The translations under genes were made by a program, and so were the position numbers. A DNA stretch of 50,378 bases from a virus (taxonomy: Duplodnaviria; Caudoviricetes), in IMG/VR virus record IMGVR_UViG_3300047550_006758, positions 1 to 50,378 of that record; one strand, written 5' to 3'. Shown one piece after another: positions 1 to 50,378 of this stretch; positions within the stretch are counted from its first letter, which is position 1, and each line of letters starts with the position of its first letter. Under the pieces are notes generated by a model that saw nothing but the letters and a program-made list of their open reading frames with translations, was not told where the DNA came from and ran no database searches.

Positions 1-1
1 C

Positions 2-1645
2 TACGATCGGTTCTTATTGTACTTAATTTTATATGGGTGTGTATTTAGGAAAATCTACTACGATCCGATTACAGGTAAGCCATTGAGCCGGTTTATCATG
101 CCTGAGGATTTTTTATTTGATAATAACTGCTCAAGTATTACCGAATCAAATCGTCTAACTCATATTAGATACCTCTCTAAAAGAGAAATCCTTTTTAACA
201 TGCAAAGCGGGATATTTTCAAAAGTTGATCTTGATTACTTAGATAGCGTAGGTAGCAGCGACGGGGAAGAATCAACAGACGACTCTAAAGCAAAACAGGT
301 AGACCCAACAAATTCCCGTTTTCCTTTTTATGAGACGCACGAATATCTGGTTTTGAATGATTTTTTTGACAATAACAATGCATCTGAGGACTATAGTATA
401 CCATTACCTTATGTTATTACCAGATGCGGCAGCAGTAATCAGATCGTATCACTTACACCAAACTGGGATGAAAACGATCCAACTAAAACAAGGATTAACT
501 GCTTTATTCATTATAATTTATTCCCCGGGTTTGATGTTTTTGGACTGGGGCTTGCTCAAATACTTGGCTCTAATTCAAAGAGCTTAACTTCCATGCAGCA
601 AATGGCGATTGACGCAGCTATTTTCCAGAATTTCCCGGGAGGGATGAAGGCTAAGGGAATAAAAACTACTAATAATGATTTGAATATATTACCTGGTCAA
701 TTCGTAACTGTTGAAACAGGGAATTTGTCCTTGCGTGATTCAATCATGCCGCTTCCTTATAATGGACCTTCGCCAGCTTTGCTTGAATATATTAACCGGA
801 TAACTGCTCAGACACAGGAACTAGCGTCCGCAACAGAGATGGGACTTACTGAAAATAATCAGAATACGCCTGTCGGTACTACGATTGCCTTGCTTGAAGT
901 ATCCAATCGGATGCAATCGGCAATAATGAGAACAGTCCATAGTAGCTTTAGCACCGAGCTACAGCTCTTTTATAAAATGTTCAATCTTAGCACGCTACCT
1001 CTAGATAAAGAGAGTTTAAAGGTCATTCCCGTATCTGATCCTTCTGTTGAATCTTCTACGCAGAGAATAATCAAGGCAGAAAGTATTTTAAAGTTAGCTA
1101 GCAGTAGCCCTGAGCTACATAACATGCGAGAAGTATATTTAAAAGTATATCAAGCCCTAGGGATTAAGGACATTGATAAGATACTCCTTCCCGAACCAGC
1201 ACCGCAAGAACAGCAGGAACAACAACCTATAGACCCTGCTCTACAGGTACAGATTGCTGATATTGAGCAGCGAAAACTTGAAGTAGAGTCCAAAGAACGG
1301 CTAGCTCACTTAAATATTGAAGCTGACGGCTATAAGACGCAAATGAGTATCGAGCTCGATAAGGAAAAACTGGAACAAGAGAAGTATTTGGCTGAATTAA
1401 AAGTTAATGAACAACAACAACTTGCCGAGCAGAAATATCAAATTGAACTTTTAAAGCTCCAGTTAAACGAGAAGGAAAAAGTAATAGATACGTTAACCAA
1501 GGAACAGGAAATGAGTACTAAGAACGAGCTTGAATTACTAAAGCTGGAATACAAAGCAAAAGAAGCTGAGTTAAAGGCACAAGTAGAAGCTCTAAGATCA
1601 GAACTATCATCCACACCAGAAAAAGAGGAGGTCATTTATGGATAG
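2..1645 (+). CDS. Phage portal protein, 5'-truncated by the window edge
   Basis: Near-identical to the C-terminal part of the 766-aa ORF that follows terL (43018-45318); coiled-coil C-terminus. Confidence 0.85.
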   Translation, partial: YDRFLLYLILYGCVFRKIYYDPITGKPLSRFIMPEDFLFDNNCSSITESNRLTHIRYLSKREILFNMQSGIFSKVDLDYLDSVGSSDGEESTDDSKAKQVDPTNSRFPFYETHEYLVLNDFFDNNNASEDYSIPLPYVITRCGSSNQIVSLTPNWDENDPTKTRINCFIHYNLFPGFDVFGLGLAQILGSNSKSLTSMQQMAIDAAIFQNFPGGMKAKGIKTTNNDLNILPGQFVTVETGNLSLRDSIMPLPYNGPSPALLEYINRITAQTQELASATEMGLTENNQNTPVGTTIALLEVSNRMQSAIMRTVHSSFSTELQLFYKMFNLSTLPLDKESLKVIPVSDPSVESSTQRIIKAESILKLASSSPELHNMREVYLKVYQALGIKDIDKILLPEPAPQEQQEQQPIDPALQVQIADIEQRKLEVESKERLAHLNIEADGYKTQMSIELDKEKLEQEKYLAELKVNEQQQLAEQKYQIELLKLQLNEKEKVIDTLTKEQEMSTKNELELLKLEYKAKEAELKAQVEALRSELSSTPEKEEVIYG

Positions 1646-1811
1646 ACAAAAAAGAGAAATAGCTTTGCACAAAATGCAAGAGAGAGCAAGAGAAAAGGAA
1701 ACAAGCTGTAATAAGTATGCTGCCGGTGGAGCGGCTAAAATTAGAAAAGACGTAGCTACCAAGAGCGGAGCGGCAGTAAAACCTAGAAATATGGGAAGGA
1801 GCAGTAAATGA
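1638..1811 (+). CDS. Small basic 57-aa phage protein (MDRQKREIALHKMQ...YAAGGAAK...GRSSK), absent from the ORF track
   Basis: GAGGAGG RBS, overlaps portal stop, ATGA overlap with next gene, conserved at 45311-45484. Confidence 0.8.
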   Translation: MDRQKREIALHKMQERAREKETSCNKYAAGGAAKIRKDVATKSGAAVKPRNMGRSSK

Positions 1812-2032
1812 TTGGAATGAACCGAAATAACATTTATAGCCGAGGTTCTTTTACCTCCGGCTTTATAGGAAGTATTGAGTCTGAAATTGATAGATACAGG
1901 CGTATTTTATGTAATCCGGCATCAATTTCTACGCTAGAGGATTACAAATATCATGTGGGATTAATTGAGGGGCTTGAGAGTTCCCTTGAACTCTTTAACA
2001 GGCACATAATAGAGGTAAATAACAATGACTAA
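1808..2032 (+). CDS. Conserved small phage protein (EDYKYHVGLIEGL motif)
   Basis: Coupled to neighbours; conserved in copy B; typical position before phage GroES. Confidence 0.75.
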   Translation: MIGMNRNNIYSRGSFTSGFIGSIESEIDRYRRILCNPASISTLEDYKYHVGLIEGLESSLELFNRHIIEVNNND

Positions 2033-2453
2033 CTGTGAAATAACCAATTACAAACCGGAAGATTTTAAAACCAAAGGAATTGATCTCCAAAGCTTTAATA
2101 AGGAGGTAATGATTGAAAGATTTAAGGAAGTATCGGTTACCGGCATTAACGTCTTAATTCTTATTTACAAACCTCCTGTTGAAGAAGTTACAAGAGGCGG
2201 AGTTATTATTCCGCAAACGGCCGTAAAGGATGACCTGGAATATAACTCAATGGTCGGGATGGTATTAAAGCTGGGCCCCGATAGTTATAAGGGCGATCAG
2301 TTTCCAAGCGGCCCTTACGTCAAAGCCGGAGACTGGGTCATATTCCCGCGTGGTTCATCATTGCAGTCAAAATATGAGGGTGAACCGATAATTATGGTAG
2401 AGGATTTTAAAATCAAGCTGCTAGTCGATAATCCATCAAAAGTATCAAGGTAA
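2025..2453 (+). CDS. Phage-encoded GroES/Cpn10-like co-chaperonin
   Basis: TRGGVIIP mobile-loop motif, GMVLKLGP and VKAGDWVIF match the Cpn10 pattern. Confidence 0.88.
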   Translation: MTNCEITNYKPEDFKTKGIDLQSFNKEVMIERFKEVSVTGINVLILIYKPPVEEVTRGGVIIPQTAVKDDLEYNSMVGMVLKLGPDSYKGDQFPSGPYVKAGDWVIFPRGSSLQSKYEGEPIIMVEDFKIKLLVDNPSKVSR

Positions 2454-2457
2454 GAAT

Positions 2458-3444
2458 ATGTTTAAAATAGATATTGAAAATACAAGCGACTTAAACGCTG
2501 CTATTCCACCTTTAAAAGAAGTAGCCGAAAATAAAGATTCAAAGAATGAAGCTAGCGAGGCAGAAGTAGAAACTAAAGACTTAGGGCAAGATACTCAAGG
2601 TGTAGATAGTAGCGATGATAAAAGCGATATTTCCGCAGATGTTTCCGAAAAAGAAGAAAAGCCTACTAAAACCTCTGCTCCTGACAAAGACAAGGAAAAA
2701 TACTGGTCTAAATTAAAAAAAGAACGTGAAGAAAAGGTAAAGCTTGCTGAGCAATTAGAGCAGTTACAGCAAGAAAAACTACAAATGGAACAAATGCTCA
2801 GCCAAGCTATTAATACCGGTTCTACCCATTATAAGAACAATGTTGCCAGCGAACTTGAAATGGCTCAGGCACGGCTTCAATTAGCACTGGAAAACGGGGA
2901 TGCTGCTGGAGTTAGCAGAGCTACTGCGGATATTTCAAAGGCGACTCATGCCTTGAATGAGGCATCTAGAATCGCCAGTTTTCCTAAAGAAGAATACTCA
3001 CAAGAGCATCTAAATCAGATTAGGGCAAGGGAATATGAAGATAGGTTATATAGCTGGCTTGAAAGTAATCCTGAAGTAGATAGAAACGCCCCTGAGTATG
3101 ATGAGAAGCTAGCGACCTCAGTATTATCCTTTATTACTAAACTGGATCGTAAATACCAAAGTGGAGGAAAAGAACATCTAATAGGCTCTGGTAGTTATTA
3201 CGGCATGATTGATGATTATATTGATAATTTAAAAATGCAGGATACTTCCTCAGCCATGATTCCTGCTAAACATTTTGGAGCAGTTCGCAGTCGCGCTCCA
3301 CGAGAATCAATACCTGATCCAAAAACAAGGGAATTAAGCGATAGAGAGAAAAAGGCAGCTCTTGCTTTTGGTATGTCTTACGAGAGGTACCGGGAGCTTC
3401 TAGATCAACGTAACAAAGAAATGAGGTCAAAAAATGGCAATTAA
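2458..3444 (+). CDS. Putative capsid scaffolding protein
   Basis: Acidic disordered N-terminus, coiled coil, C-terminal LSDREKKAALAFGMSYERY helix pair; lies between portal and capsid. Confidence 0.65.
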   Translation: MFKIDIENTSDLNAAIPPLKEVAENKDSKNEASEAEVETKDLGQDTQGVDSSDDKSDISADVSEKEEKPTKTSAPDKDKEKYWSKLKKEREEKVKLAEQLEQLQQEKLQMEQMLSQAINTGSTHYKNNVASELEMAQARLQLALENGDAAGVSRATADISKATHALNEASRIASFPKEEYSQEHLNQIRAREYEDRLYSWLESNPEVDRNAPEYDEKLATSVLSFITKLDRKYQSGGKEHLIGSGSYYGMIDDYIDNLKMQDTSSAMIPAKHFGAVRSRAPRESIPDPKTRELSDREKKAALAFGMSYERYRELLDQRNKEMRSKNGN

Positions 3445-3889
3445 ATATAAACAAGACAAAAATAATGAATTTCTATCTATTAATAGAGATATCAGGGAGC
3501 ATGAACTTGAAGGAAGTGATTTTGATTTGATGCTCACCGATTCAACCTGTCCTTTTAAAGCTTTAATCGATGAAATAATGCAACCGGGCGAGGAATATTA
3601 TTTTGCTTATAATAATCCTGAGCGCATTAACAGGTTACTGGCAAAAAAGTGGTATGTCGTATCTCCTGATAGGCTTAAAAACAAACGTACTTATAGAGGA
3701 GACTTAAGATCGGAAAATGATTGTATTACTACCGGTGATACTATTGTTTTAGCACGTGATGAACGCTACGGGCTAAAAGAGCAGCAATATTATGAACAAA
3801 AAGCCGTAAGAGTAATGCGAGATACTTTGCAAAAAGTACAGACCGATATTTACAATCCGGTCATGCCGTTTTCTGATAGAGCAATGTAG
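3434..3889 (+). CDS. Conserved phage head-module protein
   Basis: Overlaps scaffold stop; conserved in copy B. Confidence 0.7.
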   Translation: MAIKYKQDKNNEFLSINRDIREHELEGSDFDLMLTDSTCPFKALIDEIMQPGEEYYFAYNNPERINRLLAKKWYVVSPDRLKNKRTYRGDLRSENDCITTGDTIVLARDERYGLKEQQYYEQKAVRVMRDTLQKVQTDIYNPVMPFSDRAM

Positions 3890-3898
3890 AAGAATATC

Positions 3899-4990
3899 AT
3901 GTCATATTCTAAAATCATACTAGATAGCGATATTAAACTATCCTGGCCTTATCCCCGCACTGAAGGGGAGATTGCTAGTGACATTAATAATGTTATCTCT
4001 GAGAGTGATACCTATACTATTACTCTCCCACCTGCAAATACTGTAGAAACCGGTACTAGCTTGTTGTTTAATAATGTCGGGAGCTGTGATTTTACTTTGT
4101 TAGATAATGCAGGTAACCCGATTGGAACTGTACTAGTTCCTGGGGAAGTTAGGCAGATATATTTAACCGAGAATTTAACCGTTGCAGGAAGTTGGAATGT
4201 AATACCTTTTGGTGGGGGAACAAGTGGAATTATTACGTTTTCAGCGGAATCGGATAATAATTCATTAAATATTACAAATTCAACTGTTACTCCTCCGACC
4301 GGTAACATTATTTTTAAAATTGCCGATTCGTTGAATAATTTAAATAACCTGGCTACTCAGGTACAGAATGGGTTTTTAGTAATAACCGGTAATACTCCAT
4401 TAAGTTTTGTAACTCGAAAGATAGGAGGCGGCACCAATATAAATGTACAAAGCGGTGATGGGGAAACAAATGATGTAATTATTAATTTAGCCGATTCTCT
4501 AGTAGGATTATCCAGTATTAATGTAGGTAATCTCTTAATCTCGGTAAATACGATTACCACGGCAAGCGGGAGTGAGGATATTAACCTCGCTACTGTAGAT
4601 GATGGAGTAATCAATTTAAACAGTACTCAAATTGATAATATCGGTAATATGACAATACCGGGGAAGATTATAAATCCTGCTACTGCTAAGGCTTATTGTT
4701 TCTTTTACGATAATAATGCCCCGACTAATAATATCCAGATAGAGAGCAGCTTTAATATAGCCTCGGTTAGCGGAGCGCAAGGGTCATATGTTATAACGTT
4801 TGCTACTCCTTTTCCTGATGGTAATTATTTAGTATTACCGGCATTAGCACGCGGAACGGAGGTCATAGCGCCGTTTCAGGTGTTCTTTAGGTCTAGATCT
4901 GCTACTGAATTTATTATTTTTACAACCGACACACTCGGTAATTTGCTTCCCGTACTTGATGGCGTATCCGTAGTGGTATTTGGTAATTAA
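3899..4990 (+). CDS. Beta-rich virion structural / fibre-like protein
   Basis: N/T/G/I-rich; C-terminal AKAYCFF...SFNIASVS...GSYVITFATPF resembles fibre-tip domains. Confidence 0.6.
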   Translation: MSYSKIILDSDIKLSWPYPRTEGEIASDINNVISESDTYTITLPPANTVETGTSLLFNNVGSCDFTLLDNAGNPIGTVLVPGEVRQIYLTENLTVAGSWNVIPFGGGTSGIITFSAESDNNSLNITNSTVTPPTGNIIFKIADSLNNLNNLATQVQNGFLVITGNTPLSFVTRKIGGGTNINVQSGDGETNDVIINLADSLVGLSSINVGNLLISVNTITTASGSEDINLATVDDGVINLNSTQIDNIGNMTIPGKIINPATAKAYCFFYDNNAPTNNIQIESSFNIASVSGAQGSYVITFATPFPDGNYLVLPALARGTEVIAPFQVFFRSRSATEFIIFTTDTLGNLLPVLDGVSVVVFGN

Positions 4991-5034
4991 AGGCTTGAAG
5001 ATATATAAGCTAAATCTAAAAATAGTAGCACGAT

Positions 5035-5064
5035 TTGCAAAAGTAACAGTATTTTTGCTATAAT
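5035..5064 (+). promoter_or_regulatory. Sigma70-type promoter for the capsid operon
   Basis: TTGCAA-N18-TATAAT with extended -10 (TGC TATAAT); both boxes conserved at 49112-49141 while the spacer differs. Confidence 0.75.
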
Positions 5065-5079
5065 ACAATTAGGTAAAAA

Positions 5080-5282
5080 AAGTCATAACCGGGCTTAAAA
5101 AGGTTTCCGTCATTGCTAGACGTTAAAAGGCGTAGTTTGTAGCTAAATCTTTTTCTAAAAAAGCTACCTCTGTCATCGCAAGACACAAAAAGGCTAGTTT
5201 TGAAACTTATCTATAACAAAGTTTATCGTCATAACTAGACGTTAAAAGGTCTCCTGAGCTTGAATTAGCTTATCTTTTTTTA
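5080..5282 (+). ncRNA. Putative structured leader RNA: four NGTC-7nt-G(A/G)CN-xxAAAAGG hairpin units interleaved with three further stem-loops
   Basis: Units at 5080, 5108, 5171 and 5227 with covarying closing pairs; conserved at 49159-49362. Confidence 0.6.
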
Positions 5283-5331
5283 AATTTAAAATATTTACGT
5301 TTTTTAATAATTAACAATATATGAGGAAATT

Positions 5332-6117
5332 ATGTCTAACGGCATTAATAGACCTTATGGTTTGGAAGTAGTTCAGTCTCAAATAGGAAACGGCGGAACA
5401 CAAAAACTAGGTCAATATTTTATTTACGCATCCGCTGACGGCTTAACTACGCAGCCAAACAGTATTTTTCAGGGTGATCCAGTTAAATTTGTAAGTGCCC
5501 CAGGCCTTGCTGTCATGGCAGGAACAATCGCACCACAAAAGTTATCAGCTCCAACAAACGGAACACAGGTACAAGCTGTTGCAACGGCAGATGCAGACGC
5601 TTTCCTTGGGGTGTTTATAAGCTGTGCTTATACTGATGCGAGTACCGGTATACTTGTAGAGTCTGATTACTGGCCAGGCGGTAGAGCGGTAAAAGCCGGC
5701 ACACCTATTATTGCATATGTTAATGATGATCCAATGGCAGTATTTAGAGTTCAAGTATCAAGTTCTCTTGCAGCTGCAACAGGAATTACTTTTTTAGCAA
5801 CCGGGCTTGGTCTTAATGCCAATTTATCAGTGGCAGGAATAACCTTCACGGATGCTACTGCTATCGCAGGTGGTCAAAACCCACGTACTGGTAGCAACGT
5901 ATATGGTTCTGTTTACTATCTCGACGGTTCAACTTACTCAGCTACTACAGCTACCTTAGACGTAAAAATTATTGGAATTGATCCGGTAATTACCGGCAGT
6001 AGCAATCCTACAGGATTAGTACCGGGAGTAAATATGCCGTTTACTAACCTACTAGTTAAGTTTAACAAGCACATGTATGGCTCAAGCGGCGTAGCAGGTC
6101 CAACAGCCGGAGCATAG
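5332..6117 (+). CDS. Putative capsid decoration / minor capsid protein
   Basis: GAGG RBS; A/G/T-rich; N-terminal xxPYGL motif; directly upstream of major capsid gene. Confidence 0.65.
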   Translation: MSNGINRPYGLEVVQSQIGNGGTQKLGQYFIYASADGLTTQPNSIFQGDPVKFVSAPGLAVMAGTIAPQKLSAPTNGTQVQAVATADADAFLGVFISCAYTDASTGILVESDYWPGGRAVKAGTPIIAYVNDDPMAVFRVQVSSSLAAATGITFLATGLGLNANLSVAGITFTDATAIAGGQNPRTGSNVYGSVYYLDGSTYSATTATLDVKIIGIDPVITGSSNPTGLVPGVNMPFTNLLVKFNKHMYGSSGVAGPTAGA

Positions 6118-6129
6118 GAGTATAAGGTT

Positions 6130-6255
6130 ATGTCCATAATAACAAGCGGTAATATGCCGTCTCTTTTAAAGGAAGGGTTATATCTACCGAAAGAGAAGAA
6201 GAAAACACCTGTTAAGGCAGGATCAATAAAGAAAACTAAAAATAAAGGTAATTAA
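6130..6255 (+). CDS. 41-aa peptide paralogous to the major capsid N-terminus, with Lys-rich tail
   Basis: MSIITSGNMPSLLKEGLYLPKEKKKTPVKAGSIKKTKNKGN; AGGAG/AAGG upstream; start conserved at 50240. Confidence 0.7.
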   Translation: MSIITSGNMPSLLKEGLYLPKEKKKTPVKAGSIKKTKNKGN

Positions 6256-6257
6256 TT

Positions 6258-7187
6258 ATGTCTATTATAACAACCGGTGATATTCCAAGTCTGCTTTGGC
6301 CGGGTCTTTATGAGGTAAAATCTCAGTATGATCGGTTTAAAGGGGAATATACCAAAATCTATGAACAGGCTAATTCTGTCAAACATACTGAGAGGATGGT
6401 TGATATTAGAGGCACTGGCTATGCACTTGAGAAAACCCAAGGCGCTCCTATTAAAATGGATAGCATGGCTGAGAGGTTTATTTATGAATTTGTCCACCGG
6501 GAATTTGCCCTCGGTTTTCAGATTACCAATATTGCCATGGAAGATGATCTTTATGCCGATCAGTTCTTTAATGGGACTAAATCGCTTACTACTTCCTATG
6601 AACAAACCAGAGAAGTAGTAGCAATGAATCCTTTTAACCAGGCGTTTAACGTAGCAGCAACGCAAAGTAACGGACAACCTCTCTGCTCCGGTTCTCAGCC
6701 TTATGACGGCGGTGTTTATTCTAACCGCGTCGGGGCATATAACGGCGTTAATGTTAATGTCGACTTTAGTGAAGCAGGCGTTGAACAGGCAGTAATACTA
6801 GCGGGTAAAATGAAAGATCAAGCAGGATTGCTAATTAATGCTCAAATTGAGAGATTGTTACTGCCGCAAGACTTAATGTTCTCAGGTTGCAGGTTACTTG
6901 AATCTGTATTTAGAACAGGAACGGCTAATAACGATATAAACGCACTTTATAACATGAAAGCTATTCCGCAAGGTTATGAAGTAAGCCATTTCTTAACAAG
7001 TCCTAGCAACTGGTTTGGATTAACTAACGTCAAGGGAACTCGTAAGCATTTCGTAAGACGACCTCTTAAAGTTAACGTAACAACTGATCCTGTAACTGAA
7101 ACCATGTCAGTACTTGCATCCGGTCGTTATTCTTTTGGTATGTTTACGCCTCGTGGTGTAATTGGCGCAACGGGATCAACAGCTTAA
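6258..7187 (+). CDS. Major capsid protein (Mu gpT-like, HK97 fold)
   Basis: SLLWPGL N-arm, HREFALGFQIT, LLLPQDL, GTANNDINA, HFLTSPSNWF and RYSFG motifs; 309 aa. Confidence 0.88.
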   Translation: MSIITTGDIPSLLWPGLYEVKSQYDRFKGEYTKIYEQANSVKHTERMVDIRGTGYALEKTQGAPIKMDSMAERFIYEFVHREFALGFQITNIAMEDDLYADQFFNGTKSLTTSYEQTREVVAMNPFNQAFNVAATQSNGQPLCSGSQPYDGGVYSNRVGAYNGVNVNVDFSEAGVEQAVILAGKMKDQAGLLINAQIERLLLPQDLMFSGCRLLESVFRTGTANNDINALYNMKAIPQGYEVSHFLTSPSNWFGLTNVKGTRKHFVRRPLKVNVTTDPVTETMSVLASGRYSFGMFTPRGVIGATGSTA

Positions 7188-7221
7188 AGATTAATTAAGA
7201 AAATTAAAATCAGGAAAAATT

Positions 7222-7890
7222 ATGTCTCAATTTTATGAATATAATTGGCCGGCTGCCATAGCAAACGGAATATCGCTTTTTCAAACACTAACTGCAAATA
7301 TTCCGCTGCTGTTAAACGGTTCTTATGTTAACAAAACTACAAAAGCAGTTAACTTTGTTGGTGATTTTGGTATTGTTCCAAGAATTACGCTTAATTCAGC
7401 TGCCAATCTTTCTGGGATTAATTTTCTTATTACGGGTTATCAGAATGGGGTTTTTATTAGTGAAACCTTAACCGGGCCAAATGCAAATACAGTTACAAGC
7501 GTCAACTGCTTTGATACTCTAACGCAGATAATTCCAACTGGCACTACAGGCTCTACCGTTCAAGTCGGCGTTGCTTCTGTTGGATATTTCCCAATGATTC
7601 TATTAAATACTGCCTTAATTAATACTTCTTCTATAAACTATGCCTTAAATATCGTAGCAGCACCGGCTAATCCTGCTACTTATCAGGTATTTTTATCGCT
7701 AAAGAATAATTTAGGTCTAGGGAAATACGATGATTTAACGTCAGCCGCTAACGGTAATTTTGCAGCTCCGGCCGCTGCTGCTACGGCATCTGCATTACTA
7801 CAGTATAATTCTTTAGCTGCCAACTTACTCATTAAAATTGGCCCTAATAATAATGGCTCGGTTCTTAAAGTTCAATTCCTGCAATTGTAA
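7222..7890 (+). CDS. Putative virion structural protein
   Basis: Beta-rich, follows the capsid gene; ITGYQNG..ISETLTGPNA motif. Confidence 0.6.
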   Translation: MSQFYEYNWPAAIANGISLFQTLTANIPLLLNGSYVNKTTKAVNFVGDFGIVPRITLNSAANLSGINFLITGYQNGVFISETLTGPNANTVTSVNCFDTLTQIIPTGTTGSTVQVGVASVGYFPMILLNTALINTSSINYALNIVAAPANPATYQVFLSLKNNLGLGKYDDLTSAANGNFAAPAAAATASALLQYNSLAANLLIKIGPNNNGSVLKVQFLQL

Positions 7891-7907
7891 GTAAAGAGGG
7901 AAGTAAA

Positions 7908-8960
7908 ATGCCGGCAACTAGCGGAAGTTATAGCTTTAGTAACATAAAAGGAGAGCTGATTATCAGAAAGGCTTACGAGTTAATCGGCATGCCTCTGAGC
8001 ATGGTAACTGCCGAGCAATATAATTCAGCACTTAATATTATCAATTTTATTTTAAGCGATTGGGCTAACTCCAATGTTAACTTATGGACATTAAAACTCG
8101 AGTCCGTGTTTTTAACTCCGGGGCAAGCATCCTACCCTTTGCCGAGCAATATTACTAAAATATTTCAAGTATTCTTGCGAGGCAACGTAAGACAGAATTT
8201 TGGTGGCACTCCTAGTAACGATGGTTATGGAGGAATTGCTGCTTATGCATTTGATGGTAACCCCTTGACAAGATGCACACAAACCCAGCAGAATGGTAGT
8301 ATTTCTTATGATTATGGAGAAGGGGTAACAAAGCAAATCAGCATTATTGGCATTCAAAGTTATGTTTCTAATCGTCCATATAGCTTGGTTTTAGAAGCCT
8401 CACAAGATACGATAAATTGGTTTACTGTTTTTACTTGCCCTACCCTTTATCCATACAAAGCGCACGTAATTTCATGGTTTTATGTATCTGATCCAATTTA
8501 CGCAAGGGCATATAGAATTAGAGAAACAGGAGGGTATACACTCGACATTGAAGAACTTTATTTTAATAGTATAAGCCAGGATACTACCATGAGCGAGGTA
8601 TCCAGATATGAATATCTCACCTATCCAAATAAATCGCAAATCGGCAGGCCTACCATTTACTATGTTGATTACCAGCGAACTCCCTCTCTGTATATATGGC
8701 AGACTGCTGCTCCAATGTATAATTTAATAATGTATAGCGGTCAAAGCAGTATAGAAACGTTAGAGAATTATACGCAAGGAATTGATATTCCGGCATATTT
8801 TTATACTCCTCTAATATATGGGTTAGCCAGCATGCTGGCAGCACAATATGCCCCTGAAAAAGAAGAAGGTTTAAAAATGAGATATCAGGAAACGTTGAGT
8901 CCGGCAGTAATTAATAATACGACAGAAGTACCTCTTAAACTGGAGGTATATGGCAACTAG
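7908..8960 (+). CDS. Putative head-tail adaptor with an inserted beta-sandwich domain
   Basis: ATSGSYSF start, ILSDWAN..VNLW, YLTYPNK..GRPT.YY, LIYGLA..LA motifs. Confidence 0.6.
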   Translation: MPATSGSYSFSNIKGELIIRKAYELIGMPLSMVTAEQYNSALNIINFILSDWANSNVNLWTLKLESVFLTPGQASYPLPSNITKIFQVFLRGNVRQNFGGTPSNDGYGGIAAYAFDGNPLTRCTQTQQNGSISYDYGEGVTKQISIIGIQSYVSNRPYSLVLEASQDTINWFTVFTCPTLYPYKAHVISWFYVSDPIYARAYRIRETGGYTLDIEELYFNSISQDTTMSEVSRYEYLTYPNKSQIGRPTIYYVDYQRTPSLYIWQTAAPMYNLIMYSGQSSIETLENYTQGIDIPAYFYTPLIYGLASMLAAQYAPEKEEGLKMRYQETLSPAVINNTTEVPLKLEVYGN

Positions 8961-9393
8961 TTTAAAGAACACTCCTGTAAATACGCAAATGGGAGATTAC
9001 GTTAGAAAGGACGTAATTGAACCTATTGGAACTTGCGATTATTCAGGGTTTCCTTTTAGCAGGTCTGATCTGGTTAAGCAATATGAATGGCGCGGTAATC
9101 AGTTAGTCTGGACGGGAGCAATAGTCGGGCGTCCTTTTGTTGATGAGCCAAACGAGCAGAATCGGCCACCGCAAATAAAAGGAGATCCGAAAGCCCTGCA
9201 GAATCCTCGCCCATTTGGAATAGAGACGCCTCAAGGCCCTGAGGCAATCGGTAATAGTTCGCCTGTTATTTTAGGAAATATCAACTTTACAAGTGATGAT
9301 ATACCTCCTGTTTTACCTGATTTTGCCGGTCAGAGTGTTAGTAATATGGACGAGAGAGAGCGTTTAGAATCATTGCATCAAATTAAGTTCTAA
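8950..9393 (+). CDS. Conserved phage protein (CDYSGF...KQYEWRG)
   Basis: Overlaps upstream stop; in structural operon. Confidence 0.65.
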   Translation: MATSLKNTPVNTQMGDYVRKDVIEPIGTCDYSGFPFSRSDLVKQYEWRGNQLVWTGAIVGRPFVDEPNEQNRPPQIKGDPKALQNPRPFGIETPQGPEAIGNSSPVILGNINFTSDDIPPVLPDFAGQSVSNMDERERLESLHQIKF

Positions 9394-9397
9394 AGTA

Positions 9398-18906: not shown

Positions 18907-19062
18907 ATGTTAGTTATCATTTTAGTAATCATCATTGGTATTGGCTCGGTATATCTACTTGGTAACGACAATCCTGTTGAAGAAATCGCAGAAAAAGTCA
19001 TAGAAGAAGAAATAGGGATAGACGTTGATTTAACTCCGAATAGTAAGGAAAACACAAAATGA
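18907..19062 (+). CDS. 51-aa single-pass membrane protein with acidic tail, absent from the ORF track
   Basis: MLVIILVIIIGIGSVYLLGNDNPVEEIAEKVIEEEIGIDVDLTPNSKENTK; ATGA overlap with ruvC-like gene. Confidence 0.7.
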   Translation: MLVIILVIIIGIGSVYLLGNDNPVEEIAEKVIEEEIGIDVDLTPNSKENTK

Positions 19063-19520
19063 GCACATCGATAATTATGGCTCTAGACCTTGGTACTACT
19101 ACCGGCTTCGCTACTTGCGATTTATCCGGTAACATAACTTCTGGAACGGCTAGCTTTAAAACTGGAAGATTTGAAGGCGGCGGCATGCCTTACCTGCGTT
19201 TTAAACATTGGCTTACCGATTTAAAGGCGACTCTTGGAACTATTGATGCGGTTTATTTTGAAGAAGTAAGAGCACATAAAGGGGTAGATGCCGCCCATAA
19301 ATACGGAGGATTCGTTGCCCATCTTACCGCCTGGTGCGAACATCACCAAATACCCTACTCGGGTATACCTGTCGGAACAATTAAGAAGCATATTACCGGT
19401 AAAGGAAATGCTCCTAAGGAATCCATAATAATGGCAGTTAAAAACAAAGGATTTTCTCCCATAGACGATAATGAAGCCGATAGTCTTGCTCTGCTTGATT
19501 TTGTGTTAAAACACCAATAA
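19059..19520 (+). CDS. Phage RuvC-like Holliday junction resolvase
   Basis: MALDLGTTTGFA, FEEV, IKKHITGKGNA.K and DNEADSLAL catalytic motifs. Confidence 0.88.
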   Translation: MSTSIIMALDLGTTTGFATCDLSGNITSGTASFKTGRFEGGGMPYLRFKHWLTDLKATLGTIDAVYFEEVRAHKGVDAAHKYGGFVAHLTAWCEHHQIPYSGIPVGTIKKHITGKGNAPKESIIMAVKNKGFSPIDDNEADSLALLDFVLKHQ

Positions 19521-19555
19521 AAATTAAATGTTAATTTATTTTAACTAATAATTAT

Positions 19556-19578
19556 TAACGCCTATTTCCTAGGCGTTA
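19556..19578. terminator. Hairpin between convergent ruvC-like and csp genes
   Basis: TAACGCCTA-tttcc-TAGGCGTTA. Confidence 0.5.
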
Positions 19579-19654
19579 CCGGTAAAGCCTTAAAACCCAA
19601 CATTTAGCAAATATAATTCACAAAGTTATCAAGATTTTTTGTGGATTAACTCCT

Positions 19655-19861
19655 CTAAATAAGCTGAAGATTAGTAGCAGAAATACGATTACTCTTATCT
19701 TCTTTACTCTCAAAACTGACTTTTGTTTTGCTCTCAATAGTATTCAAATTGATTTTTTTTAGTTCATTGATGTGCAAGAATACATCCTTACTTTTATCAT
19801 CAGGTTTAATAAATCCATAACCTTTGTCATCACTAAACCAAGAAATAACACCTGTCTTCAT
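19655..19861 (-). CDS. cspA: Cold-shock domain protein
   Basis: RNP1 KGYGFI and RNP2 VFLH; 68 aa. Confidence 0.92.
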
Positions 19862-19928
19862 AAATACAAATCATAATTAAATATTTACCAAAATATCAGA
19901 TTTAACATCCACTTAAAAGCATTTTTGG

Positions 19929-21743
19929 TTATTCTGCTGTGTTATTCATCTCCTGCAGGTTTTTACTTAAAGTTATAGCTGGGTATCCGGTAAGTTCTTT
20001 AATGCGATGATTTAAAGCGGTAGTAGTTGCCAGGTTATTAGGATTTTCTGCTAATTTTAATGCTAAATCCAAAAACTTTTTATCGGTTAATAACCTGCTC
20101 GCACCATAACCTCCCCCAAGAAGCTTGGCTGTGGTAATAGGATCATAAAACAATCCAAAAATTGCCGCACTAATCCCACCGGTAGTAGCCGTCCCTGATG
20201 GATTAGGAATATTTTTACTTTTTATAGCCATAGCTTTTGCTACAGTACCTAATTTCTGTATTTTTTTAAAAACGTCGGGAGTAAGCTGTTTTTTAATAGA
20301 TTCAGTATTTTTAGGATCGTTTATGCTCTTTGCAAGAGCATTATAGGATAGACTATCAGTAGCATAATTTATAGATTTACGGCCGAGTATATTTTCCAGT
20401 CTTTCCCGTTTTGCAACATCTCCGTATAATTTATCAGCTTCCTTAAAAGCATCATACCACTCAGGATTAGTTTTGCCATACTCTTTAATATCCTGCGAAA
20501 TCGCTTTTTGTATTTTCTTAAGCTGATTCTTAACCCCTGCGTCCGTATCCCATTTTATAATTGAATTCAGGCTCTTTTTAGTCCCAACGAGTTTATTAAC
20601 GTCATATTCTTGCAATGGTAACTTTATAGGCCCATACTGGCTTATTATCTTTGACGCTGGCTCTATCTCATTTTTAATAGTTTCAAGTGATTGTAATAAG
20701 CTTTTTTCATCAGGGGAAAGAATAGCCGTATTTATTTTAATATCATCAATGGCTTTTTTAAGGTTAACCGGTAATACTTTTGCCTCCGCTGGTAATGAAG
20801 TCGCCACTTTATTATATAACCCGGCAATCTGACCTTCTATTTCCGGAGTCCGGGGCGGCCCGATTTCATCAAAAATATCGCTTAAAGCCTTTTGTGTCTG
20901 TTCTTCGGCAAGTAGATACTTATTTTTTAACTTGTTACCAAAAATTGGAGCTTTCCCCATATACTGATCGGCTAAAGCGGTTAATTTAGAATCGGTAACC
21001 GCTGCCGCAGGCAAATCTATGCCTAAATCTCTTGCCGCCCTCGCTGCCTCAATATTCATACTACCGGGCGTTAATCCCATAAGTTTCATTGGTATTTTTG
21101 CAAGCGCCTGGCGAGGTTTCGTAAAGTTATTTAACAGACTTTTACTTTTAACAATAGCAGTAGGAGTAGCAACGCTAGATATCAGATCAGCATACAAGGG
21201 ACTCACTCCTGCTTCCTGCAGTACTCCCGATCCTCCGCCTATGCTACTGCCTGTTCCTATATCCTTGGCAAATTTGGTTAATAAAGATTTACCACCCCCT
21301 CGAATTACGCCTTGGGCAACATTTACTCCGGCACTAGTTGGAAGAGGGAAGCTCGCCGTAGCTCCTCCAAATTCTCCTGCTTTATATAGAATATTCCCTA
21401 AACTATCATTATCCTTAGGCTTCATGCTATCTAAAGCCTCAAGTCCCCTACTTGCTGACTTAGCCATGAATTCTGCCGACTGTGGCAGGATTGGGGCAAC
21501 AACTCCTGGTGCTACTTCCATAACACCTGCTCCAAATTGATCTGCTCCTTCCGTTAACCCGCTTCTCATAAAACCTGATAATGCTCCCTTGCCCAGTTGT
21601 CCAAGCCTATCAAGAAAAGATTGTGAGGGTTCTTTTGCTACAGCTTTAGGACTCCGGTATTTATCAAATACGCCATTCCTTTGGCTCGGTAATTGATCTC
21701 TATCTATATTTTTAGGAGCTTTATATTTATCAAATTTACTCAT
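19929..21743 (-). CDS. Putative DNA ejection (injection) protein
   Basis: Helical, Gly/Ala-rich segments, NPSGTA motif; last gene of an inverted four-gene operon. Confidence 0.55.
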   Translation of the reverse strand: MSKFDKYKAPKNIDRDQLPSQRNGVFDKYRSPKAVAKEPSQSFLDRLGQLGKGALSGFMRSGLTEGADQFGAGVMEVAPGVVAPILPQSAEFMAKSASRGLEALDSMKPKDNDSLGNILYKAGEFGGATASFPLPTSAGVNVAQGVIRGGGKSLLTKFAKDIGTGSSIGGGSGVLQEAGVSPLYADLISSVATPTAIVKSKSLLNNFTKPRQALAKIPMKLMGLTPGSMNIEAARAARDLGIDLPAAAVTDSKLTALADQYMGKAPIFGNKLKNKYLLAEEQTQKALSDIFDEIGPPRTPEIEGQIAGLYNKVATSLPAEAKVLPVNLKKAIDDIKINTAILSPDEKSLLQSLETIKNEIEPASKIISQYGPIKLPLQEYDVNKLVGTKKSLNSIIKWDTDAGVKNQLKKIQKAISQDIKEYGKTNPEWYDAFKEADKLYGDVAKRERLENILGRKSINYATDSLSYNALAKSINDPKNTESIKKQLTPDVFKKIQKLGTVAKAMAIKSKNIPNPSGTATTGGISAAIFGLFYDPITTAKLLGGGYGASRLLTDKKFLDLALKLAENPNNLATTTALNHRIKELTGYPAITLSKNLQEMNNTAE

Positions 21744-22671
21744 CTACTACCTGCAAACCATCATTATCTATGGCATCTTGTACCCAATCTTTATGAACCC
21801 AATCTTTTGCACCTGTTATTGGATCAACCATTAAAACCCTATCGCCCTTAACCTCCTCTTGAGCAGTTATACCCAGCATTGCTCTTAAATCATTAATAAC
21901 GTTTAAATTTGTTGCCATATCATTATCAGGCGATATAGACGGTATATGTTTAAATTCCTCCTGATTCGTATATTTAAAAGCTTTATTCAATTTCCCGCGT
22001 AATACCTCACCTATTGCCCAAATTTTTGCCTGGTCCGGACTATATTCCTGATTACTGAATTTTGATCTGAAGTTTTTTGCTAAGAGTGATCTCTCTCCTT
22101 CAGAACCAAGATTCGTAACCGTATTTTCTGCATGAGTCAGCATTCCTTTCAACTCTTCTAAAGCTTCTTGTTTCTCCTGATCTTTTTCACTTTTTTTAAA
22201 ATTATCTAGTAAACTTTTACCTGCTCCTTTTTCCCTTTTGAAGTTATCCAATAAATTATGATGTCTCTTGGTTTCTTCCAGTTGCTGCTCCTGAAATTTA
22301 CGATGCCAGGCTTTTTCCTCTTTTGCTGCTTCTAATGCTTCTTGCGCCCTTTGCTGCTGCAATATTTGATTAGCCAAACGCTCATTTTCGGCAATAGCTG
22401 TATCCTCGCTAGTGTTATAAGCGGCCAAGGCAGGATTCATCGCTCGCCCTATTACCCCTAAATTATTTTTAAATCCACGCATGACAGGCTCGCCAGCTAA
22501 ACCATTACCAAGAGCAAGTAACGCATTATTTATCGCTCTATGCTCCTGATCCCTACTCATCCCTAAATTGCTTCGGGTGCTGCTAACTGCTTTTGCTATT
22601 CCCTCATCAAAAGGATTTCTTCTTTCCGGTAGAGCTTGCATGCGATTTAATATTTCTTCTTCCATAATCAT
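21736..22671 (-). CDS. Putative ejection protein (coiled coil)
   Basis: ALLALGNGL segment, EETKRHH motif; overlaps next gene. Confidence 0.5.
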   Translation of the reverse strand: MIMEEEILNRMQALPERRNPFDEGIAKAVSSTRSNLGMSRDQEHRAINNALLALGNGLAGEPVMRGFKNNLGVIGRAMNPALAAYNTSEDTAIAENERLANQILQQQRAQEALEAAKEEKAWHRKFQEQQLEETKRHHNLLDNFKREKGAGKSLLDNFKKSEKDQEKQEALEELKGMLTHAENTVTNLGSEGERSLLAKNFRSKFSNQEYSPDQAKIWAIGEVLRGKLNKAFKYTNQEEFKHIPSISPDNDMATNLNVINDLRAMLGITAQEEVKGDRVLMVDPITGAKDWVHKDWVQDAIDNDGLQVVDE

Positions 22672-22705
22672 AATTGATATTACATTTATAAAAATGAACT
22701 AAAAT

Positions 22706-24694
22706 TTAACTATTTAATTGCCCTTTTAATTTCATCATATCCTGATAATATTTATTATATTGATCCCAAAAATAATCAGCTCTTTTTACTTCTTCTAAAT
22801 ATAAAGGTAAGTTCCTATTTAAGTTATTAATTATTCTAATATTATCGGGCGTATTATCCGGTACGCTTAAGGAATGCTTAAGAAATGAATTAAAATCACG
22901 GCTCGGATTAGACTTAGACCATGAAAAAGCATTAACTCCATTGACGTTGGAACTGTTATAAAAATTATCTCTCTTTGCTGCCGCTTCTTTATACTGCTCT
23001 AATCTTTCAAGATATAATCTGTTGAGCTCTTCTACTTTTTTACCTTCCGCTATTCTTTTTAAAGCTCTTTGCCTTTCCTCTTCCTGACGTCTAGCCTCTT
23101 CTTCCCTCTTTTTTTGAAGCTTAGTATTCTCAAAATCAGCATAATTTTTGATACCTCCCATATCCTGATTTAGGTTACTCTCAAGCTCCGTTTCACTATG
23201 ACTTACCGGTACAGTTTGCGCATACCCGGCAAGTGCATGAATATTTGGCCTTAAAGACGGCGTATAAACAGAGGGGTTACTACTGACACCCGGATTGGCA
23301 AAAATACTGCTGATTTCTGGGCTTACATTGTATTTTACAATATCGCTTCCCGCCCCTTGTGGCCATTCCTGATTCCTCTCTTCTTCAAATCGCTCCCGCC
23401 TCTGGTTTAACTCATCTTGCGTATTTAGCCATTTGTCTACTCCGAGCTGGTTCATTCCGCTAATCTTGCCAAGTACGTCCTGATATTCGGACAATCCTTG
23501 CTGACCTAAGCTATTTAACTGGTTTAAATCATTCATGTCGCTTTTATTTAAACTGCTCATTCTCCCCCGAAGTACATCCTGTAATAGATTGTTTCTATTG
23601 CCGAAACGACTCTTGGTAATTCTATTAATAGCATCCTCGGTTTGCGATAAATGTGATTGCGACCCGTAAGTACCTTTTCGCTCATGGTCAATACTGATTC
23701 TTGCTTTCTCTGCTTTTAAAAGATTTTTCGTATCAGCATCAAGTTTGTTTACTTGTGGATCATAAATTGTAGGTAAATCGCCTATAGCTCGCGAGCCAAC
23801 ATTCTCTTGCCCCATTAACGAACCATAAAGCTTATCTCTTTCTTCCCTTGATGAATCATTATAATCATGGCTCAAATCACCTAACAGGCGATGCGATACC
23901 GCTAATTCTTCAGGCACACTAGCTAGCTGCTGACCACTATAAGTAGGAGTTGGGCTATTATAAAGATTTAGCCCCTTTTCAAGCACTTTAACTGCTGCTG
24001 CTTCACCATAAGGCCCCATGTTATCAGGATTACCCCCGCTATTTACTATATTGTATAACGCCTTCATCTTTTGCTTTGGAGCATTTACTTCTTCATAGAA
24101 TTTGTTCTTATCTGCCGAATTTGCCAAATGTGAGTATATATGCTGCTGATTGCCGAATTGTCCCAGCATATTAGTAAGTCCTGCCCTCTTTGCCTTTTCG
24201 CTATTACCAAGAGCATTTAAACTATTGCCAAGTCCGGAATTATATTCAGAATCAAGGCTCTGTGCATCGCTGCTTAAGGCATCTATACCAACACGGGATA
24301 AATCAAGCCCCTTATTCAGGTTCTTGTCAAACTTATTATAAAAACCGGTTTGTCTACTACCGGTTCTATCTCCAAACTGTTTTTCCATCAGCTTCCATCC
24401 GGTATCACCTACCCGTTTTTGACCGGATGAGAGTATATCCAGTAAAGAGGTTTTCTGCCCTTCATTAAAACCTTGCGGAGTTCTATTAAAAACGCTGTTT
24501 GCTTCTACAGAATAAGGAGCAGGAGAATTATTAAACTGCTCTTCCAGCGTTCGTTTTTTCTCCGTTAAAGCAGACATCGGAACACTAGTCTTTCCCCTAT
24601 ATACAGGCGTCGGGTTAGCTACCATTCGCCCTATATCACGATTAATTAGGCTAAGTGCCTGCTCTCTTAGGTCATTTAAGTTTTTTGTTTTCAT
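22706..24694 (-). CDS. Putative ejection/pilot protein
   Basis: Q/N/G-rich with two-fold internal repeat (PTPVYRG / PTPTYSG). Confidence 0.5.
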   Translation of the reverse strand: MKTKNLNDLREQALSLINRDIGRMVANPTPVYRGKTSVPMSALTEKKRTLEEQFNNSPAPYSVEANSVFNRTPQGFNEGQKTSLLDILSSGQKRVGDTGWKLMEKQFGDRTGSRQTGFYNKFDKNLNKGLDLSRVGIDALSSDAQSLDSEYNSGLGNSLNALGNSEKAKRAGLTNMLGQFGNQQHIYSHLANSADKNKFYEEVNAPKQKMKALYNIVNSGGNPDNMGPYGEAAAVKVLEKGLNLYNSPTPTYSGQQLASVPEELAVSHRLLGDLSHDYNDSSREERDKLYGSLMGQENVGSRAIGDLPTIYDPQVNKLDADTKNLLKAEKARISIDHERKGTYGSQSHLSQTEDAINRITKSRFGNRNNLLQDVLRGRMSSLNKSDMNDLNQLNSLGQQGLSEYQDVLGKISGMNQLGVDKWLNTQDELNQRRERFEEERNQEWPQGAGSDIVKYNVSPEISSIFANPGVSSNPSVYTPSLRPNIHALAGYAQTVPVSHSETELESNLNQDMGGIKNYADFENTKLQKKREEEARRQEEERQRALKRIAEGKKVEELNRLYLERLEQYKEAAAKRDNFYNSSNVNGVNAFSWSKSNPSRDFNSFLKHSLSVPDNTPDNIRIINNLNRNLPLYLEEVKRADYFWDQYNKYYQDMMKLKGQLNS

Positions 24695-24695
24695 A

Positions 24696-26156
24696 TTACC
24701 CCCTTAAATAACTCTCTAGTGACTTTGCACGAGGCGGAAGATTTACTTTTCCTCCTCTTTTATGTTTGCGAAGATTTTCACGGAAACGATCAAGCTTGCG
24801 TGCTCCGGCAGCATTATTACCATCCCCCAAATCAGATACTGTCGATGCATCAAACACATATTCGCCGTCGCTAAGCCTTGCATCAATTAAATCATCCTGA
24901 CCGCCGCTATCACCGCTTAAATAACCTATAGGACTTCCTGGATAATAGGTTTCTTCCGTTAAATAAGCATAAGGACTACTTAAGCTACCGCCGCCTTTCA
25001 TTCTAATAGGGTTGCCTTCCTCATCCGTATACTCAAGCCAGCGCCCAGTTCGGGCAAACTCTTCGGGCGATACAACGCGCCGATTAATACGACCCATGTT
25101 CTTTATATCTTCATCTAAACGCTTGTTTTTCTGCTTTTTTTGTAAATCCTGGCGTGCATTTTCCAGAGCTTCATCAGCTTCTACTTCTGCAATCGTCTTG
25201 CGACTTGCGTTTCTATACCTTCTCTCTTCTTCGGCTACTTGCTCCGGGCTTTTTGGTTTCTGCCGACCGGCGACTTGCGCTGCTACTGTTCCAAGTGTTA
25301 GTAAATTCCCCGGCTGCGTTAAGTAGTCTTTGGCATTATCACCAAACTTTTCTAGAAAACCCCTGTTATCTACATAAGGGTAGCCTGGATATTGCATTTG
25401 AGGATATTGTCCTCCCTTTCCGTTTATTCCTAGGGCAAGCATCCCGTAAGGTGAATAACTAGCCGCATTACTGGCAAAAGAGTTACCGCCAAGACCTAAA
25501 GCAGGCAATATCGCATTAGTAGTACCGTAATTACTAAGGCTAGAGCCAAGACCGCTAGCTCCAAGACTACTTGCTCCCGAGCCGAGAGCAGATGCAAGAG
25601 ATGGAAGTGCCGCTCCCATACCTGCTCCTTTTAAAGCTCCACCGAGTGCACTTTTACCTCTAGAGGCGTGTTGTACTCCTTGACCGAGTGCTCCGCCGAT
25701 AATACCGCCTATTCCGGGCGCAATCATGTTACCGATAACTGCTCCCGCTCCGCCTCCTATTACGCTCCTTATTGCTTTCCATGGTTTTTTCCAGAAACTA
25801 TATTCACGAAGTCCGGTAGCAGGATTTATAGTCCCGCTTCCTCCTAGACTTTTTAACACTTGAGCTTCTATAGGATTAATATGGGCAAGCTCGGTATCAC
25901 CGTTTCTTCCATACCTTTGGATAAGATCGGCAAGCCTAGGCAAATCTTCCTCTTTGACCGAGCCTCCTTCTTTAAAAGAATATTGCCCGCCTGTCGTATC
26001 GTAAGCATTACTATAAGAGATATCAGGATCATCATAACCTCCATCTTCATAACGAGAATCAGGTATTTGATTATCGCTATCAGAAGCTAGGTTATAAGGA
26101 TTGGAGCTGTTATAAGGGTAGTTGTAGGTATTTAAATATGGATCGTAATTTTGCAT
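24696..26156 (-). CDS. Putative ejection/internal virion protein
   Basis: GRNGDTELAHINP.EA..LK..GG.GTINP.TGL.EY, glycine zippers, DDLIDARLSDGEYV motif. Confidence 0.6.
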   Translation of the reverse strand: MQNYDPYLNTYNYPYNSSNPYNLASDSDNQIPDSRYEDGGYDDPDISYSNAYDTTGGQYSFKEGGSVKEEDLPRLADLIQRYGRNGDTELAHINPIEAQVLKSLGGSGTINPATGLREYSFWKKPWKAIRSVIGGGAGAVIGNMIAPGIGGIIGGALGQGVQHASRGKSALGGALKGAGMGAALPSLASALGSGASSLGASGLGSSLSNYGTTNAILPALGLGGNSFASNAASYSPYGMLALGINGKGGQYPQMQYPGYPYVDNRGFLEKFGDNAKDYLTQPGNLLTLGTVAAQVAGRQKPKSPEQVAEEERRYRNASRKTIAEVEADEALENARQDLQKKQKNKRLDEDIKNMGRINRRVVSPEEFARTGRWLEYTDEEGNPIRMKGGGSLSSPYAYLTEETYYPGSPIGYLSGDSGGQDDLIDARLSDGEYVFDASTVSDLGDGNNAAGARKLDRFRENLRKHKRGGKVNLPPRAKSLESYLRG

Positions 26157-26197
26157 TCTTGCCTCTAATCTATAACAAAAATAAAAGCTTTATTTTT

Positions 26198-26230
26198 ATT
26201 ATAGCAGAAACAGTTTTAATCCTTGTTTTT
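26198..26230 (-). promoter_or_regulatory. Putative promoter of the ejection operon
   Basis: Minus strand GATTAAAA-N7-TGCTATAAT; same layout at 41333-41356. Confidence 0.5.
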
Positions 26231-26262
26231 TCGTTGTTTTCCAATAAAGGTTCCCTATAAAG

Positions 26263-26523
26263 CTATCTCCAAATATATTTCATAGTCAGAATTATAATAG
26301 CTAAAATAAGGCTTATTACATTACCGATAATTAAAGGCACTGCCTTAATCCATAAGCTGTATATTAACCATAATACCATACCTAAAGCATAAATAATGTA
26401 CATACTTGTTGATATATCCTTAGCAGATTTCTTGCGGTATAGCTGTACAACCTGAGGTATCAATGATATCGATGTACAAAATAATGCTAAATAACCGATT
26501 ATTTCGATAATAATTACTTCCAT
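26263..26523 (-). CDS. SemiSWEET / PQ-loop family transporter
   Basis: 86 aa, three hydrophobic helices, IPQV..YRKKSAKDIS, LWLIY and PLI.GN motifs. Confidence 0.9.
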   Translation of the reverse strand: MEVIIIEIIGYLALFCTSISLIPQVVQLYRKKSAKDISTSMYIIYALGMVLWLIYSLWIKAVPLIIGNVISLILAIIILTMKYIWR

Positions 26524-26547
26524 GAATAATATACTCTTAAGACTCCT

Positions 26548-27420
26548 CTATGCGGTTTGTGAATAATTATGTTGCTTATTTATATACTCTATACAGGCCA
26601 GTTGCCTCTCTTCCCCTAAATCGGCAATACTACGGGCTTCTGCCTTACTGCACCATTTTTCTATGATAGATCTTGGTACATTATGCAATTTAATAAGTTC
26701 TATTAATTCAGCCAAAGTTTCGCTCGGCTCTAGGTCTTTTACCTCTTCCTCCTGATGAGATAAAACAGAGTCAAGTTTGCTACTGATACTTTGAGCTTTT
26801 GGGGTTATATTTTTAACTTCCATCTCAAGATCATTAAAATTCTTCCCCTCCATTTCCTCAGCTGTCGGATGCTGACTTACTATCTCAGGAAAAGCTTTGC
26901 GCAGTGCTTGTGCTTCAGCACATTTGGCTAGCTGTCCATATGGTCTTTTTCGCCACATAGTATTAGGTGTTAGTTCATCTTTTTTAGCAGCATAATTTTC
27001 TAACCAGTATTCTTTAGCGGTAAATTCAACGATAGTATTATTTACTATCTTTTTAACTGTTACCTTACACCATTTTGGATAAGTAATCTCAGTGCCCCCT
27101 AAATTACATGTAACATCTTCACCAAATTCAGGCTCACTTACACCCGCATATTGATTACTACGTGCCGCCTGTATTCTATATAAGCCAACACCTGCCATAA
27201 CCACATCCTTGTACTCATATTTTCCTGTAAGAGCATTTTTTACACTCATCGGGACAATATGAACCGGCTTTTGCATAGGGTCTAATTTTGCTGCCTTGCA
27301 ATAATCAAGAACCAGTTTTATACTTTCATCTTTTGCACCGGTATATAAGCTGTTTTTTAATGCTGACCATATATGCTGGTCAACTTCATTAGTGGTATTT
27401 ATTGCTGCTATATTACTCAT
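26548..27420 (-). CDS. bet: Phage single-strand annealing recombinase Bet
   Basis: CKAAKLDPM.K.VHIVP, YRIQA.RS..YAG, W.K.P..QLAKCAEAQALRKAFP. Confidence 0.9.
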   Translation of the reverse strand: MSNIAAINTTNEVDQHIWSALKNSLYTGAKDESIKLVLDYCKAAKLDPMQKPVHIVPMSVKNALTGKYEYKDVVMAGVGLYRIQAARSNQYAGVSEPEFGEDVTCNLGGTEITYPKWCKVTVKKIVNNTIVEFTAKEYWLENYAAKKDELTPNTMWRKRPYGQLAKCAEAQALRKAFPEIVSQHPTAEEMEGKNFNDLEMEVKNITPKAQSISSKLDSVLSHQEEEVKDLEPSETLAELIELIKLHNVPRSIIEKWCSKAEARSIADLGEERQLACIEYINKQHNYSQTA

Positions 27421-27436
27421 GGTTTACCTTCCTTGT

Positions 27437-27658
27437 TTAAATATCTTTATATTTTATTATTAACTGATAGCGTTTTTTTAATCTTTCTAGAAAATCAGGT
27501 TCAACTCCTTTATTTCCTCTTTCTACCTCAGTAATCCTGGATGGATAAGTATGCATATATTCCGCAATTTGAGGTATTGTTATACCTGCTTCTTTCCGCA
27601 TTCTCCTTAATTCTTCTCCCTCTTCCTTTGTCAGTACCGGATATTTTCTTATCATCAT
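27437..27658 (-). CDS. XRE-family HTH protein
   Basis: LRRMRKEAGIT..QIA......SRITEVERG. Confidence 0.85.
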   Translation of the reverse strand: MMIRKYPVLTKEEGEELRRMRKEAGITIPQIAEYMHTYPSRITEVERGNKGVEPDFLERLKKRYQLIIKYKDI

Positions 27659-28563
27659 TTAATTAAAAATACTCTTGATTGCTTAGTATAACTACTATAC
27701 TTCAAATACAGGTCTTTTGCTTCATCTTTAAACCTTTTTAAGTCAAAAAATGACCTTGGAGTGCTATTCTTCCATGTAGCTATCACCTTACCGTTATTAT
27801 CAATTAGCACGTCATAATCTCGCATAAATTCCTGTATATCGGTCTTTAATTTTTCAATAGTACTTTGTATCCTACTTTCTTCTTCTTTTGCTCCTTTAAG
27901 CTCTTGGAGTTTTTCTATGATATTACTTTCTGCTACTATTTCGTGATAATTACTTTGCGGGAATAAGTTAAATGTATCCCTAGTACTCACACATTTAGGC
28001 GGTATCCTTTTTTCTATATGGTTATCCCAGAAATTACAGGCTATCTTAATTAGCTTGTCTTCTAGCTCCTTATTTCGTTTATAAGTATAAATTCTAAAAT
28101 CCTGTCCTCCAATAAGAACAGCTATATCAACCTTTGGTACAGCGCAGATAGCAGCATAATAAGCTACTTGTACAAGATAACTCTCAGGAATCTGATCTGT
28201 TCCCTCTTCTCCCCATTCTTTGCCTCGAGTAAAACCCGCTGTCTTACATTCCAAAACATATTCTTTATCGCCAACCCACCGATCAATATTAGCTGCTAAA
28301 AACTTATATTCAGGGTGATAGATTGTGTCTAGTTCTATTTCTATCGTTTGACCAGTAACTTCTGCATACTCCTTAGCTATAGTATCTTCTAAAAGAGTAC
28401 CCCACCTCATCGCCGGGCTACTTTCGCAAGCTATATCATCTCTGGTTTTATCTAAATATACGTCAAGAGCAGTCCTGTAAGGATTAAGTCCTGCTATAGC
28501 ACCCAAATCACTGCCACCGAGATAATTCTTACGCATCAAAAGCCATTCTTGTTTATTTTCCAT
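27655..28563 (-). CDS. YqaJ/lambda-exonuclease family protein
   Basis: WL..RK.YLGGSD, WG..LE, ANID, LECKT and Q..YY motifs. Confidence 0.92.
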   Translation of the reverse strand: MENKQEWLLMRKNYLGGSDLGAIAGLNPYRTALDVYLDKTRDDIACESSPAMRWGTLLEDTIAKEYAEVTGQTIEIELDTIYHPEYKFLAANIDRWVGDKEYVLECKTAGFTRGKEWGEEGTDQIPESYLVQVAYYAAICAVPKVDIAVLIGGQDFRIYTYKRNKELEDKLIKIACNFWDNHIEKRIPPKCVSTRDTFNLFPQSNYHEIVAESNIIEKLQELKGAKEEESRIQSTIEKLKTDIQEFMRDYDVLIDNNGKVIATWKNSTPRSFFDLKRFKDEAKDLYLKYSSYTKQSRVFLIK

Positions 28564-28587
28564 ACTAATAACTTTATTTCTGTATTA

Positions 28588-28842
28588 TTATAAATAACGC
28601 TTTATTTCCTCAAGTTGACCTAGTACCTTCTGTGGATTAAACAGTAAATGCTCTTTTGCTACTGCCTGTTTTTCTAAAAATAAAATCATCAAAATACAGA
28701 ATTCTCTTGGCACTACCACAAATTCATCATTCGTCTTTGATTTTAACCACATCGACAAACTATGAGTAGAAATATCACCAACCATACCCCAGAGAAGATT
28801 AGAGATTTCTTCTCTCGGAATAAAACGATCTTTTATAGCCAT
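28588..28842 (-). CDS. Hypothetical protein
   Basis: GGAG RBS, 1-nt gap to upstream gene. Confidence 0.6.
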   Translation of the reverse strand: MAIKDRFIPREEISNLLWGMVGDISTHSLSMWLKSKTNDEFVVVPREFCILMILFLEKQAVAKEHLLFNPQKVLGQLEEIKRYL

Positions 28843-28843
28843 T

Positions 28844-29506
28844 TTATACCTCTACTCCTCTGGTTAGCGAAAAGTAAGAGCGTAATTCCCGATCAGCCGT
28901 GTAAGCGTTATGCTCCGCCTCCTCTATTGCCTGCTCTAATGCTAGCGGGTCATATTCAGACATATCCCAGTCAACACAGTAATCGTTTGCCTTTGCAAGT
29001 AAATACTCGTATTTATCAATATCAACCATTAACTGGTAATAATTATCGCTGTAGTTTTTATATGGGATGTTATAAAGGTTAGCTCTTTCTATCTGCTCCT
29101 CCATAAATGCTTCTCTTGCCCTTAGACCGATTCTAGCAAATGTATCCTTAGCAGACGCAGGTAGTTGAGTGCTATAAGTTTTAGTTTGATAAAACTTAGG
29201 AATTTCTAATATATTAGCCGGTAATTGCTCTTTAGGTTTATGCTCGTTGAAGATTCTAACGGCTTCTCTTAATTGCTTAAGATTGGAAAATACTTGCGCA
29301 ACTTCTTTTTGGGGCAGTAGCATCTTTTTTAAGTATTCCTTGGCTTTAGCAATGCTGATTTCTTCTAAGCTCGGCATGGTAGATTCGCAATTATCATGGC
29401 TTCTTAATTCTATTGTACCATGACTTACCGAATTATTGATTTTCTCGTGATTTTTTGATTTAAAAAAAGACTCTTGACGTAAAGGTATTCTTAAGATATC
29501 TTGCAT
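28844..29506 (-). CDS. Hypothetical protein, first gene of the leftward early operon
   Basis: GGAGG RBS; 220 aa. Confidence 0.7.
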   Translation of the reverse strand: MQDILRIPLRQESFFKSKNHEKINNSVSHGTIELRSHDNCESTMPSLEEISIAKAKEYLKKMLLPQKEVAQVFSNLKQLREAVRIFNEHKPKEQLPANILEIPKFYQTKTYSTQLPASAKDTFARIGLRAREAFMEEQIERANLYNIPYKNYSDNYYQLMVDIDKYEYLLAKANDYCVDWDMSEYDPLALEQAIEEAEHNAYTADRELRSYFSLTRGVEV

Positions 29507-29594
29507 ATATCCTCCATTGATGGATAAAGTGGTTAAAAGTAAGAATTTATTAGATCAATCAAACTGTTTAATTCTTACGACTATATAAGATTCT

Positions 29595-29631
29595 AAAAAC
29601 GTCTTAAGCTCGTAACTTAAGGCGTTTTTTT
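29595..29631. terminator. Bidirectional intrinsic terminator / attenuator hairpin
   Basis: AAAAACGTCTTAAG-ctcgtaa-CTTAAGGCGTTTTTTT. Confidence 0.7.
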
Positions 29632-29646
29632 ATATCTTATAATGTG

Positions 29647-29674
29647 AGTATATAGAGATAAAGTTAAATGTCAA
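29647..29674 (-). promoter_or_regulatory. Leftward sigma70 promoter
   Basis: TTGACA-N16-TATACT on the minus strand. Confidence 0.6.
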
Positions 29675-29708
29675 GAGAATGTTTAAAAATATTTTTAAAA
29701 TATAAGTT

Positions 29709-30035
29709 CTAAGACAATATCTCCTTTGTGTTCTGTAGGTTGTTATAGTATTGACATATTTCATTAATCTTATTTTCATTAATTTTAAAATACACTACTC
29801 TCTCACCAGATTTTTTAAATCTTTCTACGACTTTATCTCTCTCAATATACTTCAAAGCATTATAAACACCTTGTCTAGACAAATGAGAGATTTCAGCTAG
29901 TGCATTAATACTTATTTTTATTATATTATTTTCTATAGGGGGCATAGCTACTAATGTTTTGAGTACAGATTTTGAAGCTGTATTATAAACATCATAGCTA
30001 TCAATAGCTTTTAAAATCATATCATTATCCTGCAT
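29709..30035 (-). CDS. Winged-HTH regulator (candidate repressor)
   Basis: ISINALAEISHLSRQGVYNALKYI HTH; divergent from Rep. Confidence 0.7.
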   Translation of the reverse strand: MQDNDMILKAIDSYDVYNTASKSVLKTLVAMPPIENNIIKISINALAEISHLSRQGVYNALKYIERDKVVERFKKSGERVVYFKINENKINEICQYYNNLQNTKEILS

Positions 30036-30188
30036 ATTACTTCCTGTATATTTTTTGTATATAATTGTTTTAATAAAATTTTCAACCTTTTAATTGACTA
30101 ATGAAATAAAACTATATAGCTTACATAACTATGTTTTCAATAATTACTATAGAGGATTTGTATGAAATAATGGAAGGACTAATATAAG

Positions 30189-30273
30189 AATCTGAACAAT
30201 TCTAATAAATAGGAAGCACGAAGAGAATTTTTTAAAGAAAAAAACTCCCCAAAAACTTACAATCTGAACAATT
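30189..30273 (+). repeat. 13-bp direct repeat AATCTGAACAATT x2 (possible operators)
   Basis: Copies at 30189 and 30261 in the divergent intergenic region. Confidence 0.5.
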
Positions 30274-30350
30274 GTGAGAATAAAATAATATTACCTAATA
30301 GTCAAGTTTTTTTCTTTAAAAATTTTAATAATTTACAATTTTTAAAGAGT

Positions 30351-31397
30351 ATGTCAAAAAAACAACAAGAATTAACCAACACAGAATTATACCAAAACCA
30401 GCTAGAAAAACTCTACTCTTTCAAAAATCAAAAGGCTTGCTATCGCAAGCATTATTTACCTTGGGATAATATAGAAAGAGCCCATAAAAAAGCTAATGTT
30501 GTTCGTAAAAAATCTTCTCTTATCAGTGGCACTGCTAATAGATTACTTAGTGCTGTTATGGGGAAACTTATCAAAGGCGAAAGAGTATTATTAAATCACA
30601 AATATATTTCTACTTTTACCTTTGTTGAAAGAAGACAGAATGTAAGAATTATTCAGGAATTAGAGGATATATTGGATATTACCTACCATAATTCTATTAC
30701 TCATGAAGGTAAAAAATATCGGTTTAGTTATGAATTTAATTATAAGAAACAAAAACAAGAAAATTTAGCTTTTTCTGGAGATTCTATCGAGACATTTTTG
30801 TCCCAACAAAATTATTCTCTCTATATATATAAAGAAAATAAGAATATTAAAAATATAGATCTAGAATCTAATTTTATACAAAATTCTAAAAGTTCTGTTT
30901 GTCCTAAAAAACCTACTAAGCTTAAAAAACGATTACCTAACGAACGGAAAAAACCGACTAATACCGAGCGTAAGACAAGAGTTTACCATTTTAATCAGTA
31001 CAAAGAGCCGCAAAACTTAAAGCACCATTACCCTTTGATTAAGGAAGATGGCGACAAGTTACAAAGCCTATCAGGGAGGGAATTTAGCCTAAATGCCATG
31101 AACCAAATACTCCTTGATATGTCCCAGCGGCTAGATAACAGGTTCTGCTCGAAAGCTCAATTTATAGCATATTTTGGTAAATGTTTGCGGTTTGAGATGC
31201 GCGATAGCGTAAAAACCTGCAATGATAACTTCCGCATAAAAGCTAATATTCCCAAGGAAGAGGTAAAGAAACCTAAGATAATCAATGAAGTAGCGGTAAG
31301 AGCCTATGACCTAGAGAATAGAACCACTGAAGGTTTTCAACTATTATCAATTGCTGTTGAAAATTTGTTAGTAAAAAGTAAGGCAATCATGGAATAA
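30351..31397 (+). CDS. Putative replication initiator, rickettsial plasmid DnaA-like Rep type
   Basis: N-terminal wHTH; SGREFSLNAMNQILLDMS...EMRDSVK..NDNFRIKAN block recalled from Rickettsia plasmid Rep proteins. Confidence 0.6.
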   Translation: MSKKQQELTNTELYQNQLEKLYSFKNQKACYRKHYLPWDNIERAHKKANVVRKKSSLISGTANRLLSAVMGKLIKGERVLLNHKYISTFTFVERRQNVRIIQELEDILDITYHNSITHEGKKYRFSYEFNYKKQKQENLAFSGDSIETFLSQQNYSLYIYKENKNIKNIDLESNFIQNSKSSVCPKKPTKLKKRLPNERKKPTNTERKTRVYHFNQYKEPQNLKHHYPLIKEDGDKLQSLSGREFSLNAMNQILLDMSQRLDNRFCSKAQFIAYFGKCLRFEMRDSVKTCNDNFRIKANIPKEEVKKPKIINEVAVRAYDLENRTTEGFQLLSIAVENLLVKSKAIME

Positions 31398-31503
31398 TTG
31401 CCCTACCTAAAAGTCTTCTAACCAAATCATGGAACTTATAACGTAACATGATTTTAAATTTTTACCAATAAAAAAGTGATCCCTAAATTAGTTAGAAAAA
31501 CTG

Positions 31504-31752
31504 TTAATGTATAAAAGTGTTTTTTAGCAGAATGCCTACAATTAACAAACCAATAGCCATAATCCATTTTATATTGGTATTAACTGATTCTATCTTAGAG
31601 TCAAGTTTTGTAATAGCAATATCTAGGTCTTGCTTAGTAACTAGTTCATTATTTTGGTTATTGATTGTTTCTACAATAACCTCGGCTTGTTCTTCGGTAA
31701 AGCCGTGTTGTATAAATTTTTTTACTGTAGCATGTGTATTAATAAGTGCCAT
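31504..31752 (-). CDS. DUF1640/CCDC90-like coiled-coil membrane-anchored protein
   Basis: NTH..VK....GFTEEQAE, LVTKQDL, C-terminal IKWIMAIGLLIVGILL. Confidence 0.8.
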   Translation of the reverse strand: MALINTHATVKKFIQHGFTEEQAEVIVETINNQNNELVTKQDLDIAITKLDSKIESVNTNIKWIMAIGLLIVGILLKNTFIH

Positions 31753-32101
31753 ATTATCCTTTTAAATTTAAGAGATTTTTCCTGCTTACTATAACACCAA
31801 ATTAAGCTTAATTCTACTGGGCTTTTAAGATTAAACATTAAACTAATATTATACAATTAATGGTTATAAGCCTTTTTCAATTTATTATGGATATCCTGTT
31901 CCTTATTATCAAGTACATTTATTACTTAAAAGATACAGTTATTCTCCTTTTAACAAATAATCAACACAAAATTTATCTCTCCTAAAATATGGATAATGCA
32001 CTCATTATCTATATTCCCAAGGGTATATACGATTTTGGGGAGAGCATTTTTCAAAAAATATCTGATACTATCAAATTTTTAATAATAGATGGTCAGTAGC
32101 C

Positions 32102-32422
32102 ATGCACTTAGTGTCTACGTTATTAGAACATATGTGTAATTTAAAAAAAATAGTAAGGCTATCTAGTTCCCAAAGAGACATATATTTATTTCTTATTATG
32201 AGAAACCAAAATTTTGAAAAACAATCGGTTTTATACGAAGAGTTTAATTCTTACATGCCTAAAGAAAGAAAAAATATTACTCCACATATACAAGCGCTAG
32301 ATCGTAAAAAGGTGCTGACCTTAACATATGATAAAACTTCTGTAAATGGACAAATATTCACTAACGTAATGCAGATCCAGCTGCATGCATTAGAAACAGT
32401 AAAATTGCTTTTAAAGAAATAA
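32102..32422 (+). CDS. Hypothetical protein, possibly wHTH
   Basis: LSSSQRDIYLFL...HIQALDRKKVL pattern. Confidence 0.5.
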   Translation: MHLVSTLLEHMCNLKKIVRLSSSQRDIYLFLIMRNQNFEKQSVLYEEFNSYMPKERKNITPHIQALDRKKVLTLTYDKTSVNGQIFTNVMQIQLHALETVKLLLKK

Positions 32423-32589
32423 ATGAGATAAAAACCTGTGTCTTACATCTTTTCCTTCTTCTTTCAAAAAATACGAACCAAGCTAGCATCAAGAGCTGAA
32501 TACAAACGTATTAAGAGAATAAGAAAGGTTTTGCAAGGTTATGCGATAAGGACTGGAATTAATCGGAATAACAACAAACTAAATAATTT

Positions 32590-32727
32590 ATGGAAGATAT
32601 AAGAATCGTAGCTAAAAGACTAAAGAGAATGACTAAAGCCGGAGATCAGACTTTACTCCACGGCATTTTCTGGGATGACTTGGATACATTAATAGATTTA
32701 ATTTTAGAAGAGGAAAAAGATGAGTAA
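32590..32727 (+). CDS. 45-aa hypothetical protein (MEDIRIVAKRLKRM...)
   Basis: Overlaps the start of 32720; absent from ORF track. Confidence 0.45.
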   Translation: MEDIRIVAKRLKRMTKAGDQTLLHGIFWDDLDTLIDLILEEEKDE

Positions 32728-34165
32728 GGCGGCAGTACTAAATTTTCCTGAACCAAAAGAGGCTCGTTTATATTACCTTGATAAAAAGACCAATAGACAT
32801 AAGAGGCTTTCTGACAATATTTTTAGGGATTTACAATATGTTACAAGACCTAACGATAGAAAAAAAAGGATTTCATTAAAAGCTAGAAATTTACTTACAA
32901 ATTTATTGCAGATGATTTTAAAGAATCCTCATAAAGAGGAGTTTGTAGATCATAAGTTTCTTTCTCAAATTACCGAAGTTTATTCAAGCAAGCAAAATGC
33001 AAATTTACTCGATCAAATAAGCGACATTATAGATTCCACCTATCATAGTTATATCAATTTTTATGGAAAAAATAGAACTTACGGTTATGTCATAAAATTA
33101 ACTGAAGATGGATACGAAAGAGCTAAAAATCCGGTAGCCTTTTATACTGATTCAAGTGAAAAAATTTTTCCATCCGAGTCGCAAAAAATTTCCACCCGGG
33201 TGAAAAAAAATTTCCAGTTATATAAAGATAAAGAAAACCCAGAAGAAGAGATAAACCATAGCTACGCTAATGGTTTTATCTCTGAAAAAGAAAAAAATTA
33301 TAAAAAAGAAAAACCCCACGAAGACAGGTACGCAACTTTTGCTCCTTGCTCTCGTGCGGAGCTGGAGCAAGTTGCTGCTCTGGTAGAAAATCAAAATAGC
33401 CAAAATGAGTCTGTCACAAATTGTGATGAACTCCAATCATCAAAGGAAATTCCAAAAATGAAACAAGACAATATTGCTCTACTCGCTGATGCACAGACAA
33501 GAAAAATGCTACTTTCTCAAGCTTTATGGAAGGCTTTTGGAGAGAAGCGATCAGGTGAAATACAGGATAATTGCATATTTAGGGAACTTGAACCTGATAA
33601 AGTCGGTATTTACACAGGAGATATGCTTTTAACCGACGTTGACAAGGATAAAATCCCCAAAGCCATTAAGTCGGTTTACGGTGAAAATGTTAAAATCACA
33701 GGATTAAGGCTTGCTTCTAAAGACAAGGAACAAGAACACCCGAGTAACGATAATTCACAAGTTGAAATAACCCAAAAGTCAAGACCCGAGAAGCAAGATT
33801 GGTTGAAATTCAAGTCTCTCATAATAACCAATAATCTAACGAGCATGCTAAATAACCCAATGCTAAAGGTTATTGAAACACCAGGCAAGGTGATTATAGA
33901 AACCATACCTTTTCTTATTGAAAGAATAACGGCTCCGGGGCATTTAGACGAACTTGAAAGAGTTATTCTTGAGACAGGTTTAACCTTGGAATTACACGGC
34001 AGAAATCCTCATCCTGAATATAAGAATTTTTATAAAGACCCAATAGTTCTAAGTCCTGAAAAAGTCTTAAAAGACCAAGGATTTAAAGAAAATTATAAAC
34101 CGCTGGTTTTAAGCGAAATACTTGAAGAAGCAAAAAGAAATAAAGAGGAACAAAACAATGAGTAA
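32720..34165 (+). CDS. Second replication initiator-like protein, N-terminal paralog of 30351-31397
   Basis: Shared pattern A..LL, HK.(L/I)S, QN, DI.D.TYH..I...GK....Y; internal 22-bp iterons. Confidence 0.6.
   Translation: MSKAAVLNFPEPKEARLYYLDKKTNRHKRLSDNIFRDLQYVTRPNDRKKRISLKARNLLTNLLQMILKNPHKEEFVDHKFLSQITEVYSSKQNANLLDQISDIIDSTYHSYINFYGKNRTYGYVIKLTEDGYERAKNPVAFYTDSSEKIFPSESQKISTRVKKNFQLYKDKENPEEEINHSYANGFISEKEKNYKKEKPHEDRYATFAPCSRAELEQVAALVENQNSQNESVTNCDELQSSKEIPKMKQDNIALLADAQTRKMLLSQALWKAFGEKRSGEIQDNCIFRELEPDKVGIYTGDMLLTDVDKDKIPKAIKSVYGENVKITGLRLASKDKEQEHPSNDNSQVEITQKSRPEKQDWLKFKSLIITNNLTSMLNNPMLKVIETPGKVIIETIPFLIERITAPGHLDELERVILETGLTLELHGRNPHPEYKNFYKDPIVLSPEKVLKDQGFKENYKPLVLSEILEEAKRNKEEQNNE
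33156..33221 (+). repeat. Three tandem 22-bp iteron-like repeats (candidate replication origin)
   Basis: GTGAAAAAATTTTTCCATCCGA / GTCGCAAAAAATTTCCACCCGG / GTGAAAAAAAATTTCCAGTTAT, then an A-rich tract. Confidence 0.6.
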
Positions 34166-34730
34166 ATGGAACAACTTTAACGATGCCGAGGATCAAATGT
34201 CTTATGAGCTAATACCGCATAAAACCATAGCTAAGGTTCAGTTATTACTTAAAAAAGGCAACCACGTTACAAAAGAGTGGCCAGACGGATACGCTACCTT
34301 AAGTAAATCGGGAAGTTGCATATATATTGCCTGTGAGTTTGTAATCTTAAGCGCTGAGTATGAGAACAGGAAAATCTGGAGCAATATCGGTCTTCATAGC
34401 GATAATTCCGAGAAATACGGCGAGATCGGCAGGAGCATGATTAAAGCCATTCTTAACTCTGCTCGCGGTTTGCATTCCAAGGATAAATCACCTGAGGCAG
34501 AAAAACAGAGACAGATTAAGAGCTTTGCCGATCTTGATAATTTACAGGTGGTAGCCGAAATTGCCATTAAGACATCAGGTGATCAACCCCGTAACGAGAT
34601 CAAGACCATTATTACTCCTGATCATGCCAGATATAGCGAGTTTATGGATGAGAAGAATGGTAAGTTTCCTATTAACTATAAACAAACTAATGATATTTTT
34701 GAAGAAGAAGAAAAATTACCATGGGTGTAA
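34158..34730 (+). CDS. Putative phage ssDNA-binding protein (DUF669-like, WO-phage type)
   Basis: WNNFNDAE.Q...LIP start, YENRKIW..IG, acidic tail ending LPWV; GAGG RBS before 34158. Confidence 0.6.
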   Translation: MSKWNNFNDAEDQMSYELIPHKTIAKVQLLLKKGNHVTKEWPDGYATLSKSGSCIYIACEFVILSAEYENRKIWSNIGLHSDNSEKYGEIGRSMIKAILNSARGLHSKDKSPEAEKQRQIKSFADLDNLQVVAEIAIKTSGDQPRNEIKTIITPDHARYSEFMDEKNGKFPINYKQTNDIFEEEEKLPWV

Positions 34731-35071
34731 TGATGAGCCAGGAAATACAACGATGCATTAGTAGTGTTTACAATGCAGTAGACCTTTTTAATACGTGTTA
34801 TGAATTTAATGAAATACGTTATTGGTTATTAAACAGTAATTTAGGCGGTAATGAAAATTACTTATCCTTGATATCTCAAATAGACAAGCAGAAGAAGTTA
34901 ATAACTAGGAATCTAACTCAGCTATCGGAATCGGTTGACGATCTTGAGATATCGATAAACCGGTGTAAACATTTGGTATTACTGGAAAGAGAGAAGAATC
35001 AGAAGTTTGCCAAACATTATCAGAAATATCATACAAAATTAAATAGAATAGAAAATGAAAGTAAAATGTGA
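34721..35071 (+). CDS. Hypothetical protein
   Basis: Overlapping operon gene. Confidence 0.55.
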   Translation: MGVMMSQEIQRCISSVYNAVDLFNTCYEFNEIRYWLLNSNLGGNENYLSLISQIDKQKKLITRNLTQLSESVDDLEISINRCKHLVLLEREKNQKFAKHYQKYHTKLNRIENESKM

Positions 35072-35351
35072 AGAAATTGTTATAGACCGTTATTTAAAAG
35101 GGAATATTAGAAATGAGTTTAAAGATGAGCTTTTATGGGTAATTAACGCAAGGTGTGATAATGAGCAATATTTAGAAGTATTATTTAGATTGTTAGAAGA
35201 CGAGAGCCAAGAAAAGCTTAGGATTCTGGAGACTATAGTAGAGATGATCAAAAAACAAGTGATTGCCGATAGCAGAGACGTTCAACTAAAAGATCCGAGA
35301 AAGCTTGTAAGTAAATTGATAGAGGAGTTAGAAAATGCACTGTCCGAATAA
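35055..35351 (+). CDS. Hypothetical protein
   Basis: Overlapping operon gene. Confidence 0.55.
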   Translation: MKVKCEEIVIDRYLKGNIRNEFKDELLWVINARCDNEQYLEVLFRLLEDESQEKLRILETIVEMIKKQVIADSRDVQLKDPRKLVSKLIEELENALSE

Positions 35352-35370
35352 AAATCAAAAGGATAAAGAT

Positions 35371-35970
35371 ATGAGAAAGAACAGAGGCGGTAGGCCTGAA
35401 ATAGTTTTAACCGATGAACAAATAGCGAAGGTAGAAGAACTTTCCGCTTACCTGAACTGTGAACAAATAGCAGATTATTTCGGTATTGATAGGGACACTT
35501 TTTTAGCTATTCGAAAACGCCAACCTGAAGTTCTTCGGCATTATAAAAAAGGGAAAGCGCATAAGATATACAAGTATGCTCAAAAGCTGGAACAAAAAGC
35601 AACGGGAATTGATGAAAGCGGTGATACAACGGCGATAATATTTTATCTTAAAACGCAAGCAGGTTGGTCAACTGAGAATAAAAACGATAATCAACCGGTT
35701 TGTTTGAAATTTTCTGACAAGCAAACACCAGCGGAAATACTTAATATTGGTTTTAATGCACTTAAGGAAGGTAAAATAGATTTTACTCAGATGCAGCAGA
35801 TAGGGAATTTAGCAATAACCAAAATGAATATAGAAAATAATGGCTCTCAGGATGATCAAGCAGTATACCAGCAAAGGAGTCGAGCAGAAGCGTTGGAATT
35901 TGCGGCTAAAATGAAAGAAGCTAGAGAAAACTTAAGGTTAATTAACGAAAGTAATACAAAGGCAAATTAG
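35371..35970 (+). CDS. Putative terminase small subunit
   Basis: GRP...HTH (EQIADYFGIDRDTF), YKKGKA, GDTTAIIFYLKTQAGW. Confidence 0.72.
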   Translation: MRKNRGGRPEIVLTDEQIAKVEELSAYLNCEQIADYFGIDRDTFLAIRKRQPEVLRHYKKGKAHKIYKYAQKLEQKATGIDESGDTTAIIFYLKTQAGWSTENKNDNQPVCLKFSDKQTPAEILNIGFNALKEGKIDFTQMQQIGNLAITKMNIENNGSQDDQAVYQQRSRAEALEFAAKMKEARENLRLINESNTKAN

Positions 35971-36059
35971 GGCATGACATGTTTAAATAATATATTTAAG
36001 ACAATAGATTATATAATTTAGGATAAGCGATAAGATAACCGTTATGTTTTATAAAAAAG

Positions 36060-36350
36060 ATGAGCGAAGATAATAAGGATCAGGCTAGTGAAAGCCCGGA
36101 AGAAGGCCAAGAAGATAAAAAGAAAAGGCTTTATGCAATTAATGGCAGTGATGGCATAATATCACTCTATAAAAAACCTAAAGCAAGTGCTATTGATGTA
36201 AAGAATAAAGATATCGATCTGGAAATGAAGCAAGATCAACGTGCAGCATTTGCCAGGTATAGAGAGTTAGTCAAAGCTCGCAGGGAAAGAGAGAAGTTAC
36301 GTCCCAGAGAACCAGAAGTATATCATCACGACCTCTATAAAAAATCATGA
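36060..36350 (+). CDS. Hypothetical charged protein
   Basis: 96-aa ORF on the operon strand. Confidence 0.55.
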   Translation: MSEDNKDQASESPEEGQEDKKKRLYAINGSDGIISLYKKPKASAIDVKNKDIDLEMKQDQRAAFARYRELVKARREREKLRPREPEVYHHDLYKKS

Positions 36351-36423
36351 GAAAAGCATGATAGCTAAAGCCTATGGTATAATTACTTTAGAGTAAATAA
36401 GAAGGTAAAGTAATTAAAAAAAC

Positions 36424-37305
36424 ATGTTAAATGTTCTAGATATTTTCTCTGGGATAGGGGGATTTTCAATAGGATTGGAAGCTGGAGGAATGCAGACAGT
36501 TGCTTTTTGTGAGATTAATCCGTTCTGCCGGAAAATACTAACAAAACACTGGCCATCCGTACCGATATTTACTGATATTACCACTATACATAAGGAAGAC
36601 TTAAAAGCTCTGCCAAGAATTGACTTAATTGCAGGGGGTTTTCCCTGTCAGGATATATCGGTAGCAGGTAAAGGAGGCGGTATTAATGCTAAGCGCTCAG
36701 GATTATGGAAAGAATTTGCGAGGCTAATCAATGAAATCAGACCCAAATATGCAATTATCGAAAACGTGGCAAACCTTCGAAGTACAGGGCTTATCAGCGT
36801 CCTGCAAGATTTATGGGCGATCGGGTACGATGCAGAATGGCATTGTATACCGGCTTCCGCCTTTGGCGCACCTCACAGACGGGATAGGATATGGATTATT
36901 GCCCACCCCGCTTGCATCGGCAAAGTCGGATTGCCCATCGGAAAGGAAGAGGCGGAATCCAAACTTGGAGGCGGTAGTGAAGATGTTTCCGACACCGATA
37001 AGCAGGGATTACAAGGATGTAGGGGATTTAGAGAAATTAGCCAAATATGCGCACAAGAGCAGGTTAGCATGTATCGTCGCAGCCGAGGCATTAAGCAATG
37101 GGGTAAAGAACCTTTAGAAGCTCCGAGATTAAAAGATGAGAGACTGAATCCTGATTGGGTGGAATGGCTTATGGGCTATCCTATTAGCTGGACAAATGGA
37201 GGAAGTCGCAAGCAGCGTTTACAATCACTGGGGAATGCAGTAGTACCTTTAATCCCAGAGTTTTTAGGAAAAGTGGTATTAGATCATTATACTAATATAC
37301 AGTAA
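36424..37305 (+). CDS. dcm: DNA (cytosine-5) methyltransferase
   Basis: FSGIGG (I), GFPCQ (IV), ENV (VI), HRRDR (VIII), LMGYP (IX), LGNAVVP (X). Confidence 0.95.
   Translation: MLNVLDIFSGIGGFSIGLEAGGMQTVAFCEINPFCRKILTKHWPSVPIFTDITTIHKEDLKALPRIDLIAGGFPCQDISVAGKGGGINAKRSGLWKEFARLINEIRPKYAIIENVANLRSTGLISVLQDLWAIGYDAEWHCIPASAFGAPHRRDRIWIIAHPACIGKVGLPIGKEEAESKLGGGSEDVSDTDKQGLQGCRGFREISQICAQEQVSMYRRSRGIKQWGKEPLEAPRLKDERLNPDWVEWLMGYPISWTNGGSRKQRLQSLGNAVVPLIPEFLGKVVLDHYTNIQ
36731..37117 (+). CDS. Overprinted alternative-frame polypeptide of the methylase (beta-subunit/TRD-like)
   Basis: GAGG upstream; SGTMQNG..Y, LLPTP.AS and FPTP.SRDYKD repeats typical of C5-MTase variable regions. Confidence 0.6.
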   Translation: MKSDPNMQLSKTWQTFEVQGLSASCKIYGRSGTMQNGIVYRLPPLAHLTDGIGYGLLPTPLASAKSDCPSERKRRNPNLEAVVKMFPTPISRDYKDVGDLEKLAKYAHKSRLACIVAAEALSNGVKNL

Positions 37306-37360
37306 CCGATATATCTTAAAGAATCTAAAGTGTATTGCTTTTTCTATTTATATACTGTAT

Positions 37361-37380
37361 TGTACAATCATGTACAACAT
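37361..37380 (+). repeat. 10-bp tandem repeats upstream of parA
   Basis: TGTACAATCA TGTACAACAT. Confidence 0.55.
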
Positions 37381-37394
37381 AATACTATCCTAAA

Positions 37395-38021
37395 ATGGCA
37401 CATATAATATCTATTACTCAAACAAAAGGAGGAGCTACTAAAACAACAAGTAGTATAAACATACTAGGTGCATTATTAGAAAAAGGTAAAAAAGCAATAT
37501 TATGTGATATGGATAAAGATAAACCAGATGCAATATTCTGGGCTGATTTAGGTACTACTTTAAATAATTTTGTAATTCCTTTGTACGAAGACAACCCGAA
37601 GCCTAAATTAGAACTTTTAAGTAAAGAGTATGACTTTATTATTATAGATACTCCTCCCAATATGCAGGCAGCTGCACTTAAAGCTACAATACTCTCAGAT
37701 TTTATTATTATACCCTGTTCGGTTTCAGAATTAGATAAAAACGCTTTAAATCAAGCCGCTTCAGCCGCTATGCTAGCAAATAAGCCTTATTCTTTCTTAG
37801 CTTCTAGAACAACAAAGCATACTAATTCCACTAGAGATTTATTAGAACAGATAGCAGAAACAGGCTTATATTTTAAGACTAATATTACTAATAGTGTTGA
37901 TATGATTGAATGTCAAAAATACGGTCAATGGGTAGGAACTTATAAACCAAATTGTAAGAATCATATACAGTACCAATCTTTAATCGAAGAGTTAATTACA
38001 AAATTAGATACTATAAGATAG
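37395..38021 (+). CDS. parA: ParA-family partition ATPase (short, plasmid type Ib)
   Basis: KGGATKTT deviant Walker A, IIIDTPP Walker B; no N-terminal HTH. Confidence 0.92.
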   Translation: MAHIISITQTKGGATKTTSSINILGALLEKGKKAILCDMDKDKPDAIFWADLGTTLNNFVIPLYEDNPKPKLELLSKEYDFIIIDTPPNMQAAALKATILSDFIIIPCSVSELDKNALNQAASAAMLANKPYSFLASRTTKHTNSTRDLLEQIAETGLYFKTNITNSVDMIECQKYGQWVGTYKPNCKNHIQYQSLIEELITKLDTIR

Positions 38022-38060
38022 TACAATATTGTATTACCATGTACAACATTGTACAATACA
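38021..38060 (+). repeat. Four 10-bp tandem repeats (candidate centromere)
   Basis: GTACAATATT GTATTACCAT GTACAACATT GTACAATACA. Confidence 0.6.
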
Positions 38061-38081
38061 TTACTTAATTAGATTATATTT

Positions 38082-38414
38082 ATGGATAATAGAGGGAAAA
38101 TTTCTACTTCAACAATAGCAGAAAAATTAAAACTAGCTCAAAAGGATATAAATATTTCGCATAACAAAGAGATAGATAGCTCTAGTAGTCCTATTTTGTT
38201 TGTAAACGGCAGGTTAGACAGAAAAAATTGTAATTATATACCTAAAAATTTTTCATTATTGGAATCAATTGAAAAAGAAGTAAAAAAATACTGCAAAGGA
38301 CTAGATTTAGCTGTACTAAATTATCTCATTTTTCGTGGAATAGAGTCAATTAAAAAAGAAGAAAAATTTTTAGCAATAGAATATTCTTCTATTGAAAATC
38401 AGTATAAGGACTAG
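38082..38414 (+). CDS. Putative centromere-binding partner of ParA
   Basis: Small gene downstream of parA; strand-helix-helix-like C-terminal half. Confidence 0.5.
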   Translation: MDNRGKISTSTIAEKLKLAQKDINISHNKEIDSSSSPILFVNGRLDRKNCNYIPKNFSLLESIEKEVKKYCKGLDLAVLNYLIFRGIESIKKEEKFLAIEYSSIENQYKD

Positions 38415-38907
38415 TATTAAGAACTAGAATAATAATTAATAATTTTTTAACTAATATGCAAAAAAAATCGTCTTATTTTAAGAGGCTTAGAAGTGGTAGA
38501 TCGGATGGTTATAGTATGATTTTATGTGAACGGGAAAAATGCTGTTTAAATCGCATTTATGGAGGTTTTTGTTGATTGGGTAGAAAATCTGTGTAATTTT
38601 AGTTAAACTTTCCTTAATGTTTTAATATTTTATTAATAAATTTTCGCTTTATTTTCCATAACCTAAGTTATGTATTCAAATTTATACCCTTTTTTCTTTA
38701 ATTAATTTTAGCGATTTTTAAAAATGGGAATTTAAGCTAAGTACTAAAAAAATGAACCCCGCAAAATAAAAACAGAGTTCACTTTTAGTTTTTTCTAGGT
38801 GTATCTTAATGAAAAAATGTATCAAACTAACTTAAGAGATAATCATAGATACATCCGCGATGATACCATACTATCCTAATCAGTCAACAGCTAAATCTTT
38901 ACAAAAA

Positions 38908-39054
38908 TTATAGCTTGTTTTTCAGTTTCGCTATTTCCTCTAAACTAAAACCAGTGACAGAAGCAATAAGTTTATCATCTATTTTCTGTTTTAACATATT
39001 AAGAGCTGTCTTCTCCAAAATAGAATGTGCATTTGTTTTAATATCATTACTCAT
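38908..39054 (-). CDS. 48-aa stand-alone Rpn C-terminal-domain (RpnS-like) protein, absent from the ORF track
   Basis: MSNDIKTNAHSILEKTALNMLKQKIDDKLIASVTGFSLEEIAKLKNKL aligns with the Rpn tail; starts 5 nt after the rpn stop. Confidence 0.7.
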   Translation of the reverse strand: MSNDIKTNAHSILEKTALNMLKQKIDDKLIASVTGFSLEEIAKLKNKL

Positions 39055-39059
39055 TGAAA

Positions 39060-39938
39060 TTATTTTAACTTTTCTATTTGCTTGATAGTTAAACCAGTAA
39101 TTTTAGCTATTTTTTCGATAACATCTCCATCTAAGAGCATAGCCTTGGCGATTTCCATAGCTTTTTTCTCTTCGCCTTTAGCCTCACCTCTAGCCTCACC
39201 CCTAGCCTCAGCAGAGATTATATAGTCACGACCTTTCATAGAATCCATGACGTAGCTATCATAAACCTCTCTTTCCTGATTGGTCATTTTTAATATACTT
39301 AAACGCTGTGCTACTTTCTGCATGTAAGGTGACTTAAAATCCTCTTTTACCTCAGAGTGCTTCATTAAATATAACCACTCATCGATTTCCTCTTTTATGA
39401 CATCATCAAATAAAGGAATTGAAACAATAAAATATTCAGGGAATATGTTGTGAGCATCAAATGTATGCATTCCCCTATCTATTAAGTGAACGTCTATTGG
39501 ATGTTTATGGTCTATCTCATGAAATATTACCTTACCGTGATGTAGTGGTGCTTTGGTATTTTCAAAAGGGAAGTATAGCAGATTGATATGGAATACCTTT
39601 TTAATTTGTAAGTAATCCTGATTTGCCCCGAGATTATCAACGATTAGCCTTGAGGTATTAAATACGGCTTTGTTCAGAAAAAGATCAGTATAAGCACGAT
39701 CGATCTCAACTATATAGTTATTACCTTGTTCGTCTTCAACTATAACATCGGCTATACTTCTTTTTAAATATCTACTTTCCTTATTGCTTTCGCCGTCAAG
39801 TAAGGCCTTTATCTTAACCGGTTTATATCCTTCTGAGGTAAGAAGGGCAGAGATAAACCCTTCGACTATTTCATAGTCGCCTTTATCTTTTAGTAGATAT
39901 TTGATAGCGTAGTCAAAGCTAATTAGCGGTTTTTCCAT
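39060..39938 (-). CDS. Rpn-family PD-(D/E)XK nuclease
   Basis: FDYAIKYLL, ADVIV...IVEID, EWLY, GEARGEAKGE repeats, IAKITGL tail. Confidence 0.9.
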   Translation of the reverse strand: MEKPLISFDYAIKYLLKDKGDYEIVEGFISALLTSEGYKPVKIKALLDGESNKESRYLKRSIADVIVEDEQGNNYIVEIDRAYTDLFLNKAVFNTSRLIVDNLGANQDYLQIKKVFHINLLYFPFENTKAPLHHGKVIFHEIDHKHPIDVHLIDRGMHTFDAHNIFPEYFIVSIPLFDDVIKEEIDEWLYLMKHSEVKEDFKSPYMQKVAQRLSILKMTNQEREVYDSYVMDSMKGRDYIISAEARGEARGEAKGEEKKAMEIAKAMLLDGDVIEKIAKITGLTIKQIEKLK

Positions 39939-39950
39939 ATCAGTAATAAT

Positions 39951-41231
39951 TTAAAGAGATAGCTTAACACCAACTAGAGCTACAGTGCCTTTTACCTTTC
40001 TTGCCTTTAAATTAGGATAGAACTCAGGTTTGCCTTTAAGGGTATAAGCATGGATTTCAGCATAAGGCTTTAATCCTGGTGCAAGTATGTGACTTACGGC
40101 TAGTTTTACTGAGTTTACTTTATTTTTAAACTGCTCTGAGGCAAAATACGATAATGAAGTTGTCGTAGCCTTATTATAGGTATAGGCAATACCGGCATTA
40201 TAGTATTGAGACTTACGGTTACCTTTATGCAATTCTTTTGTAGTTAAACTTTTACCGAAAGAGCTATAGCAGGCATTATACTTAAAATCACCTATTTTTA
40301 ATTCGCCGCCAATATTATAAGATTTTAAGTCACTTAATTTATATGCAAGTGGATTCTGATCGTCTTTATTAGCAAATTTTTTGATTTTACCTACTGATTT
40401 GCCGTATTCACCGGTTAGAGCCAGCTTTAATTCTGCTTCTTCCGTTAGTTTCTGCTCTAATACTATCCCACTAGTAATAGCATCTTTAACTGATCTATCA
40501 ATTTCAAACCTATCTATAGTAGGCTCTCCTACGGCATATTTTTTTATTCCGTCTGATTTATCTGATGGTTTCTCTACGCCGGTATTAGCAGAATCAGGAG
40601 TATAGGATATACCAAGCCTGATTTTACTAGTATCGGTTAAATCAAACTTAGGAGTATAATAATTTATTGTTCTTGGCGGTTCACTACTATAAGTGGCAGA
40701 ATCCATACTTGCAATTATTTGGTCACCAAGGAAAGACCCTTCAGAAGTCAAAAATGAGGGTACAGCTTTTTTGCTTTGTTTTAGGTAATCTATCCCAGTT
40801 TTGATGTATTTTGTCGGTATGGATCCATCACTTATCATCATATTCTTAGCAGCAGGAATAGGTGAACCGGCTTCAATTCGACCAAACTCATGTTCTAAAA
40901 ATACGTATGAGCCGTTATAGTCCTTGTTAACTTTTCTCTTAACTGTCGGTACTAATATAATCTTAGCGCCATAAGTAATGTCATCAGTGGTATTTGATAT
41001 GGCGGCAAATAGAGCCGTATCGTTATAAAAAGCAAAACCTCTTTTATTAGCTGATATATTCTTCTCTGAGCCTTTTAGTTTACCCTGATTGCTAAATCCA
41101 CTTTCAAAGGCAGCATATGCTCCAAGCTTTATATTTAAATCCGATACTACAGGCAATGGATCGCTGGCTAATGCCGTGCTACTTGCAAGTAAGCTTGCTA
41201 ATAAAACAACTGATGCTTTTTTTATTACCAT
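39951..41231 (-). CDS. Outer-membrane porin
   Basis: Signal peptide (…STALA), FGRIEAG, INYYTP, GISYTP, terminal amphipathic strand VGVKLSL. Confidence 0.85.
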   Translation of the reverse strand: MVIKKASVVLLASLLASSTALASDPLPVVSDLNIKLGAYAAFESGFSNQGKLKGSEKNISANKRGFAFYNDTALFAAISNTTDDITYGAKIILVPTVKRKVNKDYNGSYVFLEHEFGRIEAGSPIPAAKNMMISDGSIPTKYIKTGIDYLKQSKKAVPSFLTSEGSFLGDQIIASMDSATYSSEPPRTINYYTPKFDLTDTSKIRLGISYTPDSANTGVEKPSDKSDGIKKYAVGEPTIDRFEIDRSVKDAITSGIVLEQKLTEEAELKLALTGEYGKSVGKIKKFANKDDQNPLAYKLSDLKSYNIGGELKIGDFKYNACYSSFGKSLTTKELHKGNRKSQYYNAGIAYTYNKATTTSLSYFASEQFKNKVNSVKLAVSHILAPGLKPYAEIHAYTLKGKPEFYPNLKARKVKGTVALVGVKLSL

Positions 41232-41280
41232 ATTTTTCCTCTTATATTCATTACTCTTAATTTTCTAAAAATACACATGG

Positions 41281-41356
41281 ATTATAACATACAATCCCTT
41301 ACCTCTAAACTAAAAAAGTACGAGAAAATCAAGATTAAAAAGGAGTGTGTTATAAT
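41281..41356. promoter_or_regulatory. Divergent extended -10 promoters for porin and terL
   Basis: TGTTATAAT at 41281-41289 (minus) and 41348-41356 (plus). Confidence 0.5.
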
Positions 41357-41380
41357 TATTTTAAGTAAAGGAAATAGTTA

Positions 41381-43018
41381 ATGCACATGAGGCGCAAGTC
41401 CGATCATATAAAATTACCGCAAGTAATCCCGGCTTTAATGTCTACATTCGAGCAGAGTTACTTGGATGAATTATTTAAAGTACAAGAACAATTAGCAAAT
41501 AGCGAGGGTTCTTTATATGAATTCTTTAAATCGAGCTGGCCTTATATTGAAGGTAACATGCCATATATTGATAGCTGGCATATTAAGGCTATAGCTGAGC
41601 ATTTAGAGGCGGTTTATGTGCGCCAAATAAAGAAGCTTATTATTAATGTTCCGCCCCGCACGGGCAAGACCAATTTAATATCTGTAGCTTTTCCTGCCTG
41701 GGTATGGATACATAACCCTAGTGAGCGGTTCTTAACTGTATCCTGCGTGAATTCCTTAAGCCTTGAGCATGCACAGAAAAACAGAGCTTTACTCGAAAGT
41801 AGCTGGTATCAGGATAATTGGGGTTATAGATTCCCACTTCTTAAAGACCAGAACGTTAAGAGCTTTTTCCAGAATACCAAAACAGGATATAGGCAATCAA
41901 CAAGCGTAGTATCTAAAACTGTAGGTAAAGGCGGTTCAATTATTATCATTGATGACCCTAACGACCCAGGCGACTTATCTGAAGTAAAACGTGAGAACGT
42001 AATTAACTGGTGGACGCAAAGAATGTCTACCCGTTCAAATAACCCAGCTAATGACTGCCGAATAGTTGTTCAGCAAAGAACGCATGAGAACGATTTAACC
42101 GGTTATATCAGAAAGAATGACAGCGATGGTGATTGGGTAGAGTTGGTGCTACCCTTAGAGTTTGAAGAAAAGCGCAAGTGTATTACAGTTCCTCTTGGCA
42201 TAGATCAGATTATTTGGGAAGACCCCAGAAACAAAGAAGGAGAGGTACTAAGCGACTTACGCTTTGGCGAGAAGCAAGTAAATGAGTTAAAAAAGTTACT
42301 CGGCTCTTATGGATATGCTGGGCAGTGTCAGCAAAGACCATCTCCAATTGGCGGCGGAATAATCAAGAAAAAATGGTTTAAATTCTGGACTAGCCCGATT
42401 AAGCCTAAATTTGATTACATATTGCAAAGCTGGGACACGGCAATTTCCGATGAGCCTACAGCTGCGTATTCTGCTTGCAGCACTTGGGGAGTTTGGGGTG
42501 AAAAATCCGAGGATGAGCTATTTAGGATGATGCTACTTTCCGTTTGGCGTGATCGAGTAGGATATCCTGATCTTCGAGCTAGAGCCCAGCGCTTAGCGAA
42601 AGATTATAAAGATACAGGCGAGCATAAAAATCCAATGCCGGCTCAAAGAACTGTTGATATTTGCCTTATTGAGGCAAAGGCAACGGGTGATCCGTTAATT
42701 CGGGACTTAAGACTCGCTGGTATTCCGGCTATAGGCTACATGCCAAAAGGCGATAAGGGAGCAAGAGTCCAGAGAGCAGCGCCGTTTATTGAGTGCGGGC
42801 TTATTTATTTGCAGGCCGAAGAGAAAAACCCTGAAAGGCTAACCGTTACGGCCGAGGAGTTTTTAGAAACAGTGATAACTTTTCCAAACGGGGAATCAAA
42901 AGACCTGGTTGATTCGATGACACAGGCAATTTTGTACCTTAGAGACTTTGATACTTTAATTCATACAAGTGATGTTAAGGAAGATGAGATCGTTACTAAA
43001 CCTAGAAAATTATACTAA
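41381..43018 (+). CDS. terL: Terminase large subunit
   Basis: INVPPRTGKT Walker A, IIIIDDP Walker B, QQR.HE.DL, QQRP, QSWDTA, DLVDSMTQA nuclease motifs. Confidence 0.95.
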   Translation: MHMRRKSDHIKLPQVIPALMSTFEQSYLDELFKVQEQLANSEGSLYEFFKSSWPYIEGNMPYIDSWHIKAIAEHLEAVYVRQIKKLIINVPPRTGKTNLISVAFPAWVWIHNPSERFLTVSCVNSLSLEHAQKNRALLESSWYQDNWGYRFPLLKDQNVKSFFQNTKTGYRQSTSVVSKTVGKGGSIIIIDDPNDPGDLSEVKRENVINWWTQRMSTRSNNPANDCRIVVQQRTHENDLTGYIRKNDSDGDWVELVLPLEFEEKRKCITVPLGIDQIIWEDPRNKEGEVLSDLRFGEKQVNELKKLLGSYGYAGQCQQRPSPIGGGIIKKKWFKFWTSPIKPKFDYILQSWDTAISDEPTAAYSACSTWGVWGEKSEDELFRMMLLSVWRDRVGYPDLRARAQRLAKDYKDTGEHKNPMPAQRTVDICLIEAKATGDPLIRDLRLAGIPAIGYMPKGDKGARVQRAAPFIECGLIYLQAEEKNPERLTVTAEEFLETVITFPNGESKDLVDSMTQAILYLRDFDTLIHTSDVKEDEIVTKPRKLY

Positions 43019-45318
43019 TGGCAACAAGAAGGAAGCAAAAAGGAAAGACTAATCTTGATTTATCGGTGCTAGAGAATTTAGAGCCTGAATCTCTAAATCT
43101 TACTCAAGAAATGCCGATAGAAGAACAAATCCTGCTACAGGAAACAGGTAGTTTAGATGAACCGGTTTTACCGGAAGAAGAAGCACTTATTTCCCTAGAA
43201 GATCAAATCTTATCACGTATAGATAACGAAGCGGAAGAATTAGCACCTTCCCCTACTACCTTTAATAGTAATTTTGCAGATGATATACCGGAAAGCGTCA
43301 GAGATAAAATCGCTGCCTACTTAGAAGAGGTAACGGTAAAAGATACAAAAAACCGTGCGCCCTGGCTTGATATAATTGAAAAAGCTAAAACCTTACTTGG
43401 CTTTAAAATTGAGGAAATACAAGAGCCGGGTAATGTAAATACGCGTAAATCTAATGCAATCGGTAATGCCGCACAAGTTAAAACTTACGATACTACCTTC
43501 TCAAGCAGTGTCTTGAGATTATGGGCAACGCTTCGCTCCGAGTTACTCCCCTCAACCGGTCCTGTAGGATTTAGGACTGATGTTAGTGTGAGCGAAGATT
43601 ACGAATTAAAAGGTGAGATGGTCAGGGATGCTTTAAATGAGTACTTAACAGTAGAAGATAAGGGCTTTTATCCAGACTACGATCGGTTCTTGTTATATTT
43701 GATTTTATATGGGTGTGTATTTAGGAAAATCTACTACGACCCGATTACAGGTAAGCCATTGAGCCGGTTTATCATGCCAGAGGACTTTTTATTTGATAAT
43801 AACTGCTCAAGTATTACCGAATCAAATCGCCTGACTCATATTAGATACCTCTCTAAAAGAGAAATACTTTTTAACATGCAGAGCGGGATATTCTCAAAAG
43901 TTGATCTTGATTACCTAGATAGCGTAGGAAGCAGCGATGGGGAAGAAGCAACAGACGACTCTAAAGCAAAACAAGTAGACCCCACAAATTCCCGTTTTCC
44001 TTTTTATGAGACGCACGAATATCTGGTTTTGAATGATTTTTTTGACAATAACAATGCATCTGAAGACTATAGTATCCCACTACCTTACGTTATTACCAGA
44101 TGCGGCAACAGTAATCAGATCGTATCACTTACGCCAAACTGGGATGAAAATGATCCAACCAAAACAAGGATTAACTGCTTTATTCATTATAATTTATTTC
44201 CTGGGTTTGATGTTTTTGGACTGGGGCTTGCTCAAATACTTGGCTCTAATTCAAAGAGCTTAACTTCAATGCAGCAAATGGCGATTGACGCGGCTATTTT
44301 CCAGAATTTCCCGGGAGGGATGAAGGCTAAGGGAATAAAAACTACTAATAATGATTTGAATATATTACCCGGTCAATTCGTAACTGTTGAAACAGGGAAT
44401 TTGTCGCTTCGTGATTCAATCATGCCACTTCCTTATAATGGACCATCGCCAGCTTTACTTGAATATATTAACCGGATAACTGCCCAGACACAGGAATTAG
44501 CGTCCGCAACAGAGATGGGACTCACTGAAAATAATCAGAATACGCCTGTCGGTACTACGATTGCGTTGCTTGAAGTATCCAATCGGATGCAATCGGCAAT
44601 AATGAGAACAGTCCATAGTAGCTTTAGCCAGGAGTTGCAGCTCTTTTATAAAATGTTCAACCTGCCATCACTACCTCTAGACAAAGAGAGTTTAAAAGTA
44701 ATCCCTGTATCTGATCCATCGGTTGAATCTTCTACGCAGAGAATAATCAAGGCAGAGAGTATTTTAAAGTTAGCTAGCAGTAGCCCTGAGCTACATAACA
44801 TGCGAGAAGTATATTTAAAAGTATATCAAGCCCTAGGGATTAAGGACATTGATAAGATATTGTTACCTGAAGCAGCACCGGAGCAGCAACAGGAGCAACC
44901 AATAGACCCAGCCCTACAGGTTCAGATTGCTGACATTGAGCAACGAAAACTTGAAGTAGAGTCAAAAGAACGGCTAGCTCATTTAAATATTGAAGCTGAC
45001 GGCTACAAAACTCAGATGAATATTGAACTTGATAAGGAAAAACTAGAACAAGAGAAGTATTTAGCTGAGTTAAAAGTATCAGAACAACAACAACTTGCTG
45101 AGCAGAAATATCAAATTGAACTTTTAAAACTCCAGTTAAACGAGAAGGAAAAAGTAATAGATATACTAACCAAAGAGCAGGAAATAAACAGTAAAAACGA
45201 GCTTGAATTACTACGGCTTGAGTATAAAGCAAAAGAAGCTGAGTTAAAGGCACAAGTAGAAGCTCTAAGATCAGAAATTTCATCCATACCAAAAAAAGAG
45301 GAGGTAATTTATGGATAG
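43018..45318 (+). CDS. Phage portal protein (full length)
   Basis: Directly follows terL; 766 aa; GCVFRKIYYD, PVGTTIALLE, coiled-coil tail. Confidence 0.88.
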   Translation: MATRRKQKGKTNLDLSVLENLEPESLNLTQEMPIEEQILLQETGSLDEPVLPEEEALISLEDQILSRIDNEAEELAPSPTTFNSNFADDIPESVRDKIAAYLEEVTVKDTKNRAPWLDIIEKAKTLLGFKIEEIQEPGNVNTRKSNAIGNAAQVKTYDTTFSSSVLRLWATLRSELLPSTGPVGFRTDVSVSEDYELKGEMVRDALNEYLTVEDKGFYPDYDRFLLYLILYGCVFRKIYYDPITGKPLSRFIMPEDFLFDNNCSSITESNRLTHIRYLSKREILFNMQSGIFSKVDLDYLDSVGSSDGEEATDDSKAKQVDPTNSRFPFYETHEYLVLNDFFDNNNASEDYSIPLPYVITRCGNSNQIVSLTPNWDENDPTKTRINCFIHYNLFPGFDVFGLGLAQILGSNSKSLTSMQQMAIDAAIFQNFPGGMKAKGIKTTNNDLNILPGQFVTVETGNLSLRDSIMPLPYNGPSPALLEYINRITAQTQELASATEMGLTENNQNTPVGTTIALLEVSNRMQSAIMRTVHSSFSQELQLFYKMFNLPSLPLDKESLKVIPVSDPSVESSTQRIIKAESILKLASSSPELHNMREVYLKVYQALGIKDIDKILLPEAAPEQQQEQPIDPALQVQIADIEQRKLEVESKERLAHLNIEADGYKTQMNIELDKEKLEQEKYLAELKVSEQQQLAEQKYQIELLKLQLNEKEKVIDILTKEQEINSKNELELLRLEYKAKEAELKAQVEALRSEISSIPKKEEVIYG

Positions 45319-45484
45319 GCAAAAAAGAGAGTTAGCTACTCGCCAAATGCAGGAAAGGGTTAAAGAACGAAGCGAAAGCTGCAATAAATATGCTGCCGGT
45401 GGCGCTGCTAAGATTAGAAAAGATGTAGCTACAAAAAGTGGAGCGGCAGTGAAACCTAGAAATATGGGGAGGAGCAGTAAATGA
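45311..45484 (+). CDS. 57-aa basic protein, copy B
   Basis: Same length and frame as 1638-1811. Confidence 0.8.
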   Translation: MDRQKRELATRQMQERVKERSESCNKYAAGGAAKIRKDVATKSGAAVKPRNMGRSSK

Positions 45485-45705
45485 TTGGCGTGAACCGAAA
45501 TAACATTTATAGCCGAGGTTCTTTTACTTCGGGTTTTATAGGAAATATTGAGGCTGAGATTGATAGATACAGGCGTATTTTAAGTAATCCGGCATCAATT
45601 TCTACGCTAGAGGATTACAAATATCACGTGGGATTAATTGAAGGACTTGAGAGCTCCCTTGAACTCTTTAACAGGCACATAATAGAGGTAAATAACAATG
45701 ATTAA
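45481..45705 (+). CDS. Conserved small phage protein, copy B
   Basis: Paralog of 1808-2032. Confidence 0.75.
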   Translation: MIGVNRNNIYSRGSFTSGFIGNIEAEIDRYRRILSNPASISTLEDYKYHVGLIEGLESSLELFNRHIIEVNNND

Positions 45706-46126
45706 CCATGAAATAGCCAATTACAAGGCAGAAGATTTTAAAACTTTGGGAATTGATCTATCAATTTTTGATAAGAAAGCAATGATTGAAAGATTTCGGG
45801 AAGTATCGGTTACCGGAATTAATGTATTAATTCTTATTTACAAACCTCCGCTAGAGGAGGTTACAAGAGGAGGAATTATAAAACCACCGAGCGCCGTCCA
45901 AGATGATTTAGAATATAACTCAATGGTCGGGATGGTATTAAAGCTTGGCCCCGATAGTTATAAGGGCGATCAGTTTCCAAGCGGCCCTTACGTCAAAGCT
46001 GGAGACTGGGTTATATTCCCCCGTGGTTCATCGTTGCAGTCAAAATACGAGGGTGAGCCGATAATTATGGTAGAGGATTTTAAAATCAAACTGCTAGTCG
46101 ATAATCCATCAAAAGTATCAAGGTAA
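45698..46126 (+). CDS. GroES-like co-chaperonin, copy B
   Basis: Paralog of 2025-2453. Confidence 0.88.
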   Translation: MINHEIANYKAEDFKTLGIDLSIFDKKAMIERFREVSVTGINVLILIYKPPLEEVTRGGIIKPPSAVQDDLEYNSMVGMVLKLGPDSYKGDQFPSGPYVKAGDWVIFPRGSSLQSKYEGEPIIMVEDFKIKLLVDNPSKVSR

Positions 46127-46130
46127 GAAT

Positions 46131-47117
46131 ATGTTTAAAATAGATATTGAAAATACAAGCGACTTAAACGCTCCTATTCCACCTTTAAAAGAAGCAACTG
46201 AAAATAAAGATTCAAAGGAAGAAGCCAGCGAGGTAGAAGTAAGAACTAAAGACTTGGAGCAAGGGTCGCAGGGCTTAGAAGGCGAGGATGATAAAACCGA
46301 TATTTCCGCAGATGTTTCCGAAAAAGAAGAAAAACCTGCTAAAACCTCTACGCCTGACAAAGATAAGGAAAAATACTGGTCTAAATTAAAAAAAGAACGG
46401 GAAGAAAAAGCAAAGCTTGCCGAGCAATTAGAGCAGTTACAGCAAGAAAAACTGCAAATGGAACAGATGCTCAGCCAAGCAATTAATACCGGTTCTACCC
46501 ATTATAAGAACAATGTTGCCAGTGAACTTGAAATGGCTCAGGCACGGCTTCAATTAGCACTGGAAAACGGAGATGCTGCTGGAGTTAGCAGAGCTACTGC
46601 TGAGATTTCAAAGGCAACCCATGCCTTGAATGAGGCATCTAGAATCGCTAGTTTTCCTAAAGAAGAATACTCACAAGAGCATCTAAATCAGATTAGGGCA
46701 AGGGAATATGAAGATAGGTTATATAGCTGGCTTGAGAGTAATCCTGAAGTAGATAGGAACGCCCCTGAGTATGATGAGAAGCTAACGGCGTCAGTATTAT
46801 CCTTTATTAAAAAGCTGGATCGTAAATACCAGACCGGAGGAAAGGAACATCTAATAGGCGGAAGCGGTTATTACGGCATGATTGATGAGTATATTGATAA
46901 TTTAAAAATGCAGGATACTTCCTCAGCCATGATTCCCGCCAAACATTTTGGAGCAGTTCGCAGTCGCGCTCCACGAGAATCAATACCTGATCCAAAAACA
47001 AGGGAATTAAGCGAGAGAGAGAAAAAGGCAGCTCTTGCTTTTGGTATGTCTTACGAGAGGTATCTCGAGCTTCTAGATAAACGTAACAAAGAAATGAGGT
47101 CAAAAAATGGCAATTAA
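46131..47117 (+). CDS. Putative scaffolding protein, copy B
   Basis: Paralog of 2458-3444. Confidence 0.65.
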   Translation: MFKIDIENTSDLNAPIPPLKEATENKDSKEEASEVEVRTKDLEQGSQGLEGEDDKTDISADVSEKEEKPAKTSTPDKDKEKYWSKLKKEREEKAKLAEQLEQLQQEKLQMEQMLSQAINTGSTHYKNNVASELEMAQARLQLALENGDAAGVSRATAEISKATHALNEASRIASFPKEEYSQEHLNQIRAREYEDRLYSWLESNPEVDRNAPEYDEKLTASVLSFIKKLDRKYQTGGKEHLIGGSGYYGMIDEYIDNLKMQDTSSAMIPAKHFGAVRSRAPRESIPDPKTRELSEREKKAALAFGMSYERYLELLDKRNKEMRSKNGN

Positions 47118-47562
47118 ATATAAACAAGACAAAAATAATGAGTTTAAATCCATAGATAGAGATATCAGGGAGCATGAACTTGAAAACAATGATTTTGATT
47201 TAATGCTCACCGATTCAACATGTCCTTTCAAGTCTCTTATTGATGAGATAAAGGAGCCGGGTGAGGAATATTACTTTGCTTATAATAATCCTGAGCGCAT
47301 TAACAGATTACTGGCAAAGAAGTGGTATATCGTATCTCCTGATAGGCTTAAAAACAAACGTACTTATAGAGGAAATTTAAGAGAGGAAAACGACTGCATT
47401 ACTACTGGCGATACAATCCTTTTAGCTCGTGATGAACGTTACGGGCTTAAAGAGCAGCAATATTATGAACAAAAAGCCGTAAGGGTCATGCGGGATACGC
47501 TGCAAAAAGTACAGACCGATATCTACAATCCGGTCATGCCGTTTTCTGATAGAGCAATGTAG
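47107..47562 (+). CDS. Conserved head-module protein, copy B
   Basis: Paralog of 3434-3889. Confidence 0.7.
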   Translation: MAIKYKQDKNNEFKSIDRDIREHELENNDFDLMLTDSTCPFKSLIDEIKEPGEEYYFAYNNPERINRLLAKKWYIVSPDRLKNKRTYRGNLREENDCITTGDTILLARDERYGLKEQQYYEQKAVRVMRDTLQKVQTDIYNPVMPFSDRAM

Positions 47563-47571
47563 AAGAATATC

Positions 47572-48663
47572 ATGTCATATTCTAAAATCATACTTAATAG
47601 CGATATTAAACTATCCTGGCCTTATCCCCGCACTGAAGGGGAGATTGCAAGCGATATTAATAATGTTATCTCCAGCAATGATATTTATACTATTACTCTT
47701 CCCCCAAGCAATACTGTAGAAACCGGTACTAGCTTGTTGTTTAATAATGTCGGACAAAAAGACTTTACCCTTTTATATAATGACGGAACGCCGCTAACTA
47801 ACGTAATTATTCCCGGGGAGGTAATACAGATATATCTAACTGAGAATCTAACCAGTAAAGGAATATGGCAAGTAATACCTTTTGGGGGAGGTAGTAGCGG
47901 CATAGTAAGTTTTTCTACAGAAAGTCTGAATAACAGCTTGCTGATTACAAATTCAACTGTTACTCCTCCGACCGGTAACATTATTTTTAAGGTTGCCGAC
48001 TCGTTGAATAATTTAAATAACCTGGCTACTCAGGTACAGAATGGATTTTTAGTAATAACCGGTAATACTCCGCTTTCATATGTTACCAGAAAAATAGGCG
48101 GTGGCTCTAATATAACCTTGCAAAGCGGTGATGGGGTTAGCGGCGATGTAATTATTAATTTAGCCGATTCTTTAGCTGGGTTATCCAGTATCAATGTAGG
48201 TAATCTCTTAATATCTGTAAATACGATTACCACGGCAAGCGGGAGTGAGGATATTAACCTCGCTACTGTAGATGACGGAGTAATCAATTTAAACAGTACT
48301 CAAATTGACAATATCGGTAATATGACAATACCGGGGAAGATTATAAATCCCGCTACTGCTAAGGCTTATTGTTTCTTTTACGATAATAATTCACCTACCA
48401 GTAATATCCAGATAGAGAGCAGCTTTAATATAGCATCGGTTAGCGGAGCAAACGGGTCTTATGTTGTGAAGTTTGCTACTCCTTTTCCTGACGGTAATTA
48501 TGCTGTATTAACAACACTTAGCAGAGGAGCGGAAGTAGTAGCACCGTTTCAGGTGTTCTTTAGGTCTAGATCTGCTACTGAATTTATTATTTTTACAACC
48601 GACACACTCGGTAATTTGCTTCCCGTACTTGATGGCGTATCCGTAGTGGTATTTGGTAATTAA
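47572..48663 (+). CDS. Beta-rich structural protein, copy B
   Basis: Paralog of 3899-4990. Confidence 0.6.
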   Translation: MSYSKIILNSDIKLSWPYPRTEGEIASDINNVISSNDIYTITLPPSNTVETGTSLLFNNVGQKDFTLLYNDGTPLTNVIIPGEVIQIYLTENLTSKGIWQVIPFGGGSSGIVSFSTESLNNSLLITNSTVTPPTGNIIFKVADSLNNLNNLATQVQNGFLVITGNTPLSYVTRKIGGGSNITLQSGDGVSGDVIINLADSLAGLSSINVGNLLISVNTITTASGSEDINLATVDDGVINLNSTQIDNIGNMTIPGKIINPATAKAYCFFYDNNSPTSNIQIESSFNIASVSGANGSYVVKFATPFPDGNYAVLTTLSRGAEVVAPFQVFFRSRSATEFIIFTTDTLGNLLPVLDGVSVVVFGN

Positions 48664-48689
48664 AGGGGATAAAACTTGATAGAAAGAAT

Positions 48690-49088
48690 ATGCAAGAGAA
48701 TAAAGAATTAAAAATATATGATTATACAGTTATAGGAATGTTTTTAAATCCTGAAGGGTTTTTTGCCGTTAAGGTAAGCCTAGACAAAAATAATAAACAT
48801 AAAGTAATTTTAAAATTTGCTAACAAACTCATAGAAGATTTATTTAAAAATGTGATTTCCGAAGAAGAAATAGAAAACAAACTAAATGCTCTTTTAATGG
48901 TAAATAGCAAATTTCTTTTTATTAGATTGGTTAGATTGGCACTTGGCAGTGAAAGAATCAAAACGCAATTAAGAGCAAATCAGACAGGTATATTTATACT
49001 GACTGGCGAAAAATGGCAAAAAATAATGGATAGGATAGAACAAGAAGAGCTTGAAGTAATACTTGCTCAAGGGCTTGAAGATATCTGA
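48690..49088 (+). CDS. Hypothetical protein present only in copy B
   Basis: 132-aa ORF; only its last codons remain in copy A (4991-5008). Confidence 0.7.
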   Translation: MQENKELKIYDYTVIGMFLNPEGFFAVKVSLDKNNKHKVILKFANKLIEDLFKNVISEEEIENKLNALLMVNSKFLFIRLVRLALGSERIKTQLRANQTGIFILTGEKWQKIMDRIEQEELEVILAQGLEDI

Positions 49089-49111
49089 ACAACCCTAAAT
49101 AGTAGTACAAT

Positions 49112-49141
49112 TTGCAAAAGTGGTAACCTTTTTGCTATAAT
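49112..49141 (+). promoter_or_regulatory. Capsid operon promoter, copy B
   Basis: TTGCAA-N18-TATAAT. Confidence 0.75.
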
Positions 49142-49158
49142 ATAATTAGGTAGAAAAA

Positions 49159-49362
49159 AAGTCATGACTAGACTTAAAAAGGTTCCCGTCATTGCTAGAC
49201 GTAAAAAGGCGTAGTTTGTAGCTAAATCTTTTTCTTAAAAAGCTACCTCTGTCATCGCAAGACACAAAAAGGCTAGTTTTGAAACTTATCTAGAATCAAA
49301 GTTTATCGTCATAACTAGACGTTAAAAGGTCTCCTGAGCTTGAATTAGCTTATCTTTTTTAA
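49159..49362 (+). ncRNA. Structured four-hairpin leader, copy B
   Basis: Stems conserved relative to 5080-5282; differences fall mainly in loops and linkers. Confidence 0.6.
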
Positions 49363-49410
49363 ATCTAAAATATTTATATTTTTTAATAATTAACAATATA
49401 CGAGGAAATT

Positions 49411-50229
49411 ATGTCTAATGGCATTAACGCTCCTTATGGATTGCAAATAGTTCAATCTCAAATAGGAAATGGCGGAACACAAAAATTAGGCCAATACTTT
49501 ATTTATGCCTCTGCTGATGGTCAAACTACTTGGAACACTAGTATCTTTCAAGGTGATATGGTTAAATATTATCCAGCAAGAACTGCTGCTACATGGGATG
49601 CTCAATTAGGTACTATAGTACCAGCATTAACTCCACAAGCTGGGGCTGCGGCAAACACAATAGTAGGAGTACCTGTAGGAATTTTTATAGGTTGTGAATT
49701 TACAGATGCTTTAACTGGCTATCAAGTAAATTCTGATTATTGGCCAGCAAGCAGACAAGTTAAAGCAGGTACAAAAATCATTGCTTGGGTTAATGATGAT
49801 CCAGAAGTAGTATTTAAAACTCAGATTTCTACTTCAACGAATAACACTCCTGCAGCTACTCAAAACAACATTGCTCCATCTATATTTCAAAATATTTTTT
49901 CTGGTCAAAATGCCAAATTACAAGTAGGAGGAGTAGCTTTTACTGCCCCTGCGGCGGCAATTCCTACCAATAATCCAGCAACAGGTAATACTACAACTGG
50001 ACAGTCTGCTTATTACTTAGATGGTAGTTCAATAACTTTGGCTGTTGGAAATGCTGGTAATCCAACATTTGAAATAAAAATTATTGGATTAGTTCCAGAA
50101 TTACAGACAAATGCAAATCCTGCGGGATTAGTACAAGGTATAAATATGCCTTTTATTGATGTGTTATGTAAATTTAACGTGCATATCCATGGGTCTACAG
50201 GTACTCCAGGTGTATTCTTCACTAACTAG
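49411..50229 (+). CDS. Capsid decoration protein, divergent allele
   Basis: Shares N-terminus, SDYWP, VNDDP and G.NMPF blocks with 5332-6117. Confidence 0.65.
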   Translation: MSNGINAPYGLQIVQSQIGNGGTQKLGQYFIYASADGQTTWNTSIFQGDMVKYYPARTAATWDAQLGTIVPALTPQAGAAANTIVGVPVGIFIGCEFTDALTGYQVNSDYWPASRQVKAGTKIIAWVNDDPEVVFKTQISTSTNNTPAATQNNIAPSIFQNIFSGQNAKLQVGGVAFTAPAAAIPTNNPATGNTTTGQSAYYLDGSSITLAVGNAGNPTFEIKIIGLVPELQTNANPAGLVQGINMPFIDVLCKFNVHIHGSTGTPGVFFTN

Positions 50230-50252
50230 GATTAGGATTATGTCCATAATAA

Positions 50253-50378
50253 GGGGTCTAGTGGAAGAACACCCAAAAGTGTCGTTTTATTTTTTATTCC
50301 CATCAATCCCAGTATTTTAGTACATTACCTCAACTAATTTTATCTCAACCATTACTTAAACTTCCTATTTTTACATTT
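50253..50378. mobile_element. Probable end of an inserted IS/transposon interrupting copy B
   Basis: Homology with copy A stops abruptly at GGGGTCTAGTGGAAG..., a terminal-inverted-repeat-like start. Confidence 0.45.

Follow-up and report, generated by a model that had tools for sequence, protein, structure and literature searches.

The ends of the 50,378-nt window analyzed here, which is the whole stretch of DNA and the entire linear IMG/VR record, carry diverged copies of one portal-to-scaffold module, and this arrangement very probably reflects an assembly walk round a circular episome from a mixed population rather than two joined phage genomes. The true unit is approximately 44 kb, not 50.4 kb. 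The original prediction had read the window as a physical head-to-tail tandem, either stacked by recombination or held as a heterodimeric episome. That reading was not upheld: both contig ends lie inside the repeated module, the module is single-copy in 10 of 10 long relatives and in a Nanopore-supported closed circle, the sequencing runs contain swarms of variants, and the 3' break falls at a transposon.

Extent and divergence of the terminal repeat

Alignment of the window to itself showed that positions 1–6142 (copy A) recur at 43677–50252 (copy B), exactly as predicted and far beyond chance. BLAST of the whole window against itself returned four collinear matches and no others, and a repeat search gave the same A-to-B offsets (43673–44080). 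The repeat and the parts in which its copies differ are as follows:

1–6142 (+): copy A, portal-to-scaffold module, "empty site" allele
43677–50252 (+): copy B, same portal-to-scaffold module
1–4993 = 43677–48666: BLAST piece 1, 90.1% identity (5001 columns, 476 mismatches, 9 gap openings)
4989–5488 = 49069–49567: BLAST piece 2, 86.7% identity
5614–5746 = 49684–49816: BLAST piece 3, 70.9% identity
5963–6083 = 50075–50195: BLAST piece 4, 73.0% identity
48667–49068 (+): copy-B-only stretch in the gap between BLAST pieces, containing most of a 132-aa ORF (48690–49088)
49411–50229 (+): 272-aa allele of the gene just upstream of the capsid gene (copy-A counterpart: 261-aa ORF, 5332–6117)
6143–43676 (no strand): single-copy remainder, comprising structural genes, four large unknown ORFs, a recombination module, an accessory/regulatory region, a porin gene, and the large terminase subunit (TerL) gene

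As the window is the entire record, copy A is cut inside the portal gene by the contig start. It contains the portal from codon ~221 (2–1642, matching residues 221–766 at 97%), a GroES-like ORF, ORFs of 328, 151, and 363 aa, and the 261-aa ORF, and it continues without interruption into a small ORF and then the probable capsid gene. Copy B joins an intact 766-aa portal gene (43018–45318) and, upstream of it, TerL. Homology between the copies ends with a final identical stretch of 15 nt (6128–6142 = 50238–50252).

Global alignment revealed 482 mismatches in 4985 aligned columns, with a longest identical run of 123 nt. Five gene pairs showed dN/dS values of 0.06–0.25 and dS values of 0.21–0.50, with intact frames under purifying selection in both copies, which bore out the many synonymous changes that had been predicted. 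The other anticipated differences were likewise found: indels (9 gap openings in the 5001 columns of the longest BLAST piece), one extra gene (the 132-aa ORF, in a ~400-nt stretch absent from copy A), and one swapped allele (261 versus 272 aa, with 54% of residues in common and a dS of 1.3). The mismatches, the extra ORF, and the 54%-identical allele agree with the earlier view that the copies are not simple terminal redundancy. They also speak against a direct terminal repeat of a linear phage genome, in which identical terminal copies are expected because they are regenerated at each replication.

Identity between the two copies (90%) was below that of each copy to its best match in contigs of other samples, which reached 99.3% for copy A and 97.7% for copy B. 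Against the circular relative G002, copy A showed 92–95% identity and copy B approximately 89%. The copy-B-only stretch is a presence/absence cassette, 97.7% identical in the single-copy relatives L066, L041, and L015; at the homologous position of the extra ORF, the NDG2 plasmid has an annotated ORF (55940–56323) followed by a BrnT toxin cassette. The 272-aa/261-aa gene, judged by position only, probably encodes the scaffold. Its B-type allele was 96.5% identical in the relative L021, whose next genes are the small ORF and the capsid gene that also come after copy A. From these comparisons, A and B appear to be old, separately circulating alleles.

Copy A might instead be a retained second copy, left by a true partial duplication inside a single replicon or belonging to a tandem prophage that had integrated. 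Such an origin would draw on the fact that Megaira plasmids can be composite, as in pPCS109 (109 kb), which joins the phage module, other plasmid DNA, and many IS copies; however, pPCS109 itself has one portal place. Host genes and attachment-site features were absent from both ends of the window, and no integrase was found. Furthermore, intact frames under purifying selection, in copies each closer to relatives elsewhere than to the other, are not the pattern of an in-place duplication, and we consider this origin very improbable.

Gene content and element type

Profile and feature searches identified the following genes:

6258–7187 (+): probable major capsid protein, Mu GpT-like (ESM Atlas feature search)
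13627–14787 (+): patatin-like phospholipase, inside the structural module (PF01734, E 7.6e-26)
26548–27420 (−): RecT-family single-strand annealing protein (phrog_2449, E 5e-102; PF03837, E 3.8e-27)
27655–28563 (−): YqaJ-type recombination exonuclease (phrog_434, E 5e-80; PF09588, E 9e-31)
37395–38021 (+): ParA-type partition ATPase (PF13614, PF01656, and PF09140, all above cut-offs)
39060–39938 (−): PD-(D/E)XK-family transposase-like gene (PF12784, E 5e-17)
39951–41231 (−): Gram-negative porin gene (PF13609, E 5e-18)
41381–43018 (+): TerL (phrog_38, E 1.7e-73)
43018–45318 (+): portal protein, SU10 type, intact (phrog_1216, E 9e-25)

TerL, the SU10-type portal, tail fibre genes detected in profile scans, and the probable Mu GpT-like capsid gene accord with the predicted tailed-phage genome. 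TerL was 41% identical to that of Roseobacter phage CRP-902. The portal matched PF23899 (SU10_portal) at 33 bits against a cut-off of 30, and an SU10-type adaptor match reached 20.6 bits, below its cut-off of 27. PHROG scans of the window ORFs revealed no tape-measure, sheath, or tube family. The capsid candidate had a score of 0.99 in the ESM Atlas feature search, with 30 of 30 matches in the Phage_capsid_4/Mu-like_gpT set, and showed no PHROG, Pfam, or PDB sequence match; its assignment as the major capsid protein is probable, a lead rather than proof.

Six-frame HMM searches of the window detected neither a tyrosine integrase (PF00589) nor a serine recombinase (PF00239), consistent with the prediction that no integrase would be recognizable, and the RecT and YqaJ-exonuclease pair is functionally what had been meant by "Bet/Exo". 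No replication protein was recognized among 40 ORFs scanned with PHROGs or 40 scanned with Pfam. A resolvase of ~200 aa, present in 4 of 4 complete IMG/VR relatives, was absent from the window. Judged by gene content, with ParA alongside TerL, portal, and tail genes and without an integrase, the element would be a phage-plasmid (episomal prophage). At the syntenic place of ParA, the NDG2 plasmid has an annotated "ParA family protein". The PD-(D/E)XK gene and the porin gene (39060–41231) lie just upstream of TerL, and the pair is also annotated in NDG2; the patatin-like gene is annotated in both NDG2 and pPCS109. The episome thus carries a porin and a patatin gene, and it is strongly mosaic.

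Relatives and host

Relatives were found at 71 IMG/VR loci, and parts of the stretch were present in 20 runs from 14 studies. A portal search gave one match in each of the 10 long relatives (nine IMG/VR records of 44–60 kb and one 62.7-kb MAG contig) and two in the window. Three of these relatives, G002, G006, and G008 (56–59 kb, CheckV 100%), have exact end overlaps of 127, 120, and 21 nt, respectively, and therefore close on themselves as circles. The window was collinear with all three at 70–95% identity, and it wraps once round G002 before re-covering G002 positions 56838–50976. The single-copy remainder (6143–43676) was collinear with G002, G006, G007, G008, the MAG contig, and the NDG2 plasmid. 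The predicted unit of ~43.7 kb stands as the offset between the copies, but complete relatives measure 55–64 kb.

The Rickettsiales-like host that had been proposed was supported by 4 of 4 genome-collection matches, all to Rickettsiales assemblies, and by two closed plasmids of Ca. Megaera polyxenophila that carry the same element, with portals 87–89% identical. Each of these plasmids has one portal place and no module-sized self-repeat. The window contained no host DNA, and both ends were free of host genes and attachment-site features. Residence in a Megaira or other Rickettsiales cell is therefore indicated indirectly, though consistently, also by the transposon end that recurs in Megaira-like genomes. 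Whole-genome synteny and close hallmark genes point to the Megaira polyxenophila phage-like plasmid lineage (CP113869.1/AP017967.1). In the GenBank phage collection, no close relative of the window was found, the best portal identity being 32%. The suggestion that phages are little described in this group needs qualification, as the element is already in GenBank as the Megaira plasmids AP017967.1 and CP113869.1 and a Megaira phage has been published. The underlying element is real and of moderate interest: an episome of Megaira-type protist symbionts that is phage-like, encodes ParA, and has no integrase; since the lineage was already deposited as "plasmids", the news is modest.

Transposon end at the 3' end of the contig

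Two features mark the end of the contig:

50238–50252 (+): transposon insertion point, the last 15 nt common with copy A (6128–6142)
50253–50378 (+): Tn3-family element, terminal inverted repeat (approximately the first 38–47 nt) and 80–90 nt of interior

Both contig ends lie within the repeated module: copy A starts mid-gene at base 1, and homology stops at 50252. Beyond the repeat there was no unit-specific or host sequence at either end, copy B being followed only by the 126-nt transposon end. These last 126 nt (50253–50378) are unrelated to the sequence downstream of copy A, and the contig ends inside the element. Matches beginning exactly at base 1 of this tail were found in the Megaira-like genomes G021, G011 (two sites), G016, and G020, with unrelated flanks. 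In G020:C48, two inverted copies of the tail repeat (at 1348 and 5527) flank the genes for a 1022-aa DDE_Tnp_Tn3 protein (E 3.7e-78) and for a 195-aa resolvase (E 4.5e-44). This terminal inverted repeat, held in common with a DDE_Tnp_Tn3-encoding element, identifies the window tail as a Tn3-family transposon end. The tail had no match elsewhere in the window, in the four complete relatives, in the MAG contig, or in the two Megaira plasmids. One variant carries a Tn3-family transposon that also occurs in host genomes.

Several genomic copies lie at contig ends (G021:C59 14–54, G011:C50 12–54, and G011:C54 7706–7748 of 7759), indicating that the element breaks assemblies. The tail length of 126 nt equals k−1 for k=127, and the exact 127-nt end overlap of G002 indicates that at least one record of this kind was assembled with k=127.

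The nature of this end also bears on a terminal-redundancy heterozygote, of which T4 is the classical case. Here, headful packaging of a recombinant concatemer after mixed infection would produce a linear molecule with alleles A and B at its opposite ends. The layout, in which each end carries its own allele of the same 6.6 kb, and the presence of recombination genes fit this idea, but on the 3' side the contig breaks off in a transposon end rather than at a packaging end, 15% would be a large redundancy, and relatives assemble as circles with short exact overlaps. Moreover, because an assembly is a consensus of many molecules, the ends of one particle would not be recovered unless the contig were a single long read. 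We regard such a heterozygote as extremely improbable.

Variants in the sequencing runs

All 24 runs were kept as Logan contigs, not reads, and four of them (X1–X4) were aligned to the stretch. X1 yielded 367 pieces over 20 kb, of which 150 showed at least 99% identity, 75 showed 95–99%, 89 showed 90–95%, and 53 showed less than 90%; X2, X3, and X4 yielded 716, 121, and 1819 pieces, respectively. No piece in X1–X4 spans the whole stretch. These four runs hold swarms of variants, not two. The runs holding the DNA contained many variants at 85–99% identity, including copy A letters at copy B positions, and copy A's letter appeared in six of the seven "other letter" rows listed inside copy B. X1 and X2 are two runs of one sample; at 43929–43974, all contigs listed from X1 were B-type and all those from X2 were A-type, a split that is weak evidence because contigs drop minor variants.

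Origin of the repeated ends

The contig would trace a single walk through an assembly graph built from a mixed population of one circular, ~44-kb, phage-like episome of a Megaira-type Rickettsiales symbiont. The walk would begin inside the portal gene of variant A, which has an empty transposon site, pass once round the circle via the single-copy backbone until it reached TerL again, and then enter variant B's version of the portal-to-scaffold module. It would halt 126 nt into a Tn3-family transposon, which in variant B sits shortly upstream of the capsid gene, because the assembler cannot cross a multi-copy element. On this reading, A and B would be allelic versions of a single locus from different genomes rather than two loci on the same molecule. 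The syntenic closed circular plasmid CP113869.1 has one copy of every module.

We infer that the A-backbone-B join is a graph path, not a molecule; the 37.5-kb middle is not assignable to variant A or B and may be mosaic. As the longest identical run between the copies is 123 nt, a graph with k up to 127 keeps them on separate paths. The contig start shares only 15 identical bases with copy B and therefore bears no signature of an A/B graph fork, which counts against the walk. Were the contig a long-read assembly, an artefact would be less strongly indicated, though still possible.

A real heterodimer of two 90%-identical variants, persisting unresolved owing to loss of the small resolvase, appears unlikely. 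A single homologous crossover, mediated by RecT/YqaJ or by the recombination machinery of the host, would have joined two co-resident episome variants, A with an empty site and B with the transposon, in a ~90-kb circle of which the contig shows the A-backbone-B part. The gene order is exactly as this predicts, and one crossover between A and transposon-bearing B gives the same walk. The element encodes RecT, YqaJ exonuclease, and ParA, and it lacks the small resolvase of the 4 of 4 complete IMG/VR relatives, whose absence would favour dimers if that resolvase resolves multimers. Dimeric plasmid forms in Wolbachia pWCP are also described from long reads, although as dimers of like units (PMC13734603). 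There, four raw long reads over 14 kb support a head-to-tail dimer of an episome in a Rickettsiales member, with two complete consecutive units checked with long reads (PMC13734603). The window, in contrast, has partial, 90%-identical units on a contig only.

Against a fused circle, a second copy of the module occurred in 0 of 10 long relatives and 0 of 2 closed Megaira plasmids, and the contig ends are a mid-gene position and a repeat element, not a dimer-specific junction. The samples hold many variants rather than two, the X1 and X2 contigs at 43929–43974 do not, as weak evidence, suggest a fixed 1:1 A-B link, and the NDG2 plasmid is a monomer although no resolvase is annotated in it. If true, a heterodimer would physically document the co-infection of a single endosymbiont cell and would show how the mosaic modules of the lineage are exchanged.

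The assembly walk is mainly a caution. A diverged repeat restricted to both termini of a viral contig, when the complete genomes of the lineage are circles with one copy, is the expected product of a graph walk through a strain mixture; it should not be counted as additional genome length or taken for a tandem or a long terminal repeat.

Comparison with known systems

Strain mixtures of circular genomes can give wrap-around or concatemer-like contigs, a general assembly artefact. The window resembles these in having a repeat only at the contig ends, copies diverged beyond k-mer identity, and single-copy relatives, but differs in that a transposon inserted in one variant sets one of the ends and so accounts for the exact place where the walk stops. 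Tn3-family transposons encode TnpA and TnpR and have terminal inverted repeats of ~38 bp starting with GGGG. The window tail likewise starts with the repeat of an element encoding DDE_Tnp_Tn3 and a resolvase; only 126 nt of the element lie in the window, and these differ from the genomic copies beyond ~45 nt, so that it could be another member of the family or a miniaturized derivative.

A phage of Megaira polyxenophila, MAnkyphage, was reportedly described by George et al. in Curr Biol in 2023. It shares the host genus; no ankyrin repeats were found in the window or the four complete relatives. The relatives G002, G006, and G008 differ from the window in being closed circles with one portal each and in carrying the ~200-aa resolvase that it lacks.

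A close counterpart in organization is plasmid unnamed2 of Ca. Megaera polyxenophila strain NDG2 (CP113869.1; 64,423 bp, circular), assembled with Unicycler from Nanopore and Illumina reads. Its gene order is the same all round, running from tail fibre, patatin, four large unknown ORFs, RecT, YqaJ, and methylases through ParA, the PD-(D/E)XK gene, porin, terminase, portal, and the GroES-like ORF to the capsid region, in 18 collinear blocks round the whole circle at 79–90% DNA identity (portal 89%). It differs in having a single portal-to-scaffold module. It exceeds the 43.7-kb offset of the window by 20 kb and contains group II introns, IS256, toxin-antitoxin cassettes, and two large GTP-binding proteins as extras; it lacks the Tn3-type repeat and is annotated as a plasmid, not a phage. 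pPCS109 of Ca. Megaera polyxenophila PCS (AP017967.1; 109,307 bp, circular) carries the same phage module, with a portal 87% identical, but is composite: its plasmid part has a DnaA-like initiator, an NRPS, and a second parA, and many identical IS copies interrupt the phage module. With one portal place, pPCS109 owes its size to added DNA, not to two phage units.

A diverged module at both ends of the contig

The window is an entire IMG/VR record of the linear class, with a length of 50,378 bp and a CheckV completeness of 97%. On BLAST self-comparison, we divide it as follows.

1-6142: copy A of the portal-to-scaffold module
6143-43676: backbone
43677-50252: copy B of the module
50253-50378: tail of 126 nt

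Positions 1-4993 matched 43677-48666 with 90.1% identity (5001 columns, 476 mismatches, and 9 gap openings), and 4989-5488 matched 49069-49567 with 86.7% identity, while two further patches with 71-73% identity reached 6083 in copy A and 50195 in copy B. A separate repeat search of the window gave the same offsets, and the self-comparison revealed no repeat system besides A/B over its whole length. The longest identical run between the copies was 123 nt, and the last sequence that they share is an identical 15-mer (6128-6142 and 50238-50252).

Five gene pairs showed protein identities of 87-97%, with dS of 0.21-0.50 and dN/dS of 0.06-0.25, and a sixth pair (261 aa vs 272 aa) showed 54% identity with a dS of 1.3. 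Approximately 400 nt of copy B, bearing a 132-aa ORF (48690-49088), was missing from copy A. The original prediction had described a repeat diverged by synonymous changes and indels, with one extra gene and one swapped allele, and the self-comparison and dN/dS values bear out each of these elements.

Copy A starts at base 1 of the window, at approximately codon 221 of the portal gene, whereas the portal gene of copy B is intact (43018-45318) and directly follows TerL. Copy A is thus truncated by the contig end, and the predicted unit of 43.7 kb is the offset between the copies rather than a measured length of the genome. At the contig start the copies have only 15 identical bases, and at the far end their homology breaks off at 50252, 126 nt short of the contig end. 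The exact first 49 nt of copy A were found in two IMG/VR contigs, both with a normal portal N-terminus and TerL upstream; this context would be the same under every model and is therefore non-discriminating.

Single-copy, circular relatives

The portal search yielded 71 IMG/VR loci, with 73 of 74 candidate stretches confirmed. When searched over their whole length, all 10 long relatives had one portal match each, vs two in the window. Three of the complete IMG/VR relatives, G002, G006, and G008 (56-59 kb), overlapped exactly at their ends by 127, 120, and 21 nt, respectively; the 62.7-kb contig of a Rickettsiales MAG had no self-overlap.

Window positions 1-41831 corresponded to G002 from 56838 down to 1, 41705-48692 to G002 from 58855 down to 51829, and 49065-49557 to G002 51463-50976. 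This collinearity indicates that the contig makes one full turn of a circle and re-covers 6 kb. The window unit is shorter than its relatives because its accessory region (31348-39947) is approximately 15 kb shorter than in the complete relatives (compared with G002 1850-23218), and this short version is supported by mismatch-free Logan contigs from sequencing runs X1 and X2 that cover much of 31405-41042. The accessory region of all four complete relatives encodes a serine resolvase of approximately 200 aa, which the window lacks.

A Tn3-family transposon end in the tail

In L021, a single-copy relative carrying the B-type 272-aa allele (96.5%), the shared motif leads into the small ORF and capsid gene, as it does in copy A; this order marks the 126-nt tail as foreign to the phage. 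Exact 49-nt scans of viral and metagenome contig collections returned no match to the tail, and comparison with 87 loci, the NDG2 plasmid, and pPCS109 gave none either. Its explanation came only from BLAST of 61 genomes that are relatives of the Rickettsiales MAG carrying the phage; 10 of the 61 contained matches. Five of the six strongest matches began exactly at tail base 1 and were 42-47 nt long, and three of the strongest were located at contig ends. The flanks of all copies of this repeat were unrelated, so the boundary is sharp.

Two matches formed an inverted pair, at 1348 and 5527 of contig C48 in the Megaira-like genome G020. Between them lie a gene for a 1022-aa protein with a Tn3 DDE transposase domain (E = 3.7e-78) and a second gene, for a 195-aa resolvase (E = 4.5e-44). 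The shared inverted repeat around a Tn3 transposase and a resolvase identifies the tail as a Tn3-family terminal inverted repeat plus a little of the interior. Terminal inverted repeats of the Tn3 family start with GGGG. Positions 1348-5527 of the G020 contig are a complete 4.2-kb Tn3-family transposon with inverted repeats of approximately 45 nt. Related copies of the repeat lie close to a contig start in the Megaira-like genome G016 and at contig ends in G011 and G021, and they suggest activity of the element in this group, now or in the recent past.

In our reading, copies A and B come from two co-occurring strains of the circular episome, variants A and B. In variant B a Tn3-family element is inserted 13 nt into the small ORF that precedes the probable capsid gene; in variant A this site is empty. 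The tail repeat occurs once in the window and is absent from the four complete relatives, the MAG contig, the two Megaira plasmids, and the other loci compared. Its absence from all four relatives led us to reject their resolvase as part of the same transposon; that resolvase possibly serves multimer resolution. We also rejected, in its simple case, a Tn3 cointegrate of A and B, which would put the transposon between the units, since no transposon separates copy A from the capsid gene.

Multi-copy elements are places where contigs naturally end. The tail length of 126 nt equals k-1 for k=127, a value of which the exact 127-nt end overlap of G002 is a trace; the same k may have set the tail length in the window. 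One Logan contig from run X3 matched 49527-50281 with no mismatch and extended 29 nt into the tail, below our 31-letter bridging rule, and thus only hints at the junction between copy B and the transposon in X3.

Variant populations and the origin of the contig

The closest contigs from other samples reached 99.3% identity to copy A and 97.7% to copy B, both above the identity between the copies, and the best relative switched nearly every kilobase; the population is a recombining swarm. The last 10 kb of the window were present in part in 20 runs from 14 studies, with at least half of the sampled words in four. Near-identical 31-mers of this stretch came from freshwater, wastewater, "aquatic," and one "marine"-labelled metagenome, the 14 studies being dated 2015-2025, and the lineage is widespread in geography and time. 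Over the last 20 kb, X1-X4 contributed 367, 716, 121, and 1819 contig pieces at ≥85% identity, with all identity classes represented, and six of the seven variant rows listed inside copy B had copy A's letter. None of the Logan pieces (281-2168 nt among those listed) spans the stretch, and these short pieces do not inform on linkage, depth ratios, or absence.

An assembly walk is the simplest account of the contig and, in our view, the most probable one. The walk would begin in the module of variant A, pass through the backbone into the module of variant B, and stop at the transposon there. Their longest identical run being 123 nt, the copies would stay separate in an assembly graph with k up to 127. 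An identical walk is expected from a real heterodimer that arose by a single crossover, but every relative is single-copy and the samples are multi-variant, making the heterodimer improbable; a terminal-redundancy heterozygote and an in-place duplication are less likely still. The predicted head-to-tail tandem is accordingly disfavored by the single-copy relatives, the multi-variant samples, and the contig break at the transposon.

Gene content and host

The virion and packaging genes encode TerL, an SU10-type portal, a GroES-like protein, tail fibres, and a probable Mu GpT-like capsid protein, for which a PDB sequence search gave no matches. Genes for RecT, a YqaJ exonuclease, and a RuvC-like resolvase represent recombination, and a ParA gene would be the maintenance gene. 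The element also carries genes for a porin and a patatin-like phospholipase, as well as a C5 methyltransferase and a PD-(D/E)XK transposase-like gene. Three groups of features are listed below.

6130-6257 and 6258-6290: small ORF and start of the probable capsid gene, the first ~31 nt closely similar, with a few differences counted by eye
19929-26156, minus strand: four large ORFs of 604, 311, 662, and 486 aa, conserved at ~85-89% in relatives
39060-41231, minus strand: Gram-negative porin and PD-(D/E)XK transposase-like gene, immediately upstream of TerL

This similarity gives the small ORF the look of a duplicated gene start; the layout of small ORF and capsid gene is kept in L021 and G002, and in the NDG2 plasmid a small ORF is annotated in the corresponding position. 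The four large ORFs had no significant PHROG or Pfam family, with one sub-threshold DUF5788 match; G+C is raised over them (0.44 at 24-26 kb), and both Megaira plasmids carry them, labelled "hypothetical." The NDG2 plasmid and, in the syntenic place, pPCS109 keep the porin pair, and such a porin, carried by a phage in an intracellular symbiont, may merit attention.

No tyrosine integrase was found in the window or the four complete relatives, as predicted for the window, and RecT and YqaJ are recombination genes of the anticipated Bet/Exo type. The gene set and the closed extrachromosomal relatives fit a phage-plasmid; no replication protein was recognised among 40 ORFs scanned with PHROGs or 40 scanned with Pfam. 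Judged from its genes, podovirus morphology is plausible, given the SU10-type portal and nearest cultured TerL and portal matches among roseophages and pelagiphages (29-41%); no tape-measure or sheath family was found in the window. The suggested Rickettsiales host agrees with all four portal loci in the genome collection, which lie in Rickettsiales assemblies (two MAGs, Ca. Megaera venefica, and Ca. Bandiella numerosa), and with closed plasmids of Ca. Megaera polyxenophila.

Comparison with Megaira plasmids

GenBank phages included nothing close (TerL ≤41%, portal ≤32%). A paper by George et al. 2023 reportedly concerns a Megaira phage; ankyrin repeats, sought as a link to it, were absent from all five records searched, namely the window and the four complete relatives. 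Davison et al. 2023 (PMC10132079) contains no mention of phage, plasmid, terminase, or extrachromosomal.

In PLSDB, the portal was 89% identical in Ca. Megaera polyxenophila NDG2 plasmid unnamed2 (CP113869.1; 64,423 bp, circular) and 87% identical in pPCS109 (AP017967.1; 109,307 bp, circular). The NDG2 plasmid has the window's gene order throughout, with one copy per module, and its internal repeats are limited to one pair of group II introns and one pair of paralogues; the intron copies, inside the phage-plasmid (14216-16188 and 28546-30518), are 99.8% identical. The assembly details in PMC10847448 name Nanopore and Illumina reads and Unicycler, so on that description the monomeric circle has long-read support; supplementary tables, such as the plasmid lists of that paper, may further describe Megaira plasmids. 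pPCS109 owes its size to the other plasmid DNA and the numerous IS copies to which its phage module is joined, and not to dimerisation; many of these IS copies are 100% identical, and they interrupt the phage module. The element is thus already known as a Megaira "plasmid." A portal with 35% identity on a plasmid of Ca. Bealeia paramacronuclearis (NZ_CP133271.1; 57,518 bp, at 30975-32594), a different Paramecium endosymbiont, is a hint that the phage-like plasmids of protist symbionts form a wider group.

Follow-up and report, generated by a model that had tools for sequence, protein, structure and literature searches.

The window analyzed here is the whole 50,378-base stretch of a viral record (Caudoviricetes; IMGVR_UViG_3300047550_006758). 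Near its left end, on the + strand, a long leader lies between a sigma-70-type promoter and a gene of the virion module. The promoter-like site (5035-5064) consists of TTGCAA, an 18-nt spacer, and TATAAT with an extended -10 TG, scores 10 of 12, and is kept in relatives together with the sequence upstream of it, TAGTAGTACGA; its function and timing are predicted. Downstream of this near-consensus site, an array of small hairpins adjoins an AT-rich stretch and ends 83 nt before the ATG at 5332, which follows the Shine-Dalgarno sequence GAGG (5323-5334 with the start codon). The gene (5332-6117) encodes a beta-rich protein of 261 amino acids, for which no Pfam family was found and a single PHROG match pointed to a function-less family (E = 7e-05). 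Its AlphaFold2 model (pLDDT 55) contains only beta strands. Against the PDB, there was no sequence match, and the pLDDT 55 model gave no fold match at E <= 0.001. The only lead from the ESM Atlas was phage cement proteins, with scores of 0.81 to 0.84. The names "late promoter" and "capsid genes" used in the original prediction are putative. A tblastn search of GenBank phages returned five weak matches (34%, with 33 to 64% coverage), all hypothetical proteins, and blastn with positions 4000 to 7000 found no match among the same phages. Elsewhere the open reading frames (ORFs) encode helix-turn-helix proteins, a ParA-like ATPase, a YafQ-type toxin, and a RecE/RecT system.

The promoter and leader are present a second time at the other end of the record (copy B, 49113-49361, + strand), where the sequence of 1 to 6.7 kb recurs at 43.7 to 50.4 kb with 83 to 94% identity. 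Most simply, copy B would reflect assembly round a genome of about 43.7 kb into a variant, and would not be a paralogue. The two leaders are 91 to 95% identical, whereas the proteins behind them are 50% identical. The differences of copy B had been claimed to fall mainly in the loops, which is where we found them, along with the linkers.

The array (5081-5249) is made of four units on the same strand, each reading n-GTC, a 7-nt loop, GAC-n', and then NN(T/A)AAAAGG, an A-rich tail that begins 1 to 2 nt past the outer pair. The original prediction had described four such units at 5080-5282, with 7-nt loops, co-varying outer pairs, and AAAAGG 1 to 2 nt later, and all of these were recovered. Unit 1 (5081-5103) is composed of a-GTC, loop ATAACCG, GGC-t, and tail tAAAAAGG. 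Unit 2 (5108-5130; c-GTC, ATTGCTA, GAC-g, ttAAAAGG), unit 3 (5171-5193; t-GTC, ATCGCAA, GAC-a, caAAAAGG), and unit 4 (5227-5249; c-GTC, ATAACTA, GAC-g, ttAAAAGG) scored 44.2, 35.8, and 43.3 bits, respectively, with R1, the unit model used for bit scores. The outer pairs are, in order, a-t, c-g, t-a, and c-g. The stem of unit 1 contains a U-G wobble in the window (GTC..GGC), while copy B and many relatives have GAC, so the predicted exchange of U-G for U-A was borne out. Successive units are spaced 27, 63, and 56 bp apart, leaving gaps of 5, 41, and 34 nt. The corresponding units of copy B are at 49161-49182, 49188-49209, 49251-49272, and 49308-49329.

We searched the whole 50,378-base window with the pattern GTCATNNCNNGACNNNAAAGG, allowing up to two mismatches. 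There were nine matches, namely the four in the leader, four in copy B (49161-49328), and one on the minus strand (27734-27754), whereas 100 shuffled sequences averaged 0.20 and never exceeded 2, and the reversed pattern had none. The minus-strand site (27733-27754), which falls within the RecE-like gene and reaches 19.7 bits without the conserved loop C, was set aside as a probable chance match. Units are found in leaders only, four per genome copy, and ahead of no other operon.

Second stems follow units 2 to 4 and the array closes with a T run, all as originally described. Stem A (5139-5167, + strand; GTAGCT/AGCTAC with a U-rich loop) has a predicted energy of -5.3 kcal/mol. Among relatives it occurs with both sides changed (GTAGTT/AACTAC, a compensatory C-G to U-A exchange) and as the G-U intermediates GTAGTT/AGCTAC, GTAGCT/AGTTAC, and GTAGCT/AGCTAT. 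In divergent leaders a TACAGTTT/AAACTGTA stem occupies its position. Stem B (5203-5224, + strand; AAACTT/AAGTTT) is weak (-1.6 kcal/mol, not above shuffled sequences) and varies little among leaders. Stem C (5256-5271, + strand; GAGCT/AGCTT) is followed by ATC and a run of seven T residues (5275-5281), which begins 3 nt past the stem and about 50 nt before the ribosome-binding site. This arrangement resembles a weak terminator, although a simple terminator scan made no call for it. Stem C has -5.7 kcal/mol alone and -7.1 kcal/mol when the tail of unit 4 pairs with AUCUUUU to form a longer helix. In other leaders different stems, AAAGAT/ATCTTT or GAAGC-gaaa-GCTTC, stand in its place, and in the most divergent ones (the L101 type and L133) no hairpin is followed by a U run.

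The unit hairpins are only marginally stable, at -1.0 to -2.5 kcal/mol (unit 1, -1.0; unit 2, -2.5; unit 3, -1.7), and the folding of the whole leader showed no excess stability over shuffled sequences (z = -0.35 for the + strand and -0.94 for the - strand). Several other structures were considered and rejected. An alternative hairpin with the tail in its loop, GAC-N8-GUC, was paired in 75.3% of cases against 75.6% after shuffling, and 251 of 500 shuffles reached its covariation score. A fifth base pair of the unit stem would be unpaired in 59 of 83 units. A long-range fold proposed by RNAalifold, in which CUAGUU 3' of unit 3 pairs with the unit 4 loop, had a covariation term of -0.27 and is missing in the L131, L133, and L101 leaders. 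The A-run/U-run helix closing the minimum-energy fold was, by eye, confined to window-type leaders. A 12-codon leader peptide with a TTG start 3' of unit 3 is improbable, with 1-nt indels in the stem B loop of relatives predicted to break the frame.

We then compared the leader with related loci in IMG/VR. Among 68 loci whose upstream DNA extends for 300 nt or more, 67 have two to four units (three in 31, four in 27, and two in 9) and one, L087, has none; many of the compared sequences are close relatives, and these counts are not independent events. A tighter pattern retrieved 90 stretches from IMG/VR, mostly contigs already in this set. Three Rickettsiales assemblies bear the cassette. The leader is conserved well above either flanking gene: DNA identities of leader and gene are 96.3% and 63.1% in L078, 93.7% and 59.8% in L085, and 91.4% and 63.9% in copy B. 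Unit 4 is the best conserved, being invariant in all 46 aligned leaders. In every instance the units have the orientation of the gene, and a sigma-70-type promoter precedes them. The array is linked to the structural gene and not to parA, and some relatives have a second copy of the cassette ahead of a tail-fibre-like gene of 764 amino acids that is unrelated to the 261-aa gene. The gaps between units are themselves conserved, structured modules across phages, and unit number varies by unit-to-unit deletions, as in L032/L156. Units also persist in leaders that share no other sequence (L101, L283, and L103), and in divergent leaders they stand beside hairpins with GNRA loops, GAAGT-gaga-ACTTC or GAAGC-gaaa-GCTTC, which differ by a compensatory pair. 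The consensus of the unit is 22 to 24 nt long, with a 4-bp stem (closing pair plus GUC/GAC), loop AUNRCUA, and tail NN(U/A)AAAAGG; even between very different phages, 15 of 22 positions do not change. In relatives, about 94 to 190 nt separate the last unit from the ATG, and the distance to the promoter varies too, which speaks against direct occlusion of either the promoter or the ribosome-binding site while offering no positive hint of function.

The pairing of the units was examined in 83 distinct units. Because the search for units fixes GTC and GAC, pairing at the three inner positions is in part built in; the outer pair was under no such selection. This outer pair was CG in 33 units, AU in 30, UA in 14, UG in 3, GU in 1, and something else in 2. 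The next pair was GC in 79, AU in 3, and GU in 1, the following one UA in 73, UG in 9, and something else in 1, and the last CG in all 83. The covariation score was 0.320, compared with 0.132 ± 0.014 for shuffled units and at most 0.115 when the partner was slid, and none of 500 shuffles reached 0.320. Over the four stem pairs there were 14 wobble cells and 3 mismatches. All wobbles were + strand G-U pairs; on the other strand they would read A-C. Stem variants of the type ATC..GAT are compensatory. Across 46 full leaders, 99.1% of cells were paired, against 25 to 44% when slid, and five pairs were changed on both sides, a result matched by none of 500 shuffles. The claim of a conserved, covarying element on the strand predicted to be transcribed is upheld in both data sets. 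Taken as a reading of the sequences, the comparison favours RNA hairpins over DNA operators, because the outer pair covaries yet is not conserved, the two changes of each ATC..GAT variant compensate one another, and the other departures are nearly all + strand G-U pairs. Half-site identity with no selection for complementarity, as would mark a double-stranded DNA operator or iteron, was not what we found.

Parts of the leader also appear in RNA libraries, where contigs join them to the gene. In several libraries the share of the query's sampled words approximates the share of the leader, and the placed contigs are those of runs X1, X4, X5, and X6; these are contigs, from which depth cannot be ranked, and DNA carry-over is possible. 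The X1 contig spans the whole leader (5020-5570). Contigs start at 5131 in X6, the first base past the unit 2 tail, and at 5251 in X5 and 5254 in X4, 2 and 5 nt past the unit 4 tail, without loose ends there; the missing cover 5' of 5131 (X6) and 5' of 5251 (X4 and X5) is no proof of absence, and X4 and X5 may come from one sampling campaign. Contig ends can also arise where the assembly graph of mixed strains breaks at a module junction. Junctions to unlike sequence occur at 5020, 5070, and 5140.

The array resembles several known systems in part. In phage lambda, nut consists of the boxB hairpin, with a 5-bp stem and a 5-nt GNRA-like loop, and boxA, and is recognized by the N protein. Like nut and HK022 put, the units are short hairpins with sequence-specific loops and a conserved single strand, early in an operon, and nut and put act in cis on the elongating polymerase. 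In contrast, the units occur in two to four copies rather than one, pair over 4 bp around a loop of 7 nt instead of over 5 bp around a pentaloop, carry their conserved single strand 3' of the hairpin, and have no strong terminator downstream of the array. A boxA-like element gave 66 matches against 83.6 expected, and in the leader only matches with three mismatches. Among 48 ORFs compared with PHROGs and/or Pfam, some of them with one of the two libraries, no N-type or Q-type antiterminator, RNA polymerase, or known RNA-binding family was found; profiles cover the small N proteins poorly.

CsrB and RsmZ RNAs have many similar small hairpins showing a short conserved motif, with GGA as hallmark, and end in a terminator hairpin. 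The leader shares the repeated hairpins with a short motif and the terminal hairpin, but the unit has no GGA (loops AUNRCUA; tails AAAAGG and then U or C) and the RNA is joined to the coding region. T4-type PeSL cassettes, in which a promoter and hairpin are repeated at mosaic junctions before different genes, have single stem-loops at early promoters, in contrast to a sequence-specific hairpin array before virion genes. CRISPR arrays have near-identical repeats of about 23 to 37 nt and variable spacers of about 30 to 40 nt. A CRISPR mini-array or repeat mimic was rejected: the units are 22 to 24 nt and non-identical, the gaps are conserved, and no Rfam CRISPR-DR match was obtained. Base pairing between the units and 16S rRNA, taken from a cassette-bearing Rickettsiales assembly, was likewise discarded, the longest complementary stretches being 8 to 10 nt against shuffled means of 9.1 to 10.7.

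Q-type late control is represented by lambda pR'-tR' and by the Bartonella gene transfer agent, in which BrrG acts with the P_bgtA-K leader (bioRxiv 10.1101/2024.11.20.624540). In that alphaproteobacterial, phage-derived element, the study reports a constitutive promoter, a long leader, and an L-shaped terminator of -6 kcal/mol before head genes (bioRxiv 10.1101/2024.11.20.624540). The leader described here resembles it in a strong promoter-like site, a long untranslated stretch, and a terminator-like hairpin of -5.7 to -7.1 kcal/mol, lies ahead of putative head genes, and is likewise associated with Alphaproteobacteria. Of the features of Q-type control, a promoter-like site is present here at 10 of 12 with TG; the terminal hairpin is weak and is absent in divergent leaders. 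Q loads via a DNA site and a sigma-dependent promoter pause, a scheme that does not include repeated RNA hairpins; a profile search of the scanned ORFs matched no Q-family antiterminator.

No Rfam family reached its gathering score in the window or in L148, L164, L091, L283, and L103, and six relatives had no match at E <= 1, in line with the novelty that the original prediction had proposed. Permissive scans gave only subthreshold hits, to GP20-b at 16 bits and to three snoRNA families on the minus strand. At 5081-5134 the GP20-b (RF03003) covariance model reached 16.0 bits (E = 0.47-0.68), short of its gathering score of 36.2, and none of five genomes or records searched, Rickettsiales included, held GP20-b above the cutoff. 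GP20-b is listed with GP20-a as candidate cis-regulatory motifs 5' of phage GP20 genes (PMC10690425). GP20-b is likewise a phage 5' leader motif preceding a head-assembly gene, and three blocks of its consensus (GUCA, GGC-n-UAAAAG, and UAAAA..GCGUA) recur in units 1 and 2. In contrast, the model's own hairpin is not preserved in the window and the downstream 261-aa gene is not PF06810. The main text of Weinberg et al. 2017 does not mention "GP20"; the supplements there or in PMC10690425 may list GP20-b or the unit.

Our preferred reading, to which we give a probability of about one half, is that the array is a cis-acting leader RNA offering several sites to a conserved trans factor for control after initiation. 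Host RNA polymerase would start at the sigma-70 promoter (5035-5064) and transcribe two to four copies of a 22- to 24-nt RNA motif with small hairpins between them, and the leader would terminate in a weak hairpin and U run about 50 nt 5' of the ribosome-binding site. Because hairpins this weak cannot work by stability alone, and because so many positions of the unit (15 of 22) do not change between phages, we read the units as multiple binding sites for one trans-acting factor, of host or phage origin, on the nascent or mature leader. Such a factor would set the share of a strongly initiated transcript that is expressed as virion protein. In the version we favour, the factor would govern read-through or elongation as nut and put sites do, and the last unit's tail would serve as the A-rich flank of the terminal hairpin. 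The units, their conservation, their pairing, their strand, and the promoter-like site are observed; transcription from that site, the factor, and its effect on read-through are inferred. Antitermination, one of the functions originally suggested, is a plausible candidate; the terminal hairpin is weak, and no N- or Q-like protein was seen among the 48 ORFs. As the most divergent leaders have no hairpin with a U run, termination control cannot be the unit's universal function. Another earlier suggestion, autoregulation by the capsid protein, appears unlikely from these comparisons, with the units constant while the protein is 48 to 50% identical among relatives and with the cassette also standing before the fibre-like gene. 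We also propose, more tentatively, that the short, sequence-specific multicopy hairpin with its A-rich tail is a new cis-acting signal in a widespread family of phages or plasmid-prophages of obligate intracellular Rickettsiales. It would load a conserved factor on the transcript or polymerase of highly expressed virion genes, for processive antitermination or programmed 5' processing, possibly with a kinship to the GP20-type leader motifs of other phages.

The units may instead be signals for RNA processing or stability, an explanation that we consider rather unlikely. An endoribonuclease or a protective factor would read the hairpin and AAAAGG tail, and the mature mRNA would begin just 3' of a unit or be stabilised by the 5' units. 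The pairing and strand evidence serves this equally well, and the lack of a fixed distance to the promoter, terminator-like hairpin, or ribosome-binding site suits a position-free signal. The contig starts at 5131, 5251, and 5254, near unit tails, give a weak hint of the processed repeat RNA mentioned in the original prediction and nothing more; they are contig data, graph breaks are possible, and the X1 contig crosses the whole leader. The YafQ-type toxin is predicted to be a ribosome-dependent mRNA nuclease, and we know of no nuclease with the specificity of the unit. The same contig starts, 1 to 5 nt past GG in three runs, would also fit if the units were tandem promoters for a machinery other than sigma-70, initiating at GG like the promoters of about 23 nt used by single-subunit polymerases. 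The conserved, asymmetric 22-nt unit ending in GG comes close to a T7-type promoter in size. The large ORFs had no PHROG or Pfam polymerase match and no RNA polymerase gene was identified, the unit is confined to leaders instead of preceding other operons, and covariation of a stem is unexpected for a double-stranded promoter, all of which makes this very improbable. A transcript of about 210 nt, reaching from the promoter as far as the U run, could itself be the product, a separate decoy RNA of the CsrB/RsmZ kind that titrates a host or phage RNA-binding protein or nuclease, with read-through into the gene secondary. Its strong promoter, repeated hairpins with a conserved single strand, final hairpin with U7, far better conservation than the flanking genes, and leader-like word share in several RNA libraries would fit. 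We regard this as improbable nonetheless, given the divergent leaders without a terminal hairpin and U run, the RNA contigs joining leader to gene, and the missing GGA.

The remaining explanations place the function in the DNA, or deny one. GTC-N7-GAC could be an array of operators, iterons, or centromere-like sites for a dimeric protein such as a roadblock repressor or a ParA partner. Each unit contains a 3+3 inverted repeat whose half-sites are separated by one turn of the helix, two to four direct copies lie beside an AT-rich stretch, and helix-turn-helix proteins and a ParA-like ATPase are among the phage's products. Recognition of double-stranded DNA by a protein explains neither the covariation of the closing pair (C-G/A-U/U-A) nor the ATC..GAT compensation nor the bias by which 14 of 17 non-Watson-Crick cells are + strand G-U. 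The tail is moreover asymmetric, all units point the way of the gene, the spacings of 27, 63, and 56 bp are out of helical phase, and the array goes with the structural gene instead of parA. The DNA-operator alternative attached to the original prediction is accordingly disfavoured, and we hold it to have little chance of being right. The units might also be non-regulatory, duplicated remnants of a hairpin and Shine-Dalgarno sequence, in a leader that serves as a homology patch for module shuffling by RecE/RecT. The leader does sit at mosaic junctions with strongly differing flanking genes, RNA contigs show junctions to unlike sequence (5020, 5070, and 5140), unit number changes by deletion from unit to unit (L032/L156), and three unrelated PF06810 contigs carry a similar hairpin over a real Shine-Dalgarno sequence. 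Yet compensatory and wobble-only changes indicate selection for pairing, units survive in leaders otherwise unrelated (L101, L283, and L103), and a homology patch would not hold 15 of 22 positions in every paralogous copy, which leaves a very slim chance for this explanation as well.

If the leader-RNA reading is confirmed, the unit would found a structured-RNA family beyond the curated threshold of every Rfam model, and its multicopy design and clean covariation make it directly testable. A leader that is 91 to 96% identical at a mosaic junction amid diverging genes bears on module shuffling in phages. The Rickettsiales link points to largely undescribed phages and plasmid-prophages of intracellular symbionts, and we know of essentially no description of gene regulation in such elements. 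The GP20-type resemblance is faint; should it be real, it would offer a first way into motifs so far catalogued and never explained.

We also searched IMG/VR for a wider pattern of a hairpin with a real Shine-Dalgarno sequence. Eight stretches were retrieved, of which three form the PF06810 group and the rest appear chance-like. The PF06810 scaffold gene was found only in these three unrelated contigs (L148, L164, and L091), and there a similar hairpin and tail overlap a real Shine-Dalgarno sequence before the scaffold gene.

Reading the leader sequence, we found the four-unit array, the second stems, and the closing T run of the original prediction all in place, which confirms the repeated-hairpin leader. 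In the window, an entire IMG/VR record of 50,378 bases (linear; CheckV, 97%), the ORF preceding the leader has a weak tail-fibre match. It ends at 4990, upstream of a promoter-like site, TTGCAA-18-TGcTATAAT (5035-5064; 10/12 plus TG). Four units, each consisting of n-GTC, a 7-nt loop, GAC-n', and the tail NN(T/A)AAAAGG, follow on the plus strand at 5081-5103, 5108-5130, 5171-5193, and 5227-5249. Other small hairpins come after unit 2 (stem A, 5139-5167), unit 3 (stem B, 5203-5224), and unit 4 (stem C, 5256-5271). A T7 run (5275-5281), about 40 AT-rich bases, GAGG, and ATG lead into a 261-codon ORF starting at 5332, the first ORF 3' of the leader. Directly after this gene, before the next ORF at 6258, there is a terminator-like hairpin with a T run (6146-6169), and the gene may therefore be a largely separate, strongly expressed transcription unit.

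The predicted second occurrence of the leader (copy B, 49154-49370) is present, but it is the same locus met again at the other end of the record, since self-comparison of the window showed that positions 1-6700 are repeated at 43677-50378 with 83-94% identity. The simplest explanation of this 6.7-kb end repeat would be an assembly wrapping round a genome of ~43.7 kb into a co-occurring (mosaic) variant. Copy B has an insertion of ~406 nt with an additional 132-codon ORF (48690-49088), and the counterpart of the 261-aa protein in copy B has only 50% identity to it.

The unit pattern matched nine times in the window against 0.20 expected (shuffle maximum 2, n = 100), and the reversed pattern gave no match. 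With a covariance model of the unit and filters off, only the leader sites scored high in the window (35.8-49.1 bits). One further match of 19.7 bits is probably due to chance; it is a unit-like GTCATTTTTTGAC..AAAAAGG at 27733-27754 on the minus strand, within the RecE-like gene, in its 3' part, and ~75 nt ahead of a small helix-turn-helix gene.

We searched IMG/VR with the 261-aa protein and obtained 77 loci; by an alignment-based search, the number of relatives was 201, and we retained 80. Among the 68 loci whose upstream sequence reaches 300 nt or more, 67 have two to four units (three units in 31, four in 27, and two in 9), a census that left out five loci too short for scoring; the sole unit-free locus is a partial match at 33% identity (L087). 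The leader is far more conserved than the gene behind it. Identity to the window is 96.3% for the leader and 63.1% for the gene DNA in locus L078, 93.7% and 59.8% in locus L085, and 91.4% and 63.9% (protein, 50%) in copy B. Several relatives (L104, L126, L137, L140, and L098) contain the cassette twice. The additional copy, 5.5 to 6.3 kb away from the first, has its promoter, units, and terminal hairpin in common with it, and there the gene that follows is an unrelated one encoding a 764-aa, repeat-rich, fibre-like protein with no homologue in the window. Almost only the units and the presence of adjoining hairpins are common to the window leader and the more distant leaders (L101/L121/L124/L151/L089, L131, and L133, together with L283 and L103 as far homologues). 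A tighter unit pattern retrieved 90 stretches in IMG/VR, largely from contigs already in the set. In contigs assembled from RNA-library run X1, the match to the leader stops or starts at 5020, 5070, and 5140, with unlike sequence beyond, and hence promoter and leader modules seem to recombine separately among co-occurring phages.

For base pairing we used 83 distinct units, taken from L283 and L103 and from clusters of at least two units, after removal of two instances with four pattern mismatches. The collecting pattern fixes GTC and GAC, which in part forces the inner pairs to match; the outer pair is unselected and gives the clean pairing evidence. The outer pair was predicted to covary, and it occurs as three Watson-Crick types (CG 33, AU 30, and UA 14; UG 3, GU 1, and other 2). 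The second pair is GC in 79 units, AU in 3, and GU in 1; the third is UA in 73, UG in 9, and other in 1; the fourth is CG in all 83. A fifth pair was rejected, with 59 of the 83 units unpaired there. The covariation score of the unit stem is 0.320; shuffles give 0.132 ± 0.014, none of 500 scoring as high, and sliding the partner gives no more than 0.115. One core, GTCATAACTAGAC, is seen with the closures a-t, t-a, c-g, t-g, and g-t, and the ATC..GAT units of L138, L050, and L051 show double compensatory changes.

Pairing extends to the other hairpins. Stem A has the variant GTAGTT/AACTAC, changed on both sides, and the variants GTAGTT/AGCTAC, GTAGCT/AGTTAC, and GTAGCT/AGCTAT, which make G-U pairs. 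In divergent leaders, hairpins adjoining the units (GAAGT-gaga-ACTTC and GAAGC-gaaa-GCTTC) have GNRA loops on the plus strand and one compensatory pair. We aligned 46 of the 47 distinct three- and four-unit leaders (L131 was too divergent) and specified seven hairpins; 99.1% of the cells pair, against 25-44% when slid, and five pairs have changed on both sides, which none of 500 shuffles equals, although these leaders are close relatives and the counts are not independent events.

The original prediction offered a DNA operator array of GTC-N7-GAC sites as the alternative to an RNA. The covarying closure speaks against it, as do the wobble cells in the unit stems, all 14 of which are G-U on the plus strand (A-C on the opposite strand), with three mismatches; both favor pairing in the plus-strand transcript over a double-stranded operator. 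A hairpin of single-stranded DNA fits less well than RNA, because all instances are on the sense strand and have a sigma-70-type promoter upstream. The proposal of a cis-acting RNA is thus supported by covariation, strand-specific wobble pairs, orientation, and conservation. The unit hairpins fold with only -1.0 to -2.5 kcal/mol, and the whole leader has no extra stability over shuffles (z = -0.35). An alternative hairpin placing the tail in the loop and a long-range fold from RNAalifold were both unsupported.

Of the 22 unit positions, 15 do not change, either between paralogous copies or between phages in which neighbouring proteins share only 48-50% identity. Together with the weakness of the hairpins, this points to units that are recognised by a conserved partner and do not act via stability. 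The downstream protein is unlikely to be this partner, since it is free to diverge and the cassette can also stand before a different gene; this speaks against the capsid autoregulation proposed earlier. Distances from unit to promoter and from unit to start codon vary among leaders, which makes direct occlusion of either unlikely. What remains are mechanisms operating along the length of the transcript, in which the units would control elongation or read-through, affect processing or stability, or titrate a factor. Processing into a repeat RNA, another earlier suggestion, gains at most a weak hint from contigs of four RNA libraries compared with the leader region. Contigs start at 5131 (run X6), 5251 (X5), and 5254 (X4), which is 1, 2, and 5 nt past a unit tail and could reflect processing or internal starts, but one X1 contig crosses the leader (5020-5570), and mixed-strain contigs can break at module junctions.

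Read-through control is a candidate mechanism, and the one we favor. The near-consensus promoter would need control after initiation, and in leaders of the window type, pairing between AUCUUUU and the tail of unit 4 can lengthen stem C and give an L-shaped hairpin of -7.1 kcal/mol before the remaining U's. A close precedent comes from a preprint describing another alphaproteobacterial phage-derived element with a constitutive promoter, a long leader, and a similar L-shaped terminator of -6 kcal/mol that a Q-like factor overcomes (bioRxiv 10.1101/2024.11.20.624540). Against read-through control, and against the put/nut-like antitermination first envisaged, divergent leaders do not have the hairpin followed by a U run, a simple terminator scan called none at the leader end, and in 48 ORFs examined we recognised no antiterminator, no RNA polymerase, and no RNA-binding protein of a known kind. 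No boxA-like element was found, and complementarity of the units to the 16S rRNA of one cassette-bearing Rickettsiales assembly was not unusual. As far as testable, the element fails the defining features of nut sites, Q-type leaders, CRISPR mini-arrays, and Csr-type decoys.

A search of Rfam 15, as called for with the prediction, gave no family at threshold in the window or in contigs L148, L164, L091, L283, and L103. The only suggestive subthreshold match was GP20-b (RF03003; 16.0 versus 36.2 bits), across units 1 and 2. The blocks GUCA, GGC-n-UAAAAG, and UAAAA..GCGUA are shared, but the hairpin of the model is not kept in the window leader, which by the Rfam criterion is not a member of GP20-b. 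Three unrelated contigs, L148 (4016-4048), L164 (1058-1090), and L091 (minus strand), have a sigma-70-like promoter, a hairpin ending GTTAAAAA, and then GTCATCCCCAGAC with a AAAAGGAG Shine-Dalgarno, and their GTCATCCCCAGAC element lies directly 5' of a PF06810 scaffold gene ("GP20" family); these three matched neither GP20-b nor any other Rfam family. Only eight such hairpin-plus-Shine-Dalgarno stretches were found in IMG/VR. As a lead, the hairpin with an A-rich tail may be a module of greater age and wider distribution than this phage family. The leader is a good candidate for a new structured-RNA motif of unusual multicopy design, in a phage family linked to intracellular bacteria.

The window encodes a large terminase subunit (41381-43018), a portal protein (43018-45318, also 17-1645), RecE- and RecT-like proteins (26548-28563), a DNA methyltransferase, and a PD-(D/E)XK transposase-like protein. 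In the head module, a Cpn10 (GroES)-like protein (2025-2453) is encoded between the portal gene and that of a 328-aa protein, likely a coiled-coil scaffold protein, whose only sequence matches are nonsignificant ones to dynein heavy chain. The 261-aa protein is modeled as all beta strands with low confidence, and its sole lead is to phage cement proteins (ESM Atlas, 0.81-0.84, below the level meaning much). A ParA-like small ATPase (37395-38021, plus strand) and a YafQ toxin/RelB antitoxin pair (18244-18775, minus strand) suggest a plasmid-prophage lifestyle, and the Gram-negative porin (Porin_4; 39951-41231, minus strand) may be a host-derived accessory gene. Among GTDB species genomes, the exact unit pattern occurs in five stretches. 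In Streptomyces and in Rhizobium there is one match each, apparently due to chance. The other three are full cassettes with the homologous gene, on contigs (L293, L295, and L296) of two Rickettsiales metagenome-assembled genomes and "Candidatus Megaera venefica" strain Sr 2-6, and so the host is probably a member of the Rickettsiales, an obligate intracellular bacterium. On one Rickettsiales scaffold of 62.7 kb, the leader is nearly identical to that of the window.
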